Part shown: positions 1 to 64,000 of the stretch, one piece after another
How positions within the stretch are numbered: position 1 is the stretch's first letter
Layout of the letters: each line of letters opens with the position of its first letter
Source: Scyliorhinus canicula
Taxonomy: Eukaryota
DNA: 64,000 nucleotides
Direction: 5' to 3'
Assembly (NCBI RefSeq): GCF_902713615.1
Contig: NC_052160.1
Span: 137,310,737-137,374,736 of the forward strand
Notes under the pieces: model-generated
What the model saw: only the letters and a program-made list of their open reading frames with translations
Database searches by the model: none
Told to the model about the DNA's origin: nothing
Made by a program: the position numbers and the translations under genes

Positions 1-177
1 TTCCTACATGATATCAGTAATACTTGAAAACTAACTCATTTTGGCTGCAAAACTCTTTGATTCATCCTGACAACATGAATGGATTAATGAAATTGCAAGT
101 TTCCCTTTACAATATCTGTGATCAATGTCATTTGAAAGAATTTCTGGAACGATTCAGATATTGTTCACAGTGGCTAC

Positions 178-268
178 CTTATACTTTCCCGTGCACCATA
201 TGACTGAAACAGTATAAATCACCATGAGAGCAAAGAGCACCCAGTGAATCACAACCCAGATAATGTAA
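178..268 (-). CDS. Transmembrane exon of receptor paralog A (YIIWVVIHWVLFALMVIYTVSVIWCTGKYK)
   Basis: 91-bp exon with ttttgctcag acceptor and gt donor. Same length and phase as the TM exon at 44268-44358, with about 15 differences in 91 nt by manual alignment. Downstream intron sequence is also homologous. Confidence 0.85.
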
Positions 269-289
269 CTGAGCAAAAATGTGATTGGG

Positions 290-1005
290 AAGGATGCTTG
301 TGATAGTCTTAACAATTTAAACAGTTGGTGGAATGGGCAGACAAGCGGCAGATGAAATAAAATGCAGGGAAGTGTGAAGTGATCATATTTTAATCAGAAG
401 AACGAGGGGAGGTGAACATAAGATAAATGGTACAATTCTGCAGGAAATGCCGGAGCAGAGAGACCTCGGTGTATAGGTGCGTACGAATCATTGATGGTAA
501 CAGGACAGGTTGAGAAATCGGTTAATGAATTAACTAGGTTTTAAAATGATGGACACCGAGAACAAAAGCAAGTACCTTAGCAAAAGACTGGTTCAGCATC
601 AATAGAAAAGATGCAAAGCTTTTAGAAAGGGTGAAGAAAAGATTTACAAGACAATTTCCGAGGATGAGCAACTTCAGCTTTGTGGATAGATTAGTGAATC
701 TGGGAGAAGAGAAAGTTGAAGGGAGATTTGTTAGACATGAGGGGTCTGTATAGGGTAAATGGGATAAATCGGTCCCATCAGCGGACGGTCGAGAACCTTA
801 AGGTGGTTAACAAAAGAACCAGAGGTTAAATGAGGAAAGTCTTCTTTATGCAACAAGTGGGTTGGATCTGGAATGCGCCGCTTGAGCATGTGGTGGACAC
901 AGATTCAAATGCAATTTTCAAATGGGAGCTGGGTAATTATCTGAAGAGAAAAGCTTTTACAGGGCTACGGGGCAAGGGTGGAGGAGTGGGACTAGCTGAG
1001 TTGCT
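290..1005 (+). mobile_element. CR1-type LINE 3' fragment (degenerate RT C-terminus and 3' UTR)
   Basis: Degenerate coding for the CR1 RT C-terminal motif (WADKWQMKFN.EKCEV type), followed by CR1-like 3' sequence (ttctttatgcaacaagtgggttggatctggaatgcg). Confidence 0.8.
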
Positions 1006-3178
1006 GAGTGGGACTAACTGAGTTGCTGAGTGGGACTAGCTGAGCTGCTGAGTTGGACTAGCTGAGTTGCTGAGTGGGACTCGCTGAGTTGCTGAGTGGG
1101 ACGAGCTGTGTTGCTGAGTGGGACTAGCTGAGTTGCTGAGTGGGGCTAGCTGAGTTGCTGAGTGGGACTAGCTGAGTTGCTGAGTGGGACTAGCTGAGTT
1201 GCTGTGTGGGACTAGCTGAGTTGCTGAGTGGGGCTAGCTGAGTTGCTGAGTGGGACTAGCTGAGTTGCTGAGTGGGACTAGCTGAGTTGCTGAGTGGGAC
1301 TAGCTGAGTTGCTGTGTGGGACTAGCTGAGTTGCTGAGTGGGACTAGCTGAGTTGCTGAGTGGGACTAGCTGAGTTGCTGAGTGGGACTAACTGAGTTGC
1401 TGAGTGGGACTAGCTGAGCTGCTGAGTTGGACTAGCTGAGTTGCTGAGTGGGACGAGCTGAGTTGCTGAGTGGGACTAGCTGAGCTGCTGAGTTGGACTA
1501 GCTGAGTTGCTGTGTGGGACTAGCTGAGTTGCTGTGTGGGACTAGCTGAGTTGCTGAGTGGGACTAACTGAGTTGCTGAGTGGGACTAGCTGAGCTGCTG
1601 ATTGGGGCTAGCTGAGTTGCTGAGTGGGACTAGCTGAGTTGCTGTGTGGGACTAGCTGAGTTGCTGAGTGGGACTAACTGAGTTGCTGAGTGGGACTAGC
1701 TGAGCTGCTGAGTTGGACTAGCTGAGTTGCTGTGTGGGACTAGCTGAGTTGCTGAGTGGGGCTAGCTGAGTTGCTGAGTGGGACTAGCTGAGTTGCTGAG
1801 TGGGACTCGCTGAGTTGCTGAGTGGGACTAGCTGAGTTGCTGAGTGGGCTAGCTGAGTTGCTGAGTGGGACTAGCTGAGTTGCTGAGTGGGACTCGCTGA
1901 GTTGCTGAGTGGGACTAGCTGAGTTGCTGAGTGGGACTAGCTGAGTTGCTGAGTGGGACTAGCTGAGCTGCTGAGTTGGACTAGCTGAGTTGCTGAGTGG
2001 GGCTAGCTGAGTTGCTGAGTGGGACTAGCTGAGTTGCTGAGTGGGACTAGCTGAGTTGCTGAGTGGGACTAGCTGAGTTGCTGAGTGGGGCTAGCTGAGT
2101 TGCTGAGTGGGACTAGCTGAGTTGCTGAGTGGGACTCGCTGAGTTGCTGAGTGGGACTAGCTGAGTTGCTGAGTGGGACTAGCTGAGTTGCTGAGTTGGA
2201 CTCGCTGAGTTGCTGAGTGGGACTCGCTGAGTTGCTGAGTGGGACTAGCTGAGCTGCTGAGTGGGACTAGCTGAGCTGCTGAGTGGGACTAGCTGAGTTG
2301 CTGAGTGGGACTAGCTGAGTTGCTGAGTGGGCTAGCTGAGTTGCTGAGTGGGACTAGCTGAGCTGCTGAGTTGGACTAGCTGAGTTGCTGAGTGGGACTA
2401 GCTGAGTTGCTGATTGGGACTAGCTGAGTTGCTGTGTGGGACTAGCTGAGTTGCTGTGTGGGACTAGCTGAGTTGCTGAGTGGGACTAGCTGAGTTGCTG
2501 ATTGGGACTAGCTGAGTTGCTGTGTGGGACTAGCTGAGTTGCTGAGTGGGACTAGCTGAGTTGCTGATTGGGACTAGCTGAGTTGCTGTGTGGGACTAGC
2601 TGAGTTGCTGAGTGGGACTAGCTGAGTTGCTGAGTGGGACTAGCTGAGTTGCTGAGTGGGACTAGCTGAGTTGCTGAGTGGGACTAGCTGAGTTGCTGAG
2701 TGGGACTAGCTGAGTTGCTGAGTGGGACTAGCTGAGTTGCTGAGTGGGACTAGCTGAGTTGCTGAGTGGGACTCGCTGAGTTGCTGAGTGGCACTAGCTG
2801 AGTTGCTGAGTGGGACTAACTGAGTTGCTGAGTGGGACTCGCTGAGTTGCTGAGTGGGACTAACTGAGTTGCTGAGTGGGACTAGCTGAGTTGCTGAGTG
2901 GGACTAGCTGAGTTGCTGAGTGGGACTAGCTGAGTTGCTGAGTGGGACTAGCTGAGTTGCTGAGTGGGACTAGCTGAGTTGCTGAGTGGGACTAACTGAG
3001 TTGCTGAGTGGGACTAGCTGAGTTGCTGAGTGGGACTAGCTGAGCTGCTGAGTGGGACTAGCTGAGTTGCTGAGTGGGACTAGCTGAGTTGCTGAGTGGG
3101 ACTAGCTGAGTTGCTGAGTGGGACTAGCTGAGTTGCTGAGTGGGACTAGCTGAGTTGCTGAGTGGGACTAGCTGAGTT
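984..3178. repeat. 22-bp minisatellite (GAGTGGGACTAGCTGAGTTGCT)n, about 100 copies
   Basis: Head-to-tail repeats directly visible; 2195 bp / 22 is about 100 units, with recurring single-base variants. Confidence 0.98.
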
Positions 3179-4020
3179 ACAGTCGTAAGGATACCAGGTG
3201 TTGTCTTAGTTTTGGGAAAATTCATGCCAAACTTGGTATCACGCAACACGGCACTAAGACAGCTTATCCAAAAGACATTCAACTAGTCTGATGAACGCAA
3301 CAGAGAGTGGTCTGATCTAAAACGAGCACTCACCAAAACACCTGTTCTGTCCTTCTTCGATCCCCAACGCAGTACGATGATCTCGAAAGATGCCAGCAAA
3401 GGCAGCATAGGCACAGTGCTGTTACAGCAGAGCAGTGAAGGGCTACGGCAACCATTGCATCTGCCTCGAGAGCGATGACACCTACCAAGCAGCGCTATGC
3501 GCAGATCGAAAAGGGGTGTTTGGGTCTACTCATGGGTATGGACAAATTCCATTTCTATGTGTATGGGTTACCCCCATTCACAGTTGAAACCGATCATCGT
3601 CCTCTTGTCGCAATTACAAAAAAGAATTTAAACGGCATGTCTCCACGACTACAGAGAATGGTCATGAAACTTCAAAGGTAAGATCTTGAGTTAGTCTACA
3701 CGCCAGGGAAGGAGATAATTGTGGCTCATGAAGTATCACATGCAACCGATGATCCAGGTACGACAGACATCGTACAGATCATTGAAACTCAAGCAACCCT
3801 CATTGAAGAGAACCTGCCTGTGTGTAGTGACAAGTTGAAATTAATCAAAAAGGAAACAAGTAAGGACAAAACTATCCAACGAGTGTTAAAATACATGCGG
3901 GATGGTTGGCCCAAAGGAACTTGTTACAACTACCGAAACATACAAACAGAACTAAGCAGTGTCAATGGGTTTCTGCTCAGACAAAATTGGATTGCATTAC
4001 CGACTTCTTTACAACAAATC

Positions 4021-4373
4021 ATAGAATCATAGAATTTACAGTACAGAAGGAGGCCATTCGGCCCACCAAGTCTGCACTGGCTCTTTGAAAGAGCACCCTA
4101 CCCAAGCCCACACCTTCACCCTATCCCCATAACCCAGTAACCCGACCCAAAACTAAGGGAAATTTTGGACACTCAGGGCAATTTACCATGACCAATCCAC
4201 CTAACCTGCACATCTTTGGACTGTGGGAGGAAACCGGAGCACCCGGAGGAAACCCACGCAGACATGGGGAGAATGTGCAAACTCCGCACAGACAGTGACC
4301 CAAGCTGGGAATCAAACCTGGGACCCTGAAGCTGTGAAGCAATTGTGCTAGCCACTATGCTACCGTGCTGCCC
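4021..4373 (-). mobile_element. HE1-type tRNA-derived SINE (CR1-like tail)
   Basis: Reverse complement begins gggcagcacggtagcatagtgg (A box) with a ggttcgattccc-like B box and ends in a (ttctatga)n tail. Many copies in the window. Confidence 0.9.
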
Positions 4374-4601
4374 TGATACTCAGCAAGGAGCATGAAGGCC
4401 ATCTGGGGATGAAAAAATGTAAAAAAAAGAGCTTGTGAGTCCGTGTACTGGCCAGGAATCAACAATGATATTAGCAACCTAGTTGCACAATGTGAAACGT
4501 GTCAGAAGAATCAGTCTCATCAACAGAAGGAAGCAATGACTATGCACGAAAGTAGGAATTGCTCTGTTTTTCTTTCAAGGCAGTGAAAATCTGTTAGTCA
4601 C

Positions 4602-4929
4602 AGAACATAGAACATACAACGCAGAAGGAGGCCATTCAACCCATCGAGTCTGCACCGACCCACATTAAGCCCTCACTTCCACCCTATCCCCGTAACCCAA
4701 TAACCCCTCCTAACCTTTTTTTGGACACTGCAGGCAATTTATCATGGCCAATCCACCTAACCTGCACGTCTTTGGACTGAGGGAGGAAACCGGAGCACCC
4801 GGAGGAAACCCACGCAGACACGGGGAGGACGTGCAAACTCCGCACAGACAGTGACCCAGCAGGGAATCGAACCTGGGACCCTGGCGCTGTGAAGCTACAA
4901 TGCTATCCACTTCTGCTACCGGGCTGCCC
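4602..4929 (-). mobile_element. HE1-type SINE
   Basis: Same head, body and (ttctatg)n tail as 4021-4373. Confidence 0.9.
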
Positions 4930-5941
4930 TCATTGACTAAAAATAGTCATTGACTATTTTTTGAATTACCTGAGGTAATCAAGCTACCCAACTCAAGTTC
5001 AAAGGCTGTCATCAAGGCTACAAAATAAATATTTGCGAGGTATGGCATCCCATTCACTGTCATGAGAGACAATGGATCGTGTTTTGATAGCATCGAATGG
5101 ACTGAGTTTTCCAGACAGCATGACGTCCATCATGTAACCTCTAGCCCGTATCATCCACAGTCCAATGGCAAGGCTGAGAAGGGAGCGCATATTGATAAAA
5201 GTTACTGAAGAAAGCTTGGGATTCAAACAGCGACCCAAACCTTGCTTTGTTCAGCTCCAGAGCAACACCACTTGCCACAGGATACTCACCAGCTCAGTTG
5301 CTGATGACCCAAATCAAATGTACCACATTACCGAGTCTTACTACAACAAATCCTGAAAACGAAGACGCACTCAAAAAAATCAAACAGAACAAAAGGAAAC
5401 AACAGAAGTATTGTGATAGAACAGCAAAAAAATCTATCACCGCTAGACGAAGGTGATACTGTCCGAGTACAACGTCCGAATGGATGGTCGAGCATAGCAC
5501 ATGTCATACACCAGGCAGCTCCACATTCCGATGTAGTAGTAACGGAAGAGGGTTCTATCTTGAGGAGAAACGAGGGAGCACTTCTTCAGGTAAAGCCAAC
5601 TCAACCCGCAATTCCAAACATCACGATAGATACGGAGCTACTCAAAGCAACTGCAACAGTACATCAGGAAGACATCATTCCAGCAGCGAACAAACAACAG
5701 CAGGCTTGGAACTACACCATGCAGAAGCATTGGAGAGTAACCAAACACAACTGTAAGACAAGATTGAACTCAGAAGATCTACACGTCTCAGGATAAAAAA
5801 CCAGACAGACTGAATTTGTAAAAAAGAAAAAATTGTTAACCAGATGGACAATAATATTGTTAAACCATGCATAAGCTCACCAAGCATCATGTATTGTAAA
5901 TATGTTTGAATACATATCCAAACAACTTCAAGGAAAGGGGG

Positions 5942-6080
5942 ATGTGACAATATGCGTTTGGAAGAATAATGAAAGGTTAACAATTTACTATAACTACATA
6001 CAACCACTAGATAGCGATCAAACACATACACGTAGATCACGTGATGTTCTTGATTCGGCGAGTAGGTTGTTAGGTGAAAT
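5942..6080 (+). mobile_element. Truncated 3' LTR of the Gypsy relic
   Basis: Begins TGTGAC immediately after the polypurine tract; resembles the LTR-like sequence starting at 47894. Confidence 0.5.
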
Positions 6081-6269
6081 ATGAAATGAATTGAAATGAA
6101 AATTGCTTATTGTCACAAGTAGGCTTCAAATGAAGTTACTGTGAAAAGCTCCTAGTCGCCACATTCCGGCGCCTGTTCGGGGAGGCTGATAAGGGAATTG
6201 AACCGTGCTGCTGGCCTGCCTTGGTCTGCTTTAAAAGCCAGCTCTTTAGCCCTGTGCTAAACCAGTCCC
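6080..6269 (-). mobile_element. Short tRNA-derived SINE (gggctggtttagcacag head; cctacttgtgacaataa tail)
   Basis: Reverse complement matches the copies at 52493-52663 and 59978-60150. Confidence 0.8.
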
Positions 6270-6299
6270 GTTAATAGCAAATGGTTGTGTTATCGAAAG

Positions 6300-6830
6300 A
6301 TTATGCCAGTGCTTTTCAATTCACGGATTACCTGAAGTAATGTTATCAGATAAGGGAACCATATTCATAAGTGCTGAGTTTCACATTGTCACCACTCTCA
6401 ACGGTATTAAACACATCAGAACTGCTCCCTACCACCCAGCATCAAACGGACTAGTCGAGAGAGACGTCCAAACTGTCAAGTCTGTTCCGAAGAAACTGTC
6501 AGGAGTAACCTAGGCGACCAAAATCTCAAGATTCCTCCTTAGCTATCGTACCACACAACATGCAACAACAGGACGTCCACCAGCAGAATTGTGAATGAAA
6601 CGTCATCTCAGAACGAGACCGAGCCTCGTGTTTACCAATGAGGGTAGAACCCGGTCAAAGTAACCAGGAAACAAACCATAATTCACATCGAAAAGCACCA
6701 TCATTTATATTAAATGAAGCCGTATATGTGAGAAACTTCAATAGTGGAGCACGTTGAATTCCCGGAATTATTGTCTCTAAGAACAGACTTCTTTCATACC
6801 TAGTAGATGTTTACTTGGAAGTAAAGGAAG
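6300..6830 (+). mobile_element. Second Gypsy integrase fragment
   Basis: FSIHGLPEVMLSDKG...NGIKHIRTAPYHPASNGLVER.VQTVK...RFLLSYRTTQHATTGRPPAEL, degenerate. Confidence 0.85.
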
Positions 6831-6984
6831 GACACTAGTGATTTGACCCACAGGGAACCGATCAATCAGTACATTGGGGGACATTTCTCGACACACTGTG
6901 GTGTTTGAGCTGCCTGTGTGTACGATTTCCCTTTTTCATTTGCACCCCATTTTAAGCTTAACCATATCATGCGGGAGGGGGGGG

Positions 6985-7290
6985 GGTGGCCTTGAGGTGC
7001 AGTAGGCATTGTTTGTACCTCTGAGCTCGAAAACTTCCAGGTTCAGGTCCCACCCTAAGACTTGATGCCCACAGAAAATGAGTTAATAACGTCGCCAAAT
7101 AGTTCGATCGTCAACCTCCCAATTGTTCCAACATGCCTGTGCCAGGCAATAAAGAGGGGGGAGAGACTTCTGGTCAACCATGCTTGACGTGAAGGGGTGT
7201 CCCTGAAGCTACTGTCTTTGGCTTCAGGCTAGTGACTTGTTCCAATACCAAAAACAAGCCTTTGCCTTGTCTGCCTCATGGATCTCCAGA
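6985..7290 (+). mobile_element. Old tRNA-derived SINE (family shared with 59395-59715)
   Basis: tRNA-like head and blocks shared with 59395-59715 (catgct.ga.gtg, ttcagg..agtgac, ttgtctgcctcatg). Confidence 0.55.
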
Positions 7291-7431
7291 AGTGTGAAAT
7301 CGCCAGAATTTTATTCTGTTGTCATGGACTATTAACCAATACCGCCACTTCTCCATTTCTGACAATTCACAATATTAAACTGTCAGCCCTACCCTCCTGT
7401 GAGCCGCAACTCACTTAATCTATCAAACCTC

Positions 7432-7842
7432 TGTTGTGTTATGTACTCTGGGATAACACAGGCTGCAACTGGATGCAGCTTAAACCAAAAGATACTCCAG
7501 ACCGTGAAGTTAATTCAATCTGATTTATTGAACCAGTAGCACAGTTAGCACAGTTCACTATCAGTTCGACTCTCTGCTCTAAGTGTGGTTACTCTGTCTG
7601 ACTGAACCAGACTAGCTCTTAGACACGTGCTGGAGGTGTGATACTGTACATACACCCTGACTCACTCTGTAGATGTTCATCAGTGGAAAGAGGCGGAGTG
7701 TGAGTGCCTCATGCCTTTTATAGTGAGATACCACCCCTGAGTGTCCTGCCTGCTCATTGGTCATGTCCTGTTCTCTGTGTTCATTAGCTGCCTGTCTGTG
7801 CCTGTCTGTATATCATTATCGGCATGTCTGCACGTCATGACA
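7432..7842 (-). mobile_element. Solo LTR with perfect 5-bp target-site duplication ACCTC
   Basis: TGT...ACA termini; ACCTC at 7427-7431 and 7843-7847; AATAAA on the minus strand; a second copy lies at 56354-56745. Confidence 0.85.
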
Positions 7843-7979
7843 ACCTCCTCATAAAGAAATTGTTCCCCCAGTTTGACGATTTTGCACAAGCGTATTTTGT
7901 GCATTTCTGTGTATTTGATTGCTGCATGCTTCTCTCGGTTTGGCAATCGTGTTCTTTTCAATCCTTCCTCTTTCTCTTA

Positions 7980-8178
7980 TGAGCTAGGCAGCTGGCTTTT
8001 CATGCAGAACAAAGCCAGCAGCGCGGGTTCAATTCCCGTACCGGCTGAGAGAATTCTCAATTCTCTCTCTGTGTACCCAAACAGGTGCCGGAATGTGGCG
8101 ACTAGGGGATTTTCACAGTAACTTCATTGCGGTGTTAATGTGAGCCTACTTGTGACAATAACGATTATTATTATTATC
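7980..8178 (+). mobile_element. tRNA-derived SINE, 5' degenerate, with gcctacttgtgacaataa-(att)n tail
   Basis: B box gggttcaattccc and a tail shared with several copies. Confidence 0.8.
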
Positions 8179-9448
8179 AATGTGTCTCTTTCCCTTTCTC
8201 TTCTTCCTGCCTCTTCACCTCATTTTTTTAACATATATTTTTACTAGAATTTTATCGTTTTTACAGATAATGCCAGAAAATTTCAAAACACAAACTGGTA
8301 GGGTAAATATAAGCGAGGCCGCAGACCCAGGGGAACATAGGCTGCTCTTACCTTTGAGAGCTGACTGATGGTGGTTTAACCTGAGGGTCACTGCACCTCA
8401 GGCGAGGGGCACGGTTGAGATGGCAAAGTGGCAAGGTTCAATGGTTCTGCAAGGTTTTCAGGGGGTTTCAAGGGATTTCAAATGTTTTCAGCTTTCTAGG
8501 AAGGCTCAGAGGCGTGAAAAAACAATGTAGTGTTAAAAGCATGGGGCTGAATGAGCAGCTGTGGAGAAAGGGAAAGTATCTGAGGTGCCCTGGCTGCTAG
8601 CAGCAAGAGCTGTTTGAACAGCTGTGCAGCCCTCAAGCAGGGCAGGCCAAAGCGGTCTGGCTGCATAGGCTCCTGGAGGGAATTACCCCCCCCCCCCCCC
8701 CCCCCCCCCCCGCCACCCCGTGAAACTGACTTTGCCTGTGAGTTCAAGGGGGTCTTCAGCAGCTTCTGAGAGGGAAAAAGGAGAATCCCTTCTGCAGAAT
8801 GGAGTGCCACTGCGATTGGGAAGCCTTCCCGGGATCTGGGGCTCATGGGAATTAAAGTGACCTGGTCACGTCAACGTTTTCACAGTGCACAGGCAGGAAT
8901 GGAGGTTTTGATCAGAGAGCTGTCTGAAATCACCATGCCAAGACTGATCTTCATGTTCCCCAGAGCCGGAAGGGGCAGTTCAACCACAGGACTAGCAACC
9001 CAGGGAGAGCACCCCCTTACACCCAGTCTGAGCCCACCCAACTCCCAGGACCCTTGAGGAACCCTGCCTCTGCAGCCTGGCATTGGACCAACCTCCTTGA
9101 CCCCCCCCCCCCCCCCCACCCACACCCAGCCTTGGGGTCCAACATGCCAGGCATGTCAGGGTACCAAAGGGATGTCCATCATCGGAACTACAAAGGGATG
9201 AGGCCTGCAGAAAATGCGGAGGGGTTGGATCACTCTTATGCCTGTAGCGTGGGGGAGGGGTTGACCTGTTATTTTAGTGATGGGGGGAGGATGCCCCTCT
9301 TTGCTGAGGGGTTGTGGGTGCTTCCCTAGGCAGTTGGGGGGGGGGGGGTCCCCATTTCCATTGTGGCAGGGCCTATCTGTCAACGCTGGTTTTCAGACGC
9401 CCCAAAATCGGTTGGCCAGCATACTACCCGATATGCTCACTTTGAATA

Positions 9449-9747
9449 TTAATATAATCGTTATTGTCACAAGTAGGCTTACATTAACACTGTAATGAAG
9501 ATGCTGTGAAATGCCCCTAGTTGCCACATACCGGCGTCTGTACGGGTACACAGAGGGAGAATTCAGAATGTCCAAATTACCTAATAGCACGTCTTTCGGG
9601 ACTTGTGGGAGGAAACCGGAGCACCCGGAGGAAACCCACGCAGACACGGGGAGAACGTGCAGACTCCGCACAGACAGTGATCCAAGCCAGGAATCGAACC
9701 TGGGACCCTGGAGCTGTGACACCATAGTGCTAACCACTATGCTGCTC
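9449..9747 (-). mobile_element. SINE with HE1-type head and gcctacttgtgacaataa tail
   Basis: Head as in HE1-type copies; tail as at 28735-28990, 31043-31346, 35747-36036 and 48085-48390. Confidence 0.85.
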
Positions 9748-10263
9748 ACATACTAAAGGTGAGTGCATTGCAATCTGGGTCGCGCCCACCACCCAATAGG
9801 AATCACTTTGAGGTTCCTGCCCGAAATGACAGGTATTTCAGGAGAATCGTGCCCAATATCTCATACAACAGCTGTACCCTCTCCTTCTGCACTGAACTGT
9901 CAGCCCAGATTTGTTCCCAAGTCTCTGGATGAGGTGATGCCACAATTTATTTGATCAAATGTCCAAACACAATAGCAAACTTCAGACTTTTATATTTGAA
10001 AGATTATTACCATTGTCAACTTTGGTGTAATATTGGGCATCAGACCACTTAAAAAATGTTTTTTTTAAGTATTAAAACAGGTTTGTATTTTTATTATACT
10101 AAGCACGCAGCTTGAAAAATAAATAAATGGATTCCCTTATTAAAAATACGGCTTATCACTTATTGGTAGATACATCTATTGCACAATACCTCACAAAATA
10201 TTTTTCACTTTTTTGTGCCAAGTATTTAAACATCACCACCGTATAAATTGTACACCACACTTA

Positions 10264-10287
10264 AACTAACGCTGATTATCTGAATAT
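10264..10287 (-). promoter_or_regulatory. Conserved intron-1 element ATATTCAGATAATCAGCGTTAGTT (contains AGATAA), paralog A
   Basis: Identical 24-mer about 20 nt after the leader donor in all three leader exons (also 29345-29368 and 59306-59329). Function is inferred. Confidence 0.6.
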
Positions 10288-10308
10288 CCAACTCTGGTGG
10301 TTACTCAC

Positions 10309-10345
10309 CAGGTAAGGGACAACAAAAAAGTGTCATAATCCACAT
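10309..10345 (-). CDS. Leader (signal peptide) exon of paralog A, MWIMTLFCCPLP, phase-1 donor
   Basis: ATG...CCTG followed by gtgagt. Homologous to leaders at 29288-29324 and 59248-59284, including the following ~100 bp of intron. Confidence 0.85.
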
Positions 10346-10355
10346 TGTTTTTCCT

Positions 10356-10957
10356 TATCATGTGAGAGTACCTTTAAGAAATGGGTGTTTAAGAAATGTA
10401 CCTTCAAGAAATAGGTGTTTATCAGTGATGTCAGAGTATGGGTGGAGCTGGGCTGTCTGTCAGCTTTTTACTTTTGTTTTAGGCTGTTTGCTGCAGGGTG
10501 TGTTTTTTGTTTCGTTTTCAGTGTTGGAGCTGAAGCCAGACCAAGCAGGTGTACTGCTGTTCTCTCTGCCATCAAAAGACTATCTCTTGATCATTTGGTG
10601 AATTCAGAATTATAAATGTTCTCAGTAGTGAATGTAAACCTAATGTGCTTCTATTAAAACATGTTTCTTTTGCCTTCTGGATGTTGTTTGGGAAGTTATT
10701 AAGGATTACTTAGTGTTGTATTCTTTGTGGGTTGTATTTGAATTGATGGTTCCTAAGATTTTCACTGTATGTTTTAAAAAGGTTAACTTGAGTTCATAGA
10801 ATAAACGATGTTTTGCTTTAAATACTACTTTTCCATTTCTGCTGTACCACACCTGTAGAGTGGGCCGTGTGCTCCCCATACCACAATCTAGCAAAAGTTG
10901 TGGGTCAGGTGAACTCCATGATACACTTTGGGGTTCTCTAAACCCTGGCCCATATCA
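10356..10957 (+). mobile_element. Solo LTR inserted in the 5' UTR of paralog A
   Basis: About 600-bp LTR-like block with AATAAA near 10800, ending ccctggcccatatca, and an imperfect flanking duplication (tcct/ccct). Removing it rejoins sequence homologous to the 5' UTR of gene B. Confidence 0.7.
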
Positions 10958-11020
10958 CCCTTCAGAGTTCAGATCAACATTGACTTCAGTGTCTAATGTG
11001 GTAAATGATGCAAAGAATTT

Positions 11021-11055
11021 AAATGAGGAAGCAGAAGCCAGAGCGTAAAACCGCA
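11021..11055 (-). promoter_or_regulatory. Putative PU.1/ETS (AAATGAGGAAG) and RUNX (TGCGGTTT) module upstream of paralog A
   Basis: Motifs occur in the same order and orientation as at 59108-59150 upstream of paralog C. Confidence 0.5.
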
Positions 11056-11749
11056 AAGCAAGCTGATGAAACCTGACCCTGAGGAACATGACTGAATGTC
11101 AGGGAAACAAACAATAACTGCACTAATTTTCTTCGAAAGGTGGAAAATGCTGAAAACACGCGTGGCTACCAGGAGTTGATAATGGCGACTCAAACGAGGT
11201 TTTTAAGATTCCTCGACGCGTCTGTTACCAAAGATTTTTTTTCTGTGCAAAAATAAAATTAAAACTATAAAAATTGCCATTAAACATTTATGTTTTTTAA
11301 AAATGTTTTGGTCTCATTTGCTGATCTGGTTGTTGGTCACGAGTAACAATTCTGTCAGGACGAGGGGGTGTGAACTTGTAAGATTATGCAGACTTTCCCG
11401 CGCTCCATTTATCCACAAATAAGTTATGAGGTAGTTTTCAGGCAGAAAGGGAACTCAATTCACAGAGAGAAGCCTCTGGTAAAAGCAAATTGGATTGAGT
11501 AACAGTGAGGATCCTCATTTGTGCATCGCACACCATCGTCACATTTGAAGAATGAAACCCCGTCCTGTTGCTGAATTAAATGGTGGACGGAATTTCGCAG
11601 CGCTGAGGGGTGCATTCAATGGGAAATCTCGCTGACAGCGGTGGGACTACAAGATCCCGCTGGCAGGCCGCCTCCGCTGCCGAAAAACACAGGGGGGGTT
11701 GCGCAGGAAATCCCGCCCGGAGTTATTTCTTGGCGCCGTCAATGCAATA

Positions 11750-12280
11750 TGTGCTCCATCGATAGCCCCAGTTACTTTTAGGAAGCCAGCAGTCCTGTAG
11801 AATGCAATGGACCTCTCCTTCATCTTCACAGGGAATGTGACAAAAATAATAATCTCCGAAACATTACGCTTTCCTTCCCTGGTGAATGCAGCATTCTGTG
11901 AAATGTTACAAGTCACTAATGCCACGTTGAAAGGACCCAGACCCCCAAAAATTCAGCATTGTTGTGAGTTTAGTTTCCAATGTTAAGGCAGTTTGGCAGT
12001 GACGGTCCGGCTTCAGGTCTTCCTTCAACATTTCGCAAAAGCGTCCCATTGCTTCCTTGCTGAAGCGCACTCTCCTGCCACACATCATCTCTGACATTAT
12101 TTCAGGATGTCCTTTGCCTGTACACTCTTTGGGGCGGTAATCGATTTGCTTCCTCGCCAAGCGGAGATGTAGCCTGACTCTTCTCTCATGATCCGTGCGC
12201 CTACGTTGAAGGATCAAAAGAATTTCAAGGATTTTAAGAAGCCAAGCGATAAGTGTAATTCCCCAGCCGAGGTGAAGCAT
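11750..12280 (-). mobile_element. PIF/Harbinger (HARBI1-like) transposase relic, N-terminal half
   Basis: LNFWGSGSFQRGISDL and FYRTAGFLKVTGAIDGAHIAL match the Harbinger GSFQ and GAIDxTH motifs; frameshifted. Confidence 0.85.
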
Positions 12281-12379
12281 GACTCCAGATTTTGAATCTG
12301 CCCTGGAATCTGCAATACCTGTCAGAGAGATAGTTCACATTAGCTTATATTGCGTATATTAGCTAAGCATTAAACTTTG

Positions 12380-12780
12380 CTAAAACATTTGTAGTAATCA
12401 CTGAGGCTTGTAAGGATGGACATGACATCAGGGAGACTCTTAAACAACACAGCTTAAAATACATTGCAAAATCCAAATCAGCTAGGAGGACAGACGTGCG
12501 AACATTAGTATCCCTGAAGGAGTCAATAGCACCTGTATAGAGGCCATAATCATCCGAAACCAACTCCACTGGGCTGTCCATATGCTTAGGATGTCAGTTC
12601 AAGGAAGGATCCCGAGCAAGAGGAGCACAAAGGAAGTTCTTCAAAACGCCTTTGAAGGCTTACATAAAGAAATGGAGCTTAGGCATTAATGCCTGGGAGA
12701 CCTTTGCTCAGAATAGGCCTACTTGGAGGAACCTCCTGATTGAAGGGACACAATTATTTGAGAACATCCGAAAAGGGTAT
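12380..12780 (+). mobile_element. RTE-clade LINE 3' coding fragment
   Basis: NQLHWAVHMLRMS...GSRARG.QRK.FK..LKAYIKKWSLGINAWETFAQNRPTWRNLLIEG resembles the RTE/BovB C-terminal region. Confidence 0.8.
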
Positions 12781-13693
12781 TTCTGCAGTATGCTAATGTT
12801 GGAGTTCAGGGCCAGTTGGTTGGGCATCCTCTTACCATGCAACACAATACAAGTGGAAGGGACAATTCCTGTCTCTTGACCCTCTCTCCCCCATCAATGG
12901 CTTCCACCCTCCACTCTGGGGCTAGCACTCAATGGCCCTAAGGCGTCCGCCCCAGCGAGCTCCTTCTTGGGCCTTCATCGTTTGCATGTTCCAGACTGGC
13001 TGCAGTCCCATCAGCGGCCACTACCCCTGGTGGCGCTGCTGTGACAGAAGTGCTGCCAGCCCTCTGATTGGCTGGCGACACTCGGAAGAAAGACACAATC
13101 CTGGAGGAGGACGGAGGCCAAGACCTTGGGCAACGAACTGCCTGAGCCACCAAAAATTAGCATTGTGGCTTCTCGGGCTGGCAGGGGAAGGCTTTTTAAT
13201 GGCTCTCCAGAGATAAGAGGGTGGTCAATACCTTCACATTGAAACTGAGCCCCAAGGGCAGACAGCACTCGCTGTTTATTATGCACACAACTCCCCAGAG
13301 AGATTTTGTGTTGCTTTGAGCAGAGACTTCAGCATGACGCTCTCTGCAGTTATTCTGCAACATGTTGGAGCAACCCAGGAAACAGTGAGGATCATTAAGC
13401 AATCAGACAGAGCAATCCTCTCTCAGCCACACAGAATCCAAAGACAGGAAATATGAAGCATGAATTCCACTTCAATCAAGTGTTGAAGGAAAATAAAGAT
13501 GGAAAAAATGATACAAAGAGAGAGAGAGACAAAATGTATAGGAAGGAAACCTATATTAATTATTGGAATGTTAAATATATAAAAATCTCTAACATGACTT
13601 AAATTCTGAAGGAATGAGACTCGGATTTTTAGCGTTAAATGTCGCTGACCCTACTGTTAAAATTCCATTACACCTGAATGCATCGGTTATAAA

Positions 13694-14455
13694 GGGCACA
13701 ATTCTCCAGAAAGAGTTCTAAGTGTGGTAGCGAGTGGGAATTGCCGTGAGGTTCCCGGCCCCGAGGCCACAAGGCAGACAACGCTATTCAATGTTAATTG
13801 GTCCATGTAACGAGGCCCCACTGGCTTCTTTCTGCAAATAAAGGCTCGCCAGCTGATTCGCCGGTACCATGCTCGGCAGCCTCCCACTAACAAGGTAGAG
13901 CAGCACTTAAACAGCTCTTGCTCAGCCAACCCCAGCCAGCTCACAACAATGGCACCCAGGAGACCGGCTGCAAGATTCCGGAATGCAGATCTCAGGATGC
14001 AGTGGAGGCCAGGAGGAGTGTCTTGTTTCCCAGAGGGTCCCCTCCGGGGAGGGTCAGTCATGGGGCAGCTAGTGCTGCCTATGACGAGGTGGTAACTAGG
14101 AGGACTGACCTCCAGTGCAGGAGAAAGATCAACGACCTAGACCGGGCAGCACAAGTGAATTGACACCAATGCACCTCCCCCTCACCGGGACCTTTCCTCC
14201 CATGCGAGCATCCACCCCCCCAACTCTCCATGTGACCCCCAAATCTCTATTCAACCATCCTCGCCCTTCAACCCCCCCCCCCCCCCCCAAAACCTTCCTT
14301 CACACCCCCCATCCCACCACTGCGAACCGCGCATGGGGCTCACGTTGCCCTCTCTGTGTCTCCTCAGGAAAAGCTCTCCCACAATCGTCGGGAGAAGGGC
14401 CAGATTGGCGGTGGAATGCCTGACTTAAGAATCCTCACCTCCTTCAGAAGGCCAG
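13694..14455 (+). mobile_element. Harbinger element left end carrying a Myb/SANT-like (NAIF1-type) gene relic in two exons
   Basis: TIR-like gggcacaattctcc at 13694. MAPRRPAARFR..., DAVEARRSVLFPRG...TRRTDLQCRRKINDL, then after a tcctcag acceptor EKLSHNRREKGQIGGGMPDLRILTSF. Confidence 0.75.
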
Positions 14456-15067
14456 ATGAGATGCATCTTTACCAGTAATTAGGTTAGAAGACATCTCGGC
14501 GGAACCATGTGTGAAAAACCTATTAGTGGAAACAGTTTATTTAGATGATTGGGATAACAATGAGGTATACACATGGTCCAACAGACTTGAGAGGGGCAGA
14601 CATCCAAATACCAGAAAGCAGAACCAAAGGGAATAAAATGGTATCATTGCCAGCACCCTCAGAAACAGCCTGGTGGCCAGGTTTACATCTAGCTGCCTGG
14701 AGACAAGAATTACATTTAACAGCCTCTTAAGTCTTCGAGCCAAGGCAGTGCAGAAACCTTCATAAAGGTAGTTTAAATATCTTCAGTGGACCAGGAAAAG
14801 ATTTATCCCAACCATCATCAACCCTGTATTGTGTACTAATTATAAGCTGGATTTAATTCATAGATCTATTTATTTTGGATGTTGTTTGGGTAACGGGTAG
14901 TCTTAAGGAGTTGAGGGATCTTTGATGTATTTTGGAAGTAGGGGTATGTGTGTGTGTTTACTAGTTCCATTACTTAATTATCTTAGCGTGGTATATTCCT
15001 GTTCATGTGTATTTGGCTTTTCTTTAATTTAATAGTCTTTAATTGTTACAGAACAACTGGACTCCTC

Positions 15068-15782
15068 GGCTGGGATTCTCCCTACCCAGCGGGGCGGGGG
15101 GTATTGAGTGGTGTGAACCACTCAGGCATCGGGCCGCCCCAAAGGTGCGGACGTCTCCTCACCTTTAGGGGCCAAGCCCTCACATTGAGGGGCTAGGCCC
15201 GCGCCGGAGTGGTTCCCTCTCTGCCGGCTGGTGGAAACGGCCTTTGGTGCCACGCCAGCCGGGGCTGAAAGGACTTCGCCGGCCGGCGTACGTCCGTGCA
15301 TTCCTCGGAGCGTCAGCGGCTGCTGACGCCATCTTGGCACATGAGCAGGGGAGGGGGTCTCTTCCACCTCCGCCATGGTGAAGACCATGGCGTAGGCGGA
15401 AGAAAAAGAGTGCCCCCACGGCACAGGCCCGCCCGCCGATCGGTGGGCCCTGATCGCGGGCCAGGCCACCGTGTGTGCACGCCCTGGGATCAGATCGCCC
15501 CACGCCCCCCCCCCCCACCAGGACCCCGGCGCCCGCCCGCGCCGCCAATCCCGCCGGTAAGGTCGGTGGTTTAATCCACGCCGGTGGGAGAAGTTTGTCA
15601 GTGGCGGGACTTCGGCCCATCGCGGGCCAGAGAATCACCGCGGGGGGCCCGCCGACCGGCGCGGCGCGTTTCCCGCCCCCGCCGAATCTCGGGTGGCGGA
15701 GACTTCGGGACACGGCGAGAGCGGGATTGACGCCGGCCCCGGGCGATTCTCCGACCCGGCGGGCGGTCGGAGAATCCCGCCC
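15068..15782. mobile_element. GC-rich non-autonomous TIR element (Harbinger-type MITE)
   Basis: Terminal inverted repeats ggctgggattctcc / ggagaatcccgccc, with a hairpin at the right end. Confidence 0.75.
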
Positions 15783-16709
15783 CTCATCCTCACTGGGGTG
15801 TCACTTAACTCTTCACACCATTCCAAACACTATACACCCCCACAAACCGGCGTTGCAGGTTAGGATATGCTCACAGATAACAGAGATGCGATAAGTGATT
15901 AAAATCCTCGTTTGGTGGTCGGCGTGGGCTGGGGTGAGGCCCACCTTGTAGTGGCGTAGTTGCTGGTGAGTGTAGTCGCGCTTCAGCGGTGCTGTGTGCA
16001 TCTGGATGATGGCCGCCATTGAGAATGTTGTTCTGGATGAGGATCTCGGCTCTGCGGTGAAGGTGGTTGGAGCTCAATTTGACGATTTGCGAGGTCTCCT
16101 CAGCAGATTGGTGGAGGAACATGAAAGAGTTCTTGCATTTGAAAGAACACTTTCCTCGGTAAGGTCCTGTCTTCAGGTCACTGAGCTCCTGTTGCACGGT
16201 GTGCCGTCTATCCGGAGGGGTTTCGGAGGTTGGAGCTGGACAAGGGGTGCCCTTGGACCTGGTCCCTGGCAAAAAGTGGGAGATGAGTTACCGATTGAGT
16301 TTGAAAATTGGCTGCCATGCTTTACTAATCTTGATTTGGAGGCTGGGAATATCAAGTTTGATGGGGCACAATGTATCCAAGGCCAGGGGCCTGTTGGGTC
16401 CCTTGATCATTAGCCCAATATTACCCAATCCTCAATGCTAATCATGAGGTGTTGGAGGTAGCTGACCAACCTAGTTATCCCCCTGCCCCCCCCCCCCTCC
16501 CCCATCGGCTCTGGGTCACTTGGACGTCAGAGCGCCATCATTTTTGAAGTGATGATGATTCATTCGTTGGAATCCTTGAGAGATCCTGAGGAGTGTTTGC
16601 TGATCATGCCTTAGCCTCTGGGTTCTCGAGCAACATAGATGGTGTTATTATCATGAAATTCTTCCAAAATCCTTGACGTTGTTCACTTGTGATAATTTTG
16701 TTGATTATT

Positions 16710-17032
16710 TAGAATTTACAATGCAGAAAGAGGCCATTCTGTCCATCGAGTCTGCTCTGGCCCTTGGAAAGAGGACCCTACTTAAGCCCACGCCTCCACC
16801 CTATCCCCGTAACCCCACCTAACCTTTTGGACACTACGGTACAATTTATCATAGCCAATCCACCTGACTTGCGCATCTTTGGACTGTTCGAGGAAACCGG
16901 AGCTCCCGGAGGAAACCCACGCAGACACGGGAAGGAAATGCAAATTCCGCACAGTTACCCGAGGCTGGAATTGAACCCAGGTCCCTGGAGCTGTGAGGTA
17001 GCAGAGATAACCACTGTGTCACCGTGCCACCC
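16710..17032 (-). mobile_element. HE1-type SINE (diverged)
   Basis: Same architecture as 4021-4373. Confidence 0.85.
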
Positions 17033-17109
17033 AAGTCTTGCGGCAACTGTACACAGTAATTGTAAGATTACACATAGAGCAGCTTTTGTTTTATTTATGG
17101 AGGGACATA

Positions 17110-17555
17110 CTTGCAATGGAGGCAGTTCAGGGAAGGTTCGCAGGTTGAGTCATGCAAGTGAGATGTTGTTTTATGAGGAAAGGATGAGCAGGTTCAGCCT
17201 ATGCCCATTGGAGTTTGGAACAAGGTCCTACTGAAAAATAAGGTAGATGTTGAGAAGGATGTTTCCCACCCCAGGGAATCTGGAATTATGGGGCATAGTT
17301 TCAGAATAAGGGGTTGTCTGTCTAAGACAGAAACGAGGAGGAATCTCTTCCTCAAGGTTGTGAATTCTCAACCCCAGAGGGCCGTGGAGGCTGTCAGTGA
17401 GCATATTCAAGACTGAGATAGGTGGACATGTTTTTAAACAATAGGAAAGCCAAGGGTGTGGGGAAGAGACTGGGAAGCGGAGCCGAGGTGACAATCAGAT
17501 CAATCGTGGTCCAGTGAGTAGCAGAGGAGGCTTAAGGGACACTGTGGTCTATACT
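17110..17555 (+). mobile_element. CR1 LINE 3' end
   Basis: YEERMSRFSL, GHSFRIRG and RRNLF motifs of the CR1 ORF2 C-terminus, followed by 3' UTR. Confidence 0.8.
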
Positions 17556-18595
17556 TGCTATTTTTGATTGATTGTTGTGCAAGGGTGTGTCAGGTGTGAC
17601 CACAAGGTGGTGTCTTTGGTTATCCTGTTCTTCTTGCAAAACCATATCGAGTCAATCACGCGGAATGTGGTGTGTGCAGTTTTGTTCCTCTTCCACCTTT
17701 CGGATATTTTGTGTTACAATGCTTGTGGCTGTGGAAGGGCTGTGGGCTTTCGTCTCACCTCTCATCTCGTTTATAATGAAGTTGAGCGGAGCCATGACGA
17801 GGTGAAGTGTGGATGGCTGGGGTGGAGTTATTTCGATTTTTCTTTTTGTTACTTTGAATTTAAGAATCTGTGCCTCTCTCCTTCAATGGCGTGGGCAGAT
17901 TATGTATTCTGGAGAGCACTGGGTTCCGTCTGGCTCTTCCTTGACGTAGCAGTTTTTACTTTGGGCTTTTTCTTTGCCTCTTTAGAACTATTAGAAAGAG
18001 AGAAATGGTGCACGCTGAAGGGAGGTTGGTTAATCTGTGAATAGTCTGTTGAAGTGAGGGATTGTTCTTAGCTTCCTCTCTGTGATGGCAGATAGGGTGG
18101 GGTGGTGGTTGATGATTCTTGGGTCAGTTCGGGCGTTCCTCCCTTGAGGTTTTTCTTTTCTCTTCTTCTCTTCATCCGGGTGAGCAGGGTACTGTTTCAA
18201 ATCCTCGTCCGGCCCTGTTATGTATATCGCCTGCTGATGCAATGTCACGTGATCTATCGTGACATCAGCAGAGTGTTCACCATCATATCCTGTGGACGGA
18301 ACATCACAAAATAAACCCTGCACTATGTTTTGATGAACTTAGAGTGTGGAGCGTCTACTTCTTTTCTCTTTGCGGCTAACAACAAAAATATAACAGAAGA
18401 GAAAACTGGCGATGAGGATTCGGGCCGTAAACAACCACCGACAAGTTTGTGGTGAAGAAAAAAACAAACTGCTCAGACCTTGGGAAGTCACCAACGAATC
18501 CATCCAATCAATCGCAACCAGCCGCTAGTGCAAATAAGCGTTTTGATAAACAAATTGGAATGGAGCTGTGAATAAGTGCCGCATGTCCTCAAACA

Positions 18596-19090
18596 AGTTG
18601 GGGAGGTGATGGTGGTAGTGGTATTATCACTGGACAAGTCATTGAGAAACACAGGATAATGCTCTGGAGTCCTGTGTTTGAATCCCAACATGGCATAGAA
18701 CATAGAACGATACAGCGCAGTACAGGCCCTTCGGCCCTCGATGTTGCACCGACATGGAAAAAAAACTAAAGGCCATCTAACCTACAGATGGGTGAAATTT
18801 GAATTCAATCAAAATATGGAATTAAAAGTCAAATGATGATCATGAAACCATTGCCGAATGTCGTAAAAAACCATCTGGTTCACCAATGTCCTTCAGGGAA
18901 GGAAATCTTCCGTCCTTACCCAGCCTGGTCTACATGCGACTCCAGACCCACATAGCGATGCGGTTGACTTTTAACTGTCCCCCATTGAAATGGCTCAGCA
19001 AGCCACTCAGTTCAAGGGCAATTAGGGATGGGCAACAAATCCTGGCCCAGTTAGTGATGCCCACATCCCAAGAACGAATAAAAAAACCCC
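18596..19090 (+). mobile_element. tRNA-derived SINE with L2-type tail (SacSINE1/DeuSINE-like), containing a CR1/HE1 tail fragment
   Basis: tRNA-like head and central ggaaggaaatct.ccgtccttacc block. The tail ggcaattagggatgggcaacaaat is also found at the L2 3' end near 61070-61100 (-). An inverted copy lies at 26440-26660. Confidence 0.6.
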
Positions 19091-19099
19091 CCAAAGTTT

Positions 19100-22000
19100 C
19101 AGGTGTACTTACTGTTTGCAGTGGGTAGAAGCTGCGAAGACCGTACACGTGGGACTCCGAACGGGCTGCAGGAACGGCTGCCAACTCTGCAACCTGCTGC
19201 TTGGGAACTGATAATCCAGACAAGGGAAGAACTAGTTTGCGTGAGGACCAGGAGATTGCTTGCTTTGAACAACGAAACAGAGGCGAGAAAGGCTGAAGTC
19301 TGAAGAAATGCAGACCAGGGAACTGGGATCCGGAAAATGGCGGGGAAAAGTGGTGCCATGGGCATGTTTGCCGAGGACTATGAAACACGGAATTCATATG
19401 ACGAACGGATCCAGTTGTATCTTGTAGCAAATCAGGCACCTGAAAACCAGCATTCTGCGACGTTCCCCAGCTGGGTTGGGCGAAAAACATTCATGTTGTT
19501 ACAAAATCTGGCCCACCCAGCTAAACCAAGAATTAATGACAATCTTATAAGGACATTTCTCTCCCCATCTGCCTTTGATAGCATAAAGATTTTGCTTCCA
19601 TCATCGTGGTCAAGAGGAAGGAAAAGGCATTTTGCAATTCGTAGCAACGGTTATGTAAATTAGCAAAGTACTGTGAATTTGGTCAAATACTTGATGCTTC
19701 TCTTTCAGGCAGATTGGTTTGTGGACTCGGGAATGAAGCCATCTAATGAAAACTGCTGACTTAAAGTACTTTAACACTAAAATGTGCTGTGGAAAATGCT
19801 ACTTCCATGAACCCTGCCGTGAAAGAGGCATCGTTGATTGGAGTCCCAGCCAAAGTTCATAAGATGGCGTCTGCTAAAAACAAACCTGCGAAAAATCTAC
19901 CCTGTCATTGCTGTACACAAGTAGGACATCCAGCAGAAGAATGTTGGCGTAAGGAAAATGAATGCAAAAATTGTGGCAAAGTGAGCCATATTGCAAAGGC
20001 ATGTTGGTCACGTCAACCTTCATCAGCACAAAAGAAGTGTACCCAATAAAATACCGCCACGTCTACTCAGCCAGTTTACAAGTTAAGAGACAGAAGGGCA
20101 GCACGGTGGCACAATGGTTAGCATTGCTGCCTGCGGCGCTGAGGATTCGGGTTCGAATCCCGGCCCTGGGTCACTGTCCGTGTGGAGTTTGCACATTCTC
20201 CCCGTGTCTGCATGAGTTTCATCCCCACATCCCAAAGATGTGCAGGTTAGGCGGATTGGCCATGTTAAATTGCCCCTTAATTGGAAAAAATTAATTGGGT
20301 ACTCTAAATTTAAAAGAAAAAAGTTAAGAGATAGAACTAAAGACTCACTCGAGGACAATGTGTCAAATCAGCTTCAAGAATTCAAGCTAGATGCCGCGGC
20401 AGAATGGGGTGATCAACGCTTCTGTGTATTCTGAAAACTTGATGGAAATACATTCAAGATGGAAGCGGATATGGGCACTGCAGTATCACTAATACCTGAG
20501 ACAATATACAGTCAGAAGCTAAAATATCTGCCCTTACAGCCAACATATGTAGTCCTAAGGATGTACACAGAAGTGGTAGTACTTCTAAAGGGATGCATTA
20601 TAGTGAAAGTATAAGTTAATGGTGAAACAGCAGAGTTACCTCACCACATTGTGCAAGGAAAGTTCCCAGCCTTGTTTGGTAGATCATGGTTGAGAAATAT
20701 AAAACTCAACTGGGCCATCGTGAGCCAACTGTTTGATTGAAAGAATGACCTGCAACAACTTCTGCACAAGTGTACAAAGGTGTTTGAAGATTCACTGGCC
20801 TCAATGACAGGAGTTGAAATCAAAAATAAGATCAAACCAGACAGTGCACCTAAGCAAAAACCATACCATTCCCCATTAGGCCAAAAGTAGAAGAAGAACT
20901 TGAAGGATTAGTTCAGACAGGAGTCATTGAACCTGTTACTACCAGTGATTGGGCAACACCAATAGTTCCTGTGGTAAAGCGTAATGGTTGAGCAAGAATA
21001 TGTGGAAATTTTAAAACCACAATTGACCTGATATTAAGTGTAGGTCATTATCCTCTGCCACCTATTGAAGGTTTATTTGCTGGACTCATGAGAGGCCAGA
21101 AATTCAGTGAAATAGATCTTTCACAGACATATCTACAGGTGAATATGACTGCAGGATCGTAGCCATTACTTACCATAGTGACACATAAACATCCTTTTTA
21201 TTATCAGAGACTTCCATTTGGGATAACTTTGACACCCGCTCTTTTTCAGAGATCAATGGATCGCATTCTGAATGGGCTAACTGGTTACCTAGATGACATT
21301 CTCATTACAGGTTCCAATGATGAAGAACATGTAAGGAATTTGGAAGTTACCTTTGCACAATGAAAAAAAAATCACACCCTTAGAGTCAAGAAAGAAAAGT
21401 TTGAATTTTTTAAGTCTTCGATCAACCATCTGGGTCACACTATCGACAAAAATTGTTTACATAAAGAAGCAGATAAGAACCGAGATTGTCGAAGCCCTAC
21501 ATTTGCAGAATGTGAAGCAATTGAGGTTGTTCTTAAGATTGTTCAATTATTATGGTAAATCCGTCCCTAACTTAGCAACAAAGCTGAAGTTATTACACAC
21601 TTTGCTTTGTGTCAAACAAGCATGGCACTGGATTGAAGAATTTGAAAATGCTTATCGAAATGTCAAAGAAATTGTGGACAAGTCAGAGTTATTGGTTGAC
21701 TGCAAGAGGTTACAGCTTGCATGCATCATCACGTGGGATTGGCACAGTTGTCTCACACATAATGCCCTCAACAGCGGAATGACCGATAGCATTTTCCTCC
21801 AGAACACTTAACAGCGCAGAATCTAATTAAAATATAAGTAAATGTCGCCACCGTCTGCACTCTCCTTTGAGAGAGAGCTGACTGGCGGTGGTGATTTAAT
21901 CTGAGGTTTGAGAAGGCCGGTCCTCAGTCGGTACAGGAATTGAACCTGCGCTGTTGGTATCTCTCCGTATCGCACACCAGCTGCGCAGCCGACTGAGTTA

Positions 22001-22310
22001 ACCGACCCACGCTCAGCTCGAAAAAGAAGCATTATTTTGCCGTAAGAACGTTTAACCATTACCTTTATGGGTGAATTTTCACTTTGGACTGATCACTGAA
22101 CCTTAACTAGAATCTTTGGGCTGTATAAAGGTATTCCTTCTTTCGCAGCTAGTCGGTCACAGAGATGGCCATTGATATTGTCGGGACGTGATTATGATAT
22201 CCAGTATTGTAAATCAGAGCAGCACGCAAACGCAGATGTTTTATCGGGACAGCCATCACAAGTCAAACAAGAATCTGAAGACAATTTTGTACATTTCTTA
22301 CATCTGTGAA
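19100..22310 (+). mobile_element. Ty3/Gypsy retrotransposon relic (gag with two CCHC knuckles, protease, RT, partial RNase H)
   Basis: CHCCTQVGHPAEEC and CKNCGKVSHIAKAC; MEADMGTAVSLI (protease); [19 protein letters not shown] and YLDDILITG (RT). Many stops. Confidence 0.92.
20096..20322 (+). mobile_element. Short SINE with HE1-type head and A-rich tail
   Basis: gggcagcacggtggcacaatggttagc head; tgccccttaattggaaaaaa...aaaa tail as at 51735-51978. Confidence 0.85.
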
Positions 22311-22312
22311 CC

Positions 22313-22638
22313 ATAAATGCTTCACAGCTCCAGGGTCCCAGGTTCGATTCCCGGCTGGGTCGCTGTCTGTGTGGAGTCTGCACGTCCTCCCCCTGTGTGC
22401 GTGGGTTTCCTCCGGGTGCTCCGGTTTCCTCCCACAGTCCAAAGATGTGCGGGTTAGGTGGATTGGCCATGCTAAATTGCCCGTAGTGTCCTAATAAAAG
22501 TAAGGTTAAGTGGGGGGGTTGTTGGGTTACGGGTATAGGGTGGATACGTGGGTTTGAGTAGGGTGATCATGGCTCGGCACAACATTGAGGGCCGAAGGGC
22601 CTGTTCTGTGCTGTACTGTTCTATGTTCTATGTTCTAT
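22313..22638 (+). mobile_element. HE1-type SINE, 5' truncated
   Basis: B box ggttcgattccc and (gttctat)n tail. Confidence 0.88.
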
Positions 22639-23433
22639 CTCTCCTTTAGGAACAGTCTCTGAACAGGTGAACTCCTGGACAACTGGAGAGTTCTGGGAGA
22701 GCACAACGCCTCTTTTGCTGTTTGACAGTTTGTGTGGCTGTCCATAAGAATCCCCCAACTTCAGACCTCCTCTTACCTGTTCGAACCTGCACATTCTGGA
22801 TTCCACACTCCTGTTCTTCCAAAACCTCACTTCAGTTGCGGCACCTGATGATTTTAATGGCCAGCTGCCTCCATGAGTCGCGCATTTGTGAAGATCCGCC
22901 TGATTCGTGTCCCGCTCCCGCAAAGACGGGAAATGCCAGTTTCGGGGTGAAATTCCGGCCATTTCCGGGATTTTCACCAGGACAGAGAGCCTTCAAACCT
23001 GGGTGTCAGGTTAATGCTTCACCTGAAAGGCATCACCAAGCTCTGCGAACCCAACTGGGGGAGGAACATCTGGGCCTTAGTGTCCCTTACTATTACACAG
23101 GAATGTTAGTGTAGATTTTATGTTCCAATCTCTGGAGTGGGACGTGACCCTGTAATCCAGTGATTCAAAGGTGACAGCGCAAGCGCCGAGACCCAACTTA
23201 ACAAAATAACAATAGCGATTGCACATTAAAAATACATTATGGCAGCAAAGTGCTTGGGTACTGATAGTATGGCTCCAAATATCAATGTTTTCTTTCATCA
23301 CAAACTAGCTACTGAACTCTGAATACATTAAGTGGAGAATTTACTCTGTACACTGTGACGAATCTTATTAACATGTTTTTCTTTGTATTAAGCAGTTATT
23401 TGCTGATCAATTTCTGAAATGTTATCTCCTCAG

Positions 23434-23730
23434 TTTCAGGTGCATTGTTGGCTGGAAATAAAGTAACAGGAATTTTGGGAAGAGCGATCACAATAAATTG
23501 TCACCATGATGCATGGTACCAGCAAAACATGAAATATTGGTGGAACAGTTGGACTCGTGAGTGTTCCTATTTAATGAGAACAGATGATCCAGGTAGACGG
23601 AGACGGAGAATGTCAATTACAAATAACAAGACACAAGGAATATTTGTTGTCACTATGGAGAATCCTCGCTCAGGAGGTACAGGATGGTAAGCTGTGGAAT
23701 TGATAAACATGGCCAAGATGAATTATTTTC
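23434..23730 (+). pseudogene. Orphan CD300/pIgR-like V-domain pseudo-exon
   Basis: Acceptor context ctcctcag-tttcag as in the gene B V exon. KYWC has become KYWW, a 1-nt deletion gives TGG TAA instead of TGG TAC AGC TGT, and the 3' end is replaced by Harbinger sequence. No leader exon found nearby. Confidence 0.9.
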
Positions 23731-23960
23731 CAGCTCCTCATCATCCAGATCCTCTCCCCTTTGCATCGGCAGGTTGTGTAGCCTGCAGCAAGCCACTCTG
23801 GGGAGCGCACGGGAACAGTCTGCCAGATCTGTCCAGGCACCAGAACCTCATTTTCAGGATGCCACAGGTGACTCTGGGTTCTGGAATGAGCCTCGTTGTA
23901 CCTTCTTTCACATGGGTGCCATCAGCAACATCTTTTGTGCGTAGCCTTTGACCCTGAGGA
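23730..23960 (-). mobile_element. Harbinger (HARBI1-like) transposase C-terminal fragment
   Basis: GILKMRFWCLDRSG and VACCRLHNLPMQRGEDLDDEEL on the minus strand. Confidence 0.85.
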
Positions 23961-26439
23961 ACCAACTCTGCATCCTCTCTATCAAGCTGTCAGGGATTTG
24001 AGGCTGTAAGATGTAAGAATTGGGGATGGCTCTGGGGTAAGTTGCACCCACCTGCAAGATCTTTTTGTTGCACACCATGGGAATCCACAAATCTTAGCAA
24101 ATCCCAGCGCTCCTGTTCCCTGACTCACCTGATCTCTGTTGAAGTTGACAAAGTTGAGGGCTTTGATAAAAAGGGTGACTGCGACCTCCTGATTCATTTG
24201 TGGGCAGAGTCTTATGAGGCCCCGGCAGGAGTCATTGCCGTAGAAATTGAGCTAAGGCAATGGGTACCCTCTGGGTTCTGTTCTTAAAAATACAGAAAAA
24301 TGTGTCATTTGAAACATGGAAGTCTGGCAATATCTGGTTTGAGAGGATACAGGGAAAGATCCCACAAAAGTTTAATAGCAGCTTCAAAGAGCAGGATTAT
24401 AAAATGCAGATTCTTTCTCACAAGCAGGTTTAGCAAACACACAGGTTTCATGTGGTAAGCTAAAACAATGGCTCACACCTTCATGGAATGTAACTATCTC
24501 AGGAAGCATCTGGAAAAGCATGGATGAGAGTTTCAATTGCATTAAGTGACGAATGTTTAAAACAGGCAAGTCTTTCAAGTCATAACCAAGTTAAATTTTA
24601 GCATACAGCTAAAAGCAAAGTTTCACACCTTAATTGAAATAAACCCTCTTAGTAAACAACTGGAAAGGATGGATGATGCTCAGTCGAATTTGGTGTCAAT
24701 TCTAAAGTGTAAAATTCTATGAACATCAAGACAATTAAAAGAAAATTGGAGACGACCTGTCTACGAGAAACATAATTTAAGTCAAAATCAAAGTTATGAG
24801 CTGGGGACAATTGGAAAATTAAACGATTCGAAATCACAGAAATAAAAGTTAACTATTGAAACCAAAGCATTTTTTAATCAGATCTGAGAGGAGACAATAT
24901 GCCCAAAATGAATAATTAGTTGTAGTAAAATGTTTACATCAAAGATACTTTTAAACTATCAAAGTGAAACAAGCTCATTTACAATAAAGTCGTTAAAACT
25001 TAATAACTCTTCGAAAGAGAATATAAACCACCGGAAGAAAGGGTACAACCAGCAGAGCCAGAGCCAGCTCTCACAGCTCGGTGCATGGGAAGGACAGGAC
25101 ACAGCAACCGAGTTCACCAGCGAATACAACTCGAGAAGACCAGATTTTAAGAAGATTGATTGTCAAGGTGGGCCTGAAGGTCTCTACAACCAACCAGCAG
25201 CAGCCAGAAGCAAGATCTTTTTTCCTTTCTGTAAAGAAAGTGTTTGCAGCTTTTAAAAGAAAAAATATAATAATAAAATAACTTAACTTAACCTGAAAAA
25301 GTGGTTATTAGCCTACTTTACTTCCTTAACAACGCAGGATCCAGGACATCGATGCTACTAAGGGGTAAGTAGGTAAAATTCTTCGGTGAAGGTATGGGTT
25401 ATACTGGGGGATAACTTGAAAATATAGTTTGACCTAAATAGCACCCACCGAAGCCTGCATCGGAGTCAGGGAGTGAGAATCCCTGTTCACCATTTAGAAT
25501 ATCAACCTTTTTTGGTATAGGGGGAAATCTAAGAATAGTGGTGAGTTTTAACTTCAGTTCCCACGGCACCAATTCCTGCAGAAGGTGGCATATGACCAGT
25601 TTCCTTGACTTGTGCAACCATCAATGATACTGGTTCTCGCTCATCTGCGGCTAGCACATGTGTCTGTTATAGACCTTGGGTAGCATGCCCATACAAATGG
25701 CAGCTTTATCATAGAATTTACAGTGCAGAAGGAAGCCATTTGGCCCATCGAGTCTGCACCGGCTCCTGGAAAGAGCACCGACCCAAGGTCAACACCTCCA
25801 CCCTATCCCCATAACCCACTAGCCTTGTGATATTACCACTAAGCCATTCTCCCCAAGCAGTGGAAGCCTGTCGGCGGAATTCTTCGTCGGCGGGATCATC
25901 TGGTCCCCGGCAGTGCTCCCACGGCCGGGGGATTCCTGACGGCGTGAGGTGGCCACAATGGGAAACCCCATTGGCCGGGTGCAGAAATGGAGAATCCCAC
26001 TACTGGCGGGGGCGCACCGGAAAACATGGCTGGCAGACCAGACAATCCCGCCCTGTGTCTATTTATTGAGGCACACGTGAAGGCCCAGTGTTGCCCAGCA
26101 CCAGTGTAAAATTTAATTCAATCAACAGGTTTTCTCTAATTAAATAGAGTTAATATGTGCAAACAAAATTTAAAATCAAATTAAATTAATAACCTCCATA
26201 TTCTGTACCAAGTTTTGCAATGAGAGATGTCTTTCTTCTCGGACCAACACCAATTTCTTTGTACATTAGTTTTGTTAATCAGTTGATGGCAATTATAGAG
26301 ACTTCCCTTTTCACCCGCATTTGTTTCACCTTAATTGTTATGAACAATTGAAGTTGAATTTATACATATTTGTGTGTTAAGAAAGATAAAATGGTTTCAG
26401 TTTCATTTCGATTTTGTGTGTGAATCCTGGTGCAAGGGA

Positions 26440-26660
26440 ATTTGTTTTTTATTCATTTATGAGAAGTGGGCGTCGCTGGCTGATCCAGCATTTACGGCCC
26501 TCGTGGCCTTGGACTGAGTTGCTTGCTAGGCCACCTTACTTCAGAGGGCTGTTAAACGTCAACCACAATGCAGTGGATCTGGAGTCACATGTAGGCCAGG
26601 CCAGGTAAGGATGACAGATTTCCATCTCTATAGAACTATTAGTAAACCAGCTCATGAACT
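26440..26660 (-). mobile_element. Partial copy of the L2-tailed SINE at 18596-19090
   Basis: Reverse complement aligns by eye with 18880-19090. Confidence 0.65.
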
Positions 26661-27599
26661 CTGTACCAAAGTTCCTCGAGCAACCAATATCTGCTCCACA
26701 TGGGAACCACAATGGGGTCCATCAGCTCCCACATCATTCAGGTACAACACACCGCCTGGCCCTCCATCTCAATCTTATTTTATTAGTTTTAATTTTTTTT
26801 TTAATTTTCAACTTTTTTTGCCTTTTTAATTCGGAAAATATTTCTTCTTTTTAACCTTTAATCTGAAAGCAACTTAGAATAGGTAATGCAAATTAGCAGT
26901 TACTTACCAGCCAATGAACCTAACATTTTCCTATGATGTCAATCGTGGATTGTTTTACAAACTCAGACCATTGCCCAAGGAGAGGTGTTCCTCGCAGGTC
27001 CGGTTTTCTCCGCTCCCTCCTCATTCACCGAACTCCCTTCTTCACCAAACTCCAGTAACACTCTGATACAACAATGCAGCGCTCAGTGGGTGGGACTTTC
27101 TCGACCCTCCCATCTCAGGATCCCACTGAAAGTCAATGGAACTCTGGCTGGGATGCCAAATTGCCTGTAGTGGGTCCCGCCATGAGAGGCCCAGGAAATC
27201 CCTGTCAGTGAGTTAAATATATGTTTTTTTGGGTGTCTCGGCGAGAGATATGTGCTGTGGGGGGGAAAGCATCGAGTGAATGTTCAGGAATTCACTGAAA
27301 GAAAGCAGTGCCTGTCCCAAGCAAGAATCCTTTGTGTCAAGCTCGTGGTAATTCTTCACTGGTTTATGTGCCTGTAAAGATGTTGCTGGGATAAAGGAAT
27401 AGTGCGAATTGGAAGTGTCGTTTTGAGTATGTATTGAGATCTGTTCAATCTTTTTTTGTCTGGTGTAATACAGTTCATTTTTCTTGTTTAATAACTATTT
27501 TATTCTTTGTGTGATAAATTCATCAGCAGATTCATGTGAATTTGTTCAGCAGCTTTCCCCCATGGTTTCCAAAAAAATGTTAGGATCTATCAAGCCGGG

Positions 27600-27945
27600 T
27601 TTCACTTTGGGATCTGACTTGTCGAATATTAGCATCAGCTGGGATTGTAGCACAATCCCCAACTGTTTCTCACACACATTTTATCAAGTGTGGATTATCC
27701 TCACATTGATTATCGATATGCCATTCACTACAGACATTATACAGAATCTTATTTCAACCACTGGACAAATAAATTCCCATGTTGACTGCCTCCACAAGGG
27801 CCAATGTTTCATTAACCAAGGTATAAATAAGCAGGTTTATGTTCTTAGCTCCCTGAGCTAAAGGGCAACGTTTCCCATGCTCGTCCAGGAGAAATATTCT
27901 GACAGCAGCTGCACTGGAATGTCCATCAGGAAGATTAACATGTCA
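27600..27945 (-). mobile_element. Ty1/Copia-type RNase H relic
   Basis: HVNLPDGHSSAAAVRIFLLDEHGKRCPLAQGAKNI....TLVNETLALVEAVNMGIYL, then DNQ..DN and EKQLGI after a frameshift. This follows the Copia RNase HI pattern (S...K.I.RV.KST..AET.AL.E; DN.SL; EKRLRID). Confidence 0.65.
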
Positions 27946-28489
27946 AACTTTACCAAAACTTACGAGTTTCATGTTTTTGGGTCACTTAAGGTTGGCAACT
28001 TAACATTCCTCCTGATATTTCAAAAATGTTTTATTTGCTCTAAAAACCATCTCCTACAAAGTATTTGATTGTCGTACTGAACTCCAGCGCAACACAGCTT
28101 GGCTAGTCTGAGTGCACAATCAGTTCAAATGACAACTCAAGCTCCGCCTTTCTTCTGGCTCCAGCTAAAATATACCTAATATCACTAACTGGTTGGGAGT
28201 TAGTTCATTCATCGGTCTTTTCTTTCCAGGATGCTGACTGTCATGCATCTCCAGACCCAATAAAGCCTCATGATAACACATTGAACACAGGCAAGGAAAC
28301 CTCCCACTGTTTGATGCCTTCCCAAGGGCAATTAGGGATCATCAACAAATGCTGTGCTTGCCAGCAATGCTCACAATCCAGGAAGGAATAGATCAAACTG
28401 CCTGCCTCCTTCCACAGATGAATCAGTGCTCATTCGTATTTCACATTCTTTGATATAAAAGATAAACTGCAGCATCTTGTGGAGACTCC

Positions 28490-28725
28490 GTCAACAGCTC
28501 CTTCCAAATCCAGGAGGTCTACCACCGAGGAAGCAGACATGTGAGAGCGCCATCATCTGAGAGTTCAATTCCAAGTCAGTCACCATCCTGACTTGGAAAT
28601 ATGTCACCGTTTCTTCACTGCTGCTGGGTCAAAATCCTGGAAGTGCCTCCTTAACTACTCTGTGTGTACCTCCACTGCATGGACTGCAGCAGTTCAATAA
28701 ATGGCTCACCATCACCTCCTCAAAT
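28490..28725 (+). mobile_element. L2 LINE 3' fragment
   Basis: caccatcctgacttggaaatat...aaaatcctggaa...ggactgcagcagttcaa, matching the inverted copy at 61060-61380. Confidence 0.6.
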
Positions 28726-28734
28726 TTTATGGAT

Positions 28735-28990
28735 GGACAATTCAATTCCCGGCTTTGGTCACTGTCTGTGCGAAGTCTGAACGTTCTCCCTGTGTCTGCG
28801 TGGGTTTCCTCCGGATGCTCCGGTTTCCTCCCACAAGTCCCGAAAAACGTGCTCTCAGGTGAATTGAACGTTCTGAACTCACCCTCTGTGTACCCGAACA
28901 GGCGCCGGAGTATGGCGACTAGGGGCTTTTCACAGTAACTTCATTGCGGCGTTAATGTAAGCCTGCTTGCGACACTAATAAAGATTAAAT
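28735..28990 (+). mobile_element. SINE (HE1-type head, gcctacttgtgacaataa-type tail), 5' truncated
   Basis: Same family as 9449-9747. Confidence 0.85.
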
Positions 28991-29272
28991 GTTGGCCTTG
29001 CCAAAAAGGCTCACAAACCATTAATAAATAAATACATTTCTAGCAGTCACTTTTTCCCCCACAATTTTCTATCCTTCAAAGAAAATAAGTTGGTTTTGTT
29101 GGAATTTCAACATCTTAGTGGTCACATTTCTTTGGCGGGTATGATGCAATGTCACGAGCTGGCTTCCTCCTACCTTCTTCCCCTTTCAAATTCCTCGTAT
29201 TATTTTGATCTGACAGTCATTTCAATGTGGGAGCCAAGAGCTGGGTGACCGACAACAAGTGTTGATCGGAAC

Positions 29273-29324
29273 ATGGCCAGGAAAATAATGTGGATACTGA
29301 TTCTTCTTATCTCGTCTCTGGCCA
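29273..29324 (+). CDS. Gene B exon 1: leader MARKIMWILILLISSLA (alternative start at 29288)
   Basis: Hydrophobic signal peptide; phase-1 donor gtgagt; homologous to the leaders of A and C. Confidence 0.9.
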
Positions 29325-29344
29325 GTGAGTACAGTCAGAGCTGA

Positions 29345-29368
29345 ATATTCAGATAATCAGCGTTAGTT
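29345..29368 (+). promoter_or_regulatory. Conserved intron-1 GATA-containing 24-mer, gene B
   Basis: Identical to 10264-10287 (-) and 59306-59329. Confidence 0.6.
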
Positions 29369-29699
29369 TAAGTCTGGTGTACGGTTTATACGGCACAGAT
29401 GTTTAAACAATTGGAAACAACAGAAGACACAAAATATTGAGCAAAATTATGTAATATTCTGTGGGAAGCCTCGTAACTTTCTTTGTCTATCCTAGTGTAT
29501 CACAGAAATATTTACCTTTATAAAGAAAACTAAAGTCAATTGTAAATTAAAAATAAAGGACGCACTCATTGGGCGGAATGTACTGGCTGCAGCCCAGTAG
29601 GATTGGGATGGGAAGTGGCAGGTAGATCCCGGGAGACGCTTCTGAATGAATTGGGGAATCATCTCAAATTCAAGTTGTTCTTGCTATTCGAAAGGAAGA

Positions 29700-30210
29700 C
29701 TTGCATTTTTGCATCTGACAGTGTTGTCAGAGACCCCTCACATCCAGGCTTTGCCCTCTTCCAGACCCTCCCATCAGGCAGAAGATAATAATATTAATCT
29801 TTATTAGTGTCACAAGTAGCCTTACATTGACACTGCAAGGAAGTTACTGTGAAAATCCATTACAGATACAGAAGTCTGAAGACCCACACACCCAGACTTA
29901 GGAACAGCTTTGTCCCCACAGCTGCCAGACGCCTCAATCACTCTCCCCCTCGGACTGATCTGTTCCCTGTAAGAACACTATTCACGACGCCCTATGCTGC
30001 TCTTGCTCATGTCGTATTTGTTTTGATTGGCCCTTGTTCTCGATTACTTATTTGTCGGTGTACTGTGTACTTTTTCACATGCACTGTAACAATCTACTAT
30101 TCTTTTTTGTCTGCTGTGTACGTACTGTGTACTTTTCCTTGGCCGCAGAAAAATATGTTTCGCTGTACTTCGGTACATGTGACAATAAATCAAATCAATC
30201 AAATCAAAAA
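29700..30210 (+). mobile_element. Rex1/Babar-type LINE 3' end, interrupted by a 70-bp inverted SINE tail (about 29786-29858)
   Basis: DPSHPGFALFQTLPSGRR joins YRSLKTHTPRLRNSFVPTAARRLN once the insert is removed; ends in gacaataaatcaaatcaatcaaatc. Confidence 0.75.
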
Positions 30211-30548
30211 ACATGTTTCACAAGCCCGAGACATCGCAAAGGGCTTGACTGGCAATTACTTTTCAAGTAGCTTTTGGCTTCCTGACTCGAGAGGCGAGAA
30301 TATTATGACTGAGCCATGGTGAACACACTAACGATAGTAACTGTGCTTCAAAGGTAAAATCTTGGCTGTGAGGTGCTTCATCACGTCCTGATTCCATGAT
30401 AAGATTAATTTTTTCCTTTATCGCAGACTTGAATGAATTAAACTGTATTAATATAGGCAGCAAAGGGATTCCTCTGTACGCAGTGTTAGCTTCTTTCAGA
30501 GTGTATTCGTTTCTATTCAGCCTGGTTCCTGAAATGCTGTCTCCTCAG

Positions 30549-30869
30549 TTTCAGGTGGATTGTGGGCAAAGAGCAAAGTCACAGGAGCTGTGGGAAGAAA
30601 GATCACAGTCGCTTGTCACTATACCAGACAATACAAGCAAAACATGAAATATTGGTGCGACGGTCGGACTCGTGAGTGTTCCTATTTAGTGAGAACAAAT
30701 GATCCAGGTGGACGGCTTGGGAGAATGTCGATCGCAGACAACAAGATAAAAGGAATATTTGTTGTTACTTTGGAGGATCTTCGCTTGGGAGATACAGGAT
30801 GGTACAGCTGTGGAATTGATCAACCTGGCAAAGATACAATGTTCGCTGTACGCCTACAAATATTTACTG
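30549..30869 (+). CDS. Gene B exon 2: CD300/pIgR/TREM-like V-type Ig domain
   Basis: 321 nt, phase 1-1, open. TVACHY, KYWCDGRTREC (the extra Cys pair typical of CD300/pIgR/TREM V domains) and DTGWYSCG; canonical ag/gt. Confidence 0.95.
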
Positions 30870-31042
30870 GTACGTTTCTCGCTGATTATCTTTATTAATC
30901 TCTATTGAAATGTCTGATCATTGTTTTCTCCGGGAGGAAACACGGCAGCTCCGATATCCCGTGTCTCTGCTGCAGTGCAGAGTCTGGCAGGCAGAGGGCA
31001 GCGGTCAGGGAAACTGACTCTTGTTACACAAACCCAATTCAA

Positions 31043-31346
31043 TTAATCTTATTGGTGTCACAAGTAGGCTTACATTAACACTGCAATGAAGTTACTGTGA
31101 AAATCCCCTAGTCGCCACATTCCGGCGCCTGTTCGGGTACACTGAGGGAGAATTCAGAATGTCCAATTCACCTAATAACCCCGTCTTTCGGGACTTGTGG
31201 TAGGAAACCAGAGCACCCGGAGGAAACCCACGCAGACACGGGGAGAAAGTGCAGATTCCGCACAGACAGTGATCCAAGCTGGGAATCGATCCTAGGACCC
31301 TGATGCTGTGAAGCAGCAGTGCTAACCACGGTGCGACTGTGCCGCC
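31043..31346 (-). mobile_element. SINE (HE1-type head, gcctacttgtgacaataa-type tail)
   Basis: Same family as 9449-9747. Confidence 0.88.
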
Positions 31347-31904
31347 CAAAAGAGTAGCTGGAAGAGATTGCAACAAAAAGTAGCAACTTTAAGGCCAGTG
31401 GACGGACGGCCTGGTGTGGGAGGAGGGGGCTTGTTTCATTGAGAATACATGTTTGGGTTATTTTTTAAAAAGGGGTTTAATATGGAGGAGAAAGGTCAAA
31501 ATCTAAAGCTGAGCTCAATCTTGAGTTCTGAAGTCTGTAACGTACCCAACTGGAAGATGAGATGCTTCTCCTCCAGAAGCACCAGGCTTCACTGGAGCAT
31601 TGCAGTAGGCTCAGGACGGACATGTGGGCTTTTGAGTCATGAGTTATCCATATGGCATACTCAATCCTCTTATCTAAAATATTACTATGGATTGCAAATG
31701 ACTGAAACCCAAGAACTAATCCTTGCAGTAACCCGTAGGTTACAGCTGGCCAACCTGAAATATCCTGTTCATTCTGACTCTGTTTTCTGTCCTAATTCTG
31801 TGTAATAGCTTCTGTTGTGCTTCCTGAGGTAGGATTAAGTGGAGAAATGGCAAAGTATCATTTTTGGCACTCAAGTCTGTGCGTTATCCGGATCGCGATC
31901 TTGA

Positions 31905-32638
31905 GCCACTGAGTCTAATTTATTTCCCCCCACATGAAACAATCTGCGCCTGATTCACCCACCCCCGTGGGTCAGCCCAGCACTGCAATCAAGGGGGCGC
32001 TGCGTTTGAACAAAGCCTCAACACTCACTCTCAGTCAAGACTCCATCAAACGGACAACCCAGGCCCATTACCCTGTTCAGATGTCAATGAACCCTTTGCA
32101 GGGGGAGGTGTTGCGGAGCTGCCGGACAACAAGCCTCCTAATGGGTGAACTTGGAGGCGATGAGAGCACCTCGGGTCCTCCTGCCCTGGTGCACCCTGGC
32201 CACTGTCTGTCCTTCCTCCAGGTCCTGAAAACTTTGGGCTCTGTGGCTTCGGACTGTGTCCAGCACCGCCACACTTGGCCGGGATCCGTGCCGCTGGCCG
32301 GGGAGGCTTCAGTGATGGCTGGGGGGGGGGGGGGACTGGTGGGGGGTGGCCAGGGGGTGGGCTGTGGGGTTGCAGTTTGCGTCGTGTCAGTGCTCGGCCG
32401 GCACCATGTTGTACGGCGCGACCGCTGCAGGTCGTCAGCCGTGTATATGCGCGGCCCGGGACCCGGCCATTCTCCGGCCGTTTTCAGCACGGGAGGCGGG
32501 TGTTTTGGTCGGCGCTGGTGCTAGTCTCTCACCGGTACCAGAATCAGTGCGGGGTTCGCACCGCTTTTTTACGCATAGACCTCCCGTGGATTCTCTGTTC
32601 GAGACGGCACTTAGCCGCAGGAACAGAGAATCCTGCCC
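31905..32638. mobile_element. Harbinger-derived non-autonomous element retaining the transposase C-terminus
   Basis: Minus strand encodes RVHQGRRTRGALIASKFTH* near 32139-32198; right end agagaatcctgccc; homologous by eye to 58369-59038. Confidence 0.6.
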
Positions 32639-33098
32639 GGGATATATTTTAATTCTTTAAATGCTAGTCATTGCTCATCTATCGTCCTAACCTTTAATTA
32701 AAGCAAAATAATGCCAATGTTGGAGATCAGAAATAAAAACAGAAGTAGCTCACTTGGGGGGGGGGGGGGGGGGGGGGGGGGGGTGGGGGGTGGGTGCGGT
32801 ATTGCCTATGTCTGGGGGAGGGGGTGGGGATGACATTATTCATCGGTGGGGGCTGTGGGGGACTCCCAAGCTCACTTAGAGATCGGGCACCTTTGCAAAA
32901 TGCTGGCTGATCTCTGAACAGTAGGTCTCGCCGGCGAGTTCAGCTCCCCACTGACTAAAACATTTCTACAAGTGTGAGCGAGACCAGGGAGAAACTCCCC
33001 AAGTCCCAAACAGCGACGAAGTGTATGTGGATCCAGGTCTGGATCTCACTCAGAAAGCCAACTGGAAACATGGCGCCAATCACCCAAAACAACACTTG

Positions 33099-33215
33099 GG
33101 GCTGGATTCTTCGGCCACGCCCACTGCATGATCACCACGGGGACCATGTAGAGGTCCATTGACCTCGGGAGGGAATTTCTGGTCGGCGGACGGGCACAGC
33201 CGAGGAATCCTGCCC
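33099..33215. mobile_element. Short MITE of about 117 bp
   Basis: TIRs gggctggattcttcgg / ccgaggaatcctgccc. Confidence 0.65.
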
Positions 33216-33284
33216 TTAGTCATTTTTTGGGAGAATTCCGCCCAAGGTTTCAAGTTCAGTTTCACATTGCACTCCAAACTTTAT

Positions 33285-33999
33285 GGGCAAAATTCTCCGC
33301 CCCCCACGACGGGTGGGAGAATAGCGGGAGGGCCTTCCCGACATTTTTGCCGCCCTCCCGCTATTCTCCCCCCCCCCCCCCGCCGAAGTCCCGACCCGAA
33401 TCGCTGCCGCCGTTGTTTTACGGCCGGCAGCGATTCTCAGCTGTTAGATGGGCCGAAGTCCCAGCCCTTTCCGCCGTTTTTACGAACGGCAAACACACCT
33501 GGTCTTGCCGTTCGTAAAAACGGCGTGACTAACTCGCTATTAATAACCATGGCACCGATTGGCACGGCCGTGCCAAGGGTGCCATGGGCCCGCGATCGGT
33601 GGGCACCGATCGCGGGCAGCGGGCCCGATGCCCGCGCACTACTTGTCCTTCCGCCGCCCCGCAGTATCCATTCGCGGGGCGGCTGAGGGGCAACCCGGCC
33701 CGCGCATGCGCGGGTTTTGCGCAAAAACACGATGACGTCACCCGCGCATGCGCGGGTTGGAGTCTTCCAAACTGCGCATGCGCGGCTGATGTCATATGAC
33801 GCGTCAGCCGGCGCTAACTCCGGCAAGCGGGCTTAACGATTTTCGTTAAGCCCGTCTTGCCGGAGCCTACGGCGTCGGGCTGCTAGCCCCGACCGGGGAC
33901 CAGAATCGGTCCCCGGTCGGGAAGGGGCGCGCTGCCGTAAAACCCGCCCGGGTTTTACGCCAGCTTTACGATTTCTCCCGTTTTGGGAGAATCGCGCCC
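33285..33999. mobile_element. Harbinger-type MITE with 3-bp TSD TAT
   Basis: TAT at 33282-33284 and 34000-34002; TIRs gggcaaattctcc / ggagaatcgcgccc; CpG-rich interior. Confidence 0.85.
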
Positions 34000-34129
34000 T
34001 ATTTGTTTCTCATTCCAGAGGTGCTGCCAGAACTATTGAGTTTTTCCAACATTTTCCTTGTTTATATCCTATCTATTAATATATTTGGCCAACTTCCACC
34101 CTATACCAACCTCGTTTCCGTGGTTTTGA

Positions 34130-34620
34130 TCAACAACCCTATTTTCAGACTTCTTTAAATCACTTTCAAGCTCAATATAAAACTCCATCATGTTATGATC
34201 ACAGAACAAGCCCTTTCACCACAGCCCCATATTAGCTCCAATATAGTCTGTTCCCTAATTGATTGCTTGACAAACTGAACTAGGTAACTATCTTGTATAC
34301 ATTCCATGAACTCGTTTTCCACACTTTTACTACAAATTTGACTTGCCCCAATCTATGCGGAGATTAAAATCCCCCTGAATTAATGTATTACCCTTATTAT
34401 ATACACTTCTAATTTCCTGATTCTTATTTTGTCTTAAACTAAGACCACTGAATGTGGAACCTATGGACAATCTCCACCAATGTTTTCTGCCCTTGCTGTT
34501 TCTTAGCCCCATCCAAACATATTCTACAGATGTTGCGGGCTAAGCTAATTTCTCACTATTGTATTTAGCCCCTTCTTTATTACGATGGCCATCCCTCTTT
34601 ATTTCTTGTTATTTTCTATA
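34130..34620 (-). mobile_element. CR1 LINE endonuclease-region fragment
   Basis: Minus strand gives NKGNTLIQGDFNL.IDW, the GDFN motif of the APE domain. Confidence 0.7.
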
Positions 34621-35236
34621 TCTTTACTTAATCATCCAAGTTCGGGTCAATATTCAACCACATCTCCCAAATGGCTATTCGATCAAAGCTAGTCATTGCT
34701 ATCTGTTGTGAGTGCTTAACATATTCAGATAAAATAGATTTAGCTTTGACCTTTTTATATTTCCTGTGTGCTCCGACCATTGTACAACCCCTGCCCCTTA
34801 TTTATTTGAAGCCCTGTCTCCTGTCCGAGTTATTCAATTCTTCACGACACCAGTCTGGGCCCATTTTAAATGGAGTAGATCCCAATGGATCAGTCCCCTC
34901 TTTCCTCAGCACTGGTGCCAGTGACCCATGCAGTGAAACCTTGCCTCGATCATTTCAACCAAGCATTTAGTTTTGAATCAGTTGTTCATTATATCCACCC
35001 ATGTGAATCAAGTGACAATCCAGACACAATCACCTTTTCAGTTATCGTTTTTCATCAACTCTCTAACTCTTCAAACTCTCGGCAGAAAAATGCCCTTGTT
35101 TTACCGACATTGTTGGCTCCTATGTGGACGATGGCAGCCGCATCCTCCCCTCCCCCTCCAAGATCTTCTCCAGCCACTGGGGAAATGTCTTTAACCCTGG
35201 CACTGGGCAGGCAAGAAAACATCAGTCACAGTCACA

Positions 35237-35574
35237 GGGGGCCTCACGGTAGCATGGTGGTTAGCATCAATGCTTCACAGCTCCAGGGTCCCAGGTTCGA
35301 TTCCCGGCTGGGTCACTGTCTGTGTGGAGTCTGCACGTCCTCCCCGTGTGTGCGTGGGTTTCCTCCGGGTGCTCCGGTTTCCTCCCACAGTCCAAAGATG
35401 TGCGGGTTAGGTGGATTGGCCATGCTAAATTGCCCGTAGTGTAAGGTTAATGGGGAGATTGTTGGGTTACGGGTATACGGGTTACCTGGGTTTAAGTAGG
35501 GTGATCATTGCTCGGCACAACATCGAGGGCCGAAGGGCCTGTTCTGTGCTGTACTGTTCTATGTTCTATGTTCT
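35237..35574 (+). mobile_element. HE1-type SINE, full length
   Basis: A and B boxes plus (gttctat)n tail. Confidence 0.92.
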
Positions 35575-35746
35575 AAATGTGGAGAATATTATTTATTACT
35601 CTGTCCATAATGCCAAAAAACACTTTCACGTTCCTTTGCATTCTTGGAATGGCATCTTGCACTTTGGCACCATGGTCATTTCGCTCATCCAGCATTTAGT
35701 GCCTGTTCTCATCCATATGTTGAGTGAGTATCTGCTACTTCTTGAT

Positions 35747-36036
35747 GGACAGCACGGTAGCACAGTGGTTAGCACTGTCGCTTCACAGCGCCAGAGACCC
35801 GGGTTCAATTCCCGGCTTGGGTCACTGTCTGAACGGAGCGTGCACATTCTCCCCGTGCCTGCGCGGGTTTCATCTGGGTGCTCCTGAAAGACGTGCTTGT
35901 TCGGTGAATTGGACATTCTCAATTCTCCCTCAATGTACCCACTGCAGGAATGTGGCGACTAGGGGCTTTTCACAGTAAATTCATTGTTGTGTTAATGTAA
36001 GCCTTACTTGTGACAATAATAAAGATTATTATTATA
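35747..36036 (+). mobile_element. SINE (HE1-type head, gcctacttgtgacaataa tail)
   Basis: Same family as 31043-31346, in the opposite orientation. Confidence 0.85.
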
Positions 36037-36704
36037 CCTGCCTCAGCATCTTCCAGTCCCTGACCATCAGCCAATTCTAAAGGCTAGAATTTGCACTCTC
36101 CTGTCGCATGTGGCCTGACGTCCCCTGACATGTCTATCCGGCCCTGAGCTGTCTCAATTGTAAAGGGATTGAAGGGGTTGGGAGGCGGGGTAGGGAGTTA
36201 GATGCGGGGTGACGGCGTGTGGCAGACCAGCCTTCCTTGGGACTATTGAGGTCTTTAAGTAGCCTTTTAAGGGCTTCATCCTGCCTGCAATGGTATCTTC
36301 CATGGCAAAGAGAGATCCGTGCTAAGCAAGAGGGTCCACTGAGCAGATCCAAACTCATTACACTCCCCCCAGGGAAAACTAGTCTTTAACGGAGACTCTT
36401 TCCTGCCAATTCACATTCAAGAGCTGAGCAATGAAACAATGACTCTCCACCACTAAGAGAGATTGTTACCCCTGATATTCACATCCTCAGTATCATTGCT
36501 GCTGGCTTGACCTGGAAACCTATCATGTCCCGAAATAACGGTAGCCAGGGTTGTTCAGGCTGTTAGGAGGTTGGATAGATATGGATGCATTGCTGAGATT
36601 AAAATATGACAGGGCCTGATTGAGACACAGAAGTGCTGAACATTGGATTGTAGTTTATTTTTGGAGGTTCAGTCAACATCTGAATGTTTCTTCCTTTCCC
36701 ACAG

Positions 36705-37022
36705 AATCCGTATCTGTTCCTCTACTTAGCCTTTTACCAAATGTCTCATGTTCTGTGAGCCCAGTGTCCGTCTCCTGTGAGTCTCTCCGGGGCTCCCTCC
36801 CCATTCAGTACATATGGAATGAAAAGACCCCGTCTGGAGATTCAAAGATCTCCGACACCAATAAACTGGATCTCCGTTGTCGATCCTTCAAACAGCAACA
36901 GCATCAATATTACTGCACAGCCTCAAATACTCAAGGGAAACAATCCAGTCAAATGGTGAATGTGTCGGTCATCAGCCTTTCAGAGCAGAGCTGCAGTTAT
37001 GTGATACTAAATGGAAGCAGTG
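36705..37022 (+). CDS. Gene B exon 3: second Ig domain (C2/I-set, FcR-like/PECAM-like)
   Basis: 318 nt, phase 1-1, open. VSVPLL, VSVSCES.RGSLPIQYIW and YYCTASNTQGKQSSQMVNVSV; cttcctttcccacag acceptor and gtaagt donor. Confidence 0.92.
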
Positions 37023-37647
37023 GTAAGTGTTACCGTCAACAAACCATAACCAATGTTTCCAATGAATGTTTATTCAAACTGGTCACAACCTAAGTTGCTA
37101 CAGTCACTCTGAGAAATGTAACCGGTCAAATTCTGTCTATTCTGCCCCTCAACAGTCATGGACAATTTGAATATTATTTTAACTACGCGGTTCTTTAAAC
37201 AGAGAAACTCGTTAAAATATTAACTTCTTGTCCACACAGTTGCATCAGCAAACCCTCATTCAATATTTCACTGTGTGTTCATTGCAGAACTGACCTCCAG
37301 GACATAACAGTGTTGGCAATGCCACCAAGGGATAGATTGTCCAGTGGTGGCAGTGCCCAGCTCCCTGGCTAAAGGTTTTCTTTATGTTTCACAAAGGCAG
37401 AGAAGGTGATATCTGAATTGCAAACCTGTGTCCTTTAAAACCTTCCATAATAACTCGGTATCACCAATGCCTAGATACAGGAACAAAATATAAATAATAA
37501 GTAGAAACAAGGCTCTTTCCTCGCTACCAGAGAGTGGGAAATTACACAGAAATTAATTCTTCCAAACCATTTCCCGAGGTTCCATTTGGAAAGAGTTCTC
37601 TCTCCGTTAATCAGCTGAATCTGAATACTATCTTTATGTCTCAATAG

Positions 37648-37732
37648 GAGCTGAATATACTTGTGCCGTTTTAACAACAATATCACCAAAAACATCAAAT
37701 GCAACTTCAAGATTTACATCTGTCAGTAAAAG
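37648..37732 (+). CDS. Gene B exon 4: Ser/Thr-rich stalk (GAEYTCAVLTTISPKTSNATSRFTSVSK)
   Basis: 85 nt with phase-1 acceptor (tctcaatag) and phase-2 donor (gtacag). This is exactly the phase change needed to link exon 3 to the TM exon. Confidence 0.85.
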
Positions 37733-38026
37733 GTACAGTTTTCTCATTGCTGATGTTTTCATTGGCATTGCTTTCAAATGGAAATAAATATTGATCAGTT
37801 TTGACATGAAGCTTTACAATAATTGGGCAGAATGGACTGTGATTACATAACGCTACTGGCTGTGATTTTCCCACCGCGTTGCGCCTGGCGCCAATCCCGT
37901 TACATTGGGTGGGTAGCGGGAGAGGCCAAAAACGGGGTTTTTGCCGAACCGATCGCGATGCACCCGAACCTTGATGCCCGACACAATGTGGATCACGCCC
38001 TCGCTGGGCATAATCCGGATCAGCAT

Positions 38027-41000
38027 ATCTTTTTTTTGAATAAACATTTTATTGAGGTATTGTTTGGTTTTACAACAACGACAAAATAAACAATACACAT
38101 GTCTATCAACATAGTGCAAAAAAAAAGGCTGCTACCTCCCAAGCAGGTCCCACCTTCATTAACCCCCGACTCTAAACTAACCCCCCCACCTTCTGCTGAC
38201 GATTAATTTCCCGCAAAGAAGTTGACGAACGGTTGCCACCTCCGGGCGAACCCTAACATTAACTCTCTCCAGGCGAACTTGATTTTCTCCAGACAGAGAA
38301 AGCTAGCCATGTCCGATAGCCAGGTTTCCGACTTCGGGGGCTTTGAGTCCCTCCAAGCTAATAGTATTAATAGTATCCGTCTCCGGGCTATCAGGGAAGC
38401 AAAGGCCAGAATGTCTGCCTCTTTCTCCTCCTGGATTCCCGGATCTTCCAATACCCTGAAATTCGCCACCTCCAGACTCGGTGCCACCCTTGATTTAACA
38501 CCGTGGACATGGCATCCACAAATCCCTGCCAAAATCCCCTAAGCTTCGGACATGCCCAGAACAAATGGACATGGTTTGCTGGCCCCCCCACATACCTTGC
38601 ACACCTGTCTTCTACATCTGCTCATCCGGGCCACTGTCTTGTGAGCCCGGTCAACAACCTTAAACTGTTTCAGGCTGAGCCTGGCACATGTTGTGGACGC
38701 GTTGATTCTACTCAACGCATCCACTCAGAGACCATCCTCTATCCCTCCTCCTAACTCCTCTTCCCATTTGTGCTTCAGCTCCTTAGTCTGCATGACCTCT
38801 GACCTTCCCTTCTCCCACCCTAACTCTGGAAACTACCCTATCCTGAATCCCCCTTAGCGGTAGGAGCGGGAAGGTTGAAACCTGTCTACGCAGGAAGTCC
38901 CGCACCTGCAGGTACCTAAATTTGTTTCCCCTTGCCAATCCAAATTTTTCCTCCAGCTCCCACAAGCTAGGAAAGCTCCCCTCTATAAACATATCCCCCA
39001 TCCTCTCGATCCCTGCTCTCCGCCATCTCCGAAATCCTAAATCCATCTTTCCCGGAGCAAACCGGTAGTTATTACAAATTGAGGACCAGACCGATGCTCC
39101 CTCCGCTCCCACATGCTTCCTCTATTGCCCCCCGACTCTTAGGGCTGCCACCACCACGGGGCTGGTGGAGTACCGTGCCGACGGGAACGGCAGAGGCGCC
39201 GTTATCAACGCCCCCAAACTGGTGCCCTTACACGAAGCCGCCTCCATCCGCTCCCATGCCGACCCTCCCCCCACCACCCACTTCCTGATCATGGCTATAT
39301 CCGCCGCCCAATAATAGTTACTGAAGTTTGGCAGCGCCAGCCTGCCCTCTCCCCAGCTCCACTCAAGCAGTCCCTTTTTTACTCGCGGGGTCTTGCCCGC
39401 CCATACAAAGCCGGTGAGTACCTTATTGACCCATTTAAAGAAGGACCGCAGAATAAAGATGGGGAGACACTGGAACACAAACAGGAATCTCGGAAGGACC
39501 GTCAACTTCACCGTCTGGACCCTCCCAGCTAGTGACAACGGGAGCGCGTCCCAACCCCGAAAATCGTCTTTCATTTGATCTACCAGACGGGCCAGATTAC
39601 GTTTGTGTAACCGTTCCCATTCCTGCGCCACTTGGATGCCTAGTTACCTACAACTTCCCCCCCCCACTCTAAACGACAGCTCCCCCAATCGCCTCTCCTG
39701 TCTCCTTGCCAGGATCGCGAACATCTCGCTTTTCCTCATATTTCGTTTGTACCCCGAAAACCGGCCGAATTCCCCCAGAATCCTCATGATTCTTCCATTT
39801 CCCCCACTGGGTCCGACACATACAGGAGCAGGTCATCTGCGTAAAGTGAGACTCTGTGTTCCATTCCTCCCTGGACCAACCCCTTCCAGCCCCTTGAGGC
39901 TCTCAGAGCAATTGCCAGCGACTCTATAGCTAGCGCAAACAACAGCGGGGAGAGGGGGCCTCATCCCCTGCTTCATCCCCCGGTGTAGCCTAAATAGTCT
40001 GTTGTCGCCCTATTCGTCCGTACACTCGCCACAGGAGCCTGATACAGCAACCTGACCCAGTCAATAAAGCATTGTCCAAATCCGAACCGTCCCAGCACCT
40101 CCCACAAATATTCCCATTCTACTCGATCAAAAGCCTTCTCTGCGTCCATTGAAACCACTACCTCCACCTCCCTACCTTCTGGGGGCATCATGATCCCATT
40201 TAGAAACCTCCCTACATTGGACACCAACTGCCTTCTCTTAACAAACCCCGTCTGGTCCTCCTCAATCACATCCGGAACATAATCTTCAATCCCAGAGGAC
40301 AGAATTTTGGCCAGCAGTTTGGCATCCATATTCAATAGGGATATCGGCCTGTAGGACCCACACAGCTCCAGATCCTTGTCCCGCTTCAGGATCAGCGAGA
40401 TCGTGGCCTGTGACATCGTTGGGGAAGCACCCCTCTATCCCTAGCTTAATTGAATGTCCTCATCAACAGCGGCCCCAATATCCCAGAGAACGTTTTGTAG
40501 AACTCCGCTGGGTACCCGTCCGGCCCCGGGGCTTTACCCGCATGCATGGTGCTCAGACCCTCCACCATCTCTTCGATCCCAATCAGGGCTCCCAGCCCTT
40601 CTACCAGCTCCCCGTCCACCTTCCGGAAATTCAGCCCCCCGAGGAAGTGCCTCATCTCCTCTGGCCCCGGTGGGGGTTCCGACCCATACAGCCTACTGTA
40701 AACCTACTTAAATGCCTTATTCACCCTACCAGGTTCCTATCTCCATCCTTTACTTTCCCTATCTCTCTGGCTGCCTCCCTCTTTCTAAGCTGCTGTGCAA
40801 GCATTCTGCTGGCCTTCTCTCCGTGCTCATAGATCACCCCCCTCGCCTTTCTCAGCTGTTCCATCGTCCTCCCTGTGGTTAACAAGCCGAACTCCGCCTG
40901 CAGCCTCCGTATTGAGATCTGCTCCTCTCTAACCACCGCCTTCAGTGCCTCCCAGACCAGCGCTGCTGAAATTTCCCCCGTGTCATTGACCTCCCGGTAA

Positions 41001-43190
41001 TTCTGAATACATTTCCTCAGCCACCCGCACACCTCCTCGTCCGCTAAAAGCCCCTGTCTAACCTCCAGTGCGGGCGCTGGTTACCGTCTTTACTAACCTG
41101 TAGGTCAACCCAGTGCGGGGCATGGTCTGAGATTGTGATCGCCGATAACTCCGGGTCCACCACCCCCGTCAGTAAAGCCCTGCTCAGAATAAAGAAATCA
41201 ATCTGGGAGTACACTTTATGCACGTGTGAGTAGAAGGAAAACCACTTTACTCTTGGCTGCCCAAAGAGCTTGACCGGTCTAAACCAGGGTCAATAACTGT
41301 TTTGAAGTCCCCTCCCATGACCAGCTTATGCAAATCCAGGACCGGTATCTTCCCCAGCATCCTCTTTATAAACTCCAGATCGTCCCAATTTGGCGCATAC
41401 ACATTTACTAATACCACCTGCCCCCCCTCCAATTTCCCACTGACCATAATGTACCGGCCTCCCACATCCGAAACTATTCTTCCCGCCTCAAACACCATCG
41501 CTTGTTGATCAGGATTGCGACCCCTCTAGTCTTTGAGTCCAGTCCCGAATGAAAGACCTGTCTGACCCAGCCTTTCCTTAATCTATTCTGATCAGTTACT
41601 CTAAGGTGCGTCTCCTGCAACATTACCACGTCCGCCTTCAGTCCCCTCAGATGCGCGTACATGTGTGCCCCCTTGACCGGCCCATTGAGCCCTCTTACAT
41701 TCCAGATGATCAGTCGAGTTGGGGAGCTCATCGACCCCCCCCCCCCCCCCCTTCACCAATCAGCTACCCCTCTCTTGGGCCAGTCACCAGTCACCAGCCC
41801 CGCGCCCTGCGCCTCCACCGGCCCGCCCCCAAGCAGCCCGTGCCCCACGCCTCCACCGGCCCGCCCCCAAGCAGCCCGTGCCCCACCGGCCCGCCCCCAG
41901 GGAGTCCGTGCCCCACGCCTCCACCGGCCCGCCCCCAGGGAGTCCGTGCCCCACGCCTCCACCGACCCTCCCCCAAGCAGCCTCCGTCCCCAACTTCCTC
42001 TCTGTCCCTCAGCAACAGTCCCTCCCTCATAAGCAGAACATTTCCCCCCTCCCCCTAGTAACAGCACTAAGTAAATCAACCCCTTTGATAAGCCTAACTT
42101 CTGTTCACCCCCCACTACGCTTCCGTACGCTAGCCCGTCCAGGTTGGTGGCCCTCGCCCCTGGCGCCAGACAATCTCCCACCTGTTGTCCCTTCCCCACC
42201 TTCTCCCCCCCGCTCATACATGCATATTCAAATGAAAAACAATCCCAACACAATTGTCCGACAGAGATGAGAAAAAACCCCAAGTTGAACTCAAACGAAG
42301 GAAAAGGTCAAGCAAAAGATCCAGCATCTGAACAAACACACCTCCATCCCCCAACAGTGCAAATGCAAACTTTGACCTCACTCAGCTCTGCAGCTGGTCC
42401 CAGATCCATACAGCAGGCATTACACATAATGTCCGAAAAGAAACCCCCACAAGAAACAAGAAACCTTTTATTTGCAAAACATAAACGTAACAGCCAAATT
42501 CCAAATTCAAAGTTCTCAGTCCGACACCAGTCCTTTCCTTTTCCAAAGTGAAGCGACTCAAAATAGAAATGTTGCTCCTCGTATGTGACCCAGAGGTGGG
42601 CTGGGTCCAACAGCCCGAACTTCACTTTTTTCTTGAATAGGGTCGACCTGATCTGATTGAATCCCACTCTTCTCCTGGCCACCTCCGCACTCAGGTCCTG
42701 ATAGATCCGCAGGATACTGTTGTCCCATTTACAGCTCCGTGTCTGCTTGGCCCACTGTAAAATATGCGCCTTATCCAAATACCTGTGGAATCTCACCACC
42801 ATTGCCCTTGGGGGCCTCCCATTCGCGGCTTCTTCGCGAGCGCTCTGTGAGCCCTGTCCACCTCCAAGGGTCGGGGGGATGCTCCATCCTCCAGCAGCTT
42901 CTCAAACATTGTCTGCGATATTGCCCCAGCGTCTGCTCCTTCGGACCCCTCCGGGAGCCCAACGATCCTCAGGCTCTGCCGGCGGGACCTGTTCTCTAGG
43001 TCCCCCACCTTCTCCAGGAGCCTTTTCTGCTGATCTCTCAGCATCCCCACCTCCAACTCCACCGCAGTTTGATGTTCCTCCTGTTCAGCCAGCGCCTTCT
43101 CTGCTTTCTGGATCGCCCGATCTTGGGCATCCAGTCTAAGCTCCAGCCGCGAAATTGCCTCTTTAATCGGGTCCAAGCAGTCCTGCTTCT
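38027..43190 (-). mobile_element. L1/Tx1-clade LINE, near full length but broken (ORF1, APE endonuclease, RT), antisense in gene B intron 4
   Basis: ORF1: LENRSRRQSLRIVGLPEG and EVDRAHR. ORF2: WNVRGLN..MLQETHL, SYRPISLLNMDAKLLAK and SMDAEKAFDRVEW. Poly-T on the + strand at 38030. Frameshifts and deletions present. Confidence 0.95.
41799..41985. repeat. GC-rich tandem repeat (unit about 37 bp, about 5 copies) in the L1 inter-ORF region
   Basis: ccgtgccccacgcctccaccggcccgccccca recurs with variants. Confidence 0.85.
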
Positions 43191-44267
43191 GCGATGGGAA
43201 TTTGTTCCCATTTAGTTAAATCCCTCGGGCACAATTCTCCCGAAAGGGAACAAAGTTCCCTCGCGAGCGCGTTCAGCCACGTGTCTCCCGGCACTCGTAG
43301 TGTGCGACCACGATTTGTATCGTGGGGAGCTCAGCTTGCGTGCGCAAGAAGACCAATCGGGTTGCCATTTTTAAAGGCCAACGATTTCGATGAATCTCAC
43401 AATAAGTTTCGAGTATCGCGGATTGCGCAAGGTGCCTCTCGGCTGATTCAACAGCCTCGTCATGTGACCTAGTTGGGTGCAACGAGGCCGGTACATCGCA
43501 TTGTCATTAGTCATTGTTTGGGAGAATTTCACCCATTGTGTTTAGTAACAAAGTTGCTGTGGAAATTCAGATAAAGAAGTCAACATTTTTTGTTTGCCTC
43601 CCCTCAGATGTTGCAGTTTTCATTATTCATGTGAATCACTTCACCATGCACTCAACCTCATGGAGATGTAGCTGTCACACCCCAGTCATGGCAGATTTCC
43701 TGTGTGTTCTGGAGTATCTCTGACAGGGACATTTCAATCACTGTCATTGTCTCCTTCACGGTTGTCGGGTTTTACAGGTTGTCCCCAAACTGAGAAGGTT
43801 AAAGGTCGTCTGCTTCCATTTGGTTAAGAATTTCCTGTGAGGAGATGCACCAGGGAATTGTGGGATGATAAAAACAGGAAGTTCTGGAAAAACTAAGCTC
43901 CCTCAGCATCTGTCGAGAGAGGAACAGAGTTAACATTGAGTTGAATATGACTGTACTTCAAAACAGTGTTAGATGGTGTTATTCTGAGTTCCTTAGTCAC
44001 TGAACAGATACGGCACCATTGCTATATTGCACCATGAGAGATATGCTGTGGAAATCTAATTAAATTTGCTCCATTTGATCTTTATCTAATAATCATGAAA
44101 TTGATCAGTAAAACGTTAGTTTATTTTTCCAGCGGATATGCCTTGTCTCTGCTGCTTTACGTTGCTACAATACACTAAGGTCACAGCAGAGACAAGTGAT
44201 TTACGTTTCAAACGTGAAGTAGTCTTATTTCCTGCAAGTAATGTTGTAATCTTTCCGTTTTCCTCAG

Positions 44268-44358
44268 TTACATTATCTGGGATGTGATCCGCTGGGGGCT
44301 CTTTACTCTGCTGGTGATTTGTGCTGTTTCAGTCACATGGTGTGCAGGAAAATCTAAG
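44268..44358 (+). CDS. Gene B exon 5: transmembrane with Arg (SYIIWDVIRWGLFTLLVICAVSVTWCAGKSK)
   Basis: 91 nt, phase 2-0, ttttcctcag acceptor and gtgagc donor. In frame with the stalk exon; paralogous exon at 178-268. Confidence 0.92.
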
Positions 44359-44829
44359 GTGAGCATTACGGACTTTACCAGAATCATTCTGAGCGCTTTG
44401 TAAACCCTCCATCAATTATTCCAAATGCATTGACCACAGATAATGGGAAGAAAATCTTGCATTGTTGTAAACTGTGGTATTTTTTAAAGGATACGTTTGC
44501 AGACCACGAAGGTGAAAACAAACAAGAGCTTTATTGGAAAGGTGTTGTCACACAGGCTGCTAGAATTGACTGACGGTTAGCCCGTCCAAACTGTTGCTAA
44601 TGTCATCCATACGTCACGTGGTCGACCTAGGAACAAACATCAATGGACCAAACCTACAACAGAGGTTTCTGCAATGAAACACAATACAACATTAAGAGAT
44701 ATTGGAAAGAAAATCTTGCGTTGGTGTAGATGTCCACAGGGTTAAACAATGGCGGAACTTTACCTTTTATCTCAAAGAGTGGCAGGGCATTGTGGAGAGG
44801 GAGGGTGGCCAGCCAGTGGCCGTGGTACA

Positions 44830-46570
44830 CAGTGGTACCAACAACAAAGGGGTGAGGATCTGCATATAGCTGAATATCAGAAGTTAGGAGATAAATTAAA
44901 ATGCTCGTCCTCAAATGTATTGATCTCAGGATTGCTGCCAGTGCCATGCACTGGCGAGAGCAGGAATAAGAGGATAGATAAGATTAACGTGTGGCTGGAG
45001 AAATGGTGTACCCGGGAGGGATTTAGATTCTTGTGGCATTGGGACCGACTCTGAGGAAGTTGGGACAGGTTGCACCCGGATAGAGCTGAGATCAATATCC
45101 TCTGGGGGGCTTTAGTTATTTCTGTTGGGGAGATTTGAAACTGATGGGGGAATGGGACCCCAAGGATAGGCTTAGATGGGTCAGATTCTGATCAGGAAAC
45201 AGGAAGTAGGACATTAGTCAGTGATGCAGTCAGCGACTCAGAAATCCAAAAGAAACAAAGGTTAAAAAGCAAATCCATCAAAGGAAACTGCCGGGGTCGA
45301 ACTGTTCATACTTCAGTTCAAGGAGCATTACAAACAAGGCAGATGAACTAAGGGCACCGATAGACACATGGCAGCAGGATGTCGTTGCTATAACGGAAAC
45401 CTGGCTAAAGGAGGGGCAGAATTGGCAGCTCAATATCCCTGGATGTAGAGATTTCAGGCAGGAAAAAAAGGATGTCAAAAATGGTGGGGGCAGCATTATC
45501 GTTTAAAGAATCAGTTACAGTTGTGAAAACGGATGATGCAATAAACTAGTTAACAATTGAAACTTTATGGGTTGAGTATAGGAATAAAAAAGGGGCAGTC
45601 ACACTTCTAGGAGTGTACTACAGACCTCAAAACAGTGAGAGGGAGCTAGAAAAAGATATATATGGACAAATTTCTGCCTGTAGGAATAAGAGGGCAATAA
45701 TAGTAGGAGGCTTTAATTGTTCCAATATCAATTGGGTTTCAAGCAATATAAGGGATATTGAGGGTGAAAATTTCATCTACTGTGTCCTGGATTTTTTAAT
45801 TAAACGATACGTGACAAGCGCAACGAGAGGAGACACAATTCTGGATTTAGTCTTGGGAAATGAACATGGACAAGTGGGTGAAATGACAGTAGGCGACCAT
45901 ATCGGGAATAATGACCACATCAGTTGGATTCAGGATTATCATGGAAAAGGACAGAGATAAATCAGAAGTAAAATGTTTAAACTGGTGTAAGGTAAATTTT
46001 ACAAAACTGAGAAGTGATTTGGCTGAAGTGGGCTGGACAAGACTGCTAAAGGGTATGTTAGTGGTAAACCAGTGGGAAGCATTAATTAGTGAGATCCTTA
46101 TGGTACGAAGTAGACATGCCCCCTCCAAAAATACAAATGTTACTGCCAACCCCCATGGTTGTCCAGAAAAATACAGGAGAAGATTAAACAGAAAAAGAAA
46201 GCTTTTGATAGTCACAAAAAACTCAAGACTGCTGATAGCCTAGTATAGAAAGTACAGGATCAAGTAAAAAAAGAAATAAGGAAATCAAAGAGAGAGCATG
46301 AAAAGATATTAGCAAAAGCCAGGGGTCATGGATTCAAGCTAAATGGCAGAAAGTGTAGAGGGGACGTGAGGGAAATCTGGAATTCGCTGCCTGAGTAACT
46401 TGTGGAGACAGAGACCCTAAACTCTATTAAGATCCACATCTTAGGTACTGTACGCTGCAGGGCTATGGGCCATGTGCAGCAAGATGGGATTAAATAGGGC
46501 ACTTTGGTGTCTTTGGGCCAGCATGGACATGATGGACCGAATGGCCCCATTCTGGGCTGTATCATTTCTA
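44830..46570 (+). mobile_element. CR1 LINE relic: ORF1 SGNH-esterase-like segment, APE endonuclease and a 3' tail
   Basis: VLISGLLPVP...RNKRIDKINVWLEKWC.REGFRF (ORF1); NKADELRA..VAITETWL and GVYYRP...GGFN (endonuclease); tail ends ttctatggtcctat. Confidence 0.85.
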
Positions 46571-47289
46571 TGGTCCTATGGGCGGGGAAAGAGGCATTGA
46601 AGACATAATGCTAAGTACTTTGTCCAGAAAGGTTGATCAGAGACCTGATAATGGTTCACAAATGTTGAACGTCAGGATTCCCGTTGTGCCACTGACGGGA
46701 GATGGGGACAATTACAATGAGAATTCCTGTCAAAGTAAAACGCGATTTGAGCCTCTCGTGAGATTTTTATCTCCCGCCACCAAATCCCCCACGAGAAGAA
46801 CGAGAGCGGAAAATCCCGGCCAAAGTGATTTCCAGATTATAAAACCATAGAACATTGGAGCAGAATTAGGCCACTCGGCCCATCGAGCCTCCTCCGCCAT
46901 TCAATCATGGCTGATATTTTTCTCAGCCCCATTCTCCTGCCTTCTCCCCATTATATCTCCTGCCTTCTCCCCATTATATGTTTTGAGCTGTCGCTGATGT
47001 TATGTAGGAAAGATCAATGGGATTGTTTGTTGCAGATGGTATCAACATTCCTGATCCTTATTGTAGCTGCATCCATCATGATATGATCAATTGTCTTAAT
47101 CCAGGGAAACCTCCAGCAATAAATGAAAGTTTAACTTTATCACTGAAGGATTTTACAAAAAAAAGATCTCTAGATAATCTGATTAGTCCAGGACACTGGG
47201 TGATCTCTGCTCTTCTCCAAATATTGTCATGGCCACTTTTGGCACCTGAGCAAGACGATGGCGCTCTCAAATCACAATTCATAGATAGT

Positions 47290-47626
47290 CATAGAATTTA
47301 CAGTGCAGAAGGAGGCCATTCGGCCCATCGAGTCTGCACTGGCCCTTACAAAGAGCACCCTACTCAAGCCCATGTATCTATCCTATCCCCGTAACCCAGT
47401 AACCCTCAATTAACCTTTTTGGACACTAAGGGCAATTTAGCATGGCCAATCCACCTAACCTGCACGTATATGGACTGTGGGAAGAAACCAGAGCACCCGG
47501 AGGAAACCCACGCAGACACGGGGAGAATGTGCAGAGTCAGCACAGACAGTGACCCAAGCCGGGAATCGAACATGGTACCCTGGAGCTGTGAAGCAACTGT
47601 GCTAACCACTATGCTACCGTGCTGCT
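47290..47626 (-). mobile_element. HE1-type SINE
   Basis: As 4021-4373. Confidence 0.9.
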
Positions 47627-47893
47627 ATATCTGACAATAGAGCACTGTCTCTGTACGGGGTTGAGGTGTTGGCCAAGATTCTGTCTCTGACCAAACAGGG
47701 TCAATCCAGGAGACAGAAATCCATGTGGCTCGGGTTTTACTTCTAGTTGATGTCACTGAAGAACTTATCATCTTCACAGTAAAGGCAATAATGCTGTGGA
47801 TTGGAGGGGTGAGTTGGTTGAACTTTTTAATGGATGCAGTCTGGTAGGTAGAGAGAAACACTTTGCTCAGTGCACAGATTGAGTACAATGGGG

Positions 47894-48520
47894 TGTGACA
47901 TTATAGAAATGTACAGCATGTGAAGAGTTAACGTCATGTTACAATTAGCCACTAGATGGAGCTAGGGACAGTACTAATAAAGCACTGACGCTTAGGCTTT
48001 TGGGAGAGAATAAAATAGAGAAGAGACTGGAGTGAAGTGCATGGTATAGCTGTAGACGATAGAATATAGTTACAGTTAGCATATAGACATGGTAGCACAG
48101 TAGTTAGCACTGTTTCTGCACAGCGCCAGGGTCCCACGTTCGATTCCTGGCTTGGGACACTGTGCGGAGACTGCATGTTCTCCCCGTGTCTGCGTGGGTT
48201 TCCTCCGGGTGCTCCGGTTTCCTCTCACAAGCCCCGAAAGACGTGCTTGTTAGGTGATTTGGACATTCCGAATTCTCCCTGTGTACCCAAACAGGTGCTG
48301 GAATGTGGCGACTAGGGGCTTTTCACAGTAACTTCATTGCAGTGTTAATGTAAGCCTACTTGTGACAATAAAGTTGATTCTTATTATTAGAGATGATGTT
48401 AGTGAGTGTAGTTTAATATAATCTATTTGTTTACTCCAGGAATAAGTGTTGAATTTTAATTCAAGTAGTGTGAATAAATTTGTTGTTGAACACTAATTGG
48501 TCCACCCTGATGACAACCTC
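47894..48520 (+). mobile_element. Probable solo LTR interrupted by a SINE (48085-48390)
   Basis: Starts TGTGAC, resembles 5942-6080, and has AATAAA near 48473. No TSD recognised. Confidence 0.4.
48085..48390 (+). mobile_element. SINE (HE1-type head, gcctacttgtgacaataa tail)
   Basis: Same family as 35747-36036. Confidence 0.88.
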
Positions 48521-49100
48521 ACAAAGATCACCACTAGGGGCAGCTAAAGTGAGAGCTTTAGGAGTGAAATTTGGAAGCATTTCTTTCACACAGCTGGTCA
48601 TGGAATCTGAAACTGGTCCATGCTAAAGGTTATGGATGCTGGGCAAATTAAACTTATCAAAGGATATGTTTTGGTGAGCAGAAATAGGAGTGTAATAACA
48701 GATAAACCCAATCCTATCCAATTGAAAGGTGCAACAGGCTCAAGGGAATGAATGAGCTACTCCTGTTGCTATGGTCATGCGTAACCATCCTTTATAGAAC
48801 CCTTTCATCGTGTAATCCAAATCTTATTAAACTGTCGCTACAAGAAAAAGGAAGGAAATGGGAAAGGTTAAAAACAGCGACAGGGCAGATAGTTTTTGGA
48901 CAAGAACACAAGGGGACTTTTGCAGACTGCATCAAGAGGCTGAGACCCAATGGTATTGTTGCTGGAAGTAGCAAGTGGACTGTATAAAATATATTTAATA
49001 ACACGGACGTAACAACCTATTTCTCCAGTCAATTGTCCAGAATCACAGCTGCAGGGAAACATTAGTTACCTGTGAGAAAATAAAGTTCCATGTTTTCCAG

Positions 49101-49154
49101 AAGGACACAAATGAGAGATTTTCCCAGCACATATGCAATGGGGGGACAGAGTGA
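49101..49154 (+). CDS. Tentative terminal cytoplasmic exon of gene B (KDTNERFSQHICNGGTE*)
   Basis: tgttttccag acceptor in phase 0 giving a short open frame. An upstream acceptor at 49028 is in the same frame. No homolog in the window to confirm it. Confidence 0.25.
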   Translation, partial: KDTNERFSQHICNGGTE

Positions 49155-50544
49155 TCCTGAAACTGCTCCACTTCTTCAGAAGCTTTGTCTCAATTTGTTG
49201 CCATTTGCAGAATTCTGTTCAAAACTGAAGTGTCAATTAATTCATCGTTCTCATTCTCAATGATTCTGATGTTTGTCTTTTCCAGCCACTCAATGATTGC
49301 AGTTCTCACAGCTTCTCCAATGTGGGGAAATGAAGATTCTGGGCTTGCATCAACATTGATGGAATTTTGCCTCCTGATCAAACATTCATTACTCACCAGC
49401 TTTTTTGAAGCATGTTTATTAAGGTTTTACATTTTAGCAAACAACACAACAAAATTACAAAAATGATACATTGCCATAAGCAAAGAAAGCTTCAGCGTCC
49501 ATGAATACGGAGGGGGACAGGAGAACAACATGAGAACTGGCTGGATATAATCATTGGACATAGCTAGGTCTCTCTGCAGCCCAACCAAAGACCAAGAGAG
49601 AAACAAGATGAGGCCATGAAAAGATGGGAAAATGGTGCGCACGTTCCCACACTGCGCCTGCTCACAATTACCGCGGGAGTTCAGGATAAATTATCTCCGC
49701 CATGTTCAATCACGCACCAATATGTTTCTTCCTCAACTTGAGCAGCACCAACGACACATCACAGCTTCCTCTCCTCGGATAGCAAACCCGCCTGCACACA
49801 TGCAGGAACCAATCACGGATTCTTCGTACCCACCCTGACAACTAAAAACAAGGAAAATACCTGGAATCCCCAGTTCTACAGGGAGTTGCATGTATACCAC
49901 ACAGTGCAACTTGACCCCAATCTCAGACCCAATACAGAACAAATGGTCCGTAATTTCCTGCCAGCAGTGGGCAGCCGCGGGGTCACCGATTTTGAAAGTG
50001 AAATCTGCACAGCTTCCTGAACTCCGGTGATGCATCCAACCTTCCTTCCTCGCCGGCAGCCTGGGGGCCTCCAGCGGCCTGGACTGCACAGGCTCCAGCG
50101 CAGCGCAGGAGCAGTGCAGCCCTTGTGACACCGCCAGCTGGGGAACGCCCAATGAGGGCAGGCATTTAAATAGCAGCTTTAGTTAGAAAACAACAGGCAA
50201 CTATTTTAACAAGTGTTTTAACAAGTATATAGACTGCTCTTAACAGTTATTTTTGCTCTGTCTTTTAAACAGGCAATACTGTTGTTGTTGAGTCCTTTAA
50301 AATAATTTTTAATCTTAATTTTTATGATTATAGGTGCTCATTGATAAGTGAACAAAGGTTTGGCTATTTGTTTTAAATCTCTGAAACCATTTAATCTAAC
50401 TATAATATTATATAATTTTGCATGCAGCATACTTAAAAAGTTTGTATGTTTTAATTTAAGTTATGGTGATAAAATTTGAAAAGCGCCCCAGGCTTTGTGC
50501 TGTCACTGTCCTTGTAACATCTGATTTTTTTTGATTAGTGCTTA

Positions 50545-50750
50545 TAGGATTCCCGCAGTGCAGAAGAAAGCCATTCGGCCCATAAAGTCCATACTGACAC
50601 TCCGAAAGAGCACCCTATCAAAGCTCAGGCTCTATCACCATGATGCCATCTAACAGTTGGACACTAAGGATCAATTTAGCATGACCAATCCACCTAACCT
50701 GCACACCTTTGGACTGTGGGAAGAAACCAGAGCACTCAGAGGAAACAATG
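50545..50750 (-). mobile_element. Degenerate HE1-type SINE, head-to-head with a partial + copy at about 50775-50900
   Basis: ccaatccacctaacctgcacacctttggactgtgggaag block. Confidence 0.75.
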
Positions 50751-50904
50751 GTTGCACCATGGTACAGTGGGTAGCGTACAGTGGGTAGCACTGCTGCCTC
50801 TAAGTGCCAGGGACCCGGGTTCAATTCCAGCCTTGGGTGTGGACTTTGTACATTCTCCCCGTACGTGGGTTTCCTCTCGGTGCTCTGGTTCCCCCAGTCT
50901 TGTC

Positions 50905-51675
50905 GGGTTCTGGACAGCCTTCTTCGAGGCTATGTCCAAGGTGGTGGGGGTGAGGGTGGAGTCATGCCCGAGAGTGGCAGACTTCGGGGTCTCAGAACAG
51001 ACCAGATCTATTCCTGGGGAGGAGGGCCGACGCCCTTGCCTTTGCCTCCCTAATCGCCCGCCGGAGAATCTTATTTGGCGGGCGATCAGCAGCACCACCC
51101 AATGCTGCAAACTGGCAGTCTGACCTATCGGAAATTTCTCCAGATGGAGAAAATGAAATTCGCCATCCGGGGGGGTCGGAAGAAGGCTTCCACAAAACGT
51201 GGGAGCCATTCACTCAGCTGTTCCAAGACCTGTTTGCACCCAACAGCCAGTAAACCAGAGGGAGCTGAAAGCCACAACACAAGAACGAATGCCAATGAAA
51301 GTGGGGGGAGGGGGGCGTACAAAGAAACATAGTGCCCAAGCAAGATCAGTAAATAACAAAACACACGGCGTCACACCAACCATACGGGGACAAAATATAG
51401 GAGCTAAAGAGGAAAGAGGGCACTGCAGATGACCAGAAGGGGAGGGGGGTTGAGAAGAAAGTTTGGGGGGGGGGGGGCAGAGAAAGTGAGGGACCCGGCT
51501 GGGAATGAACAGCAAATGGAGTACGTGAAACAAGAAGCTACAACCGATGTAAAGAATAAAGGACGAGAATGTATATATAATTTTTCTTTGGTTTTCTGTT
51601 GTTTTCAATGTATATTCACAGTTGCCTTTGTCTTGTATAGCTTAAATTTTTAAATAAAAATATTTAGAAAAAAAT
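50905..51675 (+). mobile_element. 3' fragment of the same L1-like family as 38027-43190
   Basis: Homologous to the reverse complement of about 38180-38520 (RWR.ADFGVSE; KMKFAIRG); ends with aataaaaatattt and an A-rich tail. Confidence 0.8.
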
Positions 51676-51734
51676 AAACAAATACAAAACTTTGAAACCA
51701 GTTACCATTTAATTTAACGTTTAACTTTAGCAGC

Positions 51735-51978
51735 TGGGGCAGCACGGTGGCCAAGTGGTTAGCATAACCGCCTCACGGCGCTGAGGTCCCAGGTTCGATC
51801 CCGGCTCTGGGTCACTGTCTGTGTGGAGTTTGCACATTCTCCCCGTGTCTGCGTGGGTTTCGCCCCCACAACCCAAAAATGTGCAGAGTAGGTGGATTGG
51901 CCACGCTAAATTGCCCCTTAATTGGAAAAAATAATTGGGTAATCTAAATTTTTAAAAAAAAAAAAAAAAAAAAAAAAC
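51735..51978 (+). mobile_element. Short SINE with HE1-type head and poly(A) tail
   Basis: Same family as 20096-20322, with a long poly(A). Confidence 0.9.
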
Positions 51979-52169
51979 TTTAGCAGCTGAACGGTGACAT
52001 AAAACTGCCTCGACTTTAACAAATTTCTTGCAATAAAATATATTTTCTCAGCGGTCCTGTCTATGTGTAAAGGGAAGGGAGAGAAGGTGGGAGGAACGGA
52101 AGAGGAGGGGAAGGGGAGGGTTTTTACAATTGTTAATTGACAAGCTCAACGTCCGAAAGCAGCAGCTGC

Positions 52170-53000
52170 TGAAGCACAGTGCCCTGACACACATCTCCTC
52201 TGACATCATTTCGGGACGTCCTTTTGCAGTACACTCTTCAGGGTGGGTGATTGATTTGTTGCAATACCTGTCAGACAGATAGTTCACATTAGCTTACAGG
52301 AGGCTTGCATATATCAACTAAAACTTTGTTGAAGCATCTGAAGTAATCACTGAGGCTTCTAAAGATGAATATTACATTTGGGAGACTCGTAAACAACTCA
52401 TCTTAAAATACATTGCAAAATCCAAATGTACTTTAGCTCTGAATCAGCTGGGAGGACAGGCAAGCTAACATTAACTATGCAAGTGATTCCGAGGGGCTGG
52501 TTTAGCACAGTGGGCTTAACAGCTGGCTTACAAAGCAGAACAATGCCAGCACTGCGGGTTCAATTCCGTACCTGCCTCCCTGAACAGGCGCCGGAGTGTG
52601 GCAACTAGGGACTTTTCACAGTAACTTAATTGAAGCCTACTTGTGACAATAAGTGATTATTATCAGTGTCCTTGAAGGAGTCAATAGCACGAGTATCGAG
52701 GCAATGAGCACCCGAAACCAACTCCACTGGACAGTCCAAATGCTTAGTATGTCAGACTAACGACTGCCAAAGCAAATCTTCTTCACCATTTCAAGGAAGG
52801 ATCCTGAGCAAGAGGAGGACAAACAAGCTCTTCAAAGGCACCTTGTAGGTTTACCTCATGAAATGGAACATAGACGTCATTGCCTGGGAGACCTATGCTC
52901 AGAAGAGACCAATTTGGAGGAACCTCCTGATTGAAGGTCATAATTCTCCGAGAGCACCCGCTGGGAAGAGGAGGCCCGGAAAAGGCGCCTGAGGAAGGAT
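52170..53000. mobile_element. Second copy of the Harbinger(-)/RTE(+) composite, interrupted by a SINE (52493-52663)
   Basis: Colinear with 12050-12780, including the junction sequence gcaatacctgtcaga.agatagttcacattagctta. Confidence 0.75.
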
Positions 53001-53291
53001 TACCCGCGACTTAGTGACCAAGCACCGATCCCACCTTTTGGAAACTCCTGCCAATTGATTGGTTGAAGATGCGGATCTAGGATTGGGCTCATGAGCTATG
53101 CAAGACCCAAAGAACCCATGGCCAGTGACATAGAGTATCTGAGGAGGACAATCATACTCGTTAGCGAGTGATCATCGCATTCTATCCCTTATAGTTCCTT
53201 CAATGCAATTAATAGCCTCATGACAAACCAAAGTTTCAAAAAAATAATTCTTTCACCTTCTGTGACTTCAAGCTCACTATATACAGTAAAG

Positions 53292-53580
53292 CAGGCATTG
53301 TCAAACTCGGGGGTGCGACCCGCGGGGGGTTGCGGGTGGGTGTCGGGAGGGTCCTGGAGCCGTCCGTCGCGGCGTTCCCGCTCACGGAAATCTGTGCGCA
53401 ACTGCCACAGCAGCCGGCTGCAAGCGGCCTTCAAAATGGCGCCAACATGTAAAGAAAATGCGGCCACACTGCACATGCGTGCCAGATCATCGGAGCGCAA
53501 ACGCATAGTTTTGCACATACGCGCCGATGATCAGGCACACATGCTCTGTGCGGTCGTTTTTTAAAAAAAAACGGCCGAAG
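53292..53580. mobile_element. Possible hAT/Charlie-like element end
   Basis: Starts caggcattgtcaaactc, similar to Charlie-type CAGGGGTGTCAAACT termini; the partner TIR was not seen. Confidence 0.3.
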
Positions 53581-53599
53581 CTTTTTGTTTTACAATTTC

Positions 53600-55195
53600 G
53601 GATTCACTAAAGGGAAATCATGCTGGACAAATCTTTTGGAATTTTTTGAGGATGTGACCAGTAGTGTGAACAAGGGTGAAACAGTGGACGCTCTGTATCC
53701 GGAGGCTTTTGACAAGGTCCCACACACGAGATTAGTGAGCACAATTAAAGGGGCAGCACGGTAGCACAAGTGGATAGCACTGTGGCTTCGCAGCGCCAGG
53801 GTCCCAGGTTCGATTCCCGGCTTGGGTCACTGTCTGTGCGGAGTCTGCACGTTCTCCCCGTGTCTGCGTGGGTTTCCTCCGGGTGCTCCGGTTTCCTCCC
53901 ACAGTCCAAAGACGTGCAGATTAGGTGGATTGGCCATGATAAATTGCCCGTAGTGACCAAAAAGGTTAGGTGGGGTTATTGGGCTATGGGGATAGGGTGG
54001 AAGTGAGGGCTTAAGTGGGTCGGTGCAGACTCGATGGGCTGAACGGTCTCCTTCAGCACTGTCTGTTCTATGTCTATATTCTATGGTATTGGGGGTAATG
54101 TATTGACGTGGATAGAGAACTGGTTGGCAGACAGCAAACAGAGAATGGGAATAAATGGGTCCTTTTCAGAGTGACTAGTGGGGTATCGCAGGGTTCAGTG
54201 CTGGGACCCCAGCTGTTCACAATATACATTAAAGATTTGGGCAAAGGAATTGCATGCAATATCTCCAAATTTGCAGACGACACTGAGCTGGAGGACAGTG
54301 TGTGCTGTGAGGAGGATGTAAAGAGGCTGCAGGGTAACTTGGACAGGCTGGCTGAGTGGGCGAATACTTGGCAAATGCAATACAATGTGGGTAAATGTGA
54401 GGTTATCCACTTTGGTGGCAAAAACAGGAAGGCAGATTATTATCTGAATGGTGGCTGTTGAAGAAAAGGGGAAATGCAACGAGTCCTCGGTGCAATGGTG
54501 GAACAGTCGCTGAAGGATGGCATGAAGTACAGCAGGCGGCGAGGAAAGCTAATGGCATGGTGGCCTTCATAGCGAGAGGAGATGAGTATAGGAGTAGGGA
54601 TGTCCTGCTACAGTTATACAGGGCCTTGGTGAGGCCACACTTTGGGTATTGTGTGCAGCTTTGGTCTCCTAGTTTGAGGAAGGACATTTGTGCTATTGAG
54701 GGTGCCCAGCGAAGGTTCCCCAGACTAATTCCCGGGATGGCAGGACTGACAAATAAAGAAAGACTGGATCGACTGGGCTTGTACTCACTGGAGTTTAGAA
54801 GAATGAGAGTGGATCTCATAGAAACATAAAATCCTGATGGGACTGGACAGACTAGATGCGGGATGAATGTTCCCGATGTTGGGGGCGTCCAGAATTAGGG
54901 GTCACAGCCTAAAAATAAGGGGTCAGCCATTCAGGACTGAGATGAGGAAGAACTTCTTCTCTCAGAGAGTTGTGAGGTTGTGGAATTCTCGACACAGAAA
55001 GCTGTTGGGGCCGGTTCATTGGATATATTCAAGAGGGAGTTGGACATGGTCCTTGCGGCTAAAGGGATCAAGGGGTATGGAGAGAAAGCGGCAGTGGGAT
55101 ACTGAATTTGCATGATCAGCATGATCTTATTGAATGGTACTGCAGGCTTGAAGGGCCACATGGCCTATTCCTGCCCCTATTTCCTATGTTTCTAT
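53600..55195 (+). mobile_element. CR1 LINE RT and 3' end, interrupted by an HE1-type SINE (53750-54083)
   Basis: KGKSCWTNLLEFFEDVT, AFDKVPH, VTSGVSQGSVLGPQLFTIYI and SKFADDTEL; tail ttcctatgtttctatgttt. Confidence 0.93.
53750..54083 (+). mobile_element. HE1-type SINE
   Basis: A and B boxes plus tail. Confidence 0.9.
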
Positions 55196-55476
55196 GTTTC
55201 GATCACATTTGATTGAATTTTTTGAGCACGTGACTAAGTGAGGGTAGAGTAGTTGATGTTGTTTAAATGGATTTAAAGCCTTTGACAAGGTGTCACATGG
55301 GAGACTTATAAAGAAGGCAAATGCATATGGGATACAGGGGAACTTGATAAGGTGGATTCAAAGCTGGCTGAGCTGTAGGAAACAGAGGGTGATGACAGAC
55401 GGCTGCTTCAGTGATTGGAAGCCAGTGTACCACAGGGATCTGTGCTGGGTCCCCTATTATTTGTCATTTATATAAA

Positions 55477-55822
55477 TGGCAGCACGGTAGCATTGTGGAT
55501 AGCACAATGGCTTCACAGCTCCAGGGTCCCAGCTTCGATTCCGGCTTGGGTCACTGTCTGTGCGGAGTCTGCACATCCTCCCCGTGTGTGCGTGGGCGTC
55601 CGCCGGGTGCTCCGGTTTCCTCCCACAGTCCAAAGATGTGCAGGTTAGGTGGATTGGCCATGATAAATTGCCCTTAGTGACCAAAATTGCCCTTAGTGTT
55701 CGGTGGGGTTACTGGGTTATTGGGATAGGGGGAGGCGTTGACCTTGGGTAGGGTGCTCTTTCCAAGAGCCGGTGCAGACTCGATGGGCCGAATGGCCTCT
55801 TTCTGCACTGTAAATTCTATGA
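55477..55822 (+). mobile_element. HE1-type SINE
   Basis: A and B boxes; tail gggccgaatggcctctttctgcactgtaaattctatg. Confidence 0.9.
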
Positions 55823-56353
55823 AATATAAATTACATAGATGACTATGTCAGTAAGTTTGCGGATGGCACAAAATAGGCCGGATGATTAACAGTGAGGCTG
55901 GGAGTCGGGTTACCGGAAGATATGGACAGAATGGTCAAATGGGCAGAAAGTGGCAGAAGAAATTTAATCCTGAAAAGGTGTGAGCTGTTAAACTTTGGAA
56001 GGAGCAATTTGACAAGGAAATATTCAATGAATGGCACCACACTGGGAAGTCCTGAGGAACAAAGAGACTTTGCCGTGTTTGTAAATAGATCTCTGAAGGC
56101 AGAAGGGCAGGTTAATAGGGGGTGAAAGAAGCATTTGGGACACTTGCCTTTATCAATTGTGGCAGAGATTACTAAAGCAGGGAGGTCATATTGGGAGTTA
56201 TATAGAACTTTTGGTGAGGCCACAGCTGGAGTACTGTGTGCAGATATGGTCGCCACATTATAAGAAGGATGTGATTGCACTGGAGGGGGTGCAGAGGAGA
56301 TTCACCAGGATATTCCCTGGGTTGGAGCATTTTAGTTATGAAGAGAGGTTGGA

Positions 56354-56745
56354 TGTCTTGTGTTGCAACTGGATGCAGCTTAAACCAAAAGATACTCCAG
56401 ACCTTGAAGTTAGTTCAATCTGATTTATTGAACCAGTAGCACAGTTAGCACAGTTCACTATGAGTTCGACTCTCTGCTAACCTAAGTGTGGTTACTCTGT
56501 CTGACTGAACCAGACTAGCTCTTAGCCATGTGCTGGAGGTGTGATACTGTACATACACCCTGACTCACTCTGTAGATATTCATCAGTGGAAAGAGGCGGA
56601 GTGTGAGGGCCTTGTGCCTTTTATAGTGAGATACCACCCCTGAGTGTCCTGCCTGCTCATTGGTCATGTCCTGTTCTCTGTGTTCATTAGCTGCCTGTCT
56701 GTACCTGTCTGCATATCATTATCTGCATGTCTGCATATCATGACA
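56354..56745 (-). mobile_element. Solo LTR, same family as 7432-7842
   Basis: Near-identical by eye to 7465-7842; ends catgaca. Confidence 0.85.
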
Positions 56746-57999
56746 AGGTAGGCTTCAGTTGTTTTCATTGGAACAGAAGAGACTGAAGGGCAACCTGATT
56801 ATGGTTGACGACCAATGTAAAAAAAGACTTGAACTCTGAAAACAATGGTTTCAAAGTTGTTGCACCTCATGGCGGTTTAACTGCAAGAAAAATGTGTTGC
56901 TATTCTCAAGGTTGGTGTGTGACAGAAACATGTGAATATGTACAATAGGTGCTAATTACTAAATGAAGGGTTGTGTTTGCAACTGGGAGAAGAAGCTCTG
57001 CTTTGCTACAGGGTTTGTTGGAGGTAAACATCATGAATGTTGATCCATTATTGGGCTCCATGTGATACAGGTGGAAGAAACAGTGAACAGGAGAACAGGC
57101 TTCATACGAAGCACACCGTGAGTAATTCATCCCAGACACAGTATTCACTAAACTGGATGGAATCGAATGAATCATAAAGCAAAGGGAAGGCCGTAACTGA
57201 GTGAAAATGAATGGATTCAACTCCCCTGTCAGAAAAACCTGCGAGGCTTAAGCTTCATACGAAGACAACGCTGCTTGTAACTGCGCACCACCCTGTACTG
57301 AGCTGAGAAAGGATAACATATTGTCCTGAGCATGGGTTTCTAATGGGAGTGTGGTCCCTGATGGCCTGGCATTACAGTAAGGGGTGAGCCTGCCCCCACA
57401 TGGCTGATGGGGCTTGAGGCCAAAGGTCAGTGTGGGAAAACCCATTTCCAGAAACTGCCAGCCAACCCAATGGCCCAAAGCCTTCTGGCCCCAGTGGCGC
57501 CAAAAGGAATGGTGGCCTTTGATGGAACTGCAGCAAGTTAGGGCTGGGTTGGTTTGACAGTGGAACGGAAGTCATCTCGATCGACACAGGGCTCGAAAAA
57601 GAGGATCAACGTGTAAACAATGTGTTATTCACCAGGCTCACTCACCACCAACTACACAACTCCATGCCACGGGGCGTTGAGCACACCTATCCTCACCTGG
57701 GAACTGAATCTTCCTCCCAGTTACTCAGTCACAATTTCCATACAGCCAGAGTCGTCTCTCTGAGAATTGAGAACCTTTTCTGCCTGAAATCTGCCTCACA
57801 GCCTGTTTGTGGATCTGGTGAGTAGAGTAAAGGGTGTTCATCTACCGCACATCCAGGAGCTCAGATCTCCTCATCCTGACAGAATTGTTGCTCAGCGCGA
57901 CTAACAAGATTCACATGAAGCAAACAAAAACAAAATATGAATAAAGCTCTGTTTCGTTAGAGAAATAATTCTGAGCAGGAAAAAAGTACTTGTTTTATT

Positions 58000-58208
58000 A
58001 ATCATAAACTTTTATTGTCACAAATAGGCTTACATTAACACTGCAAAGAAGATCCTGCAAAAAGTCCCTAGTTTCCACAATCCGGCACCTGCTCAGGTAC
58101 ACAGAAGGAGAATTCAGAATTCTCAGCTATTACTGGAATTGAACCTGCGCTGCTGGTCTTGTTCTGCATCACAAACCAGCTATCTAGCCCACTGAGCTAA
58201 ACCAGCCC
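58000..58208 (-). mobile_element. Short tRNA-derived SINE (family of 6080-6269)
   Basis: ttattgtcacaaataggcttacattaacactgca tail; head ends aaaccagccc. Confidence 0.75.
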
Positions 58209-58368
58209 TGCTTCCAGAGGCGTTCATGGGATCTTGATAACAATGGAGGAGGGCCTGTTCTAACTCACCCCCCAATTAATTATAAAACTTAGCCTGGGTC
58301 AATATTACCCATTGATTCGGAGATTTTAACACCTTGGTTTCAGAATTTTACATACTGTCAGAGATGTT

Positions 58369-59038
58369 GGGTGGGATTCACTGTCGGCCAACGGCGAAAT
58401 TGCAATTGGGCAAAGAATAGCCTCCGATCCAAAATTGCGGTAGGTGCTGGCTTGACGCCAAATCGGCACCCCGAAAATGGCGTAAATGCGTCACTCGTCG
58501 CCCGGCTTTTAAGCACCGTTGGCACATCATTAGCGGGCCTGACCGTCCATTCTCCGGGGCCTCCGGTATTCACCGGCACTGATGGGCCGGGTTGCTGACG
58601 GGGCGGTTCACTTGCGGTCTCAGCTGTCGGGAACCCGGTGTGGTGGCTGCGGACTGTGCCCCGTGCCACCACAGCCAGCCAGGAGCCGTGTTGCTGGCCG
58701 GGGGAGGGCTTCTGCGAGGGCTGAGGGCACCTGGTGGGGGATGGCCAGGGGGTGGCCAGAGGGTGGCTAGCGGGACAGTATTTGGCAGGTTGGGATCCGC
58801 GCACGGCCAGTGCCATGTTTTACAGCGCGACAGTTGCAGGTCTTCGCCGTACTCATGCGCGGCCATGGACATGGCCACTCCACAGCCGTTATTGTCGTGG
58901 GAGCCGCAAGTTTCACTCGGTGAAGTTGCTGGCCCACCACAGGATCGGTGAGGGTTCAGCGCCGATTTTTCCATCGGAAAACGCTGCAGTTCCCACGCGG
59001 GCATCAGCACTTAGCCTCCAAATCGGAGAATCCAGTCC
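58369..59038. mobile_element. Harbinger-type MITE about 70 bp upstream of the paralog C promoter motifs
   Basis: Ends gggtgggattcac / ggagaatccagtcc; homologous to 31905-32638. Confidence 0.7.
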
Positions 59039-59107
59039 AATTACTTTTATTCTTTTGCTAAATATAACTGACAGACGTTCAAGAAGCCAGATTTTGGGCA
59101 GCCTTAC

Positions 59108-59150
59108 TGTGGTTTTATGACCCGGCTTCCTGTTTTTGTCTTCCTCATTT
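59108..59150 (+). promoter_or_regulatory. Putative RUNX (TGTGGTTT), ETS (GGCTTCCTGT) and PU.1 (CTTCCTCATTT) module, paralog C
   Basis: Motifs lie about 100-140 bp upstream of the ATG; the RUNX and PU.1 motifs are conserved in paralog A. Confidence 0.5.
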
Positions 59151-59247
59151 CAATTCCTTGTACAATTTATACGAGTCACTTATTTCAGTGTGAGAAAGAG
59201 GGGCTGGGTGACTGACGACAAGAACTGATCTGATCTCGAACAAGACC

Positions 59248-59284
59248 ATGCGGATTCTGATTCTTCTTATTTGTTCTCTGCCCG
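59248..59284 (+). CDS. Leader exon of paralog C, MRILILLICSLP, phase-1 donor
   Basis: 37 nt followed by gtgagt; clear homolog of the gene B leader and flanks. Downstream exons were not found in the window. Confidence 0.9.
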
Positions 59285-59305
59285 GTGAGTAACAGCCAGA
59301 GCTGA

Positions 59306-59329
59306 ATATTCAGATAATCAGCGTTAGTT
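59306..59329 (+). promoter_or_regulatory. Conserved intron-1 GATA-containing 24-mer, paralog C
   Basis: Identical to the copies in A and B. Confidence 0.6.
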
Positions 59330-59394
59330 GAATTCTAGTCTACAGGTCATACGGCAGAGATGTTTAAAATATTTGGAGACAGAAACGACACAAA

Positions 59395-59715
59395 AGGAGG
59401 TTTTGTGGTACAGTGGGTAACGTCTCTGTATCTGAGACTGAAGCTCCAGGTTCGAGTCCCACTCCTGCTCTCGATGGGAGTGGAAGGTGTGTTCTCACGG
59501 GGCCATACAGGTTGACTATCAACCTGCAAATCCTCCCAACACACGGTAGGCAGTCAGTAAGAGGGGGAGAGGTTCCCAGGCAGTCATGCTCGATGTGGAG
59601 TGGCGCCCCTCAAGGTTTCAGGCGAGTGACCAGCAAAAGCTAGCTGTTGAAAACAGACAGCCGTATTTGCTTTGTCTGCCTCATGTCTCTCTAGATTTGG
59701 GCAGTCTCCCGGATT
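59395..59715 (+). mobile_element. Old tRNA-derived SINE (family of 6985-7290)
   Basis: A box tggtacagtgg and B box ggttcgagtccc; body blocks shared with 6985-7290. Confidence 0.65.
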
Positions 59716-59977
59716 TAAGGCACAAAATCCTCAGCAAAAATAAATAAATAATATTTGTGATGTATTGTTTCTCCTTGTGAATGTACAATCCCACCATGGA
59801 TATATTTATCAAATAAACTAAACTGCAATATTCATGGTGAAAGGGTAATGAAGGACAAGTAAACTTAAAAAAATCTAGATAGCAACATTTTAAAAATGAA
59901 AGCCATGTTTAATTAGAATATCTTTGTAATATAATCCGATGTCCAATTTATATTGAAGGCTGCTGTGGTAATAATTG

Positions 59978-60150
59978 GGGGCTGGTTTAGCACAGTGGGC
60001 TAAGGCAGCTGACTTGTAATACAGAAGACCAGCAGCGCGGGTTAGATTCCCGTTTCAGCCTCCCCGAACAGGCGCTGGAAGGTGGTGACGAGCGGCTTTT
60101 CACAGTAACTTCATCGAAGCCTATTTGTGACAATAAGCTATTATTATTAT
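59978..60150 (+). mobile_element. Short tRNA-derived SINE (ggggctggtttagcacagtgggct head)
   Basis: Same family as 52493-52663. Confidence 0.85.
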
Positions 60151-61059
60151 CTCGCTCTCAGAACATGTCGCAAGTTTCTCATTGTTTCTGTTGTTTGAAG
60201 TATATGTTAGGCTCGGTCAGTGGCATTGTTCCTCACCGTTGTCGATATTACTCTTCCCAGAAGTAAACTTTTTCATTTCATTGGATTTTGATCTTCACTC
60301 CTGCCCATTTTAATATTAAAAGATTACAGTGGAATGAGATTTTTGGTGATATTGTCACCTCTCCTCCATTTACAGTGAATCTATTTTCTAATAAGTAATG
60401 TTAAACTCCCAGACCAATCCACTCTCACCCTCAACTCTGTTAATTATATTCCATCAAACTTCCCATCTAAGACCACCACTGATGTTATTCTGTGAGAGTG
60501 AATCAAAACTTGAAAGTTTAACTTGAATCACTAGTTGTCAGTGGTTTATATTTGTTTGGAAATATTGTGAGGAACAATCTACAATTGCCTCACACCTGTA
60601 TGCCTTAAGATTTTGATATCATTCCCCATTCTAGTCTGTCCACATGGAAATATTTGAACCCAGCACCCAAATCTTTGAACATATCGGCCACCCGCTGGTC
60701 ACTCTCCTGATGTACAATTGGTGCGCACATTTATCCTTCCTATTGTTTGCTCATTACCTCCGTGTATAAATCCACCCCACTTCTCCTGTTTTCCAGCCTC
60801 TGATTTCTAACCTGTATTCGACCTTACTAAATGCATTACCTCACATTTGTTCGGATTAAACTCCATCTGCCATCTCTCCGCCCAAAGTAAAGGAGAATAT
60901 CACAGATGTACTGCGGGAGGACACCTCAGAGGGCTCATGCAGTGAGGCAATATGGTCGCCACAGTACCAGAAGGGTGTGGAGGCTTTGGAGAGGGTACAC
61001 AAGAGATTTACCAGGACGTTTAAAAAAAAATAATTTATGGGATGTGTGCGTCACTGGTT

Positions 61060-61380
61060 TTGCCAGCATTTATTGCCCATCCCAAGTTGCCCTTCAGCAG
61101 CTGGTAGTGAGTTGCCTTCTTGAACTGCTGCAGTCCATGAGGTGTAGGTACACCCACTGTGCTATTAGGGAGAGAAATCCAGGAGGCTGCCATAGCAACA
61201 GTGGACAAAGTGGTGAGTGACTTGGAGGGGAACCTCCAGTTGGTGGGGTACCCAGCTATCTGCTGCTGTTGTGCTTATAGATGGTAGTGGTCATGGGTTT
61301 GGAAGGTGCTGTCGAAGGAACCTTGGTGAATTACGGCAGTGCATCTTGTTGATGGTACACATGACTGCCACTGTTCATGT
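61060..61380 (-). mobile_element. L2 LINE 3' end
   Basis: Reverse complement carries the tail ggcaacttgggatgggcaataaatgctggc shared with the SINE at 18596-19090. Confidence 0.6.
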
Positions 61381-61957
61381 GGTACCCCACATGCCATCTG
61401 GACATTGCAACTCAGCGGGGGATCGCTTGGTTCCCCGATGCAGGTGGGTGAGGGGCTGGCTCGTGGGTGACAGTTGTTATCAACTTTGGTCATGGCTGAT
61501 TAGACCTATCCGGAGGCCACAGACTGGAGTGGCGACGCCCCCTGCCCACACCACACTGGCACCCCCCCCCCCTGTGATTTCTACGTGTCTCACTACGGGG
61601 TGCTGACCCTAGGTTGGCAGTATCCCTGGCTCTGTGTCTGCTCCAACATCGATGGGTCTGCTCTTTCCAGATGCCCTAGGCCCCTCTGGATGGCATCTAG
61701 TCCTTGGGGTCGGCCAAACCTCCGACCGTCCGACTCCTCGGGGGTACCTACCTCCACCTGATGCACTGCTTCACGTGTGTGGTGTGCATCAGATAGTGCC
61801 ACAGGAGCCTCTTCACTATAATGCCCAACTGAAGTGAGTGTCTCTGGGTGAGTGTCTCTGGGTGAGTGTCTCTGGGGTTGGAGACAGCTATGATGGAAAG
61901 TCAGTGTCGTCCTGCAAGACGCAAGACATGACGCATGGTTGGATGGTGGAGGGGATC

Positions 61958-62302
61958 ATAGCATTTTCAGTGCAGAAGGAGACCATTCGGCCCATCGAGT
62001 CTGCACCGGCTCTTGGAAAGAGCACCCTACCCAAGGTCAATACCTCCACCCTATCCCCATAACCCAGTAACCCCACCCAACACTAAGGGCAATTTTGGAC
62101 ACTAAGGTCAATTTATCATGGCCAATCCACCTTTCCTGCACATTTTTGGACTGTGGGAGGAAACCGGAGCACCCGGAGGAAACCCACGCACACACGGGGA
62201 GGATGTGCAGACTCCGCGCAGACAGTGACCCAAGCCGGAATCGAACCTGGGACCCTGGAGCTGTGAAGCGATTGTGGTATCCACAATGCTACCGTGCTGC
62301 CC
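61958..62302 (-). mobile_element. HE1-type SINE
   Basis: As 4021-4373. Confidence 0.9.
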
Positions 62303-62334
62303 TTGGTGGAGGGGTGGTGTGGAAGTGGCGGTGT

Positions 62335-62695
62335 TAGGGTGGGGAGGCGGTGGGTGGTGTGGGGGTGGTGGGTGGTGTGGGGGTGGTGGGTGGTGAGGGG
62401 GCGGTGGGTGGTGTGGGGGTGGTGGGTGGTGTGGGGGCGGTGGGTGGTGTGGGGGTGGTGGGTGGTGTGGGGGCGGTGGGTGGTGTGGGGGCGGTGGGTG
62501 GTGTGGGGGCGGTGGGTGGTGTGGGGGCGGTGGGTGGTGTGGGGGTGGTGGGTGGTGTGGGGATGGTGGGTGGTGTGGAGGAGGTGGGTGGTGTGGGGGC
62601 GGGGGGTGGTGTGGCGGCGGGGGGTGGTGTGGGGGCGGTGGGTGGTGTGGGGGTGGTGGGTGGTGTGGGGGCGGTGGGTGGTGTGGGGGCGGAGG
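62335..62695. repeat. G-rich 18-bp tandem repeat (GGGGGCGGTGGGTGGTGT)n, about 20 copies
   Basis: Directly visible; multiple G3+ tracts. Confidence 0.95.
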
Positions 62696-63016
62696 AGTGG
62701 AGGAGTGGACCAGGGTGTCATGAAGGGAGCAGTCCCTGCAGAATGCTAACAGAATGCTAACAGGGTGGATAACAAAAAGATGTTTTCCATGGTGGCATCA
62801 TGCTGGAGTTGGGATAAATGGCGGAGGATGATCCTCTCAATGCAAAAGCCGGTGGGGTAGAAAGTGAGACCCGATCATGCCTCTGGGAGGAATGTGAAAG
62901 GCGAAGGACAAATGTGTGGGAGGAGGGTCGAAATCGGTTGAATTACCCTTCAACCACAAGGAGGGGAAAACTCGGTTAAGAAAAAAGGCAAACATTTCAG
63001 CAGCGCCATACCAGCA

Positions 63017-63322
63017 GGGCGGCATGGTAGCACAGTGGTTAGCACTGTCGCTTCACAGCTCCAGGGTCACAGGCTCGATTCCGGCTTTGGTCACTGTCTG
63101 TGTGGAGTCTGCATGTTCTCCCTGTGTCTGCGTGGGTTCCCGCCGGGAGTTCCGGTTTCTTCCCACAGTTCAAAGATGCCCAGGTTCGGTGGATTGCTGT
63201 GCTAAATTGTTCTTAGAGTCCAAAGGGGTTGGGTGGGGTTGCTGGTTTACAGTAATAGGGCGGGGGTGTGGGCTTAAGTCGGGTGCTCTTTCCAAGGGCC
63301 TGTGCAGACTCGATGGGCCGAA
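63017..63322 (+). mobile_element. HE1-type SINE
   Basis: A and B boxes; tail partly missing. Confidence 0.85.
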
Positions 63323-63586
63323 TTCTGTGTCTACGTCTATCAGAAAAGATACAATACAGCTGGAGAAACTGGGAGAATGGGTACCCATAGCCACACCTTT
63401 ATTTTCAGAAAGTGAGACAAGTTAAAGAAGAACATTTTGAGTGACAGAACAAGTTCAACTAGACGGAGGAGAGTGGTGGTGGTTGGGGTTTGTCCAGGTC
63501 TCTGCTGAAGGAAGAAGTGATGACCCCTTAGACCCTCCTGGTGGTGGATGGAGGTGTAGAGGGATTGGACAACCCTTAGAGATAGA

Positions 63587-63877
63587 GATAGAGATAGAGA
63601 TAGAGAAATACAGCACAGAACAGGCCCTTCGGCCCACGATGTTGCGCCGAACTTTTGTCCTAGGTTAATCATAGAATTTTGGACAATTTTTCATGGCCAA
63701 TCCACCCAACCTGCACATCTTTGGACTGTGGGAGGAAACCGGAGCACCCGGAGGAAACCCACGCAGTCACGGGGAGGACGTGCAGACTCCACACAGACAG
63801 TGACCCAAGTCGAAATCGAACTTGGGACCCTGGAGCTGTGAAGCAATTGTGCTTTCCACAATGCTACCGTGCTGCCC
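63587..63877 (-). mobile_element. HE1-type SINE with internal deletion and (GAGATA)n tail repeat
   Basis: Head ends ctaccgtgctgccc; hexamer repeat at 63589-63606. Confidence 0.85.
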
Positions 63878-64000
63878 TTAAGAAGTTAACCTACACTCCA
63901 TTATTCTACCCTAATCCAAGTACTTATCCAATAGCCGCTTGAAGGTCCCTAACTTTTCCGACTCAACTACTACCACAGGCAGTGCATTCCATGCCCCCAC

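Follow-up and report, generated by a model that had tools for sequence, protein, structure and literature searches.

A conserved GATA-motif element in the leader intron of a subset of shark and batoid MDIR genes

Three identical 24-mers behind catshark leader donors

Why do three leader introns in one cluster of immune-receptor genes of the catshark Scyliorhinus canicula carry the same 24-mer, and is this identity kept for a function or only left over from recent duplication? In the window analysed here (the whole 64-kb stretch of DNA), the original prediction had placed three identical copies about 20 nt past leader donors, and we found an exact match at all three (copies A, B and C, Table 1), 20-21 nt after the donor GT at 10308-10307 (complementary strand), 29325-26 and 59285-86; the 24-mer starts at intron position +22 in copies A and C and at +21 in copy B. 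The CpG ascribed to it is present (in GCG), and the A and B leaders, said to differ at about 17 of 37 nt, differ at exactly 17, as against 12/37 for A-C and 7/37 for B-C. No further match at up to 3 mismatches was found in the window, the chance expectation being 0. The k-mer depth over 29340-29407 in two catshark species is ~8-10 times that of single-copy flanks, and therefore further copies of the element exist in the genomes of these two. For the psi-V exon (23433-23789), a relaxed blastn search gave no additional copy. On shuffling the columns of the three-way catshark alignment from the ATG to +115 (160 columns, 93 invariant), an invariant run of 24 or more was obtained in only 2 of 100,000 shuffles (P = 2e-5), so the 24-column run is not expected from the overall conservation of the block; the B-C pairwise identity run also exceeds the block background (P = 6e-4).

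The host genes are MDIR (CD300/pIgR-like) immune receptors, which form a multigene activating/inhibitory cluster spanning >0.5 Mb. Gene B, whose mapped exons correspond to P0009 and which has skate MDIR2 and MDIR5 among its closest named relatives, and gene C, which is P0171 with ITIM-like tails, both have the leader, CD300-type V domain, C2 domain and charged transmembrane segment or ITIM tail of an MDIR/CD300-like receptor, whereas for copy A neither a V or C2 exon nor a conserved promoter was detected. The leader region of copy A shows small shares (0.11-0.15) in RNA-like runs of three organisms. The leader coding sequence of gene B runs from the ATG at 29273 (inner ATG at 29288) to 29324. 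In exon 1 of this gene the motifs GGCTTCCTC...CTTCTTCCC are conserved, and the leader peptide MW.LILLICSLP likewise shows wide conservation. All three copies were originally placed in intron 1, and the assignment is direct for gene B, rests on the annotated P0171 leader for gene C and follows from homology only for copy A. In gene B, RNA contigs from two runs join 29324 to 30549 (GT..AG) and skip the 24-mer, which is therefore intronic; RNA depth in these unstranded contigs is zero across 29340-29747. This splice removes the element, and in every copy read, translation past the leader runs into a stop within 7-12 codons, so that the element is non-coding. A coding extension or alternative donor was rejected on the in-frame stops after the donor in all copies, and also since the core GTTAGT is ATTAGT in skate, which is no donor. 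The first introns are long (1.2 kb to >11 kb) and filled with transposons; the element as a transposon was dismissed, as it has only ~8-10 copies by k-mer depth and is always beside a leader.

Table 1. Coordinates of the 24-mers and the surrounding leader, intron and exon features in the window
Feature	Positions	Strand	Remarks
24-mer, copy A	10264..10287	-	Orphan or decayed leader module, +22..+45
Leader-like coding sequence, copy A	10309..10345	-	MWIMTLFCCPLP
Conserved intron block A	10174..10308	-	Identity 0.74-0.79 to B, C and Hp_2 over +1..+100
Gene B exon 1, as far as the RNA contig reaches	29144..29324	+	5'UTR and leader coding sequence
Conserved intron block B	29325..29459	+	~135 nt from donor; aligns with the paralogs as well as with copies of sevengill and whale shark
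24-mer, copy B	29345..29368	+	Intron 1 of activating MDIR gene P0009, +21..+44; spliced out in RNA contigs
V exon, gene B, with intron 1 acceptor	30549..30869	+	RNA joint 29324->30549
Leader coding sequence, gene C	59248..59284	+	MRILILLICSLP
Conserved intron block C	59285..59398	+	Alignability stops near +115, followed by sequence unlike other copies
24-mer, copy C	59306..59329	+	Intron 1 of inhibitory MDIR gene P0171, +22..+45

The 24-mer forms the core of ~135 nt of conserved sequence, which runs from the donor to a sharp far border and together with exon 1 makes up a module of ~300 bp. The remaining intron past ~+135 is unalignable in every comparison. In block C the sequence past +115 looks by eye like a tRNA-like SINE head, though ARAGORN found no tRNA there. 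Exon 1 and the 5'UTR beside the element are also conserved, and 10 of 12 copies carry ETS-like GGCTTCCTG/CTTCTTCCTC motifs there, all of which agrees with a single regulatory module at the DNA level. The core reads TC-WGATAAT-YAG-YR-TTAGTT and always lies at +26..+45. Searched in degenerate form (TCWGATAATYAGYRTTAGTT), this 20-nt core adjoins leader donors only; the 64 kb of the window contain 3 such sites, and another 4 were found in 187 kb of sequence belonging to three other species.

Retention and loss among sharks and batoids

A total of 12 copies from catshark, sevengill shark, whale shark, thorny skate and sawfish were compared. Other elasmobranchs, to which the original prediction had pointed for comparison, do carry the 24-mer at the same +22 position: two sevengill shark copies match at 23/24, one sawfish copy at 20/24 and one thorny skate copy at 20/24. 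Catshark B has 20 nt between donor and element, and the other 6 of the 7 retaining copies all have 21 nt. When the four species are aligned, invariance extends furthest at four places, namely the donor (-1..+6), a hexamer of the leader (-25..-20), GATAAT (+29..34) and TTAGTT (+40..45). The prediction of a family-wide element did not hold, as it is missing from 5 of the 12 sampled copies (three from whale shark, one skate and one sawfish), of which four (Rt_1, Rt_3, Ar_1 and Pp_1) are in annotated genes that still have their ATG, a canonical donor and, further down, a V exon. Copies without the element have mutations in both hexamers, without exception.

On comparing catshark B and C with sevengill, the identity was 0.96 in the 24-mer, 0.82 in the leader, 0.67 over +46..+100 and 0.56 over +101..+125, and between catshark and the retaining skate and sawfish copies it was 0.81 in the 24-mer, 0.65 in the leader and 0.19 (about random) beyond +100. 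Between species, the retaining copies, a subset partly defined by the element itself, show 0.79-0.96 in the 24-mer, while pairs of shark and batoid copies have 0.14-0.24 past +100; a conserved non-coding element (CNE) is recognized by conservation that exceeds that of the non-coding sequence around it, and this is seen in the retaining copies but not in the 5 that have lost the element. It was also predicted that the element is under stronger constraint than the signal peptide, and this stands for catshark and for the retaining subset but fails over the 7 non-catshark copies taken without selection, where the 24-mer region has an identity of 0.57 and the leader 0.77 (5'UTR 0.55). Among all copies, conservation is highest at -15..+9 around the donor. 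A scan of metagenomes with the degenerate 24-mer gave 0 matches, as expected. It may be noted that an orthologous contig resembling S. torazame has 33 differences from the catshark sequence.

A rival account of these identities is a passive similarity without function, left by recent duplication of the clustered paralogs or by gene conversion between them in a genome that evolves slowly, and some of the data agree with it. Three states (-17 T, +38 C and +69 G) are common to the catshark paralogs and present in no copy of another species, which is a signature of concerted evolution; part of the perfect catshark identity thus probably stems from concerted evolution or gene conversion. Also, the two sevengill copies are 93-100% identical throughout and hence recent duplicates, and copy A resembles a gene relic yet retains the element. 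But the identity between catshark B and C (exon 1 0.68, intron block 0.81, protein 67%) is as low as their identity to sevengill (0.68-0.74 and 0.75-0.81), similarity stops sharply near +135 in every comparison, with the rest of the intron unalignable, GATAAT and TTAGTT survive in copies of catshark, sevengill shark, skate and sawfish, and the identity run stands above the block background in both tests given above. We therefore regard a purely passive origin as improbable. The claim of cis-constraint, as opposed to a by-product of recent duplication, is upheld, since copies of other species keep the element at the same donor distance while the intron past ~+135 cannot be aligned, and our best reading of the alignments is that the element has been held in one subset of paralogs since before the shark-batoid split. 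Two of the catshark-only states, +38 C and +69 G, create CpGs.

Action on DNA or on RNA

Retention in sharks, skates and sawfish suggests that the 24-mer is probably a gene-control element. With moderate confidence we favour a constrained promoter-proximal regulatory element, modulatory in effect and a candidate site for a GATA factor, in the leader intron of a subset of MDIR genes. Here the 24-mer would be the best-kept core of the ~135-nt block and, with exon 1, of the promoter-proximal module; purifying selection would have held this core in one paralog subset since before sharks and batoids separated, with decay in further paralogs despite their annotation as genes. As the element is lost in such paralogs, it would be modulatory, with no basic need of it for expression or splicing. 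We infer both the selection and an action at the DNA level, where the core would serve as a downstream promoter or first-intron enhancer site by which the genes that bear it gain expression in particular cell types. Gene conversion would add to selection in producing the perfect identity of the three catshark copies. Copy A sits awkwardly with this account, as it retains the element without a V or C2 exon or a conserved promoter and selection acting through that gene does not fit.

A GATA factor is the leading candidate for the binder. WGATAA is retained in 7 of 7 copies that keep the element, as AGATAA in catshark A, B and C and in sevengill 1 and 2, and as the TGATAA variant in skate Ar_2 and sawfish Pp_2, while in the 5 other copies the motif is replaced by AATAAT, GTGAC or GTGAT. 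This agrees with the WGATAR/WGATAA consensus; both GATA binding and any haematopoietic enhancer activity would follow from the motif match only, and in cells, WGATAA motifs are occupied in less than 1% of cases (PMC3401466). No full CANNTG E-box, as in a composite E-box-GATA site, is present ~8 bp upstream of WGATAA; 5 of 7 retaining copies have, 7 nt upstream, a CTG half-site, with TTG instead in catshark A and skate Ar_2. By eye, none of the CTCF, RUNX, Myb, IRF, FOX or homeodomain-dimer motifs is conserved across the retaining copies.

The fixed donor spacing and the start of the block at the 5' splice site fit just as well with a role at the RNA level, in which the pre-mRNA at +22..+45 would bind a factor that aids or tunes the use of the leader donor. 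Like intronic splicing enhancers or silencers beside 5' splice sites (TIA-1 U-tracts, G-runs, Rbfox UGCAUG, hnRNP A1 UAG sites), the element lies less than 50 nt past a donor at fixed spacing, and its place at +21/22 to +44/45 in all retaining copies is within ~100 nt of the splice site. Also, the spacing is 20-21 nt in 7/7 retaining copies, the element never changes its orientation with respect to the gene, the donor is where conservation among all copies is highest, and the UAG-containing UUAGUU could be an hnRNP-type site. Apart from this UAG, however, inspection revealed none of the classical motifs, be it G-runs, UGCAUG or a U-rich tract, and 4 of the 5 paralogs without both hexamers keep their leader ATG, canonical donor and V exon as annotated genes. 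There is no significant RNA structure (z = -0.04 to -0.93), pairing with the acceptor-proximal 300 nt is not in excess (z = -1.5 to +0.6), and a splicing signal linked to the donor leaves the conservation of the upstream 5'UTR unexplained. We consider this reading rather unlikely. A long-range RNA bridge to the 3' end of the intron was rejected, as the duplex energies of core and block with the last 300 nt of intron 1 were no better than those of shuffles in 4 copies.

That the intron gives rise to a small or structured RNA, as a 3'-tailed mirtron or a hairpin starting at the donor, is scarcely credible. The block does begin at the 5' end of the intron and RNAalifold draws a hairpin at +11..+71 that includes two compensatory pairs when the three catshark copies are compared, but its consensus energy is only -11 kcal/mol, the folds of the single sequences vary from copy to copy and do not surpass those of shuffles (z = -0.27, -0.93 and -0.04), and no RNA contig covers 29340-29747. 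Neither a stable conserved fold nor a known RNA family was found in the block, the sole Rfam hit being a chance-level SNORD59 outside it.

An intronic promoter, antisense or bidirectional, might set which receptor genes of the cluster a cell expresses, much as the switch promoters of KIR and Ly49 do. The arrangement of activating and inhibitory genes in one large cluster would suit such a device, as would the conservation of the element together with promoter and exon 1 and its retention in the orphan copy A, which has lost its own promoter and Ig exons; yet the unstranded RNA contigs give no signal over the block, and we hold the idea highly improbable. Its widest form, also quite improbable, is that the leader-intron block is an autonomous switch of the MDIR subset, ancient, GATA-responsive and possibly bidirectional or antisense, that chooses the leukocyte lineage or cell and is kept by selection even in copies with decayed coding exons such as copy A. 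If true, cartilaginous fishes would have their own equivalent of the variegation switches of KIR and Ly49, and no older cis-regulatory logic would be known for a family of paired activating and inhibitory receptors.

Significance and comparison with known systems

Multigene families of innate immune receptors turn over quickly, and to our knowledge the regulation of such families outside mammals is almost unknown. A motif whose position beside the leader exon is constant in four lineages, while some paralogs lose it, gives a handle on the wiring of the cluster. The element splits the family into genes with and without it, names two hexamers for mutation and predicts differential expression, for which single-cell RNA data of catshark are already at hand as a test. 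Should a GATA factor bind, paired activating and inhibitory receptors would be under lineage-specific control here, in an unusually old example.

The closest likeness to the proposed promoter-proximal element is the Gata2 +9.5 E-box-GATA element, which is also intronic with a deeply conserved WGATAA core (PMC3401466, PMC3865483, PMC4643771). The CTG half-site in 5/7 copies of the catshark-type element and the leukocyte receptors as hosts add to the resemblance, but the MDIR element is without CANNTG, lies 20-45 nt from the exon-1 donor and not kilobases into the intron, and has a second invariant hexamer (TTAGTT) without counterpart. Promoter-proximal first-intron sequences, such as downstream promoter elements and those of intron-mediated enhancement, are similar in that the element is at least ~200 nt past the 5'-most transcribed base seen (29144), is contiguous with conserved exon 1 and 5'UTR, and has a fixed orientation and position. 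Intron-mediated enhancement is usually not bound to one short conserved motif, whereas the shark element has two hexamers invariant for hundreds of millions of years.

The MDIR of clearnose skate were described in 2006 as modular domain immune-type receptors (cited in PMC3031540), and the present genes share their CD300-like V and C2 domains and charged transmembrane segment or ITIM tails. That work describes the proteins, as opposed to the conserved leader-intron element reported here, of which we found no description in the searchable papers. With vertebrate CNEs the element shares its non-coding nature, alignability between sharks and batoids and sharp borders, but it is paralogous (~8-10 copies per catshark genome), belongs to a fast-evolving immune family and not to a developmental gene, is short (a 20-24 nt core in a 135-nt block) and has been lost in some copies.

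Occurrence of the 24-mer and the block around it

Positions within the intron (+n) are counted from the donor of the leader exon, with -n on the exon side. We found ATATTCAGATAATCAGCGTTAGTT to occur exactly three times in the window (copies A, B and C, see table), with no further match in the window at up to 3 mismatches and none expected by chance. Each copy lies shortly behind a small exon of leader type with a phase-1 end and a GTGAGT donor, and from the leader and donor positions the 24-mer starts at +22 (A, C) or +21 (B), which confirms the original prediction of three identical 24-mers just past the leader donors. The 17 of 37 leader differences counted there between A and B are also exact (12/37 for A-C and 7/37 for B-C). 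The three copies are similar from the ATG to about +115 to +135 of the intron, where similarity stops, and B and C additionally share ~130 nt upstream of the ATG; the only other blastn similarity within these catshark genes is in the A/B transmembrane exon and the V exons at 23.4 and 30.5 kb. When the 160 columns (93 of them invariant) of the three-way alignment, spanning the ATG to +115, were shuffled, 2 of 100,000 shuffles contained an invariant run of at least 24; for the exact 33-nt run common to B and C, column shuffling gives P = 6e-4. The identity of the 24-mer exceeds what the general similarity of the block would yield, and the 24-mer is the peak of a conserved block of ~135 nt that starts at the donor and is continuous with the conserved exon 1.

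In contigs of two RNA-like runs of S. canicula, 29324 is joined to 30549 (GT..AG, 1224 nt skipped); these contigs match the V exon of gene B, the activating MDIR gene, at every base and extend in the 5′ direction as far as 29144. Over 29340-29747 the RNA depth is zero in both runs, and given this splice and the zero depth over the element, the latter is absent from the mature mRNA of gene B. In every copy, a reading frame continued from the leader into the intron ends at a stop after a few codons. Further along intron 1 of gene B, the repeat at 29680-30223 is a very high-copy transposable element, for which DNA contigs of two catshark species give a summed k-mer depth of 1e4-1e6 and which RNA contigs also contain in abundance. 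At 29278 (codon 2 of gene B) the window has C where all four runs (two RNA-like, two DNA; two species) have A, a silent difference that is a private allele or an assembly error.

Retention, loss and identity of the copies

Nine further leader modules were found in loci of thorny skate (L001), whale shark (L002, L003), smalltooth sawfish (L004) and sharpnose sevengill shark (L005). In the two sevengill copies 23 of the 24 positions are unchanged, the sole change being CpG to TpG, while one sawfish copy (GCAGTCTGATAATCAGTGTTAGTT) and one skate copy (ATATTCTGATAATTAGTATTAGTT) keep 20/24; each of these four segments begins at +22. The degenerate 20-mer TCWGATAATYAGYRTTAGTT has 3 matches in the window and 4 in the 187 kb of foreign loci, always at +26 to +45 of a leader donor and nowhere else in these sequences. 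Between catshark B and C and sevengill, identity is 0.66-0.72 upstream of the ATG, 0.82 in the leader, 0.83 at +1 to +21, 0.96 in the 24-mer, 0.67 at +46 to +100 and 0.56 beyond +100; between catshark A, B and C and the retaining skate and sawfish copies the corresponding values are 0.42-0.45, 0.65, 0.77, 0.81, 0.45 and 0.19. When catshark C is aligned with sevengill, skate and sawfish, the longest stretches invariant in all four species are the donor (-1 to +6), a leader hexamer (-25 to -20), GATAAT (+29 to +34) and TTAGTT (+40 to +45). The split between sharks and batoids dates back a few hundred million years, and as the core is kept across it while the rest of the intron is unalignable between species, the alignments provide strong evidence that the core is under purifying selection in the seven retaining copies. 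It may be noted that this subset is defined partly by the element itself.

In 5 of the 12 copies the element is missing. It was lost by deletion in whale shark Rt_1; whale shark Rt_3 and its pseudo-copy Rt_2 read AATAAT and TTTATT instead; skate Ar_1 and sawfish Pp_1 have GTGAYCAG and transposon insertions within the block. GATAAT and TTAGTT disappear together in the element-less copies, in four of which the ATG, the donor and the V exon that follows are intact; these four are part of annotated genes. When all seven independent non-catshark copies are taken unselected, conservation peaks at -15 to +9 (0.84), with 0.77 in the leader and 0.57 in the 24-mer region, roughly equal to the 5′ UTR. 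The element had been described as family-wide and as more constrained than the signal peptide; both descriptions hold for the catshark copies and the retaining subset, but are wrong in general, given the five losses, the 0.77 of the leader against 0.57, and a leader peptide (MW.LILLICSLPVSGALWA) that is strikingly conserved across the receptor family. At 2414-2560 of L003 (whale shark) the module at L003 10001 has recently been copied as a pseudo-leader, in which the ATG is now ACG and the donor GT is GG; the stretch homologous to the 24-mer is 24/24 identical between the two. In thorny skate, the P0097 gene model (L001 3001-38653) spans leader modules at 3023 and 21655 and V exons at 7065 and 33204, and probably merges two genes or represents alternative first exons, one with the element and one without.

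Judged by their sequences, B and C are old paralogs, mutually as different as either is from the sevengill copy (B-C versus catshark-sevengill identity of 0.68 versus 0.68-0.74 in the exon-1 region and 0.81 versus 0.75-0.81 in the intron block; B-C protein identity 67%). Three states (-17 T, +38 C and +69 G) are common to all three catshark copies and seen in no other species' copy, and +38 C and +69 G create CpGs. These states are a hint that concerted evolution (gene conversion) over a short stretch may have contributed to the catshark identity, on top of selection; that the 24-mer is a functionless product of such conversion is highly improbable. The k-mer depth over 29340-29407 is 37 and 45.6 (one DNA run each from two catshark species) versus 4-6 in single-copy flanks, which suggests that ~8-10 copies share exact 31-mers there. 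The 31-mers common to B and C are confined to the 33-nt run containing the 24-mer.

Candidate roles of the element

A structured RNA or mirtron found no support: shuffled sequences fold as well as the single copies do (z = -0.27, -0.93 and -0.04), the structures disagree between copies, and no Rfam match was found within the block. Pairing of the element with the acceptor end of the intron is also no better than shuffles, and a coding or alternative-donor role is ruled out by the in-frame stops and the skate sequence. The constant distance of 20-21 nt from the donor and the start of the block right at the donor would suit a splicing regulator acting on the RNA, a reading that we consider unlikely. 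We give about an even chance to the element acting on the DNA, as a promoter-proximal element, and the remaining probability is shared by rarer readings. The 5′ UTR and exon 1 adjoining the block are conserved, and an ETS/PU.1-like pair, GGCTTCCTG ... CTTCTTCCTC, is present in 10 of the 12 leader modules, in five species; the RNA contig reaching 29144 places the gene B pair within transcribed exon-1 sequence. WGATAA, the refined GATA consensus, is present in every retaining copy; in cells, less than 1% of WGATAA motifs have a factor bound (PMC3401466), so that a GATA factor as the binder is only a lead. Intact genes without the element would fit a modulatory, lineage-specific enhancer. The nearest likeness is a GATA-bearing promoter-proximal intronic enhancer, putative here, of which the element has the motif but not the composite: a CTG half-site 7 nt upstream of WGATAA in 5 of the 7 retaining copies resembles the E-box-GATA composite without amounting to it. 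The element can also be classed among conserved non-coding elements, as a small and paralogous one. No description of it was found in the literature searched, and it would represent an unexpectedly old putative regulatory footprint within a fast-evolving immune gene family. In the 5′ UTR, GCTGGGTGACTGACGACAAG (59203-59222; 29241-29260 in B) is shared without a mismatch over 20 nt by catshark gene C and sevengill, the longest exact run between the two, exceeding that inside the 24-mer.

Host genes and neighbouring features

The host genes belong to the MDIR / CD300-like family, which is already annotated, and are unremarkable within it. The V exon behind copy B shows 100% identity to P0009, 'polymeric immunoglobulin receptor-like [Scyliorhinus canicula]', whose closest named relatives include clearnose-skate MDIR2 and MDIR5, and gene B is complete within the window. 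The leader of copy C, MRILILLICSLP, is that of P0171, a protein of the inhibitory type that has ITIM-like tails; gene C has its V exon outside the window.

Coordinates of the 24-mer copies, leaders, motif pairs and exons in the window
Feature	Position	Strand	Remark
24-mer, copy A	10264-10287	-	
24-mer, copy B	29345-29368	+	
24-mer, copy C	59306-59329	+	
Leader coding sequence, copy A	10345-10309	-	
Leader coding sequence, copy B	29273/29288-29324	+	
Leader coding sequence, copy C	59248-59284	+	
ETS/PU.1-like motif pair	29161-29185; 59126-59150		same columns in L001-L005
Gene B V exon	30549-30869	+	
Gene B C2 exon	about 36700-37035	+	
Gene B stalk exon	37647-37760	+	
Gene B transmembrane exon	44254-44358	+	with Asp/Arg
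Gene B last exon	49283-49330	+	
Copy A transmembrane-like exon	297-178	-	

Between the copy A leader and its transmembrane-like exon no V or C2 exon was found, the sequence 5′ of its ATG is unrelated to B and C, and in its transmembrane segment the charged D and R of gene B are replaced by V and H; copy A is probably a decayed gene. Despite the diverged leader and the lack of a conserved promoter and Ig exons, its intron block is still 0.74-0.79 identical with the 24-mer intact, and either copy A was recently disrupted or converted, or the block functions on its own within the cluster. From 10180-10480 (the copy A leader region), 11%-15% of sampled 31-mers were present in small RNA-like runs of three organisms.

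A solitary CD300-type V exon at 23433-23789 (+), with ~60% protein identity to the gene B V exon and a frameshift near 23687, is a pseudo-exon, as it has no upstream leader module and no downstream C2 exon. In the gene B intron between the stalk and transmembrane exons, 38200-43200 (-) is GC-rich with strong negative GC skew and holds a run of ORFs resembling, by eye, LINE endonuclease/reverse-transcriptase remnants. A tandem array of ~100 copies of the 22-bp unit GAGTGGGACTAGCTGAGTTGCT (95% matching) occupies 984-3178, and at 62304-62700 the long open frames on both strands stem from a tandem array of an 18-bp G/T-rich unit and are not genes.

Follow-up and report, generated by a model that had tools for sequence, protein, structure and literature searches.

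Background

Innate immune control depends centrally on paired activating and inhibitory receptors of the immunoglobulin superfamily. Among living jawed vertebrates, the oldest known to possess them are the cartilaginous fish. In the CD300 family, for example, activating forms (CD300b/c/d/e) have a charged residue in the membrane and a short tail, and inhibitory forms carry ITIMs. The DICPs of teleosts and holosteans, with D1-D2 or D1a-D2a-D1b-D2b ectodomains, are clustered multigene families in which inhibitory forms (with an ITIM) and activating forms (with a membrane Arg) stand beside secreted and ambiguous ones, and a charged membrane Arg is the mark of the activating forms in both the DICP and the NITR families of fish (bioRxiv 10.1101/2021.06.11.448072). 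CD89 is coupled to the FcR-gamma dimer by an Arg that lies close to the top of its membrane helix (PMC13107469). The MDIRs, or modular domain immune-type receptors, are those of the clearnose skate (Cannon et al. 2006, Immunogenetics 58:362, PMID 16738934, as cited in PMC3031540).

Here we report the analysis of a window of 64,000 nucleotides from the small-spotted catshark, Scyliorhinus canicula (contig NC_052160.1), in which all coordinates below are counted. Judged from its sequence, gene B of this window is a real and intact cell-surface immune receptor gene of the MDIR family (CD300/pIgR-like), with all its exons on the plus strand.

Exon structure and annotation of gene B

When the six exons of gene B are joined, the translation is identical to XP_038676045.1 (P0009), a protein of 304 aa from Scyliorhinus canicula which RefSeq names 'polymeric immunoglobulin receptor-like'. 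The gene is already publicly annotated, under this generic name. The original prediction consisted of five exons with a sum of 867 nt, and all five are found where it placed them, with AG/GT splice sites and with the phases it gave (0-1, 1-1, 1-1, 1-2 and 2-0 for exons 1 to 5). They correspond to residues 1-289 of XP_038676045.1, so that the 289-codon model was right in its five exons; as a coding sequence it is incomplete, because its end at 44358 is a splice donor (AAG/gtgagc), and the sixth coding exon at 49286..49333 had been missed. This exon lies 4.9 kb past exon 5, beyond the coordinates of the earlier model, and adds 15 residues and a stop.

Exon 1 (29273..29324) contains the start codon and the signal peptide (MARKIMWILILLISSLA plus one nucleotide), ends at the donor CCA/gtgagt in phase 1 and covers residues 1-17 of P0009. 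A second in-frame ATG of this exon, at 29288, aligns with the start codon of the neighbouring paralogue. For exon 4, splice sites and phase alone leave hundreds of candidates, and it was settled only by means of a homologous protein. The transposons that had been described between the exons are present as LINE remains: the minus strand of intron 4 shows RVT_1 at 4e-18 and an endonuclease at 1e-6, and intron 5 has an endonuclease-RT. In addition, read-through past exon 5 may give a minor isoform, in which VSITDFTRIILSAL and a stop form a short tail without tyrosine.

Ectodomain of the predicted protein

Exon 2 (30549..30869) encodes a V-set domain, and Pfam, PDB sequence matches and the AF2 model agree with the CD300/pIgR type proposed for it. 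The Pfam V-set family matches at 1.7e-13, with 51 bits against a cut-off of 26, while pIgR and CD300LF are the PDB sequence matches at 6e-19. The residues of the canonical B-F disulfide, Cys40 and Cys105, are present, and the KYWC-x6-C motif that had been read as an extra pair of cysteines is found as KYWCDGRTREC, with Cys54 and Cys61 in the C-C' region; K51 and C61 are conserved in at least 90% of a 30-row family alignment. The AF2 model of the domain has a pLDDT of about 90-97, and its best structural match is mouse CD300lf, with a TM-score of 0.91, an rmsd of about 2 A and an identity of 38-41%, followed by CD300f (0.88), CD300a (0.86-0.87) and pIgR D1 (0.83). The closest bony-vertebrate matches to the V domain, at 31-40% identity, are annotated only as 'pIgR-like'.

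Exon 3 (36705..37022) encodes the second Ig domain, of C2/I type. It had been called FcR-like, and it indeed resembles FCRL proteins, FCRL5 being the top match of the PDB sequence search (2.5e-29 summed over 5 stretches); the Pfam families Ig_2, Ig_3 and Ig_C17orf99 reach about 1e-3 on this exon, under their cut-offs. Exon 4 (37648..37732, phase 1-2) encodes a stalk rich in Ser and Thr, which contains a single N-glycosylation site as well as a conserved Cys (EYTC), and stalk exons homologous to it are found in P0172, P0179 and P0176. For both the second Ig domain and the stalk the AF2 confidence is low (pLDDT 31-59).

Membrane helix and cytoplasmic tail

Exon 5 (44268..44358, phase 2-0) encodes the transmembrane helix, YIIWDVIRWGLFTLLVICAVSVTWCAG followed by KSK. 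As had been claimed, an Arg lies in the helix: it is residue 267, inside the predicted helix 259-286, for which AF2 gives a pLDDT of 87-90. The pair Arg267-Trp268 is found without change in 48 relatives, drawn from sharks, rays and skates, and further positions are conserved relative to the Arg, namely W at -4, V at -2, F at +4, L at +6/+7, I at +9 and S at +13. The membrane exon of gene B is 67-71% identical to those of other sharks' activating forms. The relatives with the R-W pair are mostly without ITIM (45 of 48), with a median tail of 18 residues, while 53 of the 58 relatives with uncharged helices have ITIMs, with a median tail of 114 residues; the split is highly significant (Fisher p 1.5e-20).

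The tail of gene B, KSKPLNDCSSHSFSNVGK, has 18-21 residues with no tyrosine and neither ITIM nor ITAM. Its last part comes from exon 6 (49286..49333; PLNDCSSHSFSNVGK and a TGA stop), and it aligns with the tails of relatives in the sharks Chiloscyllium and Hemiscyllium (TLDEADGHNNTKMGK and ALNEADGHNDTKV). Two features of the helix deserve attention. There are 19 hydrophobic residues after Arg267, so the Arg could be located at the membrane interface and not inside the bilayer. Asp264, which is not conserved and is Lys in rays, lies one helical turn above Arg267 and could neutralise it, which would count against an activating reading.

The inhibitory neighbour and the exchange of ectodomains

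An MDIR-like clustered multigene family is found at the locus, including the activating-type gene B, an inhibitory paralogue, and, both within the window, a decayed pseudo-V exon 6 kb upstream of gene B and a second, orphan membrane exon; other catshark members of the family are on the same chromosome. The inhibitory paralogue, P0172/P0255 (LOC119978459/LOC119978458), is the next gene, about 10 kb downstream in the same orientation. Its first exon, at 59248..59284 on the plus strand, encodes the signal peptide MRILILLICSLP as an exact 12-residue match and has a canonical donor, and its remainder lies beyond the window. The 5' region of this paralogue aligns with that of gene B, non-coding parts included. 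Identity between P0172 and gene B reaches 81% in the second Ig domain, against 55% in the V domain and 21% in the membrane exon. Three ITIM-like motifs are present in P0172 (IVYANI, ITYAAV and STYASV).

For the ectodomains of the activating forms, a single clade is rejected (AU p 1.8e-52), and the ectodomain tree requires at least six switches of helix type. By this tree, the ectodomains have been swapped or homogenised with those of inhibitory neighbours at least six times, while the R-W membrane exon was kept. A helix so conserved below ectodomains so exchanged is a pattern that fits a fixed partner inside the membrane.

Discussion

Gene B is probably the activating half of a paired activating/inhibitory set, with Arg267 docking to an ITAM adaptor. 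That it might be an activating member of a paired cluster had been part of the original prediction, and three observations speak for it at the level of sequence: the conserved membrane Arg, the short tail without tyrosine, and the adjoining paralogue with ITIMs. The six exons encode a type I membrane receptor of 304 residues in which, counted from the N-terminus, the signal peptide is followed by a V domain of CD300/pIgR type, an Ig domain of FCRL type and a short glycosylated stalk, then by the helix with Arg267 and the tail. The V domain would bind the ligand, and the receptor, presumably unable to signal alone, would use Arg267 to dock, within the membrane, to an ITAM adaptor that is a dimer and offers paired aspartates. 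An adaptor of the FcR-gamma/CD3-zeta type would be the likelier partner, because gene B bears its charge as an Arg close to the helix top; our literature searches for a shark FcR-gamma or DAP12 found nothing relevant. The inhibitory neighbour presents a nearly identical membrane-proximal ectodomain above three ITIMs. In this scheme the structure of the gene, the identity of its domains, its place in the family, the conserved Arg and the division of the tails into two types come from the data, and we infer which adaptor it pairs with, what sign its signal has and what it binds. As to the ligand, binding of shark Ig (polymeric IgM or IgW) by the V domains of gene B and its inhibitory twin, modelled on mammalian pIgR D1, Fc-alpha/mu-R and Fc-mu-R, is quite unlikely in our estimation.

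A real protein may also do without signalling through an ITAM adaptor, Arg267 then being interfacial or in contact with a family member or co-receptor, and gene B serving as decoy or ligand sink, or as one of the 'functionally ambiguous' forms. We regard this as rather unlikely, although the 19 hydrophobic residues that follow the Arg suffice to span the bilayer. MDIR5, whose helix is the same as that of gene B, is also said to be described as lacking activating motifs in the abstract of the 2006 paper by Cannon and colleagues, and reportedly is classed so there, which speaks in favour of such a form. The DICP and NITR families likewise include ambiguous forms without signalling motifs (bioRxiv 10.1101/2021.06.11.448072). 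Against it stand the R-W pair in 48 of 48 relatives and the high conservation of the whole helix beside freely exchanged ectodomains, and a positive charge on the outer side runs counter to the positive-inside rule (PMC13107469).

The RefSeq name would make gene B a shark pIgR or Fc receptor that transports or binds IgM or IgW. Domains of pIgR are in fact among those that the V domain matches best in sequence, and FCRL5, which the second domain resembles, is an Ig binder in mammals; however, gene B has a single V domain, a tail of 18-21 residues is too short for the sorting tail of pIgR, the CD300lf, CD300a and CD300f structures come ahead of pIgR D1, and the gene belongs to a large, fast-evolving multigene family of activating and inhibitory members while pIgR is single-copy, all of which leaves this identity very unlikely. 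Still less probable is that the annotation produced the six-exon model as an artefact or that the gene is unexpressed, its exons being relics or parts of different transcripts. The decayed V exon and the orphan membrane exon in the same window could be taken in this sense, as could the RNA runs X32 and X33, in which exon 3 words occur but which do not figure among the runs with the V exon. On the other side, the frame is open through all six exons, the twelve splice and phase constraints are all consistent, and other species have, in unchanged order, homologues of every exon, stalk and tail included. The likely RNA runs X1 and X2 also have all the sampled words of the V exon and only 8-10% of the stretch from exon 3 through the intron to exon 4, that is, a complete V exon without most of the intron. 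Exons 3 and 4 are only partly present in these two runs, which counts against gene B as the activating receptor proposed here. A pseudogene reading of gene B was rejected on its open frame and conserved exons.

Returning to gene B as the probable activating half of a pair, the gene alone adds little, as a RefSeq model exists and the family has been known since 2006. More useful is the finding that one R-W membrane exon is kept in sharks, rays and skates despite the exchange of ectodomains, which suggests that the short-tailed MDIRs may be activating receptors. The helix with Arg267 is also a concrete handle for fishing out the signalling adaptor of sharks. If it is true that the V domains bind shark Ig, cartilaginous fish would have in the MDIR pair a system of Fc receptors, tied through the invariant Arg-Trp cassette in the membrane to an ancestral FcR-gamma/zeta adaptor.

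Comparison with known receptor systems

The V domain of mammalian CD300 (CD300lf, CD300a) matches that of gene B in the fold and in both disulfides. In CD300 one V domain stands alone on a mucin-like stalk, to which gene B adds an FCRL-type Ig domain, and the activating CD300 members have Lys or Glu in the membrane where gene B has an Arg near the helix top. Membership in the CD300 family was rejected on architecture, because of the FCRL-like Ig domain of exon 3 between the V domain and the stalk. The pIgR V domain is of the same subfamily as that of gene B and has the extra disulfide, but pIgR has two (teleost) to five (mammal) V domains and a long sorting tail, in contrast to one V domain, an FCRL-type domain and a tail of 18-21 residues in gene B. 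As an orthologue of gene B, pIgR was rejected on domain architecture, the short tail and the multigene paired family. Fc-alpha-RI (CD89) and the other receptors with the RDD motif, which pair with FcR-gamma or zeta dimers, share with gene B a short tail and one Arg close to the N-terminal end of the helix. What they have in common is mechanistic only (PMC13107469); the CD89 ectodomain is built of LRC-type Ig domains unrelated to those of gene B. The DICP layouts, compared here by description only, recur in the catshark, with V-Ig2 in P0009 and V-Ig2-V-Ig2 in P0254 and P0255.

The closest kinship is with the skate MDIRs, as the original prediction had expected, and MDIR5 and MDIR2 are clear homologues. 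MDIR1, the member to which the original prediction had likened gene B, is absent from the matches of the protein homology searches with gene B, and the membrane helix that matches is the one of MDIR5. For MDIR2-4, PMC3031540 cites accessions from ABC86796 to ABC86799. MDIR5 (P0158) is 51% identical to gene B over 87% of the protein (E 5e-139), MDIR2 (P0195) is also 51% identical (E about 1.4e-71), and MDIR3 (P0216) is found in the same set of homology hits. The skate MDIRs alternate CD300-like V and FcR-like Ig modules just as gene B does. The ITIM tails of MDIR2 and MDIR3 are the same as in the gene next to gene B, and MDIR5 has the membrane helix of gene B, S-Y-x-x-W-x-V-G/I-R-W, with a short tail in both. 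They differ in that the shark gene B has one V-Ig2 unit, whereas the skate MDIR5 has two.

Structure and probable transcription of gene B

Gene B, the six-exon receptor gene of the small-spotted catshark Scyliorhinus canicula at 29273-49333 on the plus strand, is already present in RefSeq, where its generic name is misleading. With the V exon as query against 1.84 billion representative proteins, a protein of 304 residues, P0009, is found to be 100% identical to it; in the sources this is XP_038676045.1, 'polymeric immunoglobulin receptor-like', on a 147-Mb chromosome. Six segments of the window, when joined, give a 915-nt reading frame whose translation is exactly P0009 followed by a stop. 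They are exon 1 (29273-29324, phase 0-1), exon 2 with the V-set domain (30549-30869, phase 1-1), exon 3 with the second Ig domain, Ig2 (36705-37022, phase 1-1), exon 4 with the stalk (37648-37732, phase 1-2), exon 5 with the membrane helix (44268-44358, phase 2-0), and exon 6, which adds PLNDCSSHSFSNVGK (49286-49333, phase 0 to the stop), all on the plus strand. Introns 1 to 5 measure 1224, 5835, 625, 6535 and 4927 nt, and all acceptors have a pyrimidine tract then AG while all donors begin with GT. The original prediction had five exons of 867 nt in all, or 289 codons, with canonical sites and the same phases; the match to P0009 confirms these, and with them the observation as a whole, but that model ended at a splice donor (AAG/gtgagc) with no stop, and as a full coding sequence it lacked exon 6, 4.9 kb downstream. 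This last exon is supported independently of RNA, because relatives from Chiloscyllium and Hemiscyllium have tails that align with it in a 30-sequence family alignment. The introns do contain transposons, as had been proposed: LINE remains occupy intron 4 (38200-43200, minus strand) and intron 5 (45613-46243, plus strand), and also the intergenic stretch (54108-54829, plus strand), with reverse transcriptase (RVT_1, 4e-18 and 6.7e-10) and endonuclease domains across them.

Two sequencing runs guessed to be RNA, X1 and X2, contain 27/27 sampled words of the V exon, and hold 8-10% of the 1028-nt stretch from exon 3 through intron 3 to exon 4, as against 45-74% in likely DNA runs. This fits a transcribed gene B with the intron removed, the coverage of exons 3 and 4 in X1 and X2 being partial. 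Two other likely RNA runs, X32 and X33, contain 26% of the sampled words of 36705-37732 and were not listed as containing the V exon; their words may come from a near-identical paralogue, from a near-identical Ig2 exon elsewhere, or from a transcript without the V exon.

Family membership and domains

The whole-protein search with P0009 yields 76 relatives, almost all from sharks, rays and skates, under varied automatic names (pIgR-like, FCRL5, CMRF35-like, CXADR-like, A33-like). Among them are MDIR5 (51% identity, 87% of query covered, E 5e-139) and MDIR2 (51% identity, E 1.4e-71) of the clearnose skate, members of the modular domain immune-type receptor (MDIR) family, known since 2006. A second search seeded with MDIR5 adds MDIR3, a chimaera (Callorhinchus) sequence and further catshark members, these last on the same chromosome. 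Judged by sequence, gene B is an MDIR homologue; MDIR1, to which it had been likened, is not among the matches of either search. Beyond the cartilaginous fish, the closest V domains belong to 'pIgR-like' proteins from bony fishes and a caecilian, with 31-40% identity.

The architecture read from the DNA is borne out in each part. Exon 2 encodes a V-set domain (Pfam 1.7e-13), which by sequence is closest, among solved structures, to pIgR domains and CD300LF (6e-19, single domain), followed by CD300a, NKp44, TLT-1, TREM-1 and TREM-2; besides the canonical Cys40-Cys105 disulfide it has the predicted extra pair, Cys54-Cys61 (KYWC-x6-C). In an AlphaFold2 model based on the 30-sequence alignment, this CD300/pIgR-like domain has a pLDDT of about 90-97 and matches mouse CD300lf with a TM-score of 0.91 (rmsd about 2 A, 38-41% identity), followed by human CD300f (0.88), CD300a (0.86-0.87) and pIgR D1 (0.83). 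The second Ig domain, in exon 3, is FcR-like, with FCRL5 as its top solved relative (2.5e-29, summed over five FCRL5 domains); its matches to Pfam Ig models are weak (about 1e-3, below cut-offs), and its model confidence is low (pLDDT 38-59). Exon 4 is the expected stalk, rich in Ser/Thr and bearing one of the four N-glycosylation sites of P0009, and exon 5 forms a single predicted helix, residues 259-286 (pLDDT 87-90), which includes Asp264 and the foreseen arginine, Arg267.

Two further cysteines lie near the membrane. The one at the end of Ig2 (NCSY, residue 221, exon 3) is invariant across the 30 rows, that of the stalk (EYxC, residue 236, exon 4) is found in most of them, and both are kept in activating and inhibitory forms alike; together they might make a small loop close to the membrane, or an interchain disulfide.

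Membrane helix and tail across the family

Sorted by membrane helix, 141 family proteins comprise 48 of the Arg type, gene B's own, 58 with an uncharged helix (e.g. IYIVLGVLGAILVVFAVSLLLY) and 35 without a recognisable one. The Arg-type consensus is S-[YF]-[MI]-I-W-x-V-[GI]-R-W-[LV]-L-F-[AT]-L-L-x-I-x-x-I-S-V-x-W-F-T-R, with the Arg and the next Trp invariant in 48/48. The tails of these proteins have a median of 18 residues, and 45 of the 48 have no ITIM, the three exceptions apparently reflecting fusion of gene models or a weak match, SQYRGL; gene B's own tail is without tyrosine. Among the uncharged proteins, 53 of 58 bear one to four ITIMs, with a median tail of 114 residues. The association of helix type with ITIM has a Fisher p of 1.5e-20, a value that overstates the independent observations since the sequences are mutually related. 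The Arg-type helix is seen in galeomorph sharks, cow shark, stingrays, mantas, sawfish and skates, and therefore probably arose before the shark-ray split.

A more distant family member, P0266 (catshark 'PECAM-like', 313 aa, same chromosome, outside the window), has a helix with L-R-W as well (SSLRWAGFIFLL), and its tail is very short; at least two catshark subfamilies thus contain the Arg-Trp module.

An inhibitory neighbour, and exchange or homogenisation of ectodomains

About 10 kb downstream of the gene B stop, on the same strand, is an exon with a canonical donor (59248-59284, plus strand) encoding MRILILLICSLP; two catshark models begin with it, P0172 (408 aa) and P0255 (620 aa). The helices of both are uncharged, and both carry the ITIMs IVYANI/IVYADV and ITYAAV, with STYASV additional in P0172. 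Their loci, LOC119978459 (V-Ig2) and LOC119978458 (V-Ig2-V-Ig2) respectively, have a common first exon and overlapping gene ranges, and are either two isoforms of a single inhibitory gene or the product of annotations merged together.

Gene B and this neighbour align from the 5' flank through exon 1 into the first part of intron 1, non-coding sequence included, and are therefore tandem duplicates. Compared with P0172, gene B is 81% identical in Ig2 and 21% in the membrane exon, while against the activating forms of bamboo and epaulette sharks it is 55-64% identical in Ig2 and 67-71% in the membrane exon; relative to its neighbour, its sequence is a mosaic. In a tree built from Ig2 and the stalk, gene B groups with P0172 (SH-aLRT 94) and helix type switches at least six times across 27 rows; a constrained tree with all activating forms as a single clade is worse by 144.5 log-likelihood units (AU p 1.8e-52). 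From these switches and the rejected single clade we infer that activating and inhibitory genes have exchanged or homogenised their ectodomains, with each membrane/tail module remaining distinct, as is classic for paired receptors. The placing of gene B in a paired-receptor cluster is thus supported by the adjacent ITIM-bearing duplicate and the mosaic pattern, as is its activating-type interpretation by the invariant Arg-Trp, the short ITIM-less tails and the same neighbour. The main yield is this family-wide evidence, which presents the Arg-Trp membrane exon as an ancient conserved module joined to changing ectodomains.

The window holds other receptor exons. A decayed V exon 6 kb upstream of gene B (23430-23738, plus strand), 53% identical to its V domain, has an in-frame stop (GTGW*AVEL) and has lost two cysteines, that of KYWC (now KYWW) and that of the F strand; no matching Ig2 or membrane exon is found downstream of it. 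A second membrane exon with intact AG/GT sites (178-267, minus strand) encodes YIIWVVIHWVLFALMVIYTVSVIWCTGKYK, with His for the Arg and Val for the Asp of gene B, and the minus strand within the window showed neither a V nor an Ig2 exon to go with it. In CD89, the Arg is replaceable by His with FcR-gamma assembly still supported (PMC13107469).

Proposed pairing with an adaptor

The membrane span likely starts about three or four residues above Arg267, which is followed by 19 hydrophobic residues. The place of Arg267 near the top of the span favours pairing with an FcR-gamma/zeta-type adaptor, and on the best reading Arg267 would join the gene B product to such a partner. The residue could instead be located at the membrane interface, and the nearby Asp264 is not conserved. 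In CD89, an Arg near the N-terminal helix end binds the FcR-gamma dimer and requires both dimer aspartates, whereas adaptors with the DxxxT motif (DAP12, CD3) use a central Lys and NKG2D-DAP10 uses an Arg (PMC13107469). The DICP and NITR families of fish have been interpreted likewise (bioRxiv 10.1101/2021.06.11.448072).
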